DNA from: a virus | Length of the DNA: 64,000 nucleotides | Strand: one strand, 5' to 3' | Virus record (IMG/VR): IMGVR_UViG_3300042544_001941 | Position numbers and translations under genes: made by a program | The notes under the pieces: model-generated | What the model saw: the letters and a program-made list of their open reading frames with translations, nothing else | What the model was told of the DNA's origin: nothing | Database searches by the model: none | Shown here: piece by piece, positions 1 to 64,000 of the stretch | Numbering within the stretch: the first letter of the stretch is position 1 | Layout of the letters: each line of letters opens with the position of its first letter

Positions 1-912
1 GCGGCTCCTGATATGGGTGCAGAACCTGAAATGGGTGGAGAAGAAGGTGGTGACGATAAACTAAAAGTCGTTCAAAAGTTAACAGGTAAATTAGGTCAAA
101 AAATCAGAGACATCCAAGACGATTTAGAAAGTGACGATATCAAATATATTATCAATTCTGTATTATCCGCAGTTAATTTGGATAAGTTAGAAATGGATGA
201 TAAAGAAGAAATATTGAGCAAGTTTGAAGACGAGGAAGATTTTGAAGGTGAGGATGGATTAGGTGATACTGAAGGTGGTGAAGAATTACCTTCTGAAATG
301 CCAGCACCTGAAGCGGGTGACGAATCTGAATTAGGTGAAATGGACGGAATAGATGCGTTAGAAAATTTAGTTAATATGAGTTTTGACGAAGGTTTCGATG
401 ATTTCGACACTCAAATACAACCTGAAGAAATGGGATTTGATGATGAGTTTGAAGATGAAGGTCCGGTAGGTCGTCACGACGCATTGGATTCAAATATTGA
501 TTTAGAAAAAGAAAAGGTAAGAAAGAAAACAAAACATTTTGTTGAACCTGATAGTGAAGAAGATTTGTACTTTAGACAAGCTTCAATGGATTCAGATAAT
601 TACGATAGTGATGCTGATATCTTCGGTGATGACGAATATGGTGATATGTTCAATTTTGATTTAAAAGAAGAAGACCCAATGGGTGATGAATCAGAATTAG
701 AAAGCTTATTTAACAAAGAATTAGATATGGCTAAATCAATGGAAGATGAGAAAGAAGACGGTTTTGATAATGATGCACATTTGGCTCACTTTGATAGACA
801 ACAATATGGAGATATGGATGAAGTAGTAACCAAAGAAGTTGATATTAATGAGTTAACCGATATGATTAATAATAGTGTTAAAGAAACATTAAGAAAACAC
901 TTTGAACAATAA
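1..912 (+). CDS. Highly acidic hypothetical protein (probable head-associated/internal protein), likely 5'-truncated
   Basis: Frame is open from base 1; very D/E-rich low-complexity sequence; lies upstream of terminase/portal. Confidence 0.6.
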   Translation, partial: AAPDMGAEPEMGGEEGGDDKLKVVQKLTGKLGQKIRDIQDDLESDDIKYIINSVLSAVNLDKLEMDDKEEILSKFEDEEDFEGEDGLGDTEGGEELPSEMPAPEAGDESELGEMDGIDALENLVNMSFDEGFDDFDTQIQPEEMGFDDEFEDEGPVGRHDALDSNIDLEKEKVRKKTKHFVEPDSEEDLYFRQASMDSDNYDSDADIFGDDEYGDMFNFDLKEEDPMGDESELESLFNKELDMAKSMEDEKEDGFDNDAHLAHFDRQQYGDMDEVVTKEVDINELTDMINNSVKETLRKHFEQ

Positions 913-1310
913 TGTTTCTTTTATACATCAATGAGTTAGGACGAGACTATAAAGGTCAACGACAATACGAATTTATATTCGGTAACGATATTGATGTATT
1001 AATGGATGAATGGTTTATAATTCCATCTTCGGGTAGAGCAATTCCACCTGAATTAGAACAAATTAATTTAGTGGGTTTATTAAAAAACTCAGAATTAGAA
1101 TTAGATTTGGTTCAAAATTCAGATTACTTTGGAATGATAGACGCCGTAGATGGAATTGTTGCTTTAGGATGGGAACCTTTTGATATACATTCAGAAGAAA
1201 GACCTGAAAGAGTTTCTTTTCATTTCGGTGAAGACATTGATAGTATCACTGAGAAGTTGGAGTCGAAGGGTTTAAGATTAATAAATGAAGAAATTAAATA
1301 CAAATTTTAA
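912..1310 (+). CDS. Hypothetical protein
   Basis: 132-aa ORF coupled to the upstream gene by a TAATG stop/start overlap. Confidence 0.75.
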   Translation: MFLLYINELGRDYKGQRQYEFIFGNDIDVLMDEWFIIPSSGRAIPPELEQINLVGLLKNSELELDLVQNSDYFGMIDAVDGIVALGWEPFDIHSEERPERVSFHFGEDIDSITEKLESKGLRLINEEIKYKF

Positions 1311-1311
1311 A

Positions 1312-2196
1312 ATGAAACGCAATCAAATTGTTGGTTTATTAGTTAAAGAAGGATTTTCACAATCAACTTTAGTTGTTATGTCAGATAAACAATTGGAAAT
1401 GTTATCTGAAAGAATATTGGGAGAACAAATTAAAGCTATACCTGGTAAAACCGCATATAAAATAGATGGTGAAGGTGATTTAGGTAGTTTACCTCCAGCA
1501 TCTAAAGGTTATTCAGTATCAATTGACCCTGTCGATAAAAAACCAGTCGCACAACCTATGGAATCTGAAGTTAAGGAAGGATTAAAAGGTGGTCAAAAGA
1601 AATTGGATAAAAACCACAATGGTAAAATAGATGCACAAGATTTTAAAATTTTGAAAGGTCAAAAAAAGAAGAAAGAAGTTAAAGAAGAATTGAAAGGGAA
1701 TCAAAAAAATATCGATAAAAACAAAAATGGTAAAATCGATGGCGAAGACTTTGAAATTTTAAAAGGAAAAAAGTTGGATAAAAAGAAATTAGAGGATATT
1801 GATAAAAAAGAAATTAAAGAGTGGGTTGATTCTTTGGTGGAAAATGATTATCATTCATTAACAACTAAAGATGAAATTATGGAACTTATCAAAATTAAAC
1901 TACACGAACAACCAGATGTAATGGAACCAGATATCGATGTAGAACCTGATATTGATATTGACCCTGATATTGATGCACCACCATCACCTGATAAAGACCC
2001 TTTCATTGACCCTTGGCAAAATCCTGGTGAAGGACCTGACCCAAGACCTAAGTTCGAAAAAGGAAATGGTGGAAGTATGCCGGCCTTTATGGAATTTAAA
2101 AATATTTTGAAGTCAATGAATCAACCAAAAGGTGCCGATTCTATTTCAGAATCAATTATGAAAAAAATCAGAAACGTATTAAAAAATGGCAAATAA
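1312..2196 (+). CDS. Hypothetical protein with two EF-hand-like loops and a PDID repeat (probable internal head protein)
   Basis: DKNHNGKIDAQDF and DKNKNGKIDGEDF; PDIDVEPDIDIDPDID; start placed at ATG 1312, just after the upstream stop. Confidence 0.7.
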   Translation: MKRNQIVGLLVKEGFSQSTLVVMSDKQLEMLSERILGEQIKAIPGKTAYKIDGEGDLGSLPPASKGYSVSIDPVDKKPVAQPMESEVKEGLKGGQKKLDKNHNGKIDAQDFKILKGQKKKKEVKEELKGNQKNIDKNKNGKIDGEDFEILKGKKLDKKKLEDIDKKEIKEWVDSLVENDYHSLTTKDEIMELIKIKLHEQPDVMEPDIDVEPDIDIDPDIDAPPSPDKDPFIDPWQNPGEGPDPRPKFEKGNGGSMPAFMEFKNILKSMNQPKGADSISESIMKKIRNVLKNGK

Positions 2197-3427
2197 ACAA
2201 TTTAATGAGGATATGAAATTTGCTGATGATAGTAGACCTGATTCAGGTTTAACTAATAAATTAGTCGATAGAGAAACCCCATTTAAAAAAGTAGATTTTC
2301 CCGAACCAAACGAAGAAGGATACAACAACTACGAAGAATTGTTAGCTAGTGACGAGTACTCAACCGCCTTAGGTAGATTATCACGTTATACGGGAGTTAG
2401 TAATATCGGTACCGGTATACAAGGTAGGTATTATCAGTTATCAATGCAAGCTAGTAGAATATTATCTGAGATACAAAACGCCGAAAGAAACCACGAAACT
2501 GAATTAGAGGAGTTATGTGAGAGATTAATTAGGGAACATTTTAAGGTTCCTGAAAATAGATTACAATTCGACATTAAATTACAATCTGAAAGCATTCAAG
2601 TAAATCAAGATGCTGAAGAAGAGGAAGTTCAAGAACAAGAAGAAGAATTAGTTGATGAGGTTTTAAATTTAGAAAGAGCTAAAAGAAGATTATTAAATGC
2701 AATGACCCAAGGTCACGCAGTTGATGGTACTTGGATGTTTGAAGATGTTATTCCTGAAATTCAAAGAATTACAGGAGTTCAGAATTTAACAGACAAATAT
2801 GCAATTTTCGTTTCAACTATGATGTTAGGTTATTGGCAGTTTCCTGAAGAAATGATGGAAGCGACAATCGCCGAAGCTCAAGGTGCAGGTAAAACAAGAC
2901 TTGATTCAACAACAAATCCTCCAACAGTTATTGCAAGAGCGGTTATATTTCCTTTCTTAATTCACGAAACCATTAAAGGTGTTATGGAATTCTTATCAAA
3001 ACAAAGAAATCCTGAAGACCCTGAAAGAGTTCAAAAAGCTATGGATTTAGAAGATACAGTACTTCACGAAATTTGGGACATTAGATTAGGTCCTGCAATT
3101 TGGAGAAGATTATATTCATTATATCCTGAAGCGATTAAAAATGAAGAAGAAAAGAAAAAATTACAATATTTTATTTACTCAAATGTTGCTAACTTACCTG
3201 TAAAAGAATTTTTAGTTTTAATGAAGGAAGTTATAGGTAACACAGAAATGGGTAAAAAATTGATTGGCGCTATGTACTATGATTTAACAAGAAAAGTAGA
3301 TAGTGAAGAAGTTACACAATCAACATCCGAGTTCAGAAAATTAATTGAGGAGCTTGCACCTAAAGTATCTGGTGAAAGTTTACAAGATATGTTATCAGGT
3401 TTAGGAATCTCATTATCAGGACAATAA
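2186..3427 (+). CDS. Hypothetical protein (413 aa)
   Basis: Long ORF overlapping the upstream stop and followed by a terminator; contains FLIHETIKG and VLHEIW. Confidence 0.8.
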   Translation: MANKQFNEDMKFADDSRPDSGLTNKLVDRETPFKKVDFPEPNEEGYNNYEELLASDEYSTALGRLSRYTGVSNIGTGIQGRYYQLSMQASRILSEIQNAERNHETELEELCERLIREHFKVPENRLQFDIKLQSESIQVNQDAEEEEVQEQEEELVDEVLNLERAKRRLLNAMTQGHAVDGTWMFEDVIPEIQRITGVQNLTDKYAIFVSTMMLGYWQFPEEMMEATIAEAQGAGKTRLDSTTNPPTVIARAVIFPFLIHETIKGVMEFLSKQRNPEDPERVQKAMDLEDTVLHEIWDIRLGPAIWRRLYSLYPEAIKNEEEKKKLQYFIYSNVANLPVKEFLVLMKEVIGNTEMGKKLIGAMYYDLTRKVDSEEVTQSTSEFRKLIEELAPKVSGESLQDMLSGLGISLSGQ

Positions 3428-3430
3428 TAC

Positions 3431-3457
3431 AAAGACGGTTTTTAACCGTCTTTTTTT
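3431..3457 (+). terminator. Intrinsic terminator
   Basis: AAAGACGGTT-TTT-AACCGTCTTT hairpin followed by a T-run. Confidence 0.85.
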
Positions 3458-3458
3458 G

Positions 3459-3466
3459 TATTTATA
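3459..3466 (+). promoter_or_regulatory. Late-promoter-like motif TATTTATA
   Basis: 3 nt upstream of the terminase ATG; the same motif precedes most structural genes. Confidence 0.7.
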
Positions 3467-3469
3467 TAT

Positions 3470-5227
3470 ATGAGTAAAATTGAGCAATTAAAAGAATATG
3501 CAAGAATCATTAAAGATACTCCATATGCTTTAAGAACATATCTACAAACGTATGATAATACGCAAAAGAAATATGTTCCTATGGATTTGTTCCCTGACCA
3601 ATTACAATTGATTCAGGACTACGAAGACTACAACGAAAATATCACTAAAAAATATCGTCAAGCGGGTGTTACAACAGTAACTGCTGCTTGGTTATCTAAA
3701 AAATTACAATTAGCAAAACCTGAGAACCCTGAAAGAGTTCTTATTATTGCGAACAAAAGAGATACCGCCATTGAAATGGCGAACAAGGTTCGTAATTTTT
3801 TAGAACAATGGCCTGAATGGTTAAACGTTGGTTTCTCCCCTGATAAAAACTCCGAAAGTAGATTTAGATTAAATAATGGTTGTGAAGTAAAAGCGGTTGC
3901 AACGTCCGCCGATGCGTTACGTGGTTATACACCAACAGTACTTGTATTTGACGAAGCTGCGTATATTGAAGCGGGTGAGGACTTTTGGGCCGCTTCAATG
4001 GCGTCACTATCTACGGGAGGTAAAATTATCCTTATATCCACACCGAATGGTTATGACCCAATTTATTATGGGGTTTATGACCAATCACTTCGTGGTATGA
4101 ACGATTTCCATATAACGGATTTAAGATGGTTTAAAGACCCTCGTTATACCAAAGACTTGGTTTGGGTTAAATGTCAAGACATATGTCATTATATGTTGAA
4201 TAGAGAACAATATAATGATGATGAGGTAATTCTTCGTGAATTCAATATGTCAGACTATAGAAAATTAGAAGAGAATGGTTATAAACCTTTTTCGTCTTGG
4301 TTTGAATCTATGTCCAAGAAATTCAAGTACGATAGACGTAAAATCGCACAGGAATTGGAGTGTGACTTTTTGGGTTCGGGAGATGGGGTAATTCCTAGTG
4401 ACATTCAAGAAAACATTGCCAAAAATATGATTAGAGTTCCGTTTGAAAAATATATGCAAGGAACTTTTTGGCATTGGAAGGAACCGATACAAGACCATCG
4501 TTATATTATGGGTGTGGATGTTAGTAGAGGAGATAGTGAAGACTTTTCATCAATTAATATTATTGATTTCGATGATAGAGAACAGGTTGCAGAATATATT
4601 GGTAAGATACCACCAGATGATTTAGCAGCAATTGCATACAAATGGGGTGTACTTTACAACGCGTTCATTGTAATTGATATAACGGGAGGTATGGGTGTCG
4701 CAACATCAAGAAAACTACAAGAATTAAATTATAAAAATTTATATATCGACGGTATTAATACTCAAAACATATGGGAATACAATAGAAAAGCGATGGATAA
4801 AATTCCCGGTCTAAACTTCAATAATAAAAGAACACAAATTGTTGCTGCATTTGAAGAACAACTTAGAAAAGGATTTATTGTGAGGTCATCAAGACTATTA
4901 AATGAACTTAATACATTTGTTTATATGAATGGTAGACCTGACCATATGAAAGGTGCACACGACGACGCCATAATGAGTATGTCAATGGCATTATATGCTG
5001 GTGATATATGTTTTAACCAATTAGAAAGAACTGACGCACAAAATAAAGCAATGTTAGATTCTTGGGTATTATCTGAAAGAACATACGAAACAAATAAGTC
5101 TTTTTATTCATATGGAACAACATTCGACCCAATAGGTTTAATGTCAATGGATGGAAATAATCAACCTCAAACACCATCAAAACAATCCTATGGTGAATAC
5201 TCTTGGTTATTTGGAAAACCCAAATAA
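3470..5227 (+). CDS. terL: Terminase large subunit (T4 gp17-like)
   Basis: Walker A-like KYRQAGVTT, Walker B LVFDEAA, motif III ISTPNG, QELEC, nuclease motif GVDVSRG..ED and C-terminal HDD. Confidence 0.95.
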   Translation: MSKIEQLKEYARIIKDTPYALRTYLQTYDNTQKKYVPMDLFPDQLQLIQDYEDYNENITKKYRQAGVTTVTAAWLSKKLQLAKPENPERVLIIANKRDTAIEMANKVRNFLEQWPEWLNVGFSPDKNSESRFRLNNGCEVKAVATSADALRGYTPTVLVFDEAAYIEAGEDFWAASMASLSTGGKIILISTPNGYDPIYYGVYDQSLRGMNDFHITDLRWFKDPRYTKDLVWVKCQDICHYMLNREQYNDDEVILREFNMSDYRKLEENGYKPFSSWFESMSKKFKYDRRKIAQELECDFLGSGDGVIPSDIQENIAKNMIRVPFEKYMQGTFWHWKEPIQDHRYIMGVDVSRGDSEDFSSINIIDFDDREQVAEYIGKIPPDDLAAIAYKWGVLYNAFIVIDITGGMGVATSRKLQELNYKNLYIDGINTQNIWEYNRKAMDKIPGLNFNNKRTQIVAAFEEQLRKGFIVRSSRLLNELNTFVYMNGRPDHMKGAHDDAIMSMSMALYAGDICFNQLERTDAQNKAMLDSWVLSERTYETNKSFYSYGTTFDPIGLMSMDGNNQPQTPSKQSYGEYSWLFGKPK

Positions 5228-5271
5228 ACCTTTATTTTTTGAATAAAATAGGATAGATTTTTAACAAATAG

Positions 5272-5279
5272 TATTTATA
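5272..5279 (+). promoter_or_regulatory. Late-promoter-like motif TATTTATA
   Basis: 3 nt upstream of the portal ATG. Confidence 0.7.
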
Positions 5280-5282
5280 GTT

Positions 5283-7118
5283 ATGGCAGAAAATAATTTA
5301 ACGGTATTTCAGAAACTTACTAAGGTTTTCGGTTTTCAAGGAAAAGGGAAAGAGGTATCACCATCTTTCAATTTAGATAGAGAAGAAATATTAAAAACTG
5401 ATAGTAAAGAAGACTTTGAAAAAGCGTTATTACAAGCACAACAGTCACAATACATCGCAGACAAATGGACTAAATTAGACCAGTCGTTATATAATCAATC
5501 GGTTTATTATGAACCAAATAGATTGTCAGCGTATTATGATTATGAGTCGATGGAGTTTACTCCTGAAATATCTGCCGCGTTAGACATTTATGCTGAGGAA
5601 TCAACAACAATGTCTGAGAAAGGTGAAATTCTAACAATATATTCTGAATCAAAAAGAATCAAAGGTATTCTTGAGGATTTATTTAAAGAAAAATTAGACA
5701 TCAATACTAACCTACAAATGTGGGCTAGAGGTATGTGTAAGTACGGAGATGATTTTGTATTCCTTAAAGTAGACCCTGAAAAAGGAATCATCGGTTGTCA
5801 ACAATTACCAAACATTGAAATTGAAAGAGTTGAGGGTGCGGCACTTAAGAACTTAGCCGCAGCACCTAAAGATTCAAAAATACCAACAAGAGAATTGAGA
5901 TTTAATTGGAAGAACAAAGACATTGAATTCCAAGCTTGGGAGATTGCTCACTTTAGAATTTTAGGTGATGATAGAAAGTTACCATATGGTACATCTATGT
6001 TAGATAAGATTAGAAGAATTTGGAAACAACTTTTACTTGCGGAAGATGCGATGTTAATTTACAGAACATCAAGAGCACCTGAAAGACGTGTATTCAAAGT
6101 ATTCGTTGGTAATATGGATGACAAAGATATTGAACCATATGTACAACGTGTTGCAAACAAATTCAAAAGAGATACAGTTGTTGACCAAAAGAATGGTAAC
6201 GTTGATATGAGATATAATCAAATGGCTGTTGACCAAGATTATTTCATACCTGTACGTGACCCAGCACAAACTAACCCGATTGAAACATTACCAGGTGCTG
6301 CTAATTTAGGTGAGATTGCCGATATTGAATACATTCAAAAGAAAATGTTAGCGGCTCTTCGTATACCTAAAGCGTTTTTAGGATTTGAAGAAGTGGTTGG
6401 TGATGGTAAAAATCTTGCATTAATGGATATTCGTTTTGCTAGAACAATCAATAGAATTCAAAAATCTTTAATACAAGAATTAAATAAAATTGCGTTAATT
6501 CATTTATACCTTTTAGGTTTAGAAGATGAATTACACAACTTTAGTTTATCATTAACAAACCCATCATCTCAATCAGATTTACTTAAGATTGAACAATGGA
6601 AAGAAAAGGTTACGTTATATAAAGACGCCACATCTGACAACTCACAACTTGGTATTTTACCTGTTTCACATACTTGGGCTAAAAAGAATATTCTTGGATT
6701 TAGTGATAATGAGGTTATACTTGATTTACAACAACAAAGACTTGAAAGAGCTATTGGTGGTGAGTTAGCTGCAACCGCACAAATTATTAAACGTTCAGGA
6801 GTGTTCGATGACGTCGATGCGAAATATGGAATACCTGAAGAAGAAAGAGAAAAATTAGAAGCTGCCGGTGGTGCAACCGGTGACGCCGCTGCGGGTGGTG
6901 GAATGGATATGGGTATGGGTGGAGCACCTGCCGATATGGGAGCACCTGCAGAAGCACCTGCGGGTGGAGCAGCACCATTAAGTGAATCGCGAAAAGACAA
7001 GATTTTATCTATGTTAGGTGACGATTCAGAAAAATTAGACGATTTATTTGATATTAATAAAGCACAACAGAATATTTATGAGATAGAGAATAAATTGAAG
7101 GATATATTAAACGACTAA
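5283..7118 (+). CDS. gp20: Portal protein (T4 gp20-like)
   Basis: EDAMLIYRTSRAPERRVF, DYFIPVR, IETLPG, DIEYIQKKMLAALRIPK motifs; follows terL. Confidence 0.95.
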   Translation: MAENNLTVFQKLTKVFGFQGKGKEVSPSFNLDREEILKTDSKEDFEKALLQAQQSQYIADKWTKLDQSLYNQSVYYEPNRLSAYYDYESMEFTPEISAALDIYAEESTTMSEKGEILTIYSESKRIKGILEDLFKEKLDINTNLQMWARGMCKYGDDFVFLKVDPEKGIIGCQQLPNIEIERVEGAALKNLAAAPKDSKIPTRELRFNWKNKDIEFQAWEIAHFRILGDDRKLPYGTSMLDKIRRIWKQLLLAEDAMLIYRTSRAPERRVFKVFVGNMDDKDIEPYVQRVANKFKRDTVVDQKNGNVDMRYNQMAVDQDYFIPVRDPAQTNPIETLPGAANLGEIADIEYIQKKMLAALRIPKAFLGFEEVVGDGKNLALMDIRFARTINRIQKSLIQELNKIALIHLYLLGLEDELHNFSLSLTNPSSQSDLLKIEQWKEKVTLYKDATSDNSQLGILPVSHTWAKKNILGFSDNEVILDLQQQRLERAIGGELAATAQIIKRSGVFDDVDAKYGIPEEEREKLEAAGGATGDAAAGGGMDMGMGGAPADMGAPAEAPAGGAAPLSESRKDKILSMLGDDSEKLDDLFDINKAQQNIYEIENKLKDILND

Positions 7119-7120
7119 AA

Positions 7121-7858
7121 ATGAACAAAATAGGGGTATTAAAAACCAAAATCTTAAAAAAACTTACAGAATCTTACTCAAGTCAGAACAAGTCTGAAAT
7201 GAAAGATATTTTAAAAACAATAAAAGAGAATAAAGACTTTAAAGAGTTATATCTTTTTTATGAAGAAATAGAGAACAAATATTTTGAAGATAAAGAAGTT
7301 GCTAAATTGTATGTTGAAGAACTTAACACAATTTTGAGAAGTAAGTCTAAAAGTCTTGTTGAATTTTGTAGTTCATTAAATCAAAAATTAGGTGAATTAG
7401 AAATCAATGAAAACGAGGTTTATTCTACTCTTGACCAATTATTAGAAGAGGACAGTTTAAACAACATCGATAAAAAGGTTATATCAAAGAAAAAATTAGT
7501 AAATCATTTAACAACCAAAAAAGAAGTTAATGAATCTAAAACAGAAGGTATCGTACCTAACGAAAGTTTATTACACGCCGTATTAGCGAACAATTTCAAC
7601 GTTTTATATACAAATAGTTTAAATGAAGAACAACAGGAGGAATTGAAATCAATTCTTTCAATGTCACAAGAAGATTTAGAGAAAAACATTACTGAATTAA
7701 AAGAATCTGTTTTAACCCAAGTGGGAACTATATTATCTGAAAATAAAGATGATGAATTAACAACAAAATTAACTCAAGTTCAAAAAGAGGTAAACGAAAT
7801 GAATTTTAATAAGTTTAATCTTTATAAACTTAAAGAATTAAAAAATGGTCTTAATTAA
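7121..7858 (+). CDS. Hypothetical coiled-coil head-module protein
   Basis: 245-aa K/E/L-rich ORF with several (L/V)xE sites, directly after the portal. Confidence 0.75.
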   Translation: MNKIGVLKTKILKKLTESYSSQNKSEMKDILKTIKENKDFKELYLFYEEIENKYFEDKEVAKLYVEELNTILRSKSKSLVEFCSSLNQKLGELEINENEVYSTLDQLLEEDSLNNIDKKVISKKKLVNHLTTKKEVNESKTEGIVPNESLLHAVLANNFNVLYTNSLNEEQQEELKSILSMSQEDLEKNITELKESVLTQVGTILSENKDDELTTKLTQVQKEVNEMNFNKFNLYKLKELKNGLN

Positions 7859-7869
7859 GACCATTTTTT
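7840..7869. terminator. 30-bp perfect palindrome / bidirectional terminator over two convergent stop codons
   Basis: AAAAAATGGTCTTAA|TTAAGACCATTTTTT. Confidence 0.8.
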
Positions 7870-8042
7870 TTTGATTCTATATAAATCGCTTTTAATTTTT
7901 GAGTTCTTTTCTTAACTGAAGGTTTTACGAACTCTTGCCTTTCTCTAAGTTTTTGTATCTGTTTTGTTTTTTGAACCTTTTGTTTATAGGTCCTAAGAGC
8001 AGATTCAAGACTCTTTTCATTTTTAATTTCTATTATTAACAT
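7851..8042 (-). CDS. rpsU: Phage-encoded 30S ribosomal protein bS21 (Bacteroidota-type)
   Basis: 63 aa: MLIIEIK..SLESALRTYKQK...LRERQEFVKPSVKKR...KAIY; bS21 signature (ALxxxKxK; R..F.KPS..R); Tyr at position 54. Confidence 0.92.
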   Translation of the reverse strand: MLIIEIKNEKSLESALRTYKQKVQKTKQIQKLRERQEFVKPSVKKRTQKLKAIYIESKKNGLN

Positions 8043-8060
8043 AATTTGGTTTTAGTATTA

Positions 8061-8068
8061 TATAAATA
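8061..8068 (-). promoter_or_regulatory. Late-promoter-like motif TATTTATA driving bS21
   Basis: TATAAATA on the + strand, 18 nt upstream of the bS21 start. Confidence 0.65.
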
Positions 8069-8071
8069 TAT

Positions 8072-8103
8072 TTTGGAAATACAAGAATTTTTCTTTATAT
8101 TTT
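8072..8103 (+). promoter_or_regulatory. Bacteroidota-type promoter TTTG-N20-TATATTTT
   Basis: Matches the -33 TTTG / -7 TAnnTTTG architecture with a 20-nt spacer. Confidence 0.55.
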
Positions 8104-8141
8104 AATTAACACCATAAATTAAAATAATATGAAGAAAATTA

Positions 8142-8567
8142 ATGAAAACTGGGAAATTTATACCCCTTGGATACTATGAAAATGTAAAGATTGGTTACGG
8201 AACTGTAGACTTTAAAAATTTAAAAACCGTATACATAAAACTAAATTCTTGGTTATTACCTGAAAGTGAGACCGATAATTTCGAGTTAATACTGTCAAGA
8301 ACAAGACGTGAAATAAAAACGTACTTGTACTATTTGGAAAATGAGTTTTTCAAAAAAGAAAATATTGTCGATTTAGACGTTAGGACTAAAGGAATCAAAT
8401 TAGAAAAAAAGTCCTTTATGAATTTAGAAATTACATTATTCGTTAAAAATCAATTTGATATCAGAGATAAAGAAGTTAAAAAAACTATTAAATCAATATC
8501 GGAAAACATTATTAATGGGAATTTAAAAGACAAAAATCTGTTTAATTTCTATAAGAACAAGAAATAA
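8142..8567 (+). CDS. Hypothetical protein
   Basis: 141-aa ORF between bS21 and the prohead protease. Confidence 0.75.
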   Translation: MKTGKFIPLGYYENVKIGYGTVDFKNLKTVYIKLNSWLLPESETDNFELILSRTRREIKTYLYYLENEFFKKENIVDLDVRTKGIKLEKKSFMNLEITLFVKNQFDIRDKEVKKTIKSISENIINGNLKDKNLFNFYKNKK

Positions 8568-8605
8568 GTTGGGATATCGATGTATTTATAGTATAAAAAC
8601 TGTAA

Positions 8606-9289
8606 ATGAAGATATTAGGTCCAAACGAGACGGGTAAGGGAATCTTAATCGAATACGACGCAGGACACGTTTCACCTGACGACAACAAAAAAATTATATC
8701 AGAAATGAAGGGTATGGACTTCTCAGAAGACCTTATCCTTTATGCTGTTTTACAAAAATACGACACACCTAACAAAAACGGGAGAATCTATCCCGAAGTT
8801 CTACTTAAAAGAGAGAACGAAAAATATCAATCCCTTATTAAGAAAGGGGGTGCTTTAAATGAATTAAATCACCCATCATCATCACTTATTGATTTGGATA
8901 GGGTATCACACTCTATTACAGAGACTTGGTGGGATGGTAAAATGTTAATGGGTAAGATAAAACTATTCACATCACCGGGTTGGAAGAAAATGGGTATTGT
9001 ATCCACTAAGGGAGACCAAGCGGCTATGTTGATTATGAACGGAGCTACTTTGGGTATCTCTTCTCGTGGAGTAGGGTCTCTTAAAAACATTAAAGGTCAA
9101 AACATTGTACAAGAGGATTTTGAACTTGTTTGTTTTGATTTAGTGTCATCTCCATCTACGCCAGGTGCTTATGTTTTCCCTGAATTATCTGATAGAGACA
9201 AGTATCAAGAATCAATCGAAGAAAAAGGGGAAGGATTTGATAAGATGAAGTCATTAATGGGAAAATTAGATAACTTTTTATCCAAATAA
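8606..9289 (+). CDS. gp21: Prohead core protease (T4 gp21-like)
   Basis: NKNGRIYP, ELNHP, GISSRGVGS, FDLVSSPSTPGA; TATTTATA at 8583-8590. Confidence 0.95.
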   Translation: MKILGPNETGKGILIEYDAGHVSPDDNKKIISEMKGMDFSEDLILYAVLQKYDTPNKNGRIYPEVLLKRENEKYQSLIKKGGALNELNHPSSSLIDLDRVSHSITETWWDGKMLMGKIKLFTSPGWKKMGIVSTKGDQAAMLIMNGATLGISSRGVGSLKNIKGQNIVQEDFELVCFDLVSSPSTPGAYVFPELSDRDKYQESIEEKGEGFDKMKSLMGKLDNFLSK

Positions 9290-9375
9290 TAAATTTTATA
9301 GGGTTACCAATACTGAAAAAGTAAATTTTTCGTAAAAACGTAGTATTTATAAGATAATAAAACAAATAAATAAAG

Positions 9376-10584
9376 ATGAGTCAAAAATCTATTTTAGAAC
9401 AAGCATTACTTCAAGTACAAACACTTGAAGAGGCCGTAAAGCAAAATGCAAAAGGTATACTTGCTTCAACAATGAAACAAGAACTAAACGATTTGCTTAG
9501 GGAACAAGAAGAAGATGAGGACGAAACTGAAGTTCCAATGGGTGAACAACCAGAGGACGAAGTTAATCCTGAAGAAGAAGAAGATGTAACAGGTGATGAA
9601 CCTGAAGATGAAGAAACTTCAATAAACGATGAACCATCTGATGAAGAAGATGAAATCGCCGATGAGCCTGAAGCTGATGAAGAAGGTGAAATCGAAGATG
9701 AAGAATTCGGAACAGATAAAATGTCTGACGAATCTGATGATGATGTTGTTGATATGACATCAGCGTCTGATGATGAAGTACTTAAAGTTTTCAAAGCTAT
9801 GAAACCAGAAGATGGTATTGTAGTTAAAAAAGAAGGTGATAAATTATCACTTAGTGTTGATGACCAAGAGTATATCATTAAGTTAGATGGTGAAGATGGT
9901 GGAACCGAAATGGGACTTTCAGAAGAAGAATCTTATGACGAAAGCTTTTCAAATCCTGAAGACGATGCTCAATTAAACGCTTTAGAGGAAGAAGATGACG
10001 AAGACGGTACAGTTTACGAAGTCACTCTTGATGAAGATGAAATTGAGTTGGACAAAGAAGGAGTTGAAGAACCTAAAAAAGTTGAAGCTACAGAAGCCGC
10101 AAGAAATTCAATAACTGCTCACGGAAATAAGAACGGTATGAACAGGTCAGGTTTACCTAGTAAAAAAGTACATAAAGCAGGTTCTGGTGTTTTCGGTATT
10201 AACGAAGAAGTTGAAACATTGAAAAAACAAAATTCTGAATACAAGAAAGCTTTAGTTCTTTTCAAGGAAAAACTTAACGAAGTTGCAGTATTCAATGCAA
10301 ACTTAGCTTACGCTACAAGATTGTTTACTGAACATTCAACAACAAAACAAGAAAAATTGAATATTTTAAAAAGATTCGATTCAATTTCTTCTATAAACGA
10401 AGCAAAAAATCTTTACAAATCAATCAAAACCGAATTAGACACTAAAAAACCAATGACTGAGTCGGTAGTTGATAAAATTTCATTAACTCCACAAACTTCT
10501 TCAACTGAGGTATTATCTGAATCAAAAGCATATGAGAACCCTCAATTCAGAAGAATGAAAGATTTAATGAGTAAAATAAAATAA
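9376..10584 (+). CDS. Prohead scaffold/core protein (gp22-like)
   Basis: Acidic and coiled-coil with many (L/I)xE sites; lies between protease and capsid gene; TATTTATA at 9344-9351. Confidence 0.8.
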   Translation: MSQKSILEQALLQVQTLEEAVKQNAKGILASTMKQELNDLLREQEEDEDETEVPMGEQPEDEVNPEEEEDVTGDEPEDEETSINDEPSDEEDEIADEPEADEEGEIEDEEFGTDKMSDESDDDVVDMTSASDDEVLKVFKAMKPEDGIVVKKEGDKLSLSVDDQEYIIKLDGEDGGTEMGLSEEESYDESFSNPEDDAQLNALEEEDDEDGTVYEVTLDEDEIELDKEGVEEPKKVEATEAARNSITAHGNKNGMNRSGLPSKKVHKAGSGVFGINEEVETLKKQNSEYKKALVLFKEKLNEVAVFNANLAYATRLFTEHSTTKQEKLNILKRFDSISSINEAKNLYKSIKTELDTKKPMTESVVDKISLTPQTSSTEVLSESKAYENPQFRRMKDLMSKIK

Positions 10585-10613
10585 TAAAAAAAACAAAAAA
10601 ATACAATTTTAAA

Positions 10614-12338
10614 ATGGGAGCATTATTAGAATCAGGTATGGTTGGTAACATCGGTCTTAAGCACCTTCGTGTTATCAAAGAAGATACCATCAAAAAATGG
10701 GATGACTTAGGCTTTTTAGAAGGTCTTGGAGGTCACCAAAAAGATAACATCGCGCAATTATATGAAAACCAAGCGTCTTATTTAATCAACGAAGCAGCAG
10801 TATCTGATGCTTCTGGTTCTTTCGAGACTGTGGTATTCCCTATCATTCGTCGTGTATTCTCTAAATTATTAGCTAACGACATCGTGTCTGTACAAGCTAT
10901 GAACTTACCAATCGGTAAATTATTCTACTTCATTCCTAAAATTCAAGGAAGAGATGGTGTTAACCACCGTCAACCTTATGGAATGCCAAGTAACAATGAC
11001 GCAGCAACTGCAGGTTACACAGATGCTAAAAACCTTTACGATAGCTTCTATGAGGCTGGTGATGGTAACTCTCCTTCTGAAGGTTTGTTCGATTACTCTA
11101 AAGGTTCATACTCTGCTGTTACTTTAAATGGTGCAGCGGTAGTTGCTTTCTCTAATGGTACTGTTGCTGATGTTACAAGAGCATCTTTAACTGGTACTAC
11201 TCAAACTTCATTAGTAGTTAAATTCTCAGGTTTCACTAAGGACGGTCAAGGTAAGTTAATCGGACCTAACGGTTCAGTAATGGATACTGAAGAGTTCTTA
11301 GCAGGAGCTGAAGTTTTCGTAAGTGGAGCTTCTAAAAACTTCAACATCGTAACTCAGAAATACGGTAAAGGTATTATCGAGTACGGTTCTAAATCAACTT
11401 CAGCATTCCCTGGAGGTAGATTCCAAGATATTTGTGACGAAGAAGGTGTTATCTATATCAACGTAGATTTACAAAACTACAATGGTGTAACAACTGGTTT
11501 CACAGCTTCTCAATTATCTAACACATTCCAAGCTTCTGATGTAACTTTAGGTTTTAGAGTTTACTCTGACTTAGAATTCGAAGATGCAATTGGTGAAGTT
11601 TCTTTCGATTTAGAATCAGTAACTGTTTCTGTAACTGAAAGAAAATTAAGAGCTAGCTGGTCTCCTGAATTAGCTCAAGACGTAAGTGCATTCCACAACA
11701 TCGATGCAGAAGCTGAGTTAACAGCATTGTTATCTGAGCAAATCGCAGCAGAAGTTGACCGTGAAATCTTACGTGACCTTCGTAAAGGTGCTGCTTGGAC
11801 AACTAAGTGGGACTACAACGAATGGAGATATGGTAATGGTGGTTCAGCTTTCGCAGGTTACACTCAAAAAGACTGGAACCAAACGTTAATCACTAAGATT
11901 AACCAATTATCAGCTCAAATCCATAAGTCTACTTTGAGAGGTGGTGCTAACTGGATTGTTGTTTCTTCAGAAGTATCTGCAGTATTCGACGATTTAGAAT
12001 ATTTCCACGTATCAAACGCTCATCCTGAGCAAGACCAATACAATATGGGTATTGAGAAAGTAGGTACATTAGCAGGTCGTTACCAAGTATACCGTGACCC
12101 TTACTTCCCAGCAAACAAAATTTTGATTGGACACAAAGGTAAGTCATTGTTAGACGCTGGTTACATCTACGCACCATATGTTCCTTTACAATTAACTCCA
12201 ACAATGTATAATCCGTTCAATATGACCCCAATCAAGGGTATTATGACAAGATACGCGAAGAAAATGGTTAACAACCGTTACTACGCTACTATCACAGTTA
12301 GAGGATTACAATCATTTAGCTTGGATACCTTAAGATAA
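10614..12338 (+). CDS. gp23: Major capsid protein (T4 gp23-like)
   Basis: VSVQAMNLPIG, RKLRASWSPELAQD...HNIDAEAEL, DAGYIYAPYVPL, GIMTRY. Confidence 0.97.
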   Translation: MGALLESGMVGNIGLKHLRVIKEDTIKKWDDLGFLEGLGGHQKDNIAQLYENQASYLINEAAVSDASGSFETVVFPIIRRVFSKLLANDIVSVQAMNLPIGKLFYFIPKIQGRDGVNHRQPYGMPSNNDAATAGYTDAKNLYDSFYEAGDGNSPSEGLFDYSKGSYSAVTLNGAAVVAFSNGTVADVTRASLTGTTQTSLVVKFSGFTKDGQGKLIGPNGSVMDTEEFLAGAEVFVSGASKNFNIVTQKYGKGIIEYGSKSTSAFPGGRFQDICDEEGVIYINVDLQNYNGVTTGFTASQLSNTFQASDVTLGFRVYSDLEFEDAIGEVSFDLESVTVSVTERKLRASWSPELAQDVSAFHNIDAEAELTALLSEQIAAEVDREILRDLRKGAAWTTKWDYNEWRYGNGGSAFAGYTQKDWNQTLITKINQLSAQIHKSTLRGGANWIVVSSEVSAVFDDLEYFHVSNAHPEQDQYNMGIEKVGTLAGRYQVYRDPYFPANKILIGHKGKSLLDAGYIYAPYVPLQLTPTMYNPFNMTPIKGIMTRYAKKMVNNRYYATITVRGLQSFSLDTLR

Positions 12339-12356
12339 TAACATCTTAATATAGTA

Positions 12357-12390
12357 AAAGACCCTCGAGAAATCGGGGGTTTTTTATTTT
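12357..12390 (+). terminator. Intrinsic terminator after the capsid gene
   Basis: AAAGACCCTCGA-GAAA-TCGGGGGTTTTT hairpin with T-tract. Confidence 0.85.
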
Positions 12391-12420
12391 TGGTATATTC
12401 CAGAATATTTCTTATATTTG
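12389..12420 (+). promoter_or_regulatory. Bacteroidota sigma-A-type promoter TTTG-N20-TATATTTG
   Basis: Exact match to the -33 TTTG / -7 TAnnTTTG consensus; 4 nt before ATG 12425. Confidence 0.7.
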
Positions 12421-12424
12421 TCCT

Positions 12425-12739
12425 ATGTCTGACGTTGATTATAGTAAATTAAGATTAGATGTCCTTGAAAAGATGGTGTATTCAAGAGGTATTGAATGCA
12501 AAATGAAAAAGGACGAAATTGTTAAAGTGTTAAAACTTGACGATGAGGGGAAATATGAACCACCTATGAACAATACAGTTTATGAAAAAACTGATGGTGG
12601 GTTTAATGTAGGTATTGATTTGAGAAATCATTCAGATTTAGTTCAGATTGGGAAATTCGTAGAAAAAAAAGAAGCAAAGTCACTCAATAGGTATTCTGAT
12701 AATAGAGTATGGTATTGGTCAAAGGGTAAGTTAATATGA
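12425..12739 (+). CDS. Small protein with N-terminal SAP/HeH (Rho-N-like) motif
   Basis: DYSKLRLDVLEKMVYSRGIECKMKKDEIVKVL resembles a helix-extension-helix pattern. Confidence 0.55.
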   Translation: MSDVDYSKLRLDVLEKMVYSRGIECKMKKDEIVKVLKLDDEGKYEPPMNNTVYEKTDGGFNVGIDLRNHSDLVQIGKFVEKKEAKSLNRYSDNRVWYWSKGKLI

Positions 12740-13899
12740 AAATATATGTCCACAATTATTACTCAAAACAATTATTCTATAAGTTGTGTCACAATACAAC
12801 TGATAAAGAGATTAATGTTTCAGGTAAACTCGCGAATGTTAAATGTAATTACAATGGAATTACGTTTGAACTAGTATTCAACCCAACAATAAACGATAAT
12901 GTGGATGGTTTACATCTTATTGATTATTATTCAATAAGACAAGATTTTCAAAACTATTCGGATTTTAATGATTGTGGTGAAACTGATGGTTTTGTTGATA
13001 TCTCAGTGATAAGCAGACTATGTGATATTATTGAGAATAAATCTAATTGGTTGGTTCTTATTTTTAAAACGGAAAAGATTTTCTCAAAGTTTGATGAAGA
13101 GCCTAACGAACATATGATACCATTTGAGGAGAATATAGATAGGTTATCAAATCATAAAATTATAACTGATAACATTCTTCTAAATCACTCATTTTCAAAT
13201 AGATATCCAAATGTTTATCACACATTCAGTAATACTATTTTCAATTGGAATGGTCATAATGATTTGAGATGGTATTATGATTTTAAATACATTTTTGAAA
13301 GGCTGAATCACGAATACAAATTAGGGTATTCAATAATGACATCCAAGAAACACAGAAAGGTGATTGCTGAGGGTATAAATGGATTTAAAGACATTACGGT
13401 TTCTCAGTCGGATAAGTTAACTAATAATCTAATTCCTAACATAGAAGTAAATAAAATTAACGGAGAAACCGATTTTGATAATGTGGATTATATTGTCAAT
13501 TTACACAATGGTTTGGATATGTTTTTCAAAAGACTACCCAAATCTAAAATGCATATACTTGATGAGAGTCACGGAGGAAAAAATTATGAGGTTGTTTTCC
13601 ACTACTTAACTGAAAAGACACTCGGGTTTATTCTTGCAGGAATACCATTTATTTCCACACATTCCTACCCATTAGATTGTATTCATAAAATGGTGGACAT
13701 TGAGGAACATCCGTTTATGGAGAGATTTAGAGAACATAAGGGTAACCCTGAAATGTTTGTTGAGTTTGTTAAAGAATTTATGTGGGAATTTGACTATAAC
13801 CACGAATTGTGTAAAAAGTGGTCAATAAAGTGTCACGATAAATTTATTGATAAGATTAATAAGGAAAACTCATTATTTGATTTAATACAGAAAATATGA
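12736..13899 (+). CDS. Hypothetical protein, possible GT10/GT-B-like glycosyltransferase
   Basis: LDES...YLTEKTLGFILAGIPFI resembles the fucosyltransferase-type E(N/S)...YxTEK motif. Confidence 0.45.
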   Translation: MKIYVHNYYSKQLFYKLCHNTTDKEINVSGKLANVKCNYNGITFELVFNPTINDNVDGLHLIDYYSIRQDFQNYSDFNDCGETDGFVDISVISRLCDIIENKSNWLVLIFKTEKIFSKFDEEPNEHMIPFEENIDRLSNHKIITDNILLNHSFSNRYPNVYHTFSNTIFNWNGHNDLRWYYDFKYIFERLNHEYKLGYSIMTSKKHRKVIAEGINGFKDITVSQSDKLTNNLIPNIEVNKINGETDFDNVDYIVNLHNGLDMFFKRLPKSKMHILDESHGGKNYEVVFHYLTEKTLGFILAGIPFISTHSYPLDCIHKMVDIEEHPFMERFREHKGNPEMFVEFVKEFMWEFDYNHELCKKWSIKCHDKFIDKINKENSLFDLIQKI

Positions 13900-14336
13900 A
13901 TTGGACAGAATACTTTTTAGGTATTGCAGAACAAGTTAAACTTAAATCTAAAGACCAATCCACTCAGATAGGTGCGGTAATCGTTGGGGAAGACAATGAG
14001 GTACTTTCTACGGGTTATAATTCGTTTCCAAGGGGTTTAGATGACTCAAGACAAGAACGTCAGGAAAGACCTGAAAAGTACTTCTGGTTCGAACACGCGG
14101 AACGTAATGCGATTTACAACGCTGCAAGAATCGGAATACCTATAAAGAATTCTTCAATTTATTTAACCTCGGGATTACCTTGTGTTGACTGTGCTAGAGG
14201 TATAGTAAACAGTGGTATTAGAACTGTTCATTGTAAACACATATGTACCACAAAAAATAAGGAGAAATGGGACGAATCTCAATCGAAATCATACCAACTT
14301 CTCCTTGAATGTGGGGTTAATGTAATTTTTTATTAA
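13896..14336 (+). CDS. dCMP deaminase
   Basis: SKDQSTQIGAVIV, GYNSFPRG, HAERNAI, PCVDC zinc-binding motifs. Confidence 0.93.
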   Translation: MNWTEYFLGIAEQVKLKSKDQSTQIGAVIVGEDNEVLSTGYNSFPRGLDDSRQERQERPEKYFWFEHAERNAIYNAARIGIPIKNSSIYLTSGLPCVDCARGIVNSGIRTVHCKHICTTKNKEKWDESQSKSYQLLLECGVNVIFY

Positions 14337-15146
14337 TTACCAAGTTCTACAAGCCCAATATCTTGCTTTCCAACGTGGACCTGGGTTGTCACAATTGTGT
14401 CTTGCTCTAAATGATTTACGTCTCTCAGGGTTATTTTTCTTAATAACCATTCTTTTTCCTTTTGCGGATTTACCACCGAAACCAAAGTTTACTTTAACAA
14501 CTTTACCTTTGTCGTTTTTAACGAAAACTTTAAATTTCTTAATGTCACCTTGCATAATTTTACCCAATTGAACTTTACGTCCTTGATATTCTGCCTCATT
14601 TAATAAATCGTCAGCAACATAATTAGTTTCTTCGGTAGGCCCAAATTCTAAATCTTCCATTAGTTTTAAATCATCATCCGATAAATCTAAAACACCTTCC
14701 GACCATAATTCGTAAGCTTCTTCAATTAAGTTCTCATAACTTTGAGTTCCGAATTTGAAGACCGAATTAATCAATGGTTTTCTGTTTGTTATATGATAAG
14801 ATAGAGCTTCAGATATTTGAATACCTCCATCTAATAAATCAGGTGCTAATGATTTAACCTGATTAAAATCAACTTTAATACTTTGCCCCATTGTAGGTTC
14901 TTTTTTAGTTTCATTCATAATAAAGTCAAATACTTGGTCTAAGTTTTCTTTAGCCACAGAAATGTGGTCATCAGCCCAATCGTGACCGTTATTTAATAGT
15001 TCATTGATGGTGTTTTCATCAATTTCCATTAACATTTCACATTGTCTTTTTATTTGTTCTATGTTACCAAAGAACATATAATTTCCTTGTTTTTGCTCTT
15101 TTAATTTATGAAAATCCTTTTTTAGGATTACGTTCTGCTTTGACAT
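14337..15146 (-). CDS. Multi-module hypothetical protein (probable internal head protein)
   Basis: Three segments separated by (L/I)xE sites; basic C-terminal module KVVKVNFG...RRKSFRARHNC...ARYWACRTW. Confidence 0.75.
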   Translation of the reverse strand: MSKQNVILKKDFHKLKEQKQGNYMFFGNIEQIKRQCEMLMEIDENTINELLNNGHDWADDHISVAKENLDQVFDFIMNETKKEPTMGQSIKVDFNQVKSLAPDLLDGGIQISEALSYHITNRKPLINSVFKFGTQSYENLIEEAYELWSEGVLDLSDDDLKLMEDLEFGPTEETNYVADDLLNEAEYQGRKVQLGKIMQGDIKKFKVFVKNDKGKVVKVNFGFGGKSAKGKRMVIKKNNPERRKSFRARHNCDNPGPRWKARYWACRTW

Positions 15147-15154
15147 AATTTTTA

Positions 15155-16528
15155 TTATTTTTCTGATATTATTTCAAATTTTATTTCGTCTCTATAAAAT
15201 ATTTCTTCTGTGTGAGTCTTAGCTTTTATTTCAACCCAATACTCTCTTGGAATCATATAACTTGTGTCTAAAACAAATGAATTTTCATTTGTTCTATCTA
15301 ATTTAGTCCAATCATATACATTTACTTGTGTATGACCCTCCTTAACATAAATTCTATAGTATACCTCGTCAAATAGAACAGATTTTGGTTGATTGATAGA
15401 CCTAAGGGTTACCACCACTTTTCTGTTCTCACCTCTTTTTATTTTTTCGTTTAATTTAATTCCATAAAATTGAACTACATATCTCTCTAATTCAGTTTCA
15501 TTGGCTCCAATAGTGAATAATGAAGTATGTGGTTTAGGAATGAATTTTTGTGTAACATCATCAAGACTAATACCGTCTATTTCAATACCTTTCCACTTAT
15601 CATAGAAGAATCGTTTTCCGTCACAAAGAACTCCACTTATACCAAATGTTACCTTGTAAATTCCCTTTCTAATTTTTGTTGTGGTTAGGTTTGACAAACC
15701 CGCAAGAACCGTTCTATTACTATCCATAATATCAACAGTTGGTAAGGTGTCTAAATCGTAGAAGTTTGTACCTCTCGTTACGTATAGATATAAATTTCTT
15801 TGTACGTCTGCGATAAAGTTCTCTCGATTATCTTCTATTGTGTCATCAAAAATAGTTTCTACAAACGGTTCAAAGAATGTTTGTGTGTACATTGTGTAAA
15901 ACGCAACAGATTGGTCAACGTCATTGGTAACGTCCATAAATTCGGGTGAAAATGCTAATACTAAACCATAGTTAATTGATGTACCTGTAACGATACTATT
16001 AACGTACGAAGTAATGTCCGATTTTAAATTTTCATTACCATTATCAAAATGAATGGTGTCAATTATTTGGTTTGGTGATGTGGAATAAACCCCCTCTTGT
16101 GACCAAGTATCTAATGTTGTTCTATTAAACCAGTTTGATGGTCTTTGGTCGAAAGTTTCATTACCTGAAGTATAGTCATAAGCTTGTTCATAATCGAAAC
16201 CTACACCTTCGTCCCAAAACTCATTTATTGGAGAAATGATTAAATCAAATGAGGTTGTTCTTTCTCTACCTTTACCATTTTTTTGACCTAATAAACTTTC
16301 GTCACCAAAAATGGTATTAGTTAAGTGTAAGTAATGTTTTGTATTTGGTGTAATAACCAAATCACCGTTGTCAATTTTAGATTTCAAATCTGTTAAATCT
16401 ACCCTAAATATGAATTTAGAGAAACCAGACCCATAGAAAATCTCGGTATTAGGATTTTTCGCAGTGTTAATCTGTGAATCCTTGATGAGTGTGTTGTTTT
16501 TATTGAAATATGAACGAAAATATGACAT
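15155..16528 (-). CDS. Putative virion structural protein (beta-rich)
   Basis: 457-aa ORF with WDEGVG motif; late motif TATTTATT at 16539-16546. Confidence 0.6.
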   Translation of the reverse strand: MSYFRSYFNKNNTLIKDSQINTAKNPNTEIFYGSGFSKFIFRVDLTDLKSKIDNGDLVITPNTKHYLHLTNTIFGDESLLGQKNGKGRERTTSFDLIISPINEFWDEGVGFDYEQAYDYTSGNETFDQRPSNWFNRTTLDTWSQEGVYSTSPNQIIDTIHFDNGNENLKSDITSYVNSIVTGTSINYGLVLAFSPEFMDVTNDVDQSVAFYTMYTQTFFEPFVETIFDDTIEDNRENFIADVQRNLYLYVTRGTNFYDLDTLPTVDIMDSNRTVLAGLSNLTTTKIRKGIYKVTFGISGVLCDGKRFFYDKWKGIEIDGISLDDVTQKFIPKPHTSLFTIGANETELERYVVQFYGIKLNEKIKRGENRKVVVTLRSINQPKSVLFDEVYYRIYVKEGHTQVNVYDWTKLDRTNENSFVLDTSYMIPREYWVEIKAKTHTEEIFYRDEIKFEIISEK

Positions 16529-16550
16529 CTTTTTATTTAATAAATATCAA

Positions 16551-18068
16551 TTAGTTTATTCTAATTGAATCATTTACCAAATCTCTTTCCATAGTTTGAA
16601 TCAAGTCCTTCAAAATCGACATTCTTTCGGTATCCATATGACCAGGTTCGGCCCAATTATGAACGTGACCAACTAAAAATTCGTACATTTTTTTTAATAT
16701 CTTAATCAAAACTTCACCTCTAACCGTTGAATATGTTGATGGTTCAATTTCAATTAGATAATCTTCTTGGGTATACTCGTAATTGTTAATTTTGGTAAAA
16801 TCCACACTCTTTTTTGGTCCCTTATTCGTACTTGACGATACAAAATACACCTTATCTGCAACTAAATTTGCAAAAGTCTGCTCACCTTTATTGTCCCTTG
16901 CTTTTAGAACTTTTATTTTCTTTTCACTATTTTTGGTCGGTGGGGTTGTAAATTGTTTTGAAAAAATTAAACCTCCTCCCGTACCAAGTCCCCCAACACC
17001 CTTAACTTGTACACCATTCACAAATTTAGTTCGGTTAGTAATTTCTGTTGTGTTTGTAGTTACTCTTGTTTTTAGTTCTCCCGCAGGTCTAAAATAGAAT
17101 GGATGAATATCATCTTTAGGATATGACGTATTGAATTTTGATAATCCTTCATTCGATAATATGTATAATATCTCCCTTAATTCAATATACGCATCCTGAA
17201 TAGATGTTACTGAAACTGTTATTGTAGAACCCGTTGTTGTTCCGTCATTGTAAATTTTAACTTTTTTAGGGTCGGTTATGTCTACATAGGTTGATTCGTT
17301 AAAATAGTTAGAATCAAAAACAGGACCAAATGTGTCCATTATTTTGTAGACATTGATTTTTACTTCTGTTGGGGTCGTTAAATTATCTATAGTATATTCA
17401 ATTAGATGATTTATTTTGGCAACAGGTATTTTTGTTATCTTTATTTTCTCATCCTTAACTTCCATAGTTCTCGGAAATTTCTTTAGTCCGAGTCTTGACA
17501 TCTTTTCAGATAAAAGTGGTACTTCAGATAAACGTTGTCTAAATTTTGGATTTGGTACATCTTTGTTAATAAGTTTACCACCTCTTAACATCATACCATT
17601 TTTTGTGAAAACTATATCAGAACCATAATTTCCATTTAATGCGGTATCATCCAAGGTAGCCATAGTACCAAATGATTTTCTATCAATATAGTTTCCTGCT
17701 TTATCTTTTAAATCAGGTAATCCCTCTACTATCACACCACCATAGGTCGTATCTTTATGTTGTGTTGTAAAGGTTTGATTTTCGAAATCGTGAGGGGATG
17801 TATAAGGTCCTGAGATATACTCAACGTTTTGTGAATCCTTATCAGTATCGTATTGAATTAATTTGACAGATTGTCCAAATTGTGGAATAATATTAATGTG
17901 CGCCGGTAGGAATGGAATAGAAATAAATGGGTCTTTATCGTCCCATTCGGTGTATTTAATACCACCCGCAACCTCACTCAAATACTGACCATATGGTCTA
18001 TATCTAATTCTACCAATTCCCTTTGGGTCGATATTTGAAACACAGACCCCGACGTCAATTATTTTCAT
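16551..18068 (-). CDS. Baseplate central spike / gp5-like protein
   Basis: N-terminal OB-fold signature DPKGIGRIRYR..IP..GQSV; C-terminal TVRGE..L......L..HVH tip motif. Confidence 0.7.
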   Translation of the reverse strand: MKIIDVGVCVSNIDPKGIGRIRYRPYGQYLSEVAGGIKYTEWDDKDPFISIPFLPAHINIIPQFGQSVKLIQYDTDKDSQNVEYISGPYTSPHDFENQTFTTQHKDTTYGGVIVEGLPDLKDKAGNYIDRKSFGTMATLDDTALNGNYGSDIVFTKNGMMLRGGKLINKDVPNPKFRQRLSEVPLLSEKMSRLGLKKFPRTMEVKDEKIKITKIPVAKINHLIEYTIDNLTTPTEVKINVYKIMDTFGPVFDSNYFNESTYVDITDPKKVKIYNDGTTTGSTITVSVTSIQDAYIELREILYILSNEGLSKFNTSYPKDDIHPFYFRPAGELKTRVTTNTTEITNRTKFVNGVQVKGVGGLGTGGGLIFSKQFTTPPTKNSEKKIKVLKARDNKGEQTFANLVADKVYFVSSSTNKGPKKSVDFTKINNYEYTQEDYLIEIEPSTYSTVRGEVLIKILKKMYEFLVGHVHNWAEPGHMDTERMSILKDLIQTMERDLVNDSIRIN

Positions 18069-18069
18069 A

Positions 18070-18267
18070 TTATATTACTCTATTACCAATTTCACCATTT
18101 ATTGTCTCATAATATTCTTCAATACTATCCAAATGTCTAGTTAAATCAATAATAAGACTTTTTGTTTTTTCGTGTTCATCAATTAAAATATCTCTAGCAC
18201 CAAATAAATCAGAGTTTGATTTGTCTTTTACGTTTTTAATAATATCAATAATTTTTTCCTTATCCAT
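18070..18267 (-). CDS. Small hypothetical protein
   Basis: 65-aa ORF tightly packed in the operon. Confidence 0.65.
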   Translation of the reverse strand: MDKEKIIDIIKNVKDKSNSDLFGARDILIDEHEKTKSLIIDLTRHLDSIEEYYETINGEIGNRVI

Positions 18268-18270
18268 ATT

Positions 18271-20163
18271 TTAAAATAATTTACCGGCACCCACAACCAT
18301 AGGTGTAATAACAGCGCCCGCAACACCCGCAGGTATTATCGATGGTTTAAGTCCGATTTTTACAAATGAATCTTCATCCATAGTTTTACTATAACCGTCA
18401 ATGGTTGCTTTAAGTGCTTTGTTCCATTTATTTTCTCTATCGTAAAGTGGACCTGTTACAATTCCACTCCTTGTCATATTTTCAATTGTCGACATATAAG
18501 CTTTATCAGCACTAAATCCTGGTAACTTATCTGCAATTGCCAATAAAATACCCGGTATAGGTATTTTTAATCTTGCATTTATCGCCCCATTTATTGTTGA
18601 TAATATAGCATTAAAAATTGCCTCACAACTATCTAATTTTGTCGTTAGTAATTTTAATAAAAGTGTTATCAATGATAGTAGTATTGCTTTCCATCTTTTT
18701 AATTTTTTTAATAGTATAGTCTTAGCTACTTTTTTAATAAAATCTAACAAGTCCTTTTTAACAAATTTCCAAAAAGCCTGTATGAACTTCCAAAATATTC
18801 TTTTAACAACATCAAAAAATAATTTAGCCATTCTTACTAAAATTTCGGCAGCACTTGCCACTGCGCCTTTAAATAATTTATAAAGTACTACTATTGGTAA
18901 GAAAAGTTTTGGTGATAGAATTGCTTGTATTAATGCTTTAGGTAAATTTAAAATAAATAAACCTGTAATATTAACCTGTAAATTGTCTAATCCAACAGAA
19001 CCTCCTGATTGTTGGTGACTTTCCGACGCTACTTTATTGAGTGTGTTATCAATTATCGAATCGATATTTTTACCTGGTTTTTTAGTAAAGTGTACAAAAT
19101 CCTCCAAATGATTTTTATTAACAGGAGACTCAAAATTACCACAATCGGCATATCTTAAAACTCTTCTTAATCTTGCATTTTCATCATCGATATCAATACC
19201 TTCTACATCTTCAAAATTAAAGTAGGTTTCTACATCATCTTCTTCGTTGTTTGTAGTGTCAACAGCATTTTCATTTAATGGACTTGCGTTTTTTTGTGGT
19301 TTACCACAGATAGCAAATAATTTTTGACAAATTCTGTTTAAATTATTCATACCTACTGTAAATGATTGAGGAGCGTCGTCCATTCCTTGAACAGTCATCA
19401 TCATTGCTTGTTTTACCACATTGGTAATGTCAGGATATTCAATTGCGGAATAATAATCAGTTAAAAAATTTTCAACAGTTGTTGCACCTGTGACTCCTTG
19501 TAATCCCGAAATATTATATACTTGGGATGAATCGTTCCACTGCATAGTAAAAATAGTCTTATAGTCCTTGTTGTTGAAAAAATATGCAGATGAAGAATCG
19601 AAATTGCTATACAATTCCTTATTCATTTTTATAAATCCTGTATCTTCACTTGTTTCGTACATTATTTGACCTGTATTACTATCAGGTGCAACTTTTAACA
19701 TACTTAAAAAATCAATTTCTTTAGGTGATATATCAACATTATTCGCCGGCATCAAACTATTACTTCCACAAATCCCTCCACCACTAAAAAATGATTTTTT
19801 CACAGAATCCATAACAATTTGTTTAGATTCTCTAAGGGTTATGTTCGAGGATTCTTTTGCGTAATATTTTAATTTGTTTTTTACAACCGGCTTTTGATTT
19901 GGGTTAATACTATTTGTATCGTTTGAACCCATAAATCCCTCAAAGGTCTTTATTAATTCACCAAATATGTCTTTTTTTTGGGTTTGTTTTGCTTTTCTTT
20001 TGTCCTTAAAATCGTCTATCTTTCTTTTAATGGACCCGTCAATGTCAGGCATTTGGTCTTTAACCAAATCAAACACGTCATCAACGTATGTTGGTTTTTC
20101 GTCTGCTAATTTTTTAATAGCATCTAATTTTGCTCTAATAAGTGCTCTTTGTGGATTTGCCAT
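18271..20163 (-). CDS. Hypothetical virion protein with hydrophobic/amphipathic C-terminal helices
   Basis: 630 aa; LFLPIVVLYKLF, WKAILLSLITLLLKLL, IPGILLAIA. Confidence 0.7.
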   Translation of the reverse strand: MANPQRALIRAKLDAIKKLADEKPTYVDDVFDLVKDQMPDIDGSIKRKIDDFKDKRKAKQTQKKDIFGELIKTFEGFMGSNDTNSINPNQKPVVKNKLKYYAKESSNITLRESKQIVMDSVKKSFFSGGGICGSNSLMPANNVDISPKEIDFLSMLKVAPDSNTGQIMYETSEDTGFIKMNKELYSNFDSSSAYFFNNKDYKTIFTMQWNDSSQVYNISGLQGVTGATTVENFLTDYYSAIEYPDITNVVKQAMMMTVQGMDDAPQSFTVGMNNLNRICQKLFAICGKPQKNASPLNENAVDTTNNEEDDVETYFNFEDVEGIDIDDENARLRRVLRYADCGNFESPVNKNHLEDFVHFTKKPGKNIDSIIDNTLNKVASESHQQSGGSVGLDNLQVNITGLFILNLPKALIQAILSPKLFLPIVVLYKLFKGAVASAAEILVRMAKLFFDVVKRIFWKFIQAFWKFVKKDLLDFIKKVAKTILLKKLKRWKAILLSLITLLLKLLTTKLDSCEAIFNAILSTINGAINARLKIPIPGILLAIADKLPGFSADKAYMSTIENMTRSGIVTGPLYDRENKWNKALKATIDGYSKTMDEDSFVKIGLKPSIIPAGVAGAVITPMVVGAGKLF

Positions 20164-20540
20164 TAGTTATCGTAGTTAGCGTTTTTTATATTATTATCGT
20201 CATCGTTAACTAATTTCTCTAAAAGTTCCCTATCCTCGTCAGATAATGTCATTTTAGAGAATCCTTCTTTACCTGCAGGACCACCAGATTGTTTCAACAA
20301 TGCTCCCTGTAATTTAACTAATGAAATCTTCTTTTCTGTACAATCATTTAGTATTTTTTGTTGTTCTTTGATTACGGGTCCTATGGTACTCATATCTTCC
20401 GCATCTTTCATAAAAGACAACATTTTTTTCATAATCAGAGACGCGGTACTTCTGTTTTCAACAATATCGTTGTAAATCTCTTGCATTAGCGCCAATGCTG
20501 AGTCAGTGTCTAAGGATATGTTTTTTCTTCTATCTTTCAT
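20163..20540 (-). CDS. Hypothetical helical protein
   Basis: Start placed at ATG 20540, 3 nt after a TATTTATG motif. Confidence 0.7.
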   Translation of the reverse strand: MKDRRKNISLDTDSALALMQEIYNDIVENRSTASLIMKKMLSFMKDAEDMSTIGPVIKEQQKILNDCTEKKISLVKLQGALLKQSGGPAGKEGFSKMTLSDEDRELLEKLVNDDDNNIKNANYDN

Positions 20541-20557
20541 ATACATAAATAGATATT

Positions 20558-21259
20558 TTATGAATTTAGAAACCCAAAAATAACACCATCGTACATTTTT
20601 CTATATTTCTTAAGAGCAATCCTGATTTCCTTAGTGTTTAATGAAGTCATTTCCCTTAAGGATAATAATATTAGATTTTTGTTGAATTTGTTACCTTCCC
20701 CAACTTGGAAGATTTTTTCAAAACTGCTAAAAATTTCAAGTAACGCATAACCAAGTTTTTGTTCGTTTTCATTTAAATCTTCAGATTCAATGAACTCTTC
20801 CAATTGGATGGTCATTTTGATTATAACATCTTTATAATCTAACGTGGTTTCGTCTAAAATATATGAGAACTCAGGATTGTTTTCCATATCCGATGATATG
20901 TCATCATAGGATATCGTTCTATTATTGTCTTTACTATCTTTTTGGATTGCACCCATAAGATAGTTCTTACAGATTGTACCGAAATAGGAGTAAGCTTTAT
21001 GGTTTTTTGTGTGGTCAAACTTACTGATTTTAGTCATTAAAAATGACATAGTATCAGTATGTAAGTCAGAAAATTCCATATCTTTTCTGTAAAGTTTATA
21101 ACGTCGAATAATTGATTCGACCATTATAATTAGGGGTTCACGTAAATATTCGTTGAATATCTTATTCTTTTCCGCATCATCAGTACTTTCAAGGTACATA
21201 ACTACCGCCTTCTCTTGTTCCTCCCCAAAATATATTTTTTGGGTCCTTTTTCTTGGCAT
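20558..21259 (-). CDS. Late-transcription sigma factor (T4 gp55-like)
   Basis: Sigma region-2-like KISKFDHTKNHKAYSYFGTICKNYL. Confidence 0.75.
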   Translation of the reverse strand: MPRKRTQKIYFGEEQEKAVVMYLESTDDAEKNKIFNEYLREPLIIMVESIIRRYKLYRKDMEFSDLHTDTMSFLMTKISKFDHTKNHKAYSYFGTICKNYLMGAIQKDSKDNNRTISYDDISSDMENNPEFSYILDETTLDYKDVIIKMTIQLEEFIESEDLNENEQKLGYALLEIFSSFEKIFQVGEGNKFNKNLILLSLREMTSLNTKEIRIALKKYRKMYDGVIFGFLNS

Positions 21260-22053
21260 TAATCTGCTACATAATTTATATCACGTTTATTTTTGAAGAA
21301 AAATTCTTTTTTTGCTGTTTCTAACCAAAACTTTACTTCATTTTCGTTTAGTCTTCCGTCTTCACCATTTTTGTATGTCCAAAATAAAGAGTCTTCTCTA
21401 AAATTAACGTGTTGGTATCCTACTCTTGGGATTACCATAACTTTAACACCATTATGTGTTAATCTTAGTAAGAATTCATATGTAAAAGTTAATTTAATAT
21501 TGTCTTTAAATAAACCATTTTCTTTAACTACTTCCGTTTTAAACAATCCACCACTAGTTTGATAATTTTGGAATTCTAATAGAACTTCGTTATCAACGAA
21601 CCCTTGGTTATCAGTAAAACCGTAAGCCCAAGCGGATTCGTTGGTGAAAGATATAAATGAACCTTCAACATTAATGTCCTTTACAATTGGTAAAAACACA
21701 TCAACAGTTGGGTTGTTTTTAATGTATTCATTTACTGATGTTAACCAAATAGGTTTAAACTCATCATCAATTTCTAAAATACTAAACCACTCAGTATCAC
21801 AAGATGAAATACCAAGATTTATTTGTGTACAGAAGTCAGTTTCTTTACTTGTATTTGTGACAAGTTCAACTTCTAACTTTTGACCAAATTCAAAATTGTC
21901 AAGTTTATTTTTTACATCTAATGGACAAATGATTTTTAGTTTAATGTCATTGTGGAAATCCTCAATAGACTCTAATGCATTTGATAACATTATTGATTCT
22001 TCTTCACCAATTTTATGAATTGGTAATAGTATGGTTATATTTTTACTCTTCAT
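21259..22053 (-). CDS. Glycosyltransferase family 2 (GT-A)
   Basis: ITILLPIH N-terminus, INLGI...WFSILEIDD (DxD-like), YEFLLRL. Confidence 0.8.
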   Translation of the reverse strand: MKSKNITILLPIHKIGEEESIMLSNALESIEDFHNDIKLKIICPLDVKNKLDNFEFGQKLEVELVTNTSKETDFCTQINLGISSCDTEWFSILEIDDEFKPIWLTSVNEYIKNNPTVDVFLPIVKDINVEGSFISFTNESAWAYGFTDNQGFVDNEVLLEFQNYQTSGGLFKTEVVKENGLFKDNIKLTFTYEFLLRLTHNGVKVMVIPRVGYQHVNFREDSLFWTYKNGEDGRLNENEVKFWLETAKKEFFFKNKRDINYVAD

Positions 22054-23101
22054 TGTTTTCTGCTTTAACTTTTTCGATTGCCTTTTTAATAGAATCTTCT
22101 CTGATACTGATTAGAGAATTGAATATTGACAATGTATTATTATTGTGGGTTTCTTTAGTATATGGTACCACAGTCTCTCTCATCTTTTCTTTTACTTCAC
22201 TTGTAAGTTCAACACCTTCTAACCAAGCTAAAATAAATGTACCTAAAATCTCAACTAATTTATTTACATCATAAGTCCATAAACCATTTTCAGTTAACCA
22301 ATCAGGTTCAGTGTTAGGAATTTTACCAACAACAGGGACACCACATTTCATAGATTCTAATGGGAAAGTTCCGAATGTTGATTCGTCATCAACCCAAAGT
22401 GATACCATACATTCTTTTAGATTATCGGCAAACTCATCGTAAGACATTTGCACCATATCTCTAAATGTTATCCATCTTAATTGTGGGTACTTAATGTAAA
22501 ATTCAGAAATTAATTTTCTATGAATCAATCTGTCTCTACAACTAATTGCCACGTATGGTTTAATTGGTTTATCTGTAGGTTGGAAATTATCCCCGATAAA
22601 CGGTGGAATTAAATGAACCAAACTTTCAGGGAAATAATCTAAAATATATTTCTTTGAAGATTCACTGGTTGTGATACATTTATCAAAACCATAATCACTC
22701 CATCTACTACCAATTGGTAAAGTTTCAAAGATGTAATCTTTTTGTTGTACTAACATAACCTTAACAGATTTAATGTTAGACAATTGAGGTAATACGTTTG
22801 AATAATATTCAGGTACAACGATAACATCTTCAACTTTGATTTCAACTTTATCTTCTTTAATTGAAACGACTTCGAGACTATTATATTTGTCACCTAACCA
22901 ACCGTCAACACCTGTGTACGTTTTATCCTCAACTAAAATCTTAACGAGTCTTCCGCTTTCTTTTAGTGCTAACGCCATATCGTAGATATTTTTTACCGCA
23001 GCTCTGGCGTTATTTTTGGTATCATATGTTAAAAAATATATGACGTTTTCTTTATTACTAATCCTACTTAGTGAGGATTCTAACTTTTCAATGTTACTCA
23101 T
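22043..23101 (-). CDS. Glycosyltransferase (GT-B, GT4-like)
   Basis: DVIVVPE; STFGTFPLESMKCGVPVVG, matching the (E)xFGxxxxEAMxxGxPVV motif. Confidence 0.8.
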   Translation of the reverse strand: MSNIEKLESSLSRISNKENVIYFLTYDTKNNARAAVKNIYDMALALKESGRLVKILVEDKTYTGVDGWLGDKYNSLEVVSIKEDKVEIKVEDVIVVPEYYSNVLPQLSNIKSVKVMLVQQKDYIFETLPIGSRWSDYGFDKCITTSESSKKYILDYFPESLVHLIPPFIGDNFQPTDKPIKPYVAISCRDRLIHRKLISEFYIKYPQLRWITFRDMVQMSYDEFADNLKECMVSLWVDDESTFGTFPLESMKCGVPVVGKIPNTEPDWLTENGLWTYDVNKLVEILGTFILAWLEGVELTSEVKEKMRETVVPYTKETHNNNTLSIFNSLISIREDSIKKAIEKVKAENNEE

Positions 23102-23378
23102 TTTCTTCTATTAATATGTTATTTTTTAGTAAAGTATTGAATGCAATTCTAAATGAAACAGTGGTTTCTTTTTGAGCAAATATTCCCATTTCCTCGTCTG
23201 AGTCTTCAAATTCGTTTAAAACTCTTTCAATACACATTTTTATTACTTCGTACTTGAAGATGTTGATTTCAAGAGTTTCTGAATCATCTTCTTCATCTTT
23301 AATTGTTTTACCGGTTCTACATACTTCACTAATCGAGTCAAGGTCGATGTAATAAAGTTTTCCGAAGACTTCAACCAT
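23094..23378 (-). CDS. Hypothetical protein
   Basis: 94-aa ORF whose stop overlaps the GT start. Confidence 0.65.
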   Translation of the reverse strand: MVEVFGKLYYIDLDSISEVCRTGKTIKDEEDDSETLEINIFKYEVIKMCIERVLNEFEDSDEEMGIFAQKETTVSFRIAFNTLLKNNILIEENE

Positions 23379-23959
23379 AATTTATCTATTTCTGTTAATT
23401 TATTGATTTCTAACTTATTTGTAAAGTACTCATTATATGTGGTGTTAAACTTAATTGCCTTTTTATTTTTTGGACAGGCGTCAATAATCTTTTTATTATC
23501 TGTAATCCACAAATCACATTTACTCCATAGGTTTGAAATATCTGAGGTTGTGATAAACTTGATGTTGTTTGACATACAACCATTTCTCGATAAGTAAAAT
23601 AGAGTTGCGGATTTAGCTTTACCCAATTCATCCAAACCAACTAATGTAATGTTGTGTTCTTTATTTTCGTAGACAAACTTATTAAACTCAAGAAACACGT
23701 TTTGGTAACTATTGGTTGCGTGACCAAATATTTCTATTGGGTAATCGATGAATACAAAGTTTTCAAATTCTTCTTTCGATTGAAATTTGTAGTAATCTAA
23801 AAGATTATCGTTTTGGATTTTACCTTCTTTACCATATTCAAAAGATTCTCTTTCGTCCCCTTCTTCAACTTCGGTATCAATAAAATAATCTTGGTAGTGA
23901 TAATCGAATTTCTGTATGATGTTTCTTAGAACACCGTCTATACTTATAAAAATTTCCAT
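23243..23959 (-). CDS. HAD-fold 5'(3')-deoxyribonucleotidase-like protein with degenerate active site
   Basis: IFISIDGVLRN (motif I, first Asp replaced by Ser), CDLWITD (motif IV), FNTTYN. Confidence 0.65.
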   Translation of the reverse strand: MEIFISIDGVLRNIIQKFDYHYQDYFIDTEVEEGDERESFEYGKEGKIQNDNLLDYYKFQSKEEFENFVFIDYPIEIFGHATNSYQNVFLEFNKFVYENKEHNITLVGLDELGKAKSATLFYLSRNGCMSNNIKFITTSDISNLWSKCDLWITDNKKIIDACPKNKKAIKFNTTYNEYFTNKLEINKLTEIDKLWLKSSENFITSTLTRLVKYVEPVKQLKMKKMIQKLLKSTSSSTK

Positions 23960-23995
23960 AGTTTAAATATAACACTAAGGAGATTATAAGTAAAC

Positions 23996-24036
23996 AATAA
24001 ACCCACACCATTATGATAAACGATGTGGGTTTATTA
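23996..24036. terminator. Hairpin, probable terminator between phoH and the HAD gene
   Basis: AATAAACCCACA-N16-TGTGGGTTTATT inverted repeat. Confidence 0.6.
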
Positions 24037-24055
24037 ATCAAAAATAGATTTATTG

Positions 24056-24766
24056 TTATTCGTACCTTTCTAATATTTCTGATATGATAGGATTTCTCAC
24101 GATATCCTCCATACCAAATTCAAAGACACCAATACCTCTAACATCACCTAATCTCTTTTTAGCGTCATATAAACCTGACTTGGTTTTATCTTTAAATTTA
24201 TCTGATTGTTCTAAGTCTCCCGATAAAAAGAACTTTGAGTTGAATCCGATACGAGTTAGTAATAATTTAATTTGTGCAGGAGTAGCGTTCTGAGCTTCTT
24301 CAAAAACAAGAATAGTATTATCCACATTCCATCCTCTCATATAAGCAAGTGCAGCAACTTCAATGAATCCTTCATCTTTCAATGCCTCTCTCGACTCCTT
24401 ACCAATTATCTTATTTAAAAGATAATACGAAGGATAAATGTACGGGTCTAACTTTTCTTCTAATCCACCGGGTAGGGAACCTAATTTTTCCTCAGCTTCC
24501 ACAGCAGGTCTAACAATGATAATTTTTTCATATTTGTTATTATCATCCCACAATAAATCGATTGCTCTTTTCATTGCGATGTACGATTTTCCTACCCCCG
24601 CCGGTCCAAAACATAAAGTAATTTGATTATCACCTAAGATTTTCCAGTATTCTTCTTGATTTTTAGTTAAAAACTTCTCTTTTGGTTTTTTAATTAATTC
24701 CCTAATTCTTTGTTTAGGTAGTGTTTTCTTATCCTCTTGGACACTTTTTACTTTCTGTTTCAACAA
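24056..24766 (-). CDS. phoH: PhoH-family ATPase
   Basis: GPAGVGKS, RPAVE, LGSLPG, AYMRG, EAQNAT, GDLEQSD, DIVRNP; TTG start (24766 or 24763). Confidence 0.95.
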   Translation of the reverse strand: MLKQKVKSVQEDKKTLPKQRIRELIKKPKEKFLTKNQEEYWKILGDNQITLCFGPAGVGKSYIAMKRAIDLLWDDNNKYEKIIIVRPAVEAEEKLGSLPGGLEEKLDPYIYPSYYLLNKIIGKESREALKDEGFIEVAALAYMRGWNVDNTILVFEEAQNATPAQIKLLLTRIGFNSKFFLSGDLEQSDKFKDKTKSGLYDAKKRLGDVRGIGVFEFGMEDIVRNPIISEILERYE

Positions 24767-24811
24767 AATATCTCCTGTTTAATTTGTGTGTTATTATGTT
24801 ATAAATATCAT

Positions 24812-25447
24812 CTAACTACCTGTAGAACCAAATCCACCTTCTCCTCTTTCAGTATCTGAAAGTTCGGTGGACTCTATCATTTTTATTTGTGGGTAGGGTA
24901 AAATTACTATTTGAGCTCCTCTTTCCCCTGTATTGTATTTAAACGAATCCAACCCGTTTGTTTTCTTAAACGTAGCTTGTAACTCACCTCTATAACCACT
25001 ATCAATTACACCAACTGAATTAGACAATAATAAATCATACTTTCTAATTGATGACCTTGGGAATACTAATCCGACATATCCTTTAGGTATTTCTAATGCA
25101 ATACCAAAACCATATGATACACTAAATGAAGTATTTTCAATAACAGATGTGATGGTTAAATCCATACCCGCATCTCCTTCTTTTGAATAAGAAGGGATAA
25201 CCGCGTTAGGGTGTAATTTTTTTACTTTTACTTTGGTGTAAAATACGGGTTGGTCGGGTTTAACATTTGTGATAGATTCCATCATTTCATTCTCAACGTC
25301 TTTGTTCAATGAAACCAATACGTGGTTCAATGTCTGAATGAAATTATCATCTAAATCACCTGAATTGTCGGTATCGGAATCTTCCGATATTTCGTTATTC
25401 AATTCCATCAATTTATTGATGTAATCTTGGACTTTATCTTTTTCCAT
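24812..25447 (-). CDS. dut: Trimeric dUTPase with acidic N-terminal extension
   Basis: AGMDL, PRSS, GVIDSGYRGE, AQIV, RGEGGFGSTG. Confidence 0.96.
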   Translation of the reverse strand: MEKDKVQDYINKLMELNNEISEDSDTDNSGDLDDNFIQTLNHVLVSLNKDVENEMMESITNVKPDQPVFYTKVKVKKLHPNAVIPSYSKEGDAGMDLTITSVIENTSFSVSYGFGIALEIPKGYVGLVFPRSSIRKYDLLLSNSVGVIDSGYRGELQATFKKTNGLDSFKYNTGERGAQIVILPYPQIKMIESTELSDTERGEGGFGSTGS

Positions 25448-25451
25448 AATA

Positions 25452-25667
25452 TTAATTACTTCGTTTTTCTGAAATCCATTTATCTAATGCCTTAATTCTT
25501 TTTTTAAGGTCTTCGTCTTGAGGTCTTAAACAAATTTCAACGAATAAATCAGTAATTCGTACCAATTCCTCTAAAGTTACTGACACTCCGACAGATTGTA
25601 CATACTCCAAAGCCATTTTACTTTGGGATTGACGCATAATCTGTATTTCACGACTATAGAATTCCAT
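25452..25667 (-). CDS. Hypothetical protein
   Basis: 71-aa ORF in the operon. Confidence 0.65.
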   Translation of the reverse strand: MEFYSREIQIMRQSQSKMALEYVQSVGVSVTLEELVRITDLFVEICLRPQDEDLKKRIKALDKWISEKRSN

Positions 25668-25679
25668 TTTTTTTATTTT

Positions 25680-25913
25680 TTATGATTTGTAATATTCAGG
25701 AGTATTTTTTTCATCGATAACACATTCGATTGGCATCTTAACAACGCTTAAACTTTCACTTCCTCGAATGTCGCCCGCACGATACTTTCCTGCCACGATT
25801 GTTGCTTCCTCTACTGATTCTGCCTGAAGGACGTATTTTACTTTTTTAATACGTGGGTTACCTTCTCTGTCCATTTGTTCGGTTTCATAACCGATAGTTA
25901 CTAAGTAATACAT
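25680..25913 (-). CDS. DUF4494-like small protein
   Basis: YYLVTIGYE...GNPRIKKVKYVLQAESVEEA resembles the Bacteroidota DUF4494 pattern (..Y......KKV.E.YLVDA.S.TEAE). Confidence 0.6.
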   Translation of the reverse strand: MYYLVTIGYETEQMDREGNPRIKKVKYVLQAESVEEATIVAGKYRAGDIRGSESLSVVKMPIECVIDEKNTPEYYKS

Positions 25914-25925
25914 AATTGTTCTTTT

Positions 25926-27155
25926 TTATTTTTTAATTATTGATTTGAAAAACTCTGCTCTATTTTTATTAACTGTGTTTAAAGAATATTTGTCCTTAAC
26001 AGTTTCATAAAGTTTATTTCCTAAGTCCTCAATCATATTAGGATTCTCAACTAATTTTTTCATATGTTGAGCCCATTGTTTATGATTCTTTCTTGGGGAC
26101 ACTAATAACGCATTTCCTTTGGTATTGAATGTTCCTTGGTCAACCGCACTTATCAAGTCAATAGTGTATGGGTCACAATCACTAGCAATGATTGCCTTTT
26201 TGTGAAACCCTGCTTCAATAACTTTTAATTGGGATTTGTTACCATTAAATAAACTTTCAACTACAGGAGCTAAAGATACGTCAAACAAATTATAATTGGT
26301 TGCGTATTTTGAAATTTCTTTTGTCCATCTTCTTCTATATGGTTCGTTTACATCATCGTAATCGTCTTCCTTAAATGATAATAGATAGTTCTTATATTCT
26401 TCAGACAATATCTTATAATCATCTGTGAACATTTTTTCATATTGATACCAAACGGTTTCCATTGGTTTGATAGGTCTTTGTTTCACTTCACCTGTTTGTT
26501 GGTTAACCTCATTTACATTACCTCTTAAATCAAACCCACATAGTACAAACTGAGTCTTATCTTTGTATGAAGATAATGTACTTGAGATTCCACTTTTAAT
26601 TAATTCTAAGTCGTAAAGGTGTGAAGAACCTCCTAACCAACCAAATCTAATTTTATCTGATTTTTCAGGACTAGATTTAAATTGTGATTCGTTTTCATCA
26701 ATTGCGTTTGGAAATACTAACACGTTCTTAACACCCAATCTTTTGATTATTGTATCTCTGAATATTGGTGTGGTGGTAGTTACATAATCCGCCGCTCTTA
26801 GTAATTGAACTTTCTTTTTGTGGGTTTCACTTTTGATAATTTGTCGATGCATCGGGTGTCTATGGTCAGGTTCCCAATAATCATCGATGTCACATACAAC
26901 AATAATTCCTTTCTTTTTTAACCAATCAATTCTTTCGATGTTTTTTTCAAAGGGTACTTTATTGTGGATAAAGCTATGTAAAACAACAACATCGTAATTG
27001 TCAAATTCCGAATCATTGTCTTCAACATTGTATTTTATATCGATGTGAAAATCATCCCCATAGTTTTCTTGTAAGTGGGTATAGGGACCCATAATTCTAA
27101 ATTTACCAACGCCGTATTGGTCTGATGGAACAGCTAAAATTCTAATTTTTGACAT
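25926..27155 (-). CDS. Glycosyltransferase (GT-B, GT4-like)
   Basis: VCDIDDYW, ADYVTTTT, FPNAID, FGWLGGSSH, DVSLAP...FNGNKSQLKVIEAG; start placed at ATG 27155. Confidence 0.85.
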   Translation of the reverse strand: MSKIRILAVPSDQYGVGKFRIMGPYTHLQENYGDDFHIDIKYNVEDNDSEFDNYDVVVLHSFIHNKVPFEKNIERIDWLKKKGIIVVCDIDDYWEPDHRHPMHRQIIKSETHKKKVQLLRAADYVTTTTPIFRDTIIKRLGVKNVLVFPNAIDENESQFKSSPEKSDKIRFGWLGGSSHLYDLELIKSGISSTLSSYKDKTQFVLCGFDLRGNVNEVNQQTGEVKQRPIKPMETVWYQYEKMFTDDYKILSEEYKNYLLSFKEDDYDDVNEPYRRRWTKEISKYATNYNLFDVSLAPVVESLFNGNKSQLKVIEAGFHKKAIIASDCDPYTIDLISAVDQGTFNTKGNALLVSPRKNHKQWAQHMKKLVENPNMIEDLGNKLYETVKDKYSLNTVNKNRAEFFKSIIKK

Positions 27156-27189
27156 AATAAGTAATACCACTTAATGTGTGGATATATCA

Positions 27190-27220
27190 AAAATATAATG
27201 AAAAAAAATGAAAAAACAAA
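27190..27220 (-). promoter_or_regulatory. Bacteroidota-type promoter TTTG-N19-TATATTTT
   Basis: Minus-strand match upstream of the GT4/dut block. Confidence 0.5.
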
Positions 27221-27221
27221 A

Positions 27222-27818
27222 CTACTTTGCCTTATTTACGCCAGTAATTTTACCTTTGAATATTGAATCCCCGACTTTCAAAACAAGATTCTCATTAATT
27301 GTAGATGTTTGTTGTGCTGTCAAAATTTGACTTAACTTTTCATCCATAACTTTTCTAACCGTATTTTCTATTAATGTTGCTAATGCGTTCATATTCACAC
27401 CACTAGCGTTACCTGTTGGTTGTGGTGATGGTTTCTTTTGTGTTTGTTTCGATTGTACACCTTCTTGTTCCATTAATCGTTTCGCACCTTTAACGAAATC
27501 CATATCTAAACTATCACTTAAAGAAATTTGTGGAATAGGATTTTCAATCATAGCTTTTTTAATTGCATCAGGTAATTTAGATTGTTGAATTCTATCAGCT
27601 GTTGGTGTACCTACAGGTCTAGTGTTTACTTGTGGTTGACTTTGTTCATAAGATTCTGAAAGATATTCAGAATCATTTGACGGTGCTATCAATCTACTTT
27701 CATCTATGTTACCTCTTTCGAAATCACCAGTATCGACTTTATTCATTAATTTTTTCGCTTGTACCAATTTACTCATTAAATCGTTTGACGATATTGGACC
27801 ATTGTTTAATTTTGACAT
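27222..27818 (-). CDS. Hypothetical late protein
   Basis: 198 aa; TATTTATA (27821-27828) 2 nt before the ATG. Confidence 0.75.
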   Translation of the reverse strand: MSKLNNGPISSNDLMSKLVQAKKLMNKVDTGDFERGNIDESRLIAPSNDSEYLSESYEQSQPQVNTRPVGTPTADRIQQSKLPDAIKKAMIENPIPQISLSDSLDMDFVKGAKRLMEQEGVQSKQTQKKPSPQPTGNASGVNMNALATLIENTVRKVMDEKLSQILTAQQTSTINENLVLKVGDSIFKGKITGVNKAK

Positions 27819-27838
27819 ATTATAAATATATTTTTAAT

Positions 27839-28753
27839 TTATGAATTTATCAAGATTTTAAATCTTCTAATTGTTTCTGATAAATTCTCAGGTGTTGGGT
27901 TTGTTTGATTTTCATCATTTAATTTCACATTATCTTGAGAAATTAATGCATCTAATTCGGCTCTTGATGATTTATCAAACCTTTGTCTAGTCCCCTCACC
28001 AGGTCTTTCGTTACCACTAATTTGTCTTTGGTAATTTTTCCACTCACCTTCCTTTTTGTTATATAAATCTTTAACGGCAGACTCATAGTCTTGACGACTA
28101 AGAACTTTCTCACCATTTACATCTTTTATTTTAGTTTTTAACGTATTATAAACATCCTGTCCATACTTAGGTTCGTTTGGTTCAGGTTTCTCAGTAGGTT
28201 TATCAGGTTGAACCAAAGGTTCTGGTTGTGGTGTTGGGGTAGGTTGTGGTTGCGGTTTCGCCGTAGGAGTTGTTTTTGGAACAATCTTTTTAGGTTGTGG
28301 TGGTGCAGGTTGTGTCGGTTGGTCCTTTTTAAATCTTGGGTCGTCCTCGAACCAATATGGTGAGAATACATCGACCTGACTTAAAGATTTCATTGCATTT
28401 GGTGCTTTACCTTTTTGATAATCGGGTAAGTCAGTTAATTTAAAAGGATTTAAACCTGGTTTTGTTTTTACTTCCTTAACTCGGTCAAGTCTAAACATTT
28501 TCCATCCAGGTAAACCTTTTTTAGAAGTTCCTTTAAAAACGTAAGCCCAAAATACTTTGTTACCTGATTTAGCATTAGTTCCTAAAACAACGGGTTCAAT
28601 ATCATATCGTAAACCGTTTAATACTTCATCATCATCACTTCTATAATCAATAGTGATAGGTTTTCTCTCACTAATAGCATTCCTAATCAAGAGAGTTTTA
28701 GTATCATCCTGTTCGTTTAATAATAATTTAAATATGTTAGATATAATACCCAT
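27839..28753 (-). CDS. WYL-domain protein with Pro-rich linker
   Basis: IRNAISERKPITIDY...RYDIEPVVLG...FWAY...WKMFRLDRV; PQPQPTPTPQPEP linker. Confidence 0.8.
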   Translation of the reverse strand: MGIISNIFKLLLNEQDDTKTLLIRNAISERKPITIDYRSDDDEVLNGLRYDIEPVVLGTNAKSGNKVFWAYVFKGTSKKGLPGWKMFRLDRVKEVKTKPGLNPFKLTDLPDYQKGKAPNAMKSLSQVDVFSPYWFEDDPRFKKDQPTQPAPPQPKKIVPKTTPTAKPQPQPTPTPQPEPLVQPDKPTEKPEPNEPKYGQDVYNTLKTKIKDVNGEKVLSRQDYESAVKDLYNKKEGEWKNYQRQISGNERPGEGTRQRFDKSSRAELDALISQDNVKLNDENQTNPTPENLSETIRRFKILINS

Positions 28754-29412
28754 TAAAAATCAGGATAACCTTTATTTTTGTTAAATTTATTAGTTGCAAC
28801 TACTTGATTTCTTGTATTGATATCTGTTGTTGAACCAACTTGTCCGTTATTATCACCTTTACCTTTTTCATCATTATCTGAAATTGCGTTCGGGTGAGTT
28901 AATCCATATGAATTATTACTTCCGTATAAATTTTTACTTAAGTTTTGTGTTCTTAAATTAATATCAGTAGATGAACCAACTTTACCACTATTCTCACCTT
29001 TTCCTCTTTCATCACCATCAGATATCGCATTTGGATTTGTAACTCCATATCCAAAACCATCGTTGTATAAATTTCTACCTAAAAGTGAAACTCTTGTATT
29101 AATGTCTGTTGTTGAACCTACTTGACCATTACTCTCACCTTTTCCTTTTTCGTCACCATCTGATAACGCATTACGATTAGCGTCAGAATATTCATTAGAA
29201 CTATTATATGTATTTCTCGCTAAACTGTCAATTCTTGAGTTAATATCTACTCTAGAACCAATCTTACCTTCATTATCTCCCTTACCTTTTTCATCTCCTG
29301 TAGATAATGCGTTTTCGTGCATTGAACTATAGATTCCCTTATCAGTGTATGAATTTTTAGTTATATGTTCTTTTCTGAATTTTTCCGCAAGTATCTCAAG
29401 TTGTGTTGCCAT
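28753..29412 (-). CDS. Tandem-repeat protein (about 4.4 x 47 aa)
   Basis: Unit NA(L/I)SDGDEKGKG....GxVGSxxDINxR......N.Y. Confidence 0.85.
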   Translation of the reverse strand: MATQLEILAEKFRKEHITKNSYTDKGIYSSMHENALSTGDEKGKGDNEGKIGSRVDINSRIDSLARNTYNSSNEYSDANRNALSDGDEKGKGESNGQVGSTTDINTRVSLLGRNLYNDGFGYGVTNPNAISDGDERGKGENSGKVGSSTDINLRTQNLSKNLYGSNNSYGLTHPNAISDNDEKGKGDNNGQVGSTTDINTRNQVVATNKFNKNKGYPDF

Positions 29413-29413
29413 A

Positions 29414-29893
29414 TTACATTAAATTTTTAATTCTTTCGATTTGTTCAAATAAACCCAATGATGATATTGGTGTTTTAAATGAATTATTTTTAACCATATT
29501 AAGTTGTGGTAAAAAATCAGGTTTTTTGCTGTGTTTCTTTAAAAAACTATTTTTTCTTTCTCCTGTAATTCCACCCATCTCATCAGCTTTCTTTCTACCT
29601 TCTTTTCTATTTGTTATTTGGTCTCTATCTTGACCTAAGACTGACCAACCAAATGATTCCATAGGTTCACCACCATATAAGTTATATGTTTTTGAATCTT
29701 TTACTTTATCAACAGATTTGAGGTCGTGAAGTATTCTTTTTAATTGACCATAATTCACTTTACCTGATTGAATTAGATTTTTCGCTCTATTAACACCTTC
29801 GGTATTATCAGAACTTGCACCTAATTGTACATTCAAGTGTTGTATTAAGTTTAATGGTAAATCGTATTCTCTACCTTGTAATTCACTATTCAT
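29414..29893 (-). CDS. Hypothetical protein (probable internal head protein)
   Basis: 159 aa ending LFEQIERIKNLM. Confidence 0.75.
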   Translation of the reverse strand: MNSELQGREYDLPLNLIQHLNVQLGASSDNTEGVNRAKNLIQSGKVNYGQLKRILHDLKSVDKVKDSKTYNLYGGEPMESFGWSVLGQDRDQITNRKEGRKKADEMGGITGERKNSFLKKHSKKPDFLPQLNMVKNNSFKTPISSLGLFEQIERIKNLM

Positions 29894-30677
29894 TATCTTC
29901 TGTGTGTTTTAAAATAACACTTGGTGATATTCCATTATCTTTCAAAGTATTAAGTAATACTTTAATTTGTCTTCTGATGATTGGTGACATTTTAGTTTCT
30001 TCATCTTTTTCTAAAACATCATTCACTTTGGTTCTTTTGGACATAATACTTTCCAAATACTCTTCAACGAATTTTTTAGGGTTCTCAACTAATCTAACTT
30101 TATCAGTGTCTTTTAATTTTTCATCGTACCCCATTTTCTCTAATCTTTCATCCGCCTCATCGTCAGGTAATCCTAAATCATCTTTAAAATGTTCTTCAGC
30201 ATCTTCATAATCGGCATCCACACCCATCGTCTCATCATATCCAAGTGATTTGTTCATTGCAATTTCAAGCATATCCTTTTTGGTTAACTCCACACCTTCG
30301 GCCCAATATTTTAATTGTGAAATATTTTTACTTGCAGGTCCAAAAGCACCAAATGTACCTATAGTATTCATATATGATTGAACGTAATCGTCAGTGGTGT
30401 CCTTAACAGTAACTCCTTTTGTTGCCAAATTAGTTGGTTTGTCGCTCGATGCGATGTTACCATCAGCATCCACAATCTCATCCATTTCAGTTTCTTTTTC
30501 TACCTTTTCAGGTAATTTTTTGAAATCTGTTTTATCTGAAAATTCTTTAGCCCACTCACCCCATTTCTTTTTCTCCTTTTTTGACACACCCTTTTCGTTC
30601 GCCTTTGCAAAGAAAAATTTATGTTGTTTTTTCGATACAAACTTCTCTTCGATAACTTGTTTTATAAATTGATTCAT
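29886..30677 (-). CDS. Hypothetical protein (probable internal head protein)
   Basis: N-terminal VIEEKFVSKKQHKFFFA...WAKEFSDKTDFKKLPEKV; ATG at 30677. Confidence 0.75.
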   Translation of the reverse strand: MNQFIKQVIEEKFVSKKQHKFFFAKANEKGVSKKEKKKWGEWAKEFSDKTDFKKLPEKVEKETEMDEIVDADGNIASSDKPTNLATKGVTVKDTTDDYVQSYMNTIGTFGAFGPASKNISQLKYWAEGVELTKKDMLEIAMNKSLGYDETMGVDADYEDAEEHFKDDLGLPDDEADERLEKMGYDEKLKDTDKVRLVENPKKFVEEYLESIMSKRTKVNDVLEKDEETKMSPIIRRQIKVLLNTLKDNGISPSVILKHTEDNE

Positions 30678-30690
30678 CAATATGGTTTTT

Positions 30691-30725
30691 ATATAAATAT
30701 CAAATGTTATGAAAGATATTTATAT
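30691..30725. promoter_or_regulatory. Back-to-back divergent late motifs (GATATTTATAT on both strands)
   Basis: ATATAAATATC at 30691-30701 and GATATTTATAT at 30715-30725, at the strand switch. Confidence 0.7.
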
Positions 30726-30729
30726 TAGT

Positions 30730-32091
30730 ATGAATACCCAAAATATTTTAAAGTTTTACGGTTCGAGGTTGGATGCTAAGCTAGATAGTTCAGAATTTTA
30801 CGATTATGAGATATCAAAAGTCCAAGAAGACTACAATGAGGACGTTTTAGATTTAACGGTTCCAATAACATATACGGGGTTAACAATTGACGCGGGGTTA
30901 GCTTACGCAAGTTGTTCAAGAAATACCATAACATTGTCTGAGTACGATAATTCAGTAAATGACTCTGAATATATCTATTCGGGTTTATCATATACAATTG
31001 ATTATGACGACTTTATAAATAATTTTGACGTTCCGTATGAATATACAATACTAAACAATAATATATATACATATACAGGTATTACGGGAGAAACTCATTA
31101 TTTTAGAATTGGTGGATTCAATAATCAAATTAATAACCTCTCGACAGGGTTTACCAAAGGTATTATTGATTGTTCGGCAATTTTGGATGGTGAAAGTTGT
31201 TGTCCCATACCTTTAAAATTATCAAATAAACCTTGGGCTTATGAATTTAATACAGGTTCTGGTGATGATAATTGTGACTCAATAATTAAAAGAAGAACTG
31301 AAAAAGGTTGGACTTTAGATTTTATTTTCAACAGAGAGAATATCAATTGGTATTCAAATAATGTATTTTATTACATTGGTGTTAGAGGGGATAATGATAT
31401 TGAAGATTATGCCGATAATAACTTATCGTTTCAATTTACTGCCGATAGAAGAATAAAATGGGCGGCTTACAGATATTCAGGTGTTTGTGACCCAACCGAT
31501 GGATATTCCGAATCTTATTATTTGGACCAAGATACAACTCCTCAACTTTGTACAACGGGTGCAACAAAAGATTTTAATGTAACAATAGTATTTGATAGAT
31601 ATAAAAGATACACCGATTGTAATTTAGAAAATGATGGTGGTTGGAATGATTTGATACCCGACCCAAATACGTCAACAACTGAAGAATTAAACAGGGAGTG
31701 GGCGTCTGAAAGAGAAAGAAGATTGGGAACACTTAAGATATATCTAAACGGAAGACCAATTTATAAAAAAGAAGATTGGGAGGAGGTGATACCTTCAGAA
31801 AGAGGAGTACAACCATTTGTACAATCTTGGGGTGGAGGAACGGGATATATGAATAATGTCCATAATGGAACTTGTTGTTTTAATATGAAGACAATTAAGT
31901 ATTATGAAGAACCGTTAGACTTCGTTCACGTTAGACATAATTTTTTAACGAGATTAAATCAATATGATTTCTTTATTTGTGGATTAAATTGTGAAGATGA
32001 TGTTTACACCATTGAGGGTGGTCATATTATAAATCAAAATGGTGAAATCATAACAAGTAGCGATGGTACACACATACTATATAGAACATAA
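30730..32091 (+). CDS. Putative virion protein, Cys-rich, possible LamG/concanavalin-like fold
   Basis: GWTLDFIF, TIVFDR, GTLKIYLNGRP, IKYYEEPL pattern; start placed at ATG 30730. Confidence 0.6.
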   Translation: MNTQNILKFYGSRLDAKLDSSEFYDYEISKVQEDYNEDVLDLTVPITYTGLTIDAGLAYASCSRNTITLSEYDNSVNDSEYIYSGLSYTIDYDDFINNFDVPYEYTILNNNIYTYTGITGETHYFRIGGFNNQINNLSTGFTKGIIDCSAILDGESCCPIPLKLSNKPWAYEFNTGSGDDNCDSIIKRRTEKGWTLDFIFNRENINWYSNNVFYYIGVRGDNDIEDYADNNLSFQFTADRRIKWAAYRYSGVCDPTDGYSESYYLDQDTTPQLCTTGATKDFNVTIVFDRYKRYTDCNLENDGGWNDLIPDPNTSTTEELNREWASERERRLGTLKIYLNGRPIYKKEDWEEVIPSERGVQPFVQSWGGGTGYMNNVHNGTCCFNMKTIKYYEEPLDFVHVRHNFLTRLNQYDFFICGLNCEDDVYTIEGGHIINQNGEIITSSDGTHILYRT

Positions 32092-32109
32092 AAACTAATA
32101 TTTATAGAA

Positions 32110-33903
32110 ATGGCAGAAAATAAACTAATATCAGAACTATCAGGAATAACAAACCCAAGTCTTACGGGGTATACCGTTTATGATGACGGAATAACCACCT
32201 ACAGAATGGCGTTAGGTGAATTAACGGCATACGTAACAGCCGCGGAAGGTGATTTTGCAACTACGGGAAGTAACATTTTTAATGGTTCACAAACTATTAA
32301 CGGTTCAATTATAATATCGGGAAGTGGTAATATACATACAAAACCTTCAAATCCTGTCACAGGAATGACGAGGAATATGTCATCATATAATACTTTTATT
32401 GGTAGTGAATCAATTCCACAAAAAAGTGATAATATGCAGTTTTCACCGACTGTTAGTTATAATATTGGTGCCGTACAGGGAAATACAATTAATTTTTATG
32501 GCCCTAACACTACAACATCTTCTTGGAATGCACTGAGTAATTTATTTATGGGGGGACAAGGAATCAATTTTGGTACTCTGTCCAACCCAATGAATAAAAT
32601 ATCGGGGTCTGTTCAGCTTTCTGCAAACATTTTAAATAATGGAACTATCAATGTTAAAGGATATAGTTCAAGTTTAAGTGGTCCTTTTAATTTAACGGGT
32701 AACCTTATTAATGGTGGATTAGTTACTTTAAATGCATATTCTAGTTCAATAAATTTTAATTCAAATATTGCGAACGCCACGATTAGTGTTGATAATTCAT
32801 TCACACCAATATCAGGAACGCCAACTTCAGCACTTTCACCAAGAGTGAATCTTAACTTGTTATATGGTAATAATCATAAAATTATTTTTAGCGGTTCAAA
32901 TACTCTTACAGGTCAAACAAAAACATTTAACTATAACTTAGTACAGGGAGAATTTATTACCGCGTCTATTGGTAGTGGTGATAGTTCAAATATATCTAAC
33001 ACCGCAATCGTTGGTAATAGTTTGGTGGTTAGTGGTTCATCTACTATGGTTAATGGTGATGCTAATAGTACACCAAATAACACGTATGGTTCCGCATTTT
33101 TTGGTAGATTCAACTCATTAGATGGTAATAAATCAAAAACTGCCGAGACAATATTTGCGGTCGGTACTGGTACACAAACCTCAAGAAAAACAGGATTTTT
33201 AATTGACAGTGGTTCAAATACTCACGTTGATGGTACGTTTAATGTTACTGGCTCAAGTACGTTTTTGGGTACACAAATTATAAAAGATGCCGTTATTATT
33301 GGTCCGAGTGGTAGTAGGCACACTAATAACCCTGAAATGTTACACGTCCAAAATAGTGGAAGTTTTAATATTGCACATCTTCAAGGTAATGTTGACAGTT
33401 ATTTTCAACTTAATATAAAGAATGAAAGTTCTGCTGCAGGAGCAAGTACTGACTTTGTTGCTACCGCAGATAATGGAACTGAAAATTTACATTATGTTAA
33501 TATGGGTATTAACTCAAGTGGTTTTCTTACACCGTTTTCAGTTGGTTATCAAAATGATGCGTACCTAATTAACAGAGGTAGAGATTTATATATTGGTTCT
33601 TTGGATGGTCCGGATTATGACCATACTCACGTTCATTTATTTTCTTCTAATAGTTGGCAAAATCCACAGATTAGTATTATAAGTGAAGGAAAGATAGGAT
33701 TTAACACAGGTTCTGTAACAACAGGATACAAATATGAATTTAGTGGTAGTGTTAAATTAAATAATAATTTAAAAACGGATGGATTTACAATATTAACAAA
33801 TGTAACCTCAAGTTTTACAAATGACGCGGCGGCCGCGGCTGGTGGTGTACCATTACAAGGACTATATAGAAGTGGTAGTTACGTTTTAATTAGATTAACA
33901 TAA
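32110..33903 (+). CDS. Tail fibre / receptor-binding-like protein
   Basis: N/S/G/T-rich; ATTGSNIFNGSQTINGS; C-terminal FTNDAAAAAGGVPLQGLYR cap; late motif at 32099-32106. Confidence 0.65.
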   Translation: MAENKLISELSGITNPSLTGYTVYDDGITTYRMALGELTAYVTAAEGDFATTGSNIFNGSQTINGSIIISGSGNIHTKPSNPVTGMTRNMSSYNTFIGSESIPQKSDNMQFSPTVSYNIGAVQGNTINFYGPNTTTSSWNALSNLFMGGQGINFGTLSNPMNKISGSVQLSANILNNGTINVKGYSSSLSGPFNLTGNLINGGLVTLNAYSSSINFNSNIANATISVDNSFTPISGTPTSALSPRVNLNLLYGNNHKIIFSGSNTLTGQTKTFNYNLVQGEFITASIGSGDSSNISNTAIVGNSLVVSGSSTMVNGDANSTPNNTYGSAFFGRFNSLDGNKSKTAETIFAVGTGTQTSRKTGFLIDSGSNTHVDGTFNVTGSSTFLGTQIIKDAVIIGPSGSRHTNNPEMLHVQNSGSFNIAHLQGNVDSYFQLNIKNESSAAGASTDFVATADNGTENLHYVNMGINSSGFLTPFSVGYQNDAYLINRGRDLYIGSLDGPDYDHTHVHLFSSNSWQNPQISIISEGKIGFNTGSVTTGYKYEFSGSVKLNNNLKTDGFTILTNVTSSFTNDAAAAAGGVPLQGLYRSGSYVLIRLT

Positions 33904-33904
33904 T

Positions 33905-34273
33905 ATGGAATTTTTTATCAGACAGGGCGCAAGTGACCCAATATTGAAAATGAAATTGATTGATGACGGTAAAAACGACAAGTCGTCCTTTAATGATATG
34001 CTAGAGAATTCCGACATCACATTCGAAATGTTTGATGTTAAAACAGAAGAATATCATATCTTAAACGGTCCTTGTCTATTAACGACAAGAACCAAAAAGT
34101 ATGACCAAACAACTGACGAATACTACATTACCTATCGTTTTTCAGAAGAAGGTACGTCAGTTAAAGGTAGATACGAAGGAATTGTAACGGTTCAATTTTT
34201 AGATACAAACTCAAACCCAACAACAAAACTTATCCTTCCAATCAAAGAAAAATTATACATTAACGTAGTGTAA
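33905..34273 (+). CDS. BppU-N-like (baseplate/fibre adaptor) protein
   Basis: FFIRQGASDPILKMKL...YRF...T...GRYEG.....F....KLILP. Confidence 0.55.
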   Translation: MEFFIRQGASDPILKMKLIDDGKNDKSSFNDMLENSDITFEMFDVKTEEYHILNGPCLLTTRTKKYDQTTDEYYITYRFSEEGTSVKGRYEGIVTVQFLDTNSNPTTKLILPIKEKLYINVV

Positions 34274-34305
34274 TTTGTTTTTCACCGTTTAATTTTTTAT
34301 ATTTA
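34274..34305 (+). promoter_or_regulatory. Bacteroidota-type promoter TTTG-N20-TATATTTA for DNA polymerase
   Basis: TTTG at 34274-34277, TATATTTA at 34298-34305. Confidence 0.55.
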
Positions 34306-34369
34306 TTAAGTAACAAGGCAAACTGTGATTTAGGTCACAAGCTAATACGTCACTTTAAAAAAATATAAA

Positions 34370-37267
34370 ATGAAAGAGGTAATATCTCAGGAAGTTATTG
34401 AAAGCTTCCTTAACGGTGGTGACCCCGAAGAGTTCATCGTGGGTGTTGAATATGACTACCCAACCAACAAAATCTACAAAATTATTCAGGACCCTATTCA
34501 GGGTAAAATCATTAAAGAAGATACGTTTACTCCATTTATGTGGGTAGGTGATTTATCAGGATTAAATTTCTATGGTAATTCCAAATCCATTCAAAAGAAA
34601 AGGATGGGTGAATTCGGTATTCTTATTGAAAAATTAGAAACCGGTGGAAATGAAAGACTTGAAGCAGGTATGAAATTTTTAGTAAAAAGTATTAAAAGTT
34701 ATACTGACTTAATTTCATTTTTCAGGATGGGAGGATTAAATCCTTGGGACGAAAAGGTTAGACAACATTTTACAATTCTATCCCCCGTAGAACAATACCT
34801 AATTCAAAAAAGAAAAAGATTATTTAAGGGTATTGACGATTATGGTGGTGTTCATCGATTTGTATTCGATATTGAGACCACAGGTTTAGACCCTGAAACT
34901 TGTAATATCATTCTGATTGGAGTTAAAGATAACCGTGGTTTGAATGAAACAATTCCTGCATTTGGTGAAGATGGTGAAAAGACTTGTATAGAAAGGTTTT
35001 TTCATCATATTAGAAATTTGAAACCAACAATCATCGGAGGTTATAACTCAGCGTTTTTCGACTGGCCCTTTATTTTAAAAAGAGCAATGAAACTTGGTGT
35101 TAATGTTGAAGGTTTAACACAAATCTTTACATCACAAGGTATGAAAGAGAAAGAAGGGATGTTAAAACTTGCAAATGAAATTGAACCATATACACAACAC
35201 GTAATGTGGGGTTTCAATATTATTGATATTGCACATTCAGTTCGTAGAGCTCAGGCAATTAACTCAGAGATTAAGTCTTGGGGTTTGAAATATATTACAC
35301 AATATTTGGAGAAAGAAAAACCTAATCGTGTTTACGTTGATGGTGGTAAAATCTCTAAGATATATCTTGATAATGAAAGTTATTATGTAAATCCTAAGAC
35401 GGGAAATTACAAACAAATTGGTGACCCTGGTACAGAAGGGTTAATGGATAAATATCCCGGCAAATTTGAAATATGGCCGGGTAGAAAGATTGTAGAACAA
35501 TATCTTGACGATGACTTGTACGAAACAATGATTGTAGATGATTCATTCTCACAATCAACGTTTCTACTTTCTAAATTGGTTCCTACAACATATGAAAGAA
35601 TTGCAACAATGGGTACCGCAACATTATGGAAGATAATAATGTTAGCTTGGTCTTATGAGAATAACTTAGCAGTTCCCGCCAAAGATGAGAAACGTGCAAT
35701 TACAGGAGGACTTTCTCGTTTGTTAAATGTTGGATACTCAAAGAACATTGTTAAGTTTGACTACGCATCACTTTATCCATCTATTCAACTTGTATATGAT
35801 GTATTCCCTGAATGTGATATTATGGGTGTACAGAAATCAATGTTAAAGTATTTCCGTAATATTCGTATTAAGTATAAAAGACTTGCCGGTGAATTGAAAA
35901 ATTCAAATCCAATCGAAGCGGAAATGTATGACCGTAAACAATTACCAATTAAGATTTTTATCAATGCGTATTTTGGTAGTTTATCCGCACCTCAAGTATT
36001 TCCTTGGGGTGATATGAATATGGGTGAAACTATTACGTGTACAGGTCGTCAATGTTTACGTATGATGATTATGTTCTTTATGAAGAAAGGATATAAACCT
36101 CTCGTAATGGATACGGATGGTGTGAACTTTGAAACTCCTGATACGATTAATGAACACAAATATATTGGTAAAGGTTTAAACGAATTAGTAGATGAAGGTA
36201 AGGAATACGAAGGTATTGAAGCCGACACCGCAGAGTTTAACGACATCTTTATGAGAAATGAAATGGGTCTTGATATTGACTACACAGCACCCGCCTGTAT
36301 TAATGTTTCTCGTAAGAACTACATCATTAAGTTGATGAAGAAAGGTAAAGAAAAAATTAAATTAACAGGTAACACAATTAAATCTAAAAAATTACAAACA
36401 TACATTGTTGAGTTTTTGGATGAGGGTTTAAAGATGTTATTAAATGGTGATGGTTTATCTTTTGTTGAGTTGTATTATGAATATGTAACCAAGATTTATA
36501 ATAAAGAAATACCATTAGCCAAGATTGCAAATAAGGCTCGTGTTAAACAGTCAATTGACGATTATAAAAAACACATTAAGAAGACAACTAAAGCAGGTTC
36601 ATTAATGTCTCGACAAGCACATATGGAATTGATTATTCAAAATGATTATCCTGCAGGTCTTGGAGATACAATATATTACGTAAATAATGGTGTGAAAAAA
36701 TCTTCGGGTGATGTAACCAAGATTACCAAACCAACCAAGAAACAACAAGAGGATTATCGTGCTAAATTTGGTTCTGATATACCGAGTGAATATGTTGAAA
36801 TCAATTGTTATATGATTCCTGAAAAAGAAATTGTAAACAATCCAAACTTAACAGGTGATTATAATGTTGCTCGTTATTTGACTAACTTCAATAAACGAAT
36901 CGAACCATTACTTTGTGTATTCAAACCCGAAATACGTGAAGATATATTGATTGAAAATCCTGAGGAAAGACAATACTTTACAAAACTACAATGTGAATTA
37001 ATCAATGGTCACCCATTAAAAGAGGATGGTCAAGATAAATTTGATGAGGTGATGACATTGTCAGATAGTGAGGTGTTATTTTGGAACAGAGTTGGTCGTG
37101 ACCCATTCTTTATGTATGTGGAAAACAGCTTAGAACTTGCAGACCCATATTGGGTAGACCACAATAGAAAAGTTGTTACTCTACAAGCAGAAAGTATAAA
37201 GAGTAACGAAGATGAGATAATCGAAACCAATGGTAACGATTTCGCACTACACGCAGTAGAAATTTAA
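34370..37267 (+). CDS. polB: Family B DNA polymerase
   Basis: ExoI FDIETT, ExoII YNSAFFDWPF, ExoIII YLDDD; polymerase motifs DYASLYPS, KIFINAYFG, DTDG. Confidence 0.96.
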   Translation: MKEVISQEVIESFLNGGDPEEFIVGVEYDYPTNKIYKIIQDPIQGKIIKEDTFTPFMWVGDLSGLNFYGNSKSIQKKRMGEFGILIEKLETGGNERLEAGMKFLVKSIKSYTDLISFFRMGGLNPWDEKVRQHFTILSPVEQYLIQKRKRLFKGIDDYGGVHRFVFDIETTGLDPETCNIILIGVKDNRGLNETIPAFGEDGEKTCIERFFHHIRNLKPTIIGGYNSAFFDWPFILKRAMKLGVNVEGLTQIFTSQGMKEKEGMLKLANEIEPYTQHVMWGFNIIDIAHSVRRAQAINSEIKSWGLKYITQYLEKEKPNRVYVDGGKISKIYLDNESYYVNPKTGNYKQIGDPGTEGLMDKYPGKFEIWPGRKIVEQYLDDDLYETMIVDDSFSQSTFLLSKLVPTTYERIATMGTATLWKIIMLAWSYENNLAVPAKDEKRAITGGLSRLLNVGYSKNIVKFDYASLYPSIQLVYDVFPECDIMGVQKSMLKYFRNIRIKYKRLAGELKNSNPIEAEMYDRKQLPIKIFINAYFGSLSAPQVFPWGDMNMGETITCTGRQCLRMMIMFFMKKGYKPLVMDTDGVNFETPDTINEHKYIGKGLNELVDEGKEYEGIEADTAEFNDIFMRNEMGLDIDYTAPACINVSRKNYIIKLMKKGKEKIKLTGNTIKSKKLQTYIVEFLDEGLKMLLNGDGLSFVELYYEYVTKIYNKEIPLAKIANKARVKQSIDDYKKHIKKTTKAGSLMSRQAHMELIIQNDYPAGLGDTIYYVNNGVKKSSGDVTKITKPTKKQQEDYRAKFGSDIPSEYVEINCYMIPEKEIVNNPNLTGDYNVARYLTNFNKRIEPLLCVFKPEIREDILIENPEERQYFTKLQCELINGHPLKEDGQDKFDEVMTLSDSEVLFWNRVGRDPFFMYVENSLELADPYWVDHNRKVVTLQAESIKSNEDEIIETNGNDFALHAVEI

Positions 37268-38382
37268 ATCACATTAAATGGTGAAGGCATCGCCCTGAAC
37301 TTTAATGCTTTGTTAAGATTTTCGGCCTCGTTCGCTTTTCTTTCCAACATTTTGTCAGGGCGAAGTCTTTCTAATCTAGCCATTAATTCTTCAACCAATT
37401 TCATTCTTTCATCTTTACCTTCAGTAAGTAAAGAACTATAATCTAATTTAATAGTACTATCGGGAACTTGTAGGTCACCTGAGAACTTACCCCATATACG
37501 ACCTAAACCTTCTTTAGCATAACCTATTAGGTACTTTCTAACCCAGTTTTGTGCGGGTTTATTTAGTGTGTCCCAAGTTAGTTGTTCAGTATCAACATCA
37601 GACGGTAATTTAATAACGTCTTTGTTTTTCTCAAGACAAGTGTCTCTATCAGTAGTTTCATAATACCAATACCAAACTTTATAGTTTGCCTGTTTAATAG
37701 AACCAAAATCAAATTTACCGCCAGGTACGTTCATTAAATGTACAATTTTTGTACCGTTTGGTCCTGCAGTAACTCTATATGTTAATTCACCACCGATAAG
37801 ACGGTTTTTAATATTTCTATCTTGCATTCTCAACAATAAGTCGAACGCCGGTAACATAAAGTACGAACCCGATGTACCAATTTGAGCAAAACCACCCACA
37901 CCACCAAAACCAACACCACCAAGACCACCAAAACCTCCTAAGAACGGGTCAACAATAGAGTCTGTAAGTTCAGCACGGGTAAACCATAAAAGTTCATTCA
38001 ATTCACGACCCGCAGGAATTACATAGGTTTGAGTACCTCCCGTCAATTCAAAGTAATCCTTTTTTAACTCGTGAGGTCCGTTAGCTTGTAAACCCACAAT
38101 CTTAGAATATGAGTACGTATATTGAGTTTCATAGTCTAAACTTCTTGTGGTGAAAGCTCTTGTTAATGATTGTGTATCAACATCCAATCCAGCTAATGCT
38201 GACCATTGGGATTCAATTAACCAATCCGAAACATATTGTTCGTACTCAGACAATGAAAACTCCATAAAGGTATCCATTTGTTCTTCGGTTAATTCAATTC
38301 CTCTTACAGGCATACCCAATAGGTTAAACACCTGAGAATATAGTTTTTCTTTTTCTGGTTGAGATATAATAGTTGCGCTCAT
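37264..38382 (-). CDS. Neck protein (T4 gp13-like head completion)
   Basis: LGMPVRGIELTEEQ, WVRKY...AKEGLGRIWGKF; late motif at 38397-38404. Confidence 0.8.
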   Translation of the reverse strand: MSATIISQPEKEKLYSQVFNLLGMPVRGIELTEEQMDTFMEFSLSEYEQYVSDWLIESQWSALAGLDVDTQSLTRAFTTRSLDYETQYTYSYSKIVGLQANGPHELKKDYFELTGGTQTYVIPAGRELNELLWFTRAELTDSIVDPFLGGFGGLGGVGFGGVGGFAQIGTSGSYFMLPAFDLLLRMQDRNIKNRLIGGELTYRVTAGPNGTKIVHLMNVPGGKFDFGSIKQANYKVWYWYYETTDRDTCLEKNKDVIKLPSDVDTEQLTWDTLNKPAQNWVRKYLIGYAKEGLGRIWGKFSGDLQVPDSTIKLDYSSLLTEGKDERMKLVEELMARLERLRPDKMLERKANEAENLNKALKFRAMPSPFNVI

Positions 38383-38420
38383 ATTTGATATATTCCTATA
38401 AATAGTTTATTTTTGGTAAT

Positions 38421-39491
38421 ATGAACGTCCAAGAAAGATTAAAAACTTTAGAAATAACAAACTACGTAATGTCGGAAGATACGTGGGCGGACATACATTC
38501 AACTGATTATAAGAATAGGATTTCTAAAAGTATAAAATATATTTTAGAGGAATTATATAAGCAAAAGGGTTTATGGTTACAAAATCCTAAATGTTCTTAT
38601 GAAAAACTTGGGGTAGTCATAAACGGGAAATGGCACAGATTGAACACTCTCGAAACAAACTCAAGGGGGTTAATTTATTTGTTTAATCTATGTAACCAAT
38701 ACCTTTTAGAATTAAAAAATTCAGGTGTTGTATCGATAAAAATAAACGATGTAGACATTTCAACCGAGAAAATTTTCATTAACGATAATTGGGAGAAGGA
38801 AAAGTCTTTAACCGATTTAAAGATTAAAAATTTATTAAGAATTATTAGACACCATTCTCAAGGATGGTTAACATATGATAGTCCTGTTTGTGTTGAATTA
38901 ATGAAAATTTGTTATGAGACAATGTTGATTGGAGATACTGCAGAATTTCTGTGTGAACTCCATATAAATAAAATAAACTCAAATATAACAAGTTACGTAG
39001 TTACTGAAGGTCTTGGGGACTGTAATGATATTGACCAAGGTACTGACTTATGGATTTACAATAACCAAGGAGAGTCAAAATATCAAATAAAACACAAATA
39101 TTATAACGTAGATAAAGATGGTAATGTAACAACTTACGCAAATTTCAGTTCGTATTCTAAATGTGATTTTTTTGTATTGGTTTATAAAAACAATATATTA
39201 ACGGTAACAAATAAAAATAATGTTAGGAATAAAAAGGAATGGTTTTTTCCTAAACAAAATATAACAAATAATTTTAAAACAATCGATATGTTTAACGAAT
39301 TAAAATCATTAATGAGAATCACAGGTAACAACGATATTACATTGTTGATTACAAGAAACGAAACGGTAAACGAAGTTAACTACAACCAAGAGAACAAAAC
39401 GGTATCGATTAATTTTATCGACGATTCTGATGAATCAATTAAAGATAAAATTAATGAAGTGATTAAAGAATTAGAGAAGACTTTTAAGTAA
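38421..39491 (+). CDS. Hypothetical protein, possible PD-(D/E)XK nuclease
   Basis: GDTAE...DIDQGTDLW......YQIK...CDFFVLV. Confidence 0.5.
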   Translation: MNVQERLKTLEITNYVMSEDTWADIHSTDYKNRISKSIKYILEELYKQKGLWLQNPKCSYEKLGVVINGKWHRLNTLETNSRGLIYLFNLCNQYLLELKNSGVVSIKINDVDISTEKIFINDNWEKEKSLTDLKIKNLLRIIRHHSQGWLTYDSPVCVELMKICYETMLIGDTAEFLCELHINKINSNITSYVVTEGLGDCNDIDQGTDLWIYNNQGESKYQIKHKYYNVDKDGNVTTYANFSSYSKCDFFVLVYKNNILTVTNKNNVRNKKEWFFPKQNITNNFKTIDMFNELKSLMRITGNNDITLLITRNETVNEVNYNQENKTVSINFIDDSDESIKDKINEVIKELEKTFK

Positions 39492-41222
39492 ATCTTTACT
39501 GAAACTTTCAGAATATTCCCCATCCCCCATAACTTGGTCTATAATACCTTTCTTCTTTTGTAACATATTATAGACAATTTTCTCAATAGTGTTTTCAAAT
39601 ATTGGATAATATACGAGAACACTATTTTTTTGCCCATAACGATATGCCCTATCTTCCGCTTGACTATGATGTGCCGGTACAAAGGATAAGTCATTCATAA
39701 TAACAATCTCAGCGGCGGTTAAAGTAATACCTACACCGCCCGCAATAATATTTGAGATGAATACTTTTACTTTATCGTTGTTTTGAAATTTATCAACTGA
39801 TTCTTGTCTACGTTCTTTAGACATACGACCATCAAGGGTTACACAAGTCTTTTTATATTTTTCTTGTAATAAATCTAATGAACTCGTGAAGTTAGTAAAC
39901 ACAATTACTTTCTTACCTTGGTCGATACATTTATCAATCAATTCACAAGTGTATGGAACTTTTTCAATTGCAATCAATTGACGAATTTTCATCAAACGAT
40001 TTAGAGTAACAGTAATACTTTCATTTTCTTTATTATCTTTACTGATTCTCATAAACTCTTCCAATTCATCATCGTAAAAAGTATTTCTAAGTTCCAAATA
40101 AACAGGAGTTACAATTTTTTCGGGTAAATCGAGAATGTCTGTTTTCATTCTTCGTAGAACAAGACTTTTTGTTCTTTCTCTAAGTTCGTCCAAGTTACTT
40201 GCACCACTCGTATTCCAAACCTTTCTTTGACCAACTCTAAATTGGTAACCCGCACAGTATCTACGAACATATGATTGCCAATTCAATGTCAATGGTGACT
40301 CAACAATTTTTAATAGATTAAAATAGTTGATTGGTCTTGAGGTCATCGGGGTTCCTGTCAATAACCAAACTTTAGGAATTTGTTCTAAGACATCATTTAA
40401 TAGTCTTGTTCTTTGAGCGGTATTGTTTGAAATGTAGTGAGCCTCATCTACAATTACCAATTCAAAACCCGCATTGACTAATAATTTGTAATCGTCACTA
40501 TCTTCACTCTTGTCAGTTGTGTGGAAGTTCTTTAATATATCATAGTTTATAATATAAAAATCAAATGTGGAACCCCATCTACGACCCTCAACTAATAGTA
40601 TTCTTCTATCAGTATAATTCTCAATTTCTCTTTGCCAGTTAATTTTTAACGATGCCGGACAAACTATCAGAATTTTTCTGGCATTTGATTCCAACGAAGC
40701 AATCACTGCGGCGGTAGTCTTACCTAAACCCATATCATCAGCCAAAATGAATTTATCATTCGCTAATAATTTTTCAATTGCCACCTTTTGATGTTCCATA
40801 GGTGGTCTTTTATGATATGGTGAATAATCAATAACTCTATTTAACTTTTTCTCTTCCTGTAAGATTGCGGATTTTGGTACCCACATTGCGTGGAGTTTAT
40901 CGGTTTCAAAAACTTTACCCCATATATGAAACGCTTTATCTGAATCACATAATAGTTTCTCAACCCATATTTTTTGAGGAACTGTCACTAATAAACGTTG
41001 TTCCATTATTTTCTCACCAAACGTCTCTACTATATTAACATATTTTCTTGCTACCTTGGGAACCGTATCTTGGTACTTAATTACATATTCAGCCTGTGGA
41101 CGAGTAAACGTAAAACTTTTAGCAGTTTCCATTTTAACCTTCCATTCCAATAATTGATTATTGGAACCTGAGTATGATGATAATATCTCTCTCGCCTCAA
41201 TTTCAGGGATTTTCTTTTCCAT
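39471..41222 (-). CDS. SNF2-family (SMARCAL1/HARP-like) helicase/translocase
   Basis: LADDMGLGKT, VCPASL, VDEAH, LTGTP, GGVGITLT, QAEDRAYRYGQ. Confidence 0.93.
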   Translation of the reverse strand: MEKKIPEIEAREILSSYSGSNNQLLEWKVKMETAKSFTFTRPQAEYVIKYQDTVPKVARKYVNIVETFGEKIMEQRLLVTVPQKIWVEKLLCDSDKAFHIWGKVFETDKLHAMWVPKSAILQEEKKLNRVIDYSPYHKRPPMEHQKVAIEKLLANDKFILADDMGLGKTTAAVIASLESNARKILIVCPASLKINWQREIENYTDRRILLVEGRRWGSTFDFYIINYDILKNFHTTDKSEDSDDYKLLVNAGFELVIVDEAHYISNNTAQRTRLLNDVLEQIPKVWLLTGTPMTSRPINYFNLLKIVESPLTLNWQSYVRRYCAGYQFRVGQRKVWNTSGASNLDELRERTKSLVLRRMKTDILDLPEKIVTPVYLELRNTFYDDELEEFMRISKDNKENESITVTLNRLMKIRQLIAIEKVPYTCELIDKCIDQGKKVIVFTNFTSSLDLLQEKYKKTCVTLDGRMSKERRQESVDKFQNNDKVKVFISNIIAGGVGITLTAAEIVIMNDLSFVPAHHSQAEDRAYRYGQKNSVLVYYPIFENTIEKIVYNMLQKKKGIIDQVMGDGEYSESFSKDLLKSLL

Positions 41223-41270
41223 AATAAAATATAACTAATTTGATTATATATTTAAACTATTTATAGGTAT

Positions 41271-41783
41271 ATGGAAAATAAGTTACCGATTACCAGAATG
41301 TCGAAATTCTTCTCAAACGAAGATTTTGATTTACAAATACAAATGGGTCAAGAGTATTTACACGGAGATTTGAATATGAAATTGGTTATCTATCGTGTGG
41401 ATAGAGCTAAAACCGAGAAGGATGACGTGTATGCTGAAGTTGGTAAGGACGAAATAAAGTATTTCCCTCCGATTGAGGTGAATGCGTTAGTTAAGATTGA
41501 AGAACCTAAAAATTCATCATATAAAAATGGTATGTTAAGATACCTTGAGCCAGGTAATATGGTTTTTCAGGTGTATCTAAAACATTTAGATGAATTGGGT
41601 GTGGATATTAGATATGGTGATTATATTGGATACCCGGAATCTGAGGGTAGACTTAGATATTATACGGTAACGAATGATGGTAAAGTAACATCAGACAATA
41701 AACATAACTACTTTGGTTATAAACCGTACTATCGAACAATAACTTGTGCACCTGTACAAGAATCAGAATTTAGAGGAATATAA
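41271..41783 (+). CDS. Neck / head-closure protein (gp14-like)
   Basis: DDVYAE motif; position ahead of the tail terminator and sheath; late motif at 41258-41265. Confidence 0.55.
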   Translation: MENKLPITRMSKFFSNEDFDLQIQMGQEYLHGDLNMKLVIYRVDRAKTEKDDVYAEVGKDEIKYFPPIEVNALVKIEEPKNSSYKNGMLRYLEPGNMVFQVYLKHLDELGVDIRYGDYIGYPESEGRLRYYTVTNDGKVTSDNKHNYFGYKPYYRTITCAPVQESEFRGI

Positions 41784-41784
41784 T

Positions 41785-43020
41785 ATGCCGTTACCAAAAA
41801 GAAAAAACAATATATCCGTATACGGACAAAAAGAATTATTAGGTAGAAGACAAGAGTTACTTGAAAGAATAACTAAATCCGACACCTACTTACCTGACGC
41901 TATATTACACGATGATTTAGATTTAGGTATGCTTGAATATGTCAAGGAAAATTTCAAAGTGGTATCTGACGGTGTACAAATTCCTGTAATTAATAAAATA
42001 CTAACCATTCAGAGATGGGGTGAAATGACTAACAATTGGTCATTTATGGATGAAGACGGTAATATGAAGTTACCATTCATTGCGATAATCAGAAGACCCG
42101 ACGTTCAGCCAGGTACGAATCCGATTGTACAAAGAACCATACCTGATAGAAGAACATTCTATTACGCGTCAGTTCCGACTTGGAACGGTACCCAAATGGG
42201 TGCGGATGTTTATAAGATACCTCAACCCGTTGCGGTTGATATTAGTTATGAGGTTACAATCGTTTGTCAAAAATTTAGAGATTTGAACCGTTTCAATAAA
42301 ATTGTACTTCAAAACTTTTCATCAAGACAAGATTATACAACGGTAAAAGGACATTTTATTCCAATCATATTAGATAAGAATAGTGATAACTCACCAATCG
42401 ATTCAATGGACGGTCGTAGGTTTTATATGCAAACATATGACTTCACTATGTTAGGATTTTTAATCGATGATGAGGAATTTGAAATTAAACCAGCGGTTAG
42501 TAGATTATTCTTAATGACTGAGTTTATTGGTACCAAACCATACGAAAAGAAATTTTTTAATAAATCAATTGAAACGACAACCGCAAAGTTTGTTGCTGAT
42601 GGTATGCAAACAACATTTAGTGTGGGAGAATCTATTGGATTTTTATTTTCTGTAGCATTAAATGGTTTGATACAAGAAAGAGATGTCGATTATTTCCATA
42701 TTGCAGGAACATCCAAAATAACTTTTTCAGAACCACCACCTGAAGGATGGGAGGTGACAGTATCATATTACGCAGGTAGAAATAGTGTCTTTATTGACAG
42801 TTATGGTAAACCATTATTCTTAGATAGTGAAAATTTTGTATATGATGGTTCATCATTAGTATTCACAGTTGCAAATAAGATTGATAGTGTTATCAACGTT
42901 AATATAAACGGTCTTATAGATGAGGAGGGTGATGGATTTGCAATTTCAGGAGATAAGGAGATAACATTGTTATCGGCACCTCTTGTAGGGTCAAATATTG
43001 GTGTTACCTATATTCACTAA
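41785..43020 (+). CDS. Tail terminator/sheath stabiliser (gp15-like) with two C-terminal beta-sandwich repeats
   Basis: QRW, LPFIAIIR, PQPVAVDISYEV; repeats F..DG....F.......V.(L/I)NGLI...I(T)...PP/PL..G..V.Y; ATG at 41785. Confidence 0.65.
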   Translation: MPLPKRKNNISVYGQKELLGRRQELLERITKSDTYLPDAILHDDLDLGMLEYVKENFKVVSDGVQIPVINKILTIQRWGEMTNNWSFMDEDGNMKLPFIAIIRRPDVQPGTNPIVQRTIPDRRTFYYASVPTWNGTQMGADVYKIPQPVAVDISYEVTIVCQKFRDLNRFNKIVLQNFSSRQDYTTVKGHFIPIILDKNSDNSPIDSMDGRRFYMQTYDFTMLGFLIDDEEFEIKPAVSRLFLMTEFIGTKPYEKKFFNKSIETTTAKFVADGMQTTFSVGESIGFLFSVALNGLIQERDVDYFHIAGTSKITFSEPPPEGWEVTVSYYAGRNSVFIDSYGKPLFLDSENFVYDGSSLVFTVANKIDSVINVNINGLIDEEGDGFAISGDKEITLLSAPLVGSNIGVTYIH

Positions 43021-43175
43021 GATTCCCCATATATGTCTTTTTTCTTAGGTTTACAATAGTCTTCAATCCACTTTTCTAAAACTTTGTAAATTTTTAACCC
43101 ATTTTTATCACAATGGGTTTTTAACATTTCGTGGTGTTTCTCACTAATTTTTACGTTTTTACTCTTGTTTTCCAT
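43017..43175 (-). CDS. Small ribbon-helix-helix DNA-binding protein
   Basis: KNVKISEKHHEMLKTHCDKNGLKIYKVLEKWI (beta strand plus two helices); ATG at 43175. Confidence 0.65.
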   Translation of the reverse strand: MENKSKNVKISEKHHEMLKTHCDKNGLKIYKVLEKWIEDYCKPKKKDIYGES

Positions 43176-43301
43176 AGTAAAGATAAATATATATCTAAAA
43201 AAATAATTAACTATCTTTTTTAAGAAAAGTACCGAAATCTTTGCTAAAAACAAAGATATTTATTGAATAAGTAATAAAATAATTTAACCAAACAACAATC
43301 G

Positions 43302-46142
43302 ATGGCAAATTCAAACAAAGTATTCGTTTCTCCGGGTGTCTACACATCAGAGAAAGACTTAACATTTGTTGCACAAAGTGTCGGAGTAACAACATTAGGT
43401 TTAGCAGGTGAAACTTTAAAAGGTCCAGCTTTCGAACCCGTATTGATTACAGATTTTGATGAATTCAAAACTTACTTTGGTACTACCTCACCTGAAAAAT
43501 ATGGTAACGGTAACCCAAAGTATGAATTGGCATATGTGGCAAAGGCGTATTTACAAGAATCGAACCAATTATTCGTAACAAGAGTACTTGGTTTAACAGG
43601 TTTCAAACCTAATAAAACATTCGGTATCAAAACAATCGCAGGTATTTCTTGGGATTCTACCGAAACCCCTGTTTCAACTTCAGGTACATTGGTACCAACG
43701 GTAACAGGAATTACAGGAAGTACATTCTACGGAGCGTTATCAGGTAAAACTGCATCAACAGGTGACAGTGTAACTGATTTCATCCTTGATGGGGTAACAT
43801 ATTCAGATAACGATTGGTTCACAATCGGTGTGGTTCCTGAAGCGGCAACCGCAGCTGAAACTGGAACACAGTTAGACAGTCCATTAGGTGAGTATACAAA
43901 TCAGAATTGGTACAACAATTTCTACACTACAAGTGGTGGAAACGTTAATGGATTATATTCATATTTGTTCCACTATTCAGGAGCAAGTTCAACTTTCGTA
44001 GTTACAAGATACAATTACACAGGTACAACAAGTAATGATTATGGTGATATCACTGTAGCAGCATTAAGACCAAGAGGTGGTTATACATTAGAATCTTTAG
44101 GTTTAGAAGTAACTTCAAACTCCGCGTTTGTAATTAGTTCTGACACGTTAACTACTAATCCATTAGGAGAATTTACAATTAATGTAACAGGTTCTACAAG
44201 TGGTGTAAAAGAGTTTACTTGTTCTTTAGATACTACATCATCAAAATACATCACCAAAGTAATTGGTTTAGATGTATTTGACAAAAAACGTGATGAAATT
44301 CCTGTTTATGTACACGAAGTTTATCCAACTTTAATTAAAACATTATATGAACAAGGTTTAATTCTTGGTCTAAGTTTAGATGAAGTTTATCATACAGTTG
44401 GTAACGATTTCGTTGGTGAGTGGGATACTCCAGCTTCACCAATGGTAGTTTCTGAAGTACGAGGTGGTAAAGTTTCTGACCTTTTCCAAGTGTTTACAGT
44501 TTCTGACGGTAACGCCGCAAACTACCAAGTAAAAATCACTCTTCTTAATATCGACTTAGATACCGGTGAGTTTGACATACTTGTTCGTGACTTTAATGAT
44601 AGTGATGACAATATGGTTGTTTTGGAGAAATTTACAAGATGTACTATGGATTCATCATTACCAGGTTATGTTGGAAGAAAAGTAGGTACTCAAGACGGTG
44701 AATACGAATTACGTTCAAAATATATTATGTTAGTTATGGCTGACGAACATCCTGAAGATGCAATTCCTGCAGGTTTCAAAGGATTCGTTGCTGACAACTT
44801 AGCATCTTCAACATCTGTGTTAGGTGCCGTAAAATATAAAACACAATTCTTTGAAGCGGGTGACGAAACAGGTTCTTTCTCATTAACAGGTGAACCAACA
44901 TTATCAGCTCAAGGTGATAAACCAAAGAAAGTTTCTTTAGGTCTTTCATCTCAAATTGGATTTGATAGTGATTTATTAAAATATAAAGGTGTTGCCCCTG
45001 ACGCGGTAACCGTAGGTTTCCACTTGTCAACAAATGCATCTGCAATCACAGGTAATACTATTACAGGTAAAGCTTTCGATTGTACACCTTACGACTTAGA
45101 AGGTTCTAATAAAGGAAAATTAGACACTATATCATTCCGTAAATTCACATTTGCGGTATGTGGTGGATTTGATGGTTGGGATATCTATAGAAGTAGTAGA
45201 ACAAATGGTGATGGATATGTTTTTGGTAAAAGAACTTATGTATCAGGACACACAACTAACAGTGGTGTATTCAGTACAACAGTAGGTAACTCTGATTACT
45301 ATGCATACTTAAAGGGTATTGAAACTTATTCAAACCCTGAAGCTGTGGATATTAACATATTTGCAACACCGGGTATTAACTTTGATGACCACAATTCATT
45401 AGTAACTCAAACAATTGATATTATTGAGAATGATAGAGCGGATTCACTTTACATCATTAACTCACCAAATGTGTCAACTGCTGATGAGATTACTGAAGTA
45501 TTAGACGGGGCTAATTTGGATAGTAACTATTCTGCAACATATTGGCCTTGGATTCAAGTTAGAGATAACGATAACTCAACTCAATTGTACTTACCACCAA
45601 CAGGTGAAGTTGTAAGAAACATTGCGTTGACAGATAACGTATCTTATCCTTGGTTCGCGGTAGCAGGTTATTCAAGAGGTTTGGTTAATTCAATCAAAGC
45701 ATTTAAAAAGTTAACTCTTGACGAAAGAGATTCACTTTACAAGGCAAGAATCAACCCAATCGCAACATTCTCTGATACAGGTACTATTATTTGGGGTAAC
45801 AAAACGTTACAAGTGAGAGAATCAGCACTTGATAGAATCAACGTAAGAAGATTGTTATTAAGAGCTAGAAAATTAATTTCTGCAGTTGCTGTTAGATTAT
45901 TGTTTGAACAAAACGATGAACAAGTAAGACAAGAATTCTTGAGATTGGTTAACCCAATTCTTGAATCAATAAAGAAAGAAAGAGGTCTTTACGACTTCCG
46001 TGTAACAGTATCTAGTGACCCTGAGGACATCGATGCTAACACATTGAGAGGTAAGATTTACATCAAACCAACTCGTTCTCTTGAATTTATTGATGTAGAA
46101 TTCATCATTACTCCAACAGGAGCGTCATTTGAGAATATCTAA
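43302..46142 (+). CDS. gp18: Tail sheath protein (T4 gp18-like)
   Basis: FVSPGVYTSEKD, TYWPW, PWFAVAGYSRG, INPI, WGNKT, DRINVRRL, IKPTRSLEFI. Confidence 0.96.
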   Translation: MANSNKVFVSPGVYTSEKDLTFVAQSVGVTTLGLAGETLKGPAFEPVLITDFDEFKTYFGTTSPEKYGNGNPKYELAYVAKAYLQESNQLFVTRVLGLTGFKPNKTFGIKTIAGISWDSTETPVSTSGTLVPTVTGITGSTFYGALSGKTASTGDSVTDFILDGVTYSDNDWFTIGVVPEAATAAETGTQLDSPLGEYTNQNWYNNFYTTSGGNVNGLYSYLFHYSGASSTFVVTRYNYTGTTSNDYGDITVAALRPRGGYTLESLGLEVTSNSAFVISSDTLTTNPLGEFTINVTGSTSGVKEFTCSLDTTSSKYITKVIGLDVFDKKRDEIPVYVHEVYPTLIKTLYEQGLILGLSLDEVYHTVGNDFVGEWDTPASPMVVSEVRGGKVSDLFQVFTVSDGNAANYQVKITLLNIDLDTGEFDILVRDFNDSDDNMVVLEKFTRCTMDSSLPGYVGRKVGTQDGEYELRSKYIMLVMADEHPEDAIPAGFKGFVADNLASSTSVLGAVKYKTQFFEAGDETGSFSLTGEPTLSAQGDKPKKVSLGLSSQIGFDSDLLKYKGVAPDAVTVGFHLSTNASAITGNTITGKAFDCTPYDLEGSNKGKLDTISFRKFTFAVCGGFDGWDIYRSSRTNGDGYVFGKRTYVSGHTTNSGVFSTTVGNSDYYAYLKGIETYSNPEAVDINIFATPGINFDDHNSLVTQTIDIIENDRADSLYIINSPNVSTADEITEVLDGANLDSNYSATYWPWIQVRDNDNSTQLYLPPTGEVVRNIALTDNVSYPWFAVAGYSRGLVNSIKAFKKLTLDERDSLYKARINPIATFSDTGTIIWGNKTLQVRESALDRINVRRLLLRARKLISAVAVRLLFEQNDEQVRQEFLRLVNPILESIKKERGLYDFRVTVSSDPEDIDANTLRGKIYIKPTRSLEFIDVEFIITPTGASFENI

Positions 46143-46161
46143 TCTAAAAGGAGATAAAATA

Positions 46162-46192
46162 AAGAAGGGGTTCCGAAAGGACCCCTTTTTTT
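46162..46192 (+). terminator. Intrinsic terminator after the sheath gene
   Basis: AAGGGGTTCC-GAAA-GGACCCCTT plus T-run. Confidence 0.85.
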
Positions 46193-46222
46193 ATATGGAC
46201 ACCATTATGGTGGAATTGAAAA

Positions 46223-46238
46223 CGTTCCACGGGGAACC
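46223..46238. promoter_or_regulatory. parS-like palindrome
   Basis: CGTTCCACGGGGAACC, 13/16 match to TGTTCCACGTGGAACA. Confidence 0.45.
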
Positions 46239-46271
46239 AAATTTTATAAAACTAATATTTTTATAATTTAC

Positions 46272-46360
46272 CCAGTATTCTGGAACCAGATATACTAGTA
46301 TTTATTAAATATTATTAATTAATCTAGTTATTATTCTGGTGTATTCTATTGTTATACTGG
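46272..46360. repeat. Nested inverted repeats around an AT-only core (cruciform / origin-like)
   Basis: CCAGTAT..ACCAGA..ACTAG-[TATTTATTAAATATTATTAATTAAT]-CTAGT..TCTGGT..ATACTGG. Confidence 0.6.
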
Positions 46361-46490
46361 AGCCTAGAGAAAAAATAAAGAAAAAAAATGAGAAAATCAA
46401 GCTTCTCACAATAAATAAACGAAAAAAAACTATTTTCCAAATAGCACATATTTATAGGAAAGTAATAATTTAAAACTTAACAAATAGACA

Positions 46491-46979
46491 ATGGCAGATT
46501 TATTAATGAAAATGCCGGTTCCTTACGAACCGAAAAGACAGAACCGATTTATCCTAAGATTCCCATCTTCATTGGGTATCAACGAATGGTACGTAACATC
46601 GGCTTCGAGACCTAAAGCAACTATCGCTGAAACAGAAATTCCTTTTTTGAATACTTCAACATATGTTGCAGGTAGATTTAAGTGGGAATCAATTTCAGTT
46701 AAATTTAAAGACCCAATTGGTCCATCAGCTGCACAAGCATTAATGGAGTGGTTCCGTTTACACGCAGAATCTGTAACAGGTCGTATGGGATATGCTGCTG
46801 GATATAAAAAAGATATTGAACTTGAAATGTTAGACCCAACAGGTGTTGTGGTTGAAAAATGGATTCTTCAAGGTACATTCTTATCAGGTTTGGATTTTGG
46901 TACATTGGATTATAGCCAAGATGCGTTAGCTGATATCAGTGCAACATTGAGAATGGATAGATGTATCCTTGTATACTAA
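46491..46979 (+). CDS. gp19: Tail tube protein (gp19-like)
   Basis: EPKRQNRF, YVAGR..W..I...F.DPI, GYKKDI...MLDPTG..VEKWIL.G; follows the sheath; late motif at 46449-46456. Confidence 0.9.
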   Translation: MADLLMKMPVPYEPKRQNRFILRFPSSLGINEWYVTSASRPKATIAETEIPFLNTSTYVAGRFKWESISVKFKDPIGPSAAQALMEWFRLHAESVTGRMGYAAGYKKDIELEMLDPTGVVVEKWILQGTFLSGLDFGTLDYSQDALADISATLRMDRCILVY

Positions 46980-47005
46980 TATTTTAATAAACATAAAATC
47001 TGTCT

Positions 47006-47037
47006 TAAAGGTCCTCAAAAGGGACCTTTATTTTTTT
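47006..47037 (+). terminator. Intrinsic terminator after the tube gene
   Basis: TAAAGGTCCT-CAAAA-GGGACCTTTA plus T-run. Confidence 0.8.
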
Positions 47038-47081
47038 CATATAAACTTTACTTTTTTATACTTATAGTATAAATTTATGGT

Positions 47082-47831
47082 ATGGAAGAATTTAAAGTTG
47101 ACCCCACGATTGCGTACGACGTTGTTGAGTTACCTAGTAGAGGTATTCACTATTCAACAAAGAAAAAATCATTAAGAATTGCATATCTAACTGCGGCTGA
47201 TGAAAATATTTTAGCATCACCAAATTTAGTACAATCTAATGGTGTTGTTAATGAACTACTAAAAAGAAAAGTCTTAGATAAAGACATCTCAACTGATGAT
47301 TTAGTTGAAGAAGACAGACAAGCAATTCTTTTGTTTTTAAGAAACACAGCGTTTGGTTCTGACTATAAGATGGTAGTAACTGACCCTAAAACAGGAGAAA
47401 GATTTAGTCACATTGCTGATTTATCACAAGTTAAACTAAGAGACTTTAAATTAGAGGAAGATAGTAATGGTGAATTTAAGTTTTATTTAGAAAAAAGTAA
47501 AACAGATATTACATTTAAATTCTTAACCCAAAAACAACAAGAGGATATTGATAAAATTAAAGATAGTTGGAATGGTTTAGGAGTTGCACCGATTATAACA
47601 AGACAATTAGAAATGATGATTAAGTCTGTTGGTGGAATTAAAGACCAATTACAAATTAGAAATTTTATTGAGAGAATGCCAATCAAAGATTCTCAAGATT
47701 TCCGTAAATACATTTTAGAAAATAAACCAAGTTTAGATTTAGTACAACATATTACAACCCCGTCAGGAGAGACAGTCGAAGTTGAAATCGGCTTCGGGGT
47801 GGAGTTTTTTCGCCCTTTCTACGGATTATAA
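47082..47831 (+). CDS. Baseplate hub assembly / tail assembly chaperone (gp26-like)
   Basis: VELPSRG..Y, YLTAADENIL, DRQAILLFLRNTAFG, C-terminal EFFRP; lies between tube and tape measure. Confidence 0.75.
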   Translation: MEEFKVDPTIAYDVVELPSRGIHYSTKKKSLRIAYLTAADENILASPNLVQSNGVVNELLKRKVLDKDISTDDLVEEDRQAILLFLRNTAFGSDYKMVVTDPKTGERFSHIADLSQVKLRDFKLEEDSNGEFKFYLEKSKTDITFKFLTQKQQEDIDKIKDSWNGLGVAPIITRQLEMMIKSVGGIKDQLQIRNFIERMPIKDSQDFRKYILENKPSLDLVQHITTPSGETVEVEIGFGVEFFRPFYGL

Positions 47832-47961
47832 GAAAGGACAATTAGACGAGATTTTATTTTTAGTTAAACGAGGGTTTTCTTACTCTGATTTAATCTCAAT
47901 GCCAGTTTATGTTCGAAGATATTATATTAATTACATCCTCGAAATGGAATCTAGTAATTAA
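47806..47961 (+). CDS. Unannotated +1-frame extension of the chaperone (gp51/'T'-like), probably made by frameshift
   Basis: Frame open from 47743 to TAA 47961: ...TDYKKGQLDEILFLVKRGFSYSDLISMPVYVRRYYINYILEMESSN; no ATG before the conserved part. Confidence 0.7.
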   Translation, partial: FFALSTDYKKGQLDEILFLVKRGFSYSDLISMPVYVRRYYINYILEMESSN

Positions 47962-47990
47962 TCTATTTATATAGAAAGATTTATACATAA

Positions 47991-49883
47991 ATGGCTAGTG
48001 TAACCGCAAAAGATTTAAACAATTTACTTAATAGGTACAAAGGAGACAGAAGTGGTTTCATTAAGGCGTATAGAGCCATTGATGATACTGCATCTGAATC
48101 TGATATTGGTCGATTATATGATACCTCAAATCCCAAATCCGCAGATACTACAACCCCTACAGGTTCAGGTATGGACAATACGGGTCAAATGATTGGTAGT
48201 ATGATTGATGCTGCAAGTTTAAAAAACTCACAACAAACTGCAGGTGAAAACATTGGTATAAAAGGTCTATACGAGGTTGCCATTGATAAATCTACCGGTA
48301 AGTTGAATACCTTTAGTCAAATGGTAGAAAATGTCGGTAAGGGTATTCAAAATTCGATTTATACCGTATTAGAACAACAATCATCTTTACATTCTGAAAT
48401 TAATACCAAACTTGGTATGACTAATCAACTTTCTGAAGATTTCAGAGGTGAGATTACGGACGCATATCCAAATGCAGTTAGATTGGGGTATTCATTTAGT
48501 GAATTAGAACAAACAATGGTTCGACTAATTGATAACGCCGGAACATTTAGACTTGTTAATAGCGAGACTATTAATAGTATGACTGAAACGGGTAGAGTCT
48601 TTTTTAATAGATTAGACGACACCGCTGACGCAGTGAAAGCGTTTCAAGATGTTTCATTAGGTGCGAATGATGCGATGAAAGCAATTGCACAAGCCGGTAA
48701 AGGTTCATTAGAACTCGGTTTAAATTCAAAAACAACTACAGCAACTTTAGTTCAGAATATTGACAAATTAAATCAATTCGGATTTAAAAACGGTGTTCAA
48801 GGACTTAATAGTATGGTTCAAAAAGCACAACAGTTAAAGATGGATATGCAAAGTGTTTATACACTTGCGGAAAAAGTTATGGACCCTGAAAACGCATTAT
48901 CAATGGCTGCGGGTCTTCAAGCTATTGGTGGTGCAATGGGTAGTTTCAGTGACCCAATTAAAATGATGTATGATTCAACAAATAACGTTGAAGATTTACA
49001 AGACGCATTAATCGGTGCTGCAGAATCGTTAGCAACATATAATAGTGAACAAGGAAGATTTGAAGTAACAGGTGCTAACTTAAGAAAAGCACAAGCGATG
49101 GCTAAAGAGTTGGGTATTTCATATTCAGAATTAACAAAACTTTCAGTACAAGCGGCTCAAAGGTCATCAGCAGCTGCGGATTTAATGGCGGCTGGTTTAA
49201 CATTTAATAATGATGAAGATAAAGAGTTCTTAACCAATCTTGCTCAAATGAAAGATGGTAAGATGGTTATTGAGGTTCCGAAAAACTTACAAGAAGCAAT
49301 GGGCGGAACAACTGTAGCGTTGGAATCACTATCGGAAAAACAAAAAGAAACATTATTAACATATAGAGAACAATTTAAAAAGATGTCAATGGAAGACATC
49401 GCAACACAACAAGTTGGATTGGTTGAAAATATCAATAGAGATGTAAACTTTATCGCGGCAGCCGCAAGACTCCAAATGGGAAAGAGTGGTAAAGCAGTGG
49501 TTGACGCGTTAGGTTTCGACCCAATGGAGGTTGCAAAAAAATCAAAAGAAGCGAGTAAGGCCGCGGCTGAAGGAATTAATAGTTTAGGTAACGCAGTTAC
49601 AAGTACTATTAATGATGTTACAAATGTTGAAGGTAGAAAGAAAGCACAAAGTCAAACTGAACCACAAAAACCTGTTGCAGTTGCTGAAGCGGAGAAAGCT
49701 AAAGCAGAAGCTGAAAAGGCTAAAACACAAACATCGAACAATCAATCAGGACAAAAAAATGTAAATCTTAAAGTTACTACTGATGTTAGTGGAGATGAAT
49801 TTACAAGACTCATTATGAAAAATCCTGATATGGCTGGTAAGTTTTTTGATTCTTGGGATTCTTACACCTCGGTACCCCAATAA
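47991..49883 (+). CDS. Tape measure protein (putative)
   Basis: A/G/S/Q-rich helical 630 aa directly after tube and chaperone; late motif at 47964-47971. Confidence 0.7.
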   Translation: MASVTAKDLNNLLNRYKGDRSGFIKAYRAIDDTASESDIGRLYDTSNPKSADTTTPTGSGMDNTGQMIGSMIDAASLKNSQQTAGENIGIKGLYEVAIDKSTGKLNTFSQMVENVGKGIQNSIYTVLEQQSSLHSEINTKLGMTNQLSEDFRGEITDAYPNAVRLGYSFSELEQTMVRLIDNAGTFRLVNSETINSMTETGRVFFNRLDDTADAVKAFQDVSLGANDAMKAIAQAGKGSLELGLNSKTTTATLVQNIDKLNQFGFKNGVQGLNSMVQKAQQLKMDMQSVYTLAEKVMDPENALSMAAGLQAIGGAMGSFSDPIKMMYDSTNNVEDLQDALIGAAESLATYNSEQGRFEVTGANLRKAQAMAKELGISYSELTKLSVQAAQRSSAAADLMAAGLTFNNDEDKEFLTNLAQMKDGKMVIEVPKNLQEAMGGTTVALESLSEKQKETLLTYREQFKKMSMEDIATQQVGLVENINRDVNFIAAAARLQMGKSGKAVVDALGFDPMEVAKKSKEASKAAAEGINSLGNAVTSTINDVTNVEGRKKAQSQTEPQKPVAVAEAEKAKAEAEKAKTQTSNNQSGQKNVNLKVTTDVSGDEFTRLIMKNPDMAGKFFDSWDSYTSVPQ

Positions 49884-49924
49884 ATTTTTAATATAACACC
49901 TATTTATAGGTAAAGAAAAACATA

Positions 49925-52900
49925 ATGCCAAGCTACGTAGATTTTGATTCAACTAAAAGATTTAGGGATTACATATTAGGTAAGAATTTATCTGTTCCAA
50001 ATGGTCCACAAACCTTTAATGCTGGTTCATATACGATTCAGAATCTAAGTGACTCACCTGTTCCTAATTTAGGGGATGTTGAAGCGGAAAGAACAATCAG
50101 TTTAGATAACACTCAAAATTTAAATATTTTCAAACCTTTAGAGTATTTCGTTAGAGAAACTTTAGATAATATTCCAAGAAGAGCTAACTTGGCTTTATAC
50201 CCATATTTTAGAGGAGGTCAAGATTATAACATTATTGGAATAATGTCAACAAGTAACTACGATACTGAATCTGAGTTATTTAAGTTTGCAGCAAATAATA
50301 TTAAAAACAATCCTAATGGTCCTGTATTTGCGAGAATACAACAAAATTTATACGCGGCAACTGTTGGTAGAGTTAGATTAATTGATGCGTTACAAGGTAA
50401 CACAACAACTGCAATTAATATTGTTACAGGTAGAGAACCATTAGTTGAATTCAATAATAAAATAACAGTTGCAAAAACCTTACCCGGTAAAGCAATTGAT
50501 TTTTTACAAACAGTTTCAGGTGTTGAATTTCCTTGGAGCGAGGTTCCTGGTGATTATTTAACAAACCCAAGAAATCCTGTAAATGTTAGACCTGTTGCAC
50601 AAAACGAAGCTCAGGCTATACTTCAGGATGTTACAGGTGCTATAGGTTCTTTAATTGGTATACAAAGAAGACCAAAGGCATCAAGAAAACCTTCAGACTT
50701 ATTCATTGAATATATGGGTGAAGGTCAAAGACAAAGATTATATGATTTATTATCATATTCAACATACGCACCTAACTATACAACAACCGCAAGGTCCCAA
50801 CAATCATCAAAAATATTTTCTTTTGTTGATAAAATAGCTTCAGGTGTTAAAAATCTTTTAGGTGTTGAAGCACCAAAAGGTAGAGCATACATTGGAGATG
50901 ACAGAGGTAACGATGTCAAATTTGCAATGAATGATTTTAATGATAGACCCGTAAGAAGTAATTTTTATTTGTCATCAATGTTTGACCCAATCCAAGCGGG
51001 GTTATTTCAAAGAAAAAGAAATATTACTGAAGGTGGACCGATTGGTGGTAAACTGACTTGGATTAGTCAAAAATCAACTAATAAGATTGGTGAACACAAC
51101 AAAGAATTTGCGTCAGAACAATCACAATACGCGGGAACATTATCAACAAACTTTAGATTTAGAGATGATTCAATATTAGGTGTAACACAAGATTTACTTA
51201 ACACATTACCATTTAATGGTATAGAACAAAGGTCACACGTTGCAAATGTAATTGACCAAACAAGTAGAGTCTTTAGAGATGGTAATACCGTTATGTCGAG
51301 AGGTTCTAATGTTAAGTACGTTAATATGTACTCAGGAGAAGAAAGTGGTGTTGAATATTGTAGAGTATGGACCAAAGATAGGTCACACTTGAATTATTCT
51401 GACACGATGAAAAGAACAGGTCTTATTAGAAAGTACGATTCATCTGTAATGTCAACACCTTACAATTTAAACATATATCCAAATTCGGATGGTAAATCAT
51501 CATTTGATGGGTCAACAAATATTGTAAAAGGTAATGGAGGATTCTACGCTAAGAAATATATGTTCTCAATTGAGAACTTAGCTTGGAAAACATCTAACAT
51601 ACCAGGTTTTACATATAACGATTTACCTTATTGTGAAAGAGGTAACAATGGTGGACGTGTTATGTGGTTCCCACCTTACGATTTAAAGGTGAGTGAACAA
51701 AACGCAGCTAGATGGGAGGAAAATACTTTCCTTGGTAGACCCGAACCAATTTTTACTTATCAAAATACAACAAGAAATGGTAGTGTCTCTTTTAAAATAG
51801 TAGTCGACCACCCAAGTATTTTGAACTTATTAGTTAGAGAACATTTTAAAGGTATGTCAGATGAAGAGGCTGACAATTATATTAATGCATTTTTTGCGGG
51901 ATGTGAAGATTTAGATTTTTATTCTTTAATTAGAAAATATACAACATTAGACCAAAGTGATATCGAAAACATTCAAAGGTATCTTTCATTTTCAAATGAC
52001 CCAAAAATTATTGAAAAAGTAAGAACAGTAATTGACCCTGTTAAAGATTTAAATGTTCCTGATGTTCCAGGTTCTACACCAACTAAAAGTGATAGTTCAG
52101 AAAATAATGATGCGGGCGGTCCCGTAAATAAAAAGTTTATTCTTTATTTTAAAAATGACTATCCTAAAAAAGATTCGGGAGAATTACAAGGTAAAAGATT
52201 TAAAGAAGAATATGAACTTTATCAAAGAAGTGCGTATTTGGAAGAATTAGAACAGGGATTATTAACCGGTGATGATGCATTATTTAACCCTAGTCACGCT
52301 TGGGGACCTAAAAGTCAAAACGATTATAAAATTCTTTATAATGAAGAAACCAAAGTAAGACCGACTGATGCTAAGATTGCTGAATTAACAGGTAAAACCG
52401 TTAGTGAAATAAACAAAGCGTTTGATACATTAACATCAACATATAGTGGATACACAAAAACATTAAGTGATATTAAGGGTTTATTGAAAGATAAAAAAAT
52501 TCAAGAAATCAAATTATCACTTCAATCGACAACATCATTTCTTGCCGATAACACATACAATTTAAAACTTTCATATAGAAGAAGTTCAAGTATCATAAAA
52601 GACATACTTGAAAATATAAAAGGTGAAGGTTCAAAATATGATACATCAAGTGTAAAATGGGGAAAAACACCAAACGAAAAAGATAAAGAAATAGTAGATG
52701 AAATTCCTGCAATTAAATTCAGAGATTTGGGTTATGATTATGATGGTGAATTAAAATTTAATTTCGTTTCAAATAAAGGTGAACAATTTAAAACGACAAT
52801 TTCAGGTGATAAAAACATTGATTGTCACAATCAAGAAATTAAAAGTAACAAAGACTTACAAAGAACAGCACCTGTTACATTTTATTGTAGAGAAACAACT

Positions 52901-54739
52901 GTAGGTATTTCATATAAAACAAAACCTGCAGATAATCCTGCACCTGTACCTACCCCACCACCTGTACCGACTCCACCACCTAATGTACCACCGGTAAATG
53001 TTATTCCTGTTCAAGAACAAGGTAAGAGAGAAAAACCACCACTTGACGAATTAAAGAGAATTATAATGAAGACTTTGGGTGAGTGTTATTACTTCAAACA
53101 ATTAGAAGAAACATCACCTGTTGCGTTTAGTTCATTAAAAGAGAAGTTAAAGTACTTCCATCCGGCGTTTCACTCAACAACACCTGAAGGATTGAATACA
53201 CGTTTAACTTTCTTACAACAATGTATTAGACCTGGTGACACAATACCAATTAAAGGTATTAATGATGAGACGGACTTACCGGCTAGAAATACTACGTTTG
53301 GACCACCACCAATTTGTATTATGAGAGTTGGAGATTTTTATCACTCTAAAGTTATTATTAGAGATGTAAACATTCAATTTGATAATTCACCTTGGGACTT
53401 AAACCCTGAAGGTATTGGTATACAACCGATGATTGCAGATGTAACAATGCAAGTTAGTTTTATCGGTGGTCACGGAATGGAAAGACCTGTTGAAAGATTA
53501 CAGAATGCGTTATCATCAAACTTCTATGCAAATACCGAAGTATATGATTATAGAGCAACTGCGACTGAAGACAGAACTAAATTTAATAAACAAGAACTTG
53601 AAAAATTGTCAGGACTTAAAACCCCTGTACCAACCAACTTAATTCCAACACCTAATCCTGAAAGTCCAAATAACGTTTCAAGAGGTCAATATCTTGGTGA
53701 TTTAACAGGTAAGGTATTGAATTATGACAAGTTGATAAAAAATGTTTATGGTGGAACAACAAATTATTACACCTCATATATTCAAGCTATAAGTAATATC
53801 ACAAAAAAATACGGAAGTAAAATCGCTAGTACATTTTTCTCACCTGTTTATAGGGAGGTAAAAGATTTTACAATTAAAAAGGTTGACAATAGTAATAATG
53901 TTACTGATTTAAATGTACAATTATTTGGACAACAAAAAAGTGTGAACAAATATACGAGTTATATATTAACAGCATTTAGAGTTAAAATGAGTAATAAATT
54001 ATCAGCAACAAATATTACTACAATGTTTGGTTTAAATGACGTTTTAAATAAACCATTAACAGATTATACTGAAACTTATTTAAAACCAATAGTTGCGGAT
54101 GAATTAACTAAAATATTAAAAGAGGCCGCCGACGATAAAACGGCGATTGAACTTGAAACTAAAAGAAATGATTTAATTGCGAATTTAGACAAACTTAATT
54201 TTGTTATAGATACAACCCACGACGGTAAAGTCTCAGATAGTAATGTTTTTTCAGGAGCAACATTTGATTACGCGTCTTCAACAGGATTCACTAAAAATAA
54301 AATCTACAGTAGTTATTCAAATTGTGTAGAATTTATTGAGAAAAATGAACCAAAAATGTTAGTAGATATTGATACTACATTAACATTTGATAAAGAAATG
54401 ACAATATCCGACGATAATTTTAAAGAGTTTGTTAGTTTATTACTTTATAGTAAAAAACAAGTTCTTTTAGATACACTAACCAAAAAAGATTCCGTAAATT
54501 TTAATGATGGGGTAATTAAGACTATTGATAAAAAATTAACCAAATTTTTTGTAGAACCAAAAGCGATTAACGTTAAAGTTGGAAAATATCCTGAACCTAA
54601 AAACACTAACAAAGTTGAATTTCAAGTTGTAAATGAGGACTTTGTTTTGTCAGGAGAAACTAAAACCAACTTAATAAAACTACATTCTGCAGATGTTAGG
54701 TTAGGAGATAAATTAAACTACTATAAAAAGAAAAAATGA
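49925..54739 (+). CDS. Giant baseplate/tail-tube initiator protein with an inserted OmpA-like domain
   Basis: WFPPYDL..SE...W....FLGRPEPIFTYQNTTR, PPICIMRVGDFY...PWDLNPEG; YNLKLSYRRSSSI. Confidence 0.7.
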   Translation: MPSYVDFDSTKRFRDYILGKNLSVPNGPQTFNAGSYTIQNLSDSPVPNLGDVEAERTISLDNTQNLNIFKPLEYFVRETLDNIPRRANLALYPYFRGGQDYNIIGIMSTSNYDTESELFKFAANNIKNNPNGPVFARIQQNLYAATVGRVRLIDALQGNTTTAINIVTGREPLVEFNNKITVAKTLPGKAIDFLQTVSGVEFPWSEVPGDYLTNPRNPVNVRPVAQNEAQAILQDVTGAIGSLIGIQRRPKASRKPSDLFIEYMGEGQRQRLYDLLSYSTYAPNYTTTARSQQSSKIFSFVDKIASGVKNLLGVEAPKGRAYIGDDRGNDVKFAMNDFNDRPVRSNFYLSSMFDPIQAGLFQRKRNITEGGPIGGKLTWISQKSTNKIGEHNKEFASEQSQYAGTLSTNFRFRDDSILGVTQDLLNTLPFNGIEQRSHVANVIDQTSRVFRDGNTVMSRGSNVKYVNMYSGEESGVEYCRVWTKDRSHLNYSDTMKRTGLIRKYDSSVMSTPYNLNIYPNSDGKSSFDGSTNIVKGNGGFYAKKYMFSIENLAWKTSNIPGFTYNDLPYCERGNNGGRVMWFPPYDLKVSEQNAARWEENTFLGRPEPIFTYQNTTRNGSVSFKIVVDHPSILNLLVREHFKGMSDEEADNYINAFFAGCEDLDFYSLIRKYTTLDQSDIENIQRYLSFSNDPKIIEKVRTVIDPVKDLNVPDVPGSTPTKSDSSENNDAGGPVNKKFILYFKNDYPKKDSGELQGKRFKEEYELYQRSAYLEELEQGLLTGDDALFNPSHAWGPKSQNDYKILYNEETKVRPTDAKIAELTGKTVSEINKAFDTLTSTYSGYTKTLSDIKGLLKDKKIQEIKLSLQSTTSFLADNTYNLKLSYRRSSSIIKDILENIKGEGSKYDTSSVKWGKTPNEKDKEIVDEIPAIKFRDLGYDYDGELKFNFVSNKGEQFKTTISGDKNIDCHNQEIKSNKDLQRTAPVTFYCRETTVGISYKTKPADNPAPVPTPPPVPTPPPNVPPVNVIPVQEQGKREKPPLDELKRIIMKTLGECYYFKQLEETSPVAFSSLKEKLKYFHPAFHSTTPEGLNTRLTFLQQCIRPGDTIPIKGINDETDLPARNTTFGPPPICIMRVGDFYHSKVIIRDVNIQFDNSPWDLNPEGIGIQPMIADVTMQVSFIGGHGMERPVERLQNALSSNFYANTEVYDYRATATEDRTKFNKQELEKLSGLKTPVPTNLIPTPNPESPNNVSRGQYLGDLTGKVLNYDKLIKNVYGGTTNYYTSYIQAISNITKKYGSKIASTFFSPVYREVKDFTIKKVDNSNNVTDLNVQLFGQQKSVNKYTSYILTAFRVKMSNKLSATNITTMFGLNDVLNKPLTDYTETYLKPIVADELTKILKEAADDKTAIELETKRNDLIANLDKLNFVIDTTHDGKVSDSNVFSGATFDYASSTGFTKNKIYSSYSNCVEFIEKNEPKMLVDIDTTLTFDKEMTISDDNFKEFVSLLLYSKKQVLLDTLTKKDSVNFNDGVIKTIDKKLTKFFVEPKAINVKVGKYPEPKNTNKVEFQVVNEDFVLSGETKTNLIKLHSADVRLGDKLNYYKKKK

Positions 54740-55059
54740 GTAATCAATATTTTGATAGATACCAATATTTTATAGATGACGGTAGTTTTAAAATAATGCC
54801 AGGCATTGAAATACCAATTAAGTCTACTGACAAGTATTTTCAATATAAAAAAGGTAAAGATAGACTTGATAAAGCGTCACAGGAATATTACGGAACACCA
54901 TATTTTGGTTGGTTAATTATGTTAGCTAACCCAATGGCTGGTAGTGTTGAATTTGAAATTCAAGATAATTTTGTTATTAGAGTTCCATTTCCATTAGTAA
55001 CGACTTTACAAGACTATAAAAGAGGAGTAGAATTGTATAAGTTATATTATGGCGAGTAA
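54736..55059 (+). CDS. Baseplate wedge protein (gp53/LysM-like)
   Basis: DRLDKASQEYYGTPYFGWLIMLANP...IRVP. Confidence 0.75.
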   Translation: MSNQYFDRYQYFIDDGSFKIMPGIEIPIKSTDKYFQYKKGKDRLDKASQEYYGTPYFGWLIMLANPMAGSVEFEIQDNFVIRVPFPLVTTLQDYKRGVELYKLYYGE

Positions 55060-58000
55060 AAAAGGAAACACAAACGATATATTAGTTAAGGTCGACCAAA
55101 ACAATTTAATGTACATCGACCCTAATAGCGTTGTGTCCGATGGTCAAGTCTTATCAAGAGAAAGTAAACCAGAAGAACTCGTAATGTATGTAAATCTTGA
55201 GGCGGACCTAATTCCAAGAACAACTTTGGTAACAGGTAATGAAGCAAGTACATTAACATCAATTGCAAAGGGTACTTTCAATTTAATGAGAAATGCGGAA
55301 GGAAGAGACTTTGATTCAAAGTGGACCGACGCATATACTGAATATGACCAAAAAACAAAAAAAGATAAGGACGGAAATAAAATACCAACAGGTGACTTTT
55401 ATCAATTTGATAGTACCGCTCAAAGTTTTGGTATTGAAAGTATTAACGTACAAATACAGGGTGTCAACGTAATACCACAAGTCAATATTAAATTTGTGGA
55501 TGTTAGAGGTAAGACACTTTTTGAGTCTCCTGAAAATTCACCATATAAAGCATTTTTCCATTTACCTTGGCCGATTTTTTACTTAACCATAAAAGGTTAT
55601 TATGGAAAGGCGATAAGATACAGACTTCACTTAGTTAAGTTCAATTCACGATTCAACTCAACAAATGGTAACTTTGAAATAGAAACGACGTTTGTTGGTT
55701 CAACATATGCATATCTAAATGATATTCCGTTGGATGGTATAATGGAAGCACCATATATGTACCCAATTGAAAGTATTAGAGATGGTAAGTTTAATGAGAA
55801 AACAAAAAAATATGATAAGGTAGTTAGAAAAACAAGTAGAGGCTTAACAGTTTTAAAATCCGTTTATGCTGAGTATAGACAAAAAGGACTACTACCAAAA
55901 ACCTTCCCCGATAAAACATTAAGGGAAGTTATTAAAATTGCACAAAGATTAGAAAGTATTTTGGAAGAAGAAATATTTTCAAAAACTGCAGACCCAAAAG
56001 TATTAAATGGTATTCGTGAGTTTGATAACGTTTTAAAAAACTTTGAAAAGGCTCTATTATCTTGGAAATCAAGAAACTTAAGCGCTGAATTTTTTAGAAA
56101 AGAACCAAATGAAGAAATAGAATGGAACGTATTATTAGAGAAAAGTAAACCTGCAACTTCATTAGCGATGCTTACGGGGTCAACACCCGGTACGTTAGAG
56201 TTATTAATCAAAACTAACGTACAAGCTATGGACAATAACCAAGCGTTTGGTAAAAATAGAGATGTAAAATTATTAAAAGATAAAACTATTAGTACAAGAA
56301 CAATCTCAGGAAATGCGTTATTGAATATTAAAAACTTTTACAAGATAGATTCCAAAATTGGTGTTGACATAAATGGAATGTTACAGACATTGTATACAAT
56401 TCAGAAAGACTACATTGAAGAAAGAAACAAATTAGAACAACTAATCGAGAAAAAAATGAACGATATCATCAAAAGAAGAGATATCGGAATTGGATTTGAA
56501 CCAACGATTCGTAATGTCGTGGGTTTAATTCTTGCAAGTGCTGACACATATATTAGATTATTAAAAGATACACATTATAAAGCGTTTCAAGTTTCAGAAC
56601 AAAGAAAAGATATTCTTAACTCAGTATCAACAGATAGTGTTGGTGAATCAATATATCCTTGGCCTGAAGTTAAAAAACCTGCAACGGGTAAAAAACAAAA
56701 TGTTTTAGTTTACCCCGGTTCTTTTGAAATGTCAAAAAAACTACAGAGTTATGATAAGAAATTGTGGCCTGAAGTTGATTTTGTCGAAAACTATCACGCA
56801 GTATCCACCAAAAAAGTTGAGAGTAATGACTCAAACGAAAATGGTCCTGATTTAATTGACTATATAACAAACAACGATTCTGAATCATTACAAAGAAGAG
56901 ATATCAGTATGTTAACACATTTAAACAATGCGATTCCATACGAAGATAAATCAATTGCTTCTATACTATATGAAATATGGGAAAGAGCAACATATATTAC
57001 AACTATAGATTCATTTAGTAACAATACAATACAAGAATTGGCATTGTTAGAATTTGATAATCTTAAAAATAGAATTGCTGAAGATTTTGATATTATTGAA
57101 ATTTTAAAAACATCGGTTAAAAATCCTGAAGATTTAAAGAAATATATGTTAGGATTTTCGGCCTATGAAAGATATCCATATTACGAAGACCAACTCCCAA
57201 CTATACCGTATATTAGGGAGTCTTTGGAAGCGGATTTTAAAGTTGAAAAATACGTACCTAAAAATAAATCTTTGGATAACAATAGATATTATCCAAACTT
57301 AGCACAAAACTTAATTAACTATGTTGGTGAGGAGTATAGAGTAAACATATACCCTTTTAATTCAACTGAATATAGTTACAGTTTATTATCTTCAGGATTT
57401 ACTAAAAACCAAATACACCTTAAAGGTATGGTTAGGTTAAATACTGTTGAAGATTTTATTTCTTCATCAATTGAACCTGAAATGTGGGTATGGTCTGACC
57501 CTGTGGAATATGTTGTTGATGTATCAGGAAGTACATCAAGAAACACTAAAACAGGTAGAAACTTATTTAATAATTATATCTTTTTTGATACAGTAGATTA
57601 TCAAAACGCACCTACCACGGATTATAGGATGATGATTAATACTCCGTATTTTCATAAACAACTATACAATGATTATCAAAATAGAACATCAAAAGGAAGA
57701 TATGCTGGTTCTGCTTACTTACTCTTAAATCAATTAAACTTTAAAGACTTAGCACATCCATTAAAAGATAATTTAAACATTGGATTACAAGCGGTTATAA
57801 ACACAAATGATGAAGGAGTTTTAATGTCTTCAATGTTTAGAGAGATTGGAGCTACTCATTATGTACCATATCATTTAATATTAAAGTGGGGTGCGTTATA
57901 TCATAGATATAAAAAACACATATTAGAAGGTGTGGATATTTTATCAGGTATAACTGAACCAATTGACACTAATTTGTTTTACGATTTAAATCAAAACAGA

Positions 58001-64000: not shown

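Follow-up and report, generated by a model that had tools for sequence, protein, structure and literature searches.

Motif-bearing proteins and glycosyltransferase genes of the window

We analysed a 64,000-nucleotide stretch of viral DNA (IMG/VR record IMGVR_UViG_3300042544_001941), the whole of which is referred to here as the window. The tetrapeptide [ST]GxT recurs in the following proteins.

10614..12338, + strand: major capsid protein, T4 gp23-like (phrog_138, 2.7e-66); 3 motifs
16551..18068, - strand: 505-aa late protein; 1 motif, clade family 2.8x enriched
18271..20163, - strand: 630-aa late protein; 1 motif, clade family 7.5x enriched
30709..32091, + strand: late protein, the only lead being to ConA-like lectins; 5 motifs, 0.42 expected
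32110..33903, + strand: Ser/Thr/Gly-rich fibre-like protein; 4 motifs, 1.67 expected
43302..46142, + strand: tail sheath (phrog_23, 6.9e-64); 7 motifs
47082..47831, + strand: baseplate hub-like protein (phrog_150); 1 motif, family unenriched at 1.3x
49925..54739, + strand: 1604-aa baseplate-region protein; 5 motifs, 1.15 expected, clade family 2.3x
55049..60901, + strand: 1950-aa baseplate/hub-region protein; 10 motifs, 0.93 expected

The alignment of the capsid protein with T4 gp23 was limited to residues 68-116 and 326-548, and the three capsid motifs (TGTT193, SGFT205 and TGFT294) all lie within a lineage-specific insertion (residues ~117-325). The AF2 model of the capsid was poor (pLDDT 44), and only residues 165-320 of it were usable. 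The AF2 model of the sheath had a pLDDT of 90 and matched T4 gp18 chains; five of the seven sheath motifs fell within residues 99-303, which make up the outer insertion domains. No Pfam domains were found in the large proteins, and the fibre-like protein had no match in Pfam or PHROG. For ORF30709-32091, the ESM Atlas gave a lead to Laminin_G_3.

The window also carries three genes resembling glycosyltransferases (GTs).

21259..22053, - strand: GT2-family glycosyltransferase, weak match (PF00535, 24.8 bits, cut-off 23.3)
22043..23101, - strand: GT-B (GT1/GT4-like) glycosyltransferase (PDB 8xsg, 'putative glycosyltransferase', 5.3e-5)
25926..27170, - strand: GT4-like glycosyltransferase, clade hallmark gene (phrog_7162, 3.4e-42)

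The GT2 gene overlaps the start of a late sigma-like gene and has syntenic orthologues in the related genomes G002 (65%) and G006 (40%). The GT-B gene had an ESM Atlas lead to Glycos_transf_1 and no homologue among GenBank phages. The GT4-like gene was found at 549 or more IMG/VR loci and in G002, G003, G005 and G006, and was absent from immuto, RM378, Mel-JY01 and T4. The synteny of the three-GT cluster was conserved down to 39-52% identity, and the three window GTs are themselves too divergent for an acceptor to be assigned. The clade in which the motif occurs consists of abundant, aquatic, ~330-kb T4-like phages, many of them uncultured and probably infecting aquatic Bacteroidota.

The original prediction had listed a GT2, two GT4-like enzymes and a GT10-like ORF. 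The first three were recovered, as weakly supported GT2 and GT4-like/GT-B ORFs, but no GT10-like ORF was found on searching the window. The window likewise contained no PF11397 gene. A GT60 (PF11397) gene was present in G002, G006 and G007 (1e-65 to 8e-72); in G002 its neighbour is Glf (UDP-galactopyranose mutase), and in G007 it is flanked by fibre genes rich in the motif. G006 additionally encodes a PLOD-GT, a GT10, a rhamnosyl O-methyltransferase and HtrL+GT2. In the relatives, the protein-type GTs and the glycan-tailoring enzymes are interspersed with fibre genes. Together, the GT and tailoring repertoire of the relatives comprised PF11397, PF25342, PF00852, PF00535, Glf and epimerases, and the protein-directed families (PF11397 and the PLOD-type GT) were found only in the relatives G002, G006 and G007.

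Enrichment and turnover of the motif in outer virion proteins

The 14 structural ORFs of the window (8,993 aa) contained 37 [ST]GxT motifs, whereas whole-protein shuffles gave 8.0±3.0 with a maximum of 17. This recount agreed exactly, per-ORF numbers included, with the approximate hand count of the original prediction; the excess that it had claimed was borne out, although its expectation of 5-6 was slightly low. The enrichment persisted after both composition-preserving and local shuffles, the latter raising the expectation to 9.3 (30-aa blocks) and 10.7 (12-aa blocks). The other ORFs of the window (11,283 aa) contained four motifs against ~4.6 expected, in the DNA polymerase, in ORFs 2186-3427 and 37264-38382, and as the Walker-A TGKT of a RecA/UvsX-like ORF.

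The signal depends on the order of the residues. Among 8000 a-b-x-c patterns scored in the window structural proteins, TGxT ranked first (23 vs 4.2, p=1.5e-10) and SGxT third. The T/G/T permutations and the patterns [ST]GxS, [ST]AxT and [ST]NxT were all at expectation in the same set. Local composition was therefore rejected as the cause on the basis of the two block shuffles and the permutation controls. At the nucleotide level, frame 0 of the structural genes contained the pattern ACNGGNNNNACN 23 times, against 0-3 occurrences in the five other frames. Since the excess is confined to frame 0, the signal is at the protein level, and a methylase or binding site or a codon effect was rejected. 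The bias toward ACA/ACG before GGN was common to all Thr-Gly dipeptides. Hidden repeats or shared domains were also rejected, because the motif regions showed no BLAST-level similarity to each other; the sole exception was a TGITG[ES]T stretch in ORF30709 and the sheath (E=0.21). Around the motif, position x was free (F, I, L, Y, E and K included), the residue at -1 was hydrophobic (phi = L/I/V/Y), +3 was strictly Thr, and +4 was often aromatic or Lys.

The same enrichment was found across the clade. The mean number of motifs was 8.6 in 120 sheath homologues (1.46 expected) and 3.0 in 120 clade capsids (0.49 expected), and the ORF30709 family had 173 vs 18.5 (9.4x). Summed by family, the motif occurred 952 times in outer virion proteins (192 expected), 38 times in inner virion proteins (44 expected) and 81 times in non-virion proteins (85 expected). 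In G002, the proteins outside the synteny with the window had 81 SGxT (20.7 expected) and 67 TGxT (22.6 expected), and bins without structural genes stood at ~1.0x. The orthologues of the 1950-aa protein carried eight motifs in G002 and six in G006. An apparent 0.3x depletion in non-target proteins was gone when families were compared with permuted patterns: 10 of 23 non-outer families were motif-free, within the range of 3-11 for the permutations, and at the family level non-target proteins showed no sign of avoiding the motif.

The positions of the sites turned over. In the 120 clade capsids, sites shifted between residues 133 and 308, and the G002 capsid, 80% identical to that of the window, had none. 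Three of the five sites of ORF30709 were kept in a homologue with 72% identity. In distant sheaths (31-48% identity), the window sites were gone and 5-9 motifs were present at other positions. The distinct alignment columns bearing the motif numbered 49/118/16, compared with 22-37/60-96/4-12 for same-composition permutations, and far more columns were retained in five or more sequences for the motif than for the permutations. From these alignments, the best explanation appears to be that the number of motifs, rather than their position, is kept under selection on exterior virion domains.

Enrichment was also sought in T4, RM378, Mel-JY01, XacN1 and a Phapecoctavirus, and was absent in all of them; T4 had 11 motifs vs 11.6 expected. 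The excess in other phages was 1.2-1.75x, compared with an order-specific 5-9x in the clade. We rejected the idea that T4-like structural proteins, or fibres, are rich in the motif in general, because neither T4, RM378 and Mel-JY01 nor generic fibres had a comparable excess. These results establish [ST]GxT as a real, clade-specific linear motif. A literature search found no paper describing a TGxT/SGxT sequon and none describing phage GT60 enzymes.

Structural context of the sites

The original prediction expected the motif on surface loops. In the sheath and capsid, the sites are indeed concentrated in outer insertion domains, and 56 of the 70 sheath motif columns fell within residues 99-303, but several sites are in regular secondary structure. 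In the sheath model, they occupied helices and a hairpin turn as well as loops and the ends of strands, and many sites lay within regular secondary structure of well-folded domains. DSSP contexts were mixed over the 70 sheath columns, with loop-to-strand transitions over-represented ~1.8x. Because the secondary structures are mixed and x is unconstrained, the motif is not one ordinary beta-turn (an ordinary beta-turn would have told against the prediction), and no single fold element accounts for it. The hydrophobic residue at -1 suggests that the motif is partly buried.

Given this context, we considered a clade-specific structural idiom, for example a bulge, a tight turn or the point where a strand begins or ends, which would be reused in remodelled beta-rich domains while the GTs act elsewhere. 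We regard this explanation as possible but rather doubtful. The hydrophobic -1, the frequent aromatic residue or Lys at +4 and the loop-to-strand preference are consistent with it, as is the conserved G-F core of the capsid sites, whose flanks drift among T, S and A. However, the heterogeneous contexts and the free x argue against it, and the beta-branched substitute [ST]GxV, at ~1.0, was not enriched. In addition, the full-length homologous sheaths P0141 and P0123 had 0-3 motifs (P0141, which is motif-free, had no IMG/VR contig at useful identity), indicating that the fold does not require the motif. T4 structural proteins had no excess, and gp18 had no motif.

Fibre modules provide the other line of evidence for a structural idiom. 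In the fibres of the relatives, the motif occurred in recurring modules (YLPLSGGTVTG, TISGxTFYGDGSNLT, VTGFTY... and LTGLTINGDL.VSGNT), and some of these instances belong to conserved modules such as LPLSGGT.TG that are widespread in unrelated phages. A fibre segment of G002 had no match among GenBank phages or in the PDB. LPLSGGTMTG, which contains [ST]GxT and is present in fibre-like giants of the clade, occurred in 119 or more IMG/VR contigs of diverse kinds. ORFs with modules of this type showed a mild 1.75x excess without order-specificity, so that these generic fibres do not explain the far higher 5-9x excess of the clade in capsid, sheath and baseplate.

Relation of the motif to glycosyltransferases

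The leading reading, which is unproven and to which we give somewhat less than an even chance, is that phi-[ST]-G-x-T is a sequon for phage-encoded cytoplasmic protein O-glycosylation. We infer the modification of any residue, the enzyme and the acceptor residue. In the proposed scheme, phi-[ST]-G-x-T on those insertion domains of capsid and sheath that face the solvent, and on the baseplate and fibre proteins, would be the acceptor or recognition site. A soluble phage GT would place the first sugar on a Thr, for which position +3, always Thr, may be the better candidate, and further phage GTs might extend the glycan into a coat over the virion exterior.

The order-specificity of the motif, its restriction to outer proteins, its maintained density and the GTs of the relatives favour the sequon first proposed in the original prediction, but the link between enzyme and motif failed in two independent contrasts. 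The sites inside regular secondary structure, the suggested partial burial, the motif-free G002 capsid, the widespread fibre modules and the lack of avoidance in non-target proteins also weigh against the sequon. Within the clade, the motif and the window-type GTs always occurred together, which represents a single clade-level event, and their co-occurrence is therefore confounded by phylogeny. T4, RM378, Mel-JY01 and immuto, which are free of the GT4-like gene, had no [ST]GxT excess, and no relative was found that lacked the GTs and kept the motif. The co-occurrence that the prediction expected across genomes was not seen in either independent lineage. XacN1 encodes a GT60 with 47% identity, yet had 79 [ST]GxT vs 75.3 expected (1.05x). 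Phapecoctavirus tuntematon has a GT4-like homologue with 27% identity and had 26 vs 22.1 (1.17x).

In a second alternative, virion glycosylation is real, but the acceptors are Pro/Thr-rich mucin-like linkers, and the GTs have nothing to do with [ST]GxT. The patterns enriched in XacN1 were Pro/Thr-rich, with a huge excess of PTxT (284 vs 39). G002 had long TPTPT/TPTATST linkers in at least eight large structural ORFs, and PT patterns ranked first or close to first when its patterns were scanned, alongside SGxT and TGxT. Known GT60 (PF11397) enzymes act on hydroxyproline of Skp1 (Gnt1 of Dictyostelium and Toxoplasma) and on Thr of mucins (Thr-GlcNAc in Trypanosoma cruzi). As a GT60 acceptor, a mucin-like linker rich in Pro and Thr would be more conventional than [ST]GxT. 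This explanation nevertheless leaves the motif unaccounted for, and the window structural proteins were nearly devoid of P/T linkers, which were seen only in 27839-28753 and at the C-terminus of the gp32-like protein. We consider it improbable. Since several different GTs are present, the two acceptor classes can coexist.

The window GTs might instead modify DNA, as the T4 alpha-glucosyltransferase does, or host polysaccharide, with the motif unlinked to them. The a-gt gene of T4 is separated by a few genes from gene 55, which encodes a sigma factor. In the window, two GTs are directly adjacent to the sigma-like gene, and a dUTPase/dCTP-deaminase-like gene is in the same block. Phage sets of Glf and GTs have been implicated in DNA glycosylation in the Pootjesviridae (PMC13326640). 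However, the window GTs had no similarity to T4 a-gt, and we judge this alternative to have little chance of being correct. An hmC/5hoC pathway was rejected from the only ThyA homologue of the relative G002 (86% complete), in which the check was made rather than in the window genome. Its D169 and N177 are canonical (...RSVDV...PFNIAS...), whereas the diagnostic changes are N177D or D169N, so that the criteria of PMC13326640 exclude both a dCMP hydroxymethylase and a 5hoC synthase. A Tet/JBP search gave no match, with an uninformative search control. Finally, the motif might dock a partner that is not an enzyme, such as a chaperone, a decoration or cement protein or a ligand from the environment, or it might be the target of a different modification. 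This would fit the linear motif, its outer-surface restriction and its maintained density equally well, but it is very improbable; no candidate partner was found, and four specified residues inside folded domains are a weak binding determinant.

The O-glycosylation reading can be compared with known systems. Freeman et al. 2023 reportedly showed by experiment that phage-encoded GTs modify the capsid and tail-tube subunits of mycobacteriophages. In these siphoviruses of Actinobacteria, the glycosylation is said to map to C-terminal extensions. Mycobacteriophage virion glycosylation is also mentioned in PMC11256854. Here too, cytoplasmic phage GTs are proposed to act on the virion exterior and the GT genes lie near structural and late genes, but the candidate sites are a tetrapeptide scattered over the insertion domains of many proteins. 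HMW1C/NGT acting on N-x-S/T and the BAHT heptosyltransferases acting on AIDA-I/TibA glycosylate large adhesins in the cytoplasm. The scheme proposed here would share with them a soluble GT, dozens of short sequons, very large beta-rich surface proteins and action before assembly or export, but the enzyme families (GT41 and BAHT there), the acceptor residue and the sequon differ. The PF11397 enzymes of the relatives belong to the protein-directed GT60 family, and the Thr preference of the trypanosome enzyme fits the strict Thr at +3, although the acceptors known for this family are hydroxyproline or mucin repeats rich in Thr rather than [ST]GxT. The chlorovirus capsid sequon is (A/G)-N-T-x-T. 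Chlorovirus and giant-virus capsids are glycosylated by virus-encoded GTs at atypical sequons (PMC9614988, PMC5408694). The likeness lies in virus-encoded cytoplasmic machinery and a non-canonical short sequon with T-x-T on the surface of the major capsid protein; unlike the present case, theirs is N-linked to Asn, belongs to eukaryotic viruses and is experimentally established.

If the motif is merely structural, a 5-9x order-specific excess of a tetrapeptide in the outer domains of one clade is still unusual, and it could serve as a marker of exterior virion proteins in genomes that are hard to annotate. It is conceivable, though we would not expect it, that the full picture holds: an undescribed O-glycosylation sequon on exterior proteins, from which phage GTs would build a shifting coat resembling the glycan shields of enveloped animal viruses. 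If the motif is a sequon, it would give tailed phages their first protein glycosylation code defined by sequence, one readable from metagenomes, in which thousands of related contigs exist. Phages would then be able to cover head and tail with a glycan coat whose positions are fluid in evolution, with consequences for host recognition, for adsorption to particles or mucus, for protection against proteases and grazers, and for engineering the phage surface.

Occurrence of [ST]GxT in the window and its clade

The window is a portion of a distant T4-like myovirus with a G+C content of 32%. A gp32-like SSB and a UvsX/RecA-like protein were identified in addition to the following features.

Replication and virion genes of the window
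3470-5227, terminase
5283-7118, T4-type portal
8606-9289, prohead protease
10614-12338, gp23-like capsid
34370-37267, family-B DNA polymerase
39471-41222, helicase
43302-46142, sheath
46491-46979, tube

Even the nearest cultured relatives, Flavobacterium phage immuto (40% capsid identity), Rhodothermus RM378 and Microcystis Mel-JY01, are remote. Close relatives are abundant in metagenomes (120 sheaths at at least 68% identity), and clade contigs reach 336 kb. Immediately upstream of the terminase gene, a 303-aa ORF (1285-2196) gave EF-hand/dockerin-like calcium-binding matches (EF-hand_7, 7.7e-8; Dockerin_1, 1.2e-6). The ORFs 12736-13899 and 32110-33903 had no orthologue in the uncultured relative G002, which is elsewhere syntenic with the window, indicating variable cargo or a variable fibre in a conserved late region.

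The original prediction was that [ST]GxT marks outer virion proteins as a candidate sequon for phage-directed O-glycosylation or another surface modification. Its motif count was reproduced exactly in the 51 translated window ORFs: the 14 structural ones, together 8,993 aa, have 37, and the remaining 11,283 aa have 4. The excess persisted in composition-preserving shuffles of whole proteins (37 vs. 8.0±3.0, maximum 17) and in local block shuffles, which expect 9.3 (30-aa blocks) or 10.7 (12-aa blocks). Same-residue permutations (TxGT, GTxT, TTxG and others) were all at expectation, as were the near variants [ST]GxS, [ST]AxT and [ST]NxT in the window. TGxT was the top-ranked of all 8000 a-b-x-c patterns (23 vs. 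4.2, p=1.5e-10), and SGxT came third. The extended logo was [LIVY]-[ST]-G-x-T with x free; the next residue was K in the window, and a relative had F or Y there.

Frame 0 contained 23 copies of the DNA pattern ACNGGNNNNACN, against 0-3 in the other frames. The choice of ACG/ACA before GGN was rejected as a motif-specific DNA signal, being the same in all Thr-Gly dipeptides. The frame bias and this shared preference indicate that the motif signal lies at the protein level. Strong codon-pair bias was seen in all window coding regions: Thr before Gly was ACA or ACG (62 of 70 in structural genes), with ACT/ACC almost absent, and TCT and TCC were likewise avoided for Ser before Gly. A TGNT at residue 666 of the DNA polymerase is conserved (54 vs. 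12.3 over 37 homologues of that family), a site kept by descent and not a surface phenomenon.

The enrichment is clade-wide. Sheath homologues (n=120) averaged 8.6 motifs vs. 1.46 expected, 150 representatives at 31-69% identity showed 1.4-4.2x, 75 sheaths of a second subclade had 5.55 vs. 1.20, and capsids (n=120) had 3.0 vs. 0.49. By orthologous family, enrichment was 9.4x for ORF30709 and 7.5x for ORF18271 (late proteins), 5.1x for the sheath and 5x for the 1950-aa protein of the hub region; it was weaker for ORF16551 (2.8x) and the 1604-aa baseplate-region protein (2.3x). No enrichment was seen in the glycosyltransferases (GTs; 0 vs. 16), in the tube (0 vs. 3.7) or in the protein at the position of the tape measure (47991-49883; 1.0x), and a family-level comparison showed no significant avoidance of the motif by non-target proteins. 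The whole genome of G002 (287 kb, 86% complete) had 200 vs. 63.7, centred on fibre-like giants (35 motifs in a 1402-aa ORF, 20 in a 2329-aa ORF), and its bins without structural genes were at ~1.0x. In G002 proteins beyond the window synteny, SGxT ranked 2 and TGxT 4 of 8000 patterns. An a-G-x-c matrix of 857 clade ORFs had TGxT, SGxT and SGxS as sole standouts (TGxS, 0.8).

The excess is not a general phage property. The T4 structural block (75-125 kb) had 11 vs. 11.6, with none in gp18, and the remote cultured phages gave 1.33x (RM378), 1.23x (Mel-JY01) and 1.64x (immuto). The decapeptide LPLSGGTMTG, which we take to be a common fibre module, was encoded exactly in at least 119 diverse IMG/VR contigs vs. 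~0.4 by chance. ORFs bearing it reached only 1.75x for [ST]GxT, with permuted patterns equal or higher, and no Pfam family was detected in those tested. The 80 of these loci that were retained (L118-L197) spanned 30-69% G+C, a very widespread module.

Position and turnover of the motif

The AF2 model of the sheath (pLDDT 90) matched T4 gp18, and 56 of 70 motif-bearing alignment columns fell within residues 99-303, a lineage-specific insertion. T4 gp18 carries protruding domains, and the insertion probably sits at their topological point. DSSP placed the sheath sites in varied contexts, with 13 in loops, 13 in strands and 4 in helices, besides sites at loop/strand edges and one in a two-residue hairpin turn. 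All capsid motifs except one column lay in residues 133-308, inside a segment (117-325) with no alignment to T4 gp23; the capsid model was poor except for the insertion.

A serious rival is that the motif is a clade-specific structural idiom. ORF30709 at 72% identity kept 3 of 5 sites, about the background rate, while new sites arose. Distant full-length sheaths kept none of the window sites, yet most have 5-9 motifs elsewhere. One sheath homologue (P0141) carries no motif, so the fold does not require it. Distinct motif columns numbered 49, 118 and 16 (sheath clade, diverse sheaths, capsids) vs. 22-37, 60-96 and 4-12 for same-composition permutations, and columns with the motif in at least 5 sequences numbered 30, 26 and 11 vs. 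5-16, 2-8 and 1-5. Such repeated gain and retention at free positions is what would be expected of a selected linear motif, not of a fixed structural element.

Glycosyltransferases and candidate targets

The window encodes three divergent GTs; a predicted GT10-like ORF could not be confirmed within it.

Glycosyltransferase genes of the window
21259-22053, GT2, coupled to a gp55-like sigma gene
22043-23101, GT-B, coupled to a gp55-like sigma gene
25926-27170, GT4-like

G002 and the distant relative G006 carry the cluster in synteny, and the GT4-like gene has at least 549 IMG/VR loci. Strong PF11397/GT60 genes occur in G002 (8e-72), G006 (1.5e-65) and a third relative, G007, where two motif-rich fibre ORFs flank the gene; none of 14 control genomes matched PF11397. 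At 98.6-101.6 kb of G002 (L095:376-1605, L094:18635-19735), the GT60-like gene (8.4e-72) has a UDP-galactopyranose mutase gene (2.5e-79) as a close neighbour in the same orientation. G002 additionally has two epimerase/dehydratase genes and 3-4 GT2 genes. In G006, a glycan-biosynthesis run lies between an ORF30709-like gene and fibre genes.

Glycan-biosynthesis run of G006, 61.1-68.2 kb (L109:1126-8207)
PF11397 GT60-like (1.5e-65)
PLOD-type GT (3e-16)
GT10 fucosyltransferase-like (4e-11)
rhamnosyl O-methyltransferase/CmcI-like gene
HtrL_YibB+GT2

Glycosylation directed at P/T linkers instead of [ST]GxT is also a serious rival. Only four GenBank phages have GT60, among them Xanthomonas phage XacN1 (385 kb), whose whole genome (L238-L257) had [ST]GxT at 79 vs. 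75.3 and an extreme excess of P/T-rich patterns (PTxT, 284 vs. 39; also TPxP and TPxV). With its PF11397/GT60 gene, this suggests mucin-like O-glycosylated linkers in that jumbo-phage lineage. Large structural ORFs of G002 contain long TPTPT/TPTATSTPT mucin-like linkers (37173-40622, 250768-252852, 255532-257868, 257897-264883; L091-L103), indicating together with XacN1 that GT60 tracks such linkers and not [ST]GxT. They are largely absent from the window structural proteins.

[ST]GxT was at 26 vs. 22.1 in Phapecoctavirus tuntematon, whose four-GT cluster includes a GT4-like homologue of 27% identity. Independent co-variation of the motif with an enzyme was thus not found in the XacN1 and tuntematon contrasts; T4, RM378, Mel-JY01 and immuto lack both the GT4-like gene and the motif excess, which counts as one phylogenetic contrast. 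In the Escherichia phage tuntematon, four consecutive annotated GT genes (L338:4705-7849) lie inside the replication module, adjoining primase/helicase, a Dam-like methyltransferase and DNA polymerase.

The window GTs could instead modify DNA, and T4 a-gt is located near gene 55. However, neither window GT-B is similar to T4 a-gt, and the G002 ThyA homologue has canonical D169 and N177, making it neither a hydroxymethylase nor a 5hoC synthase by the residue criteria of PMC13326640.

Meaning of the motif excess

Chance, composition and an ordinary turn were all ruled out as its cause. The excess is real and strong, depends on residue order, lies at the protein level and is restricted to one clade and to exterior proteins of the virion. 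Every sequence-level test set out with the original prediction came out as the sequon reading expects. On these patterns [ST]GxT may be a glycosylation sequon, a tentative reading that we hold at somewhat below an even chance and that the protein-type GTs of relatives make more plausible.
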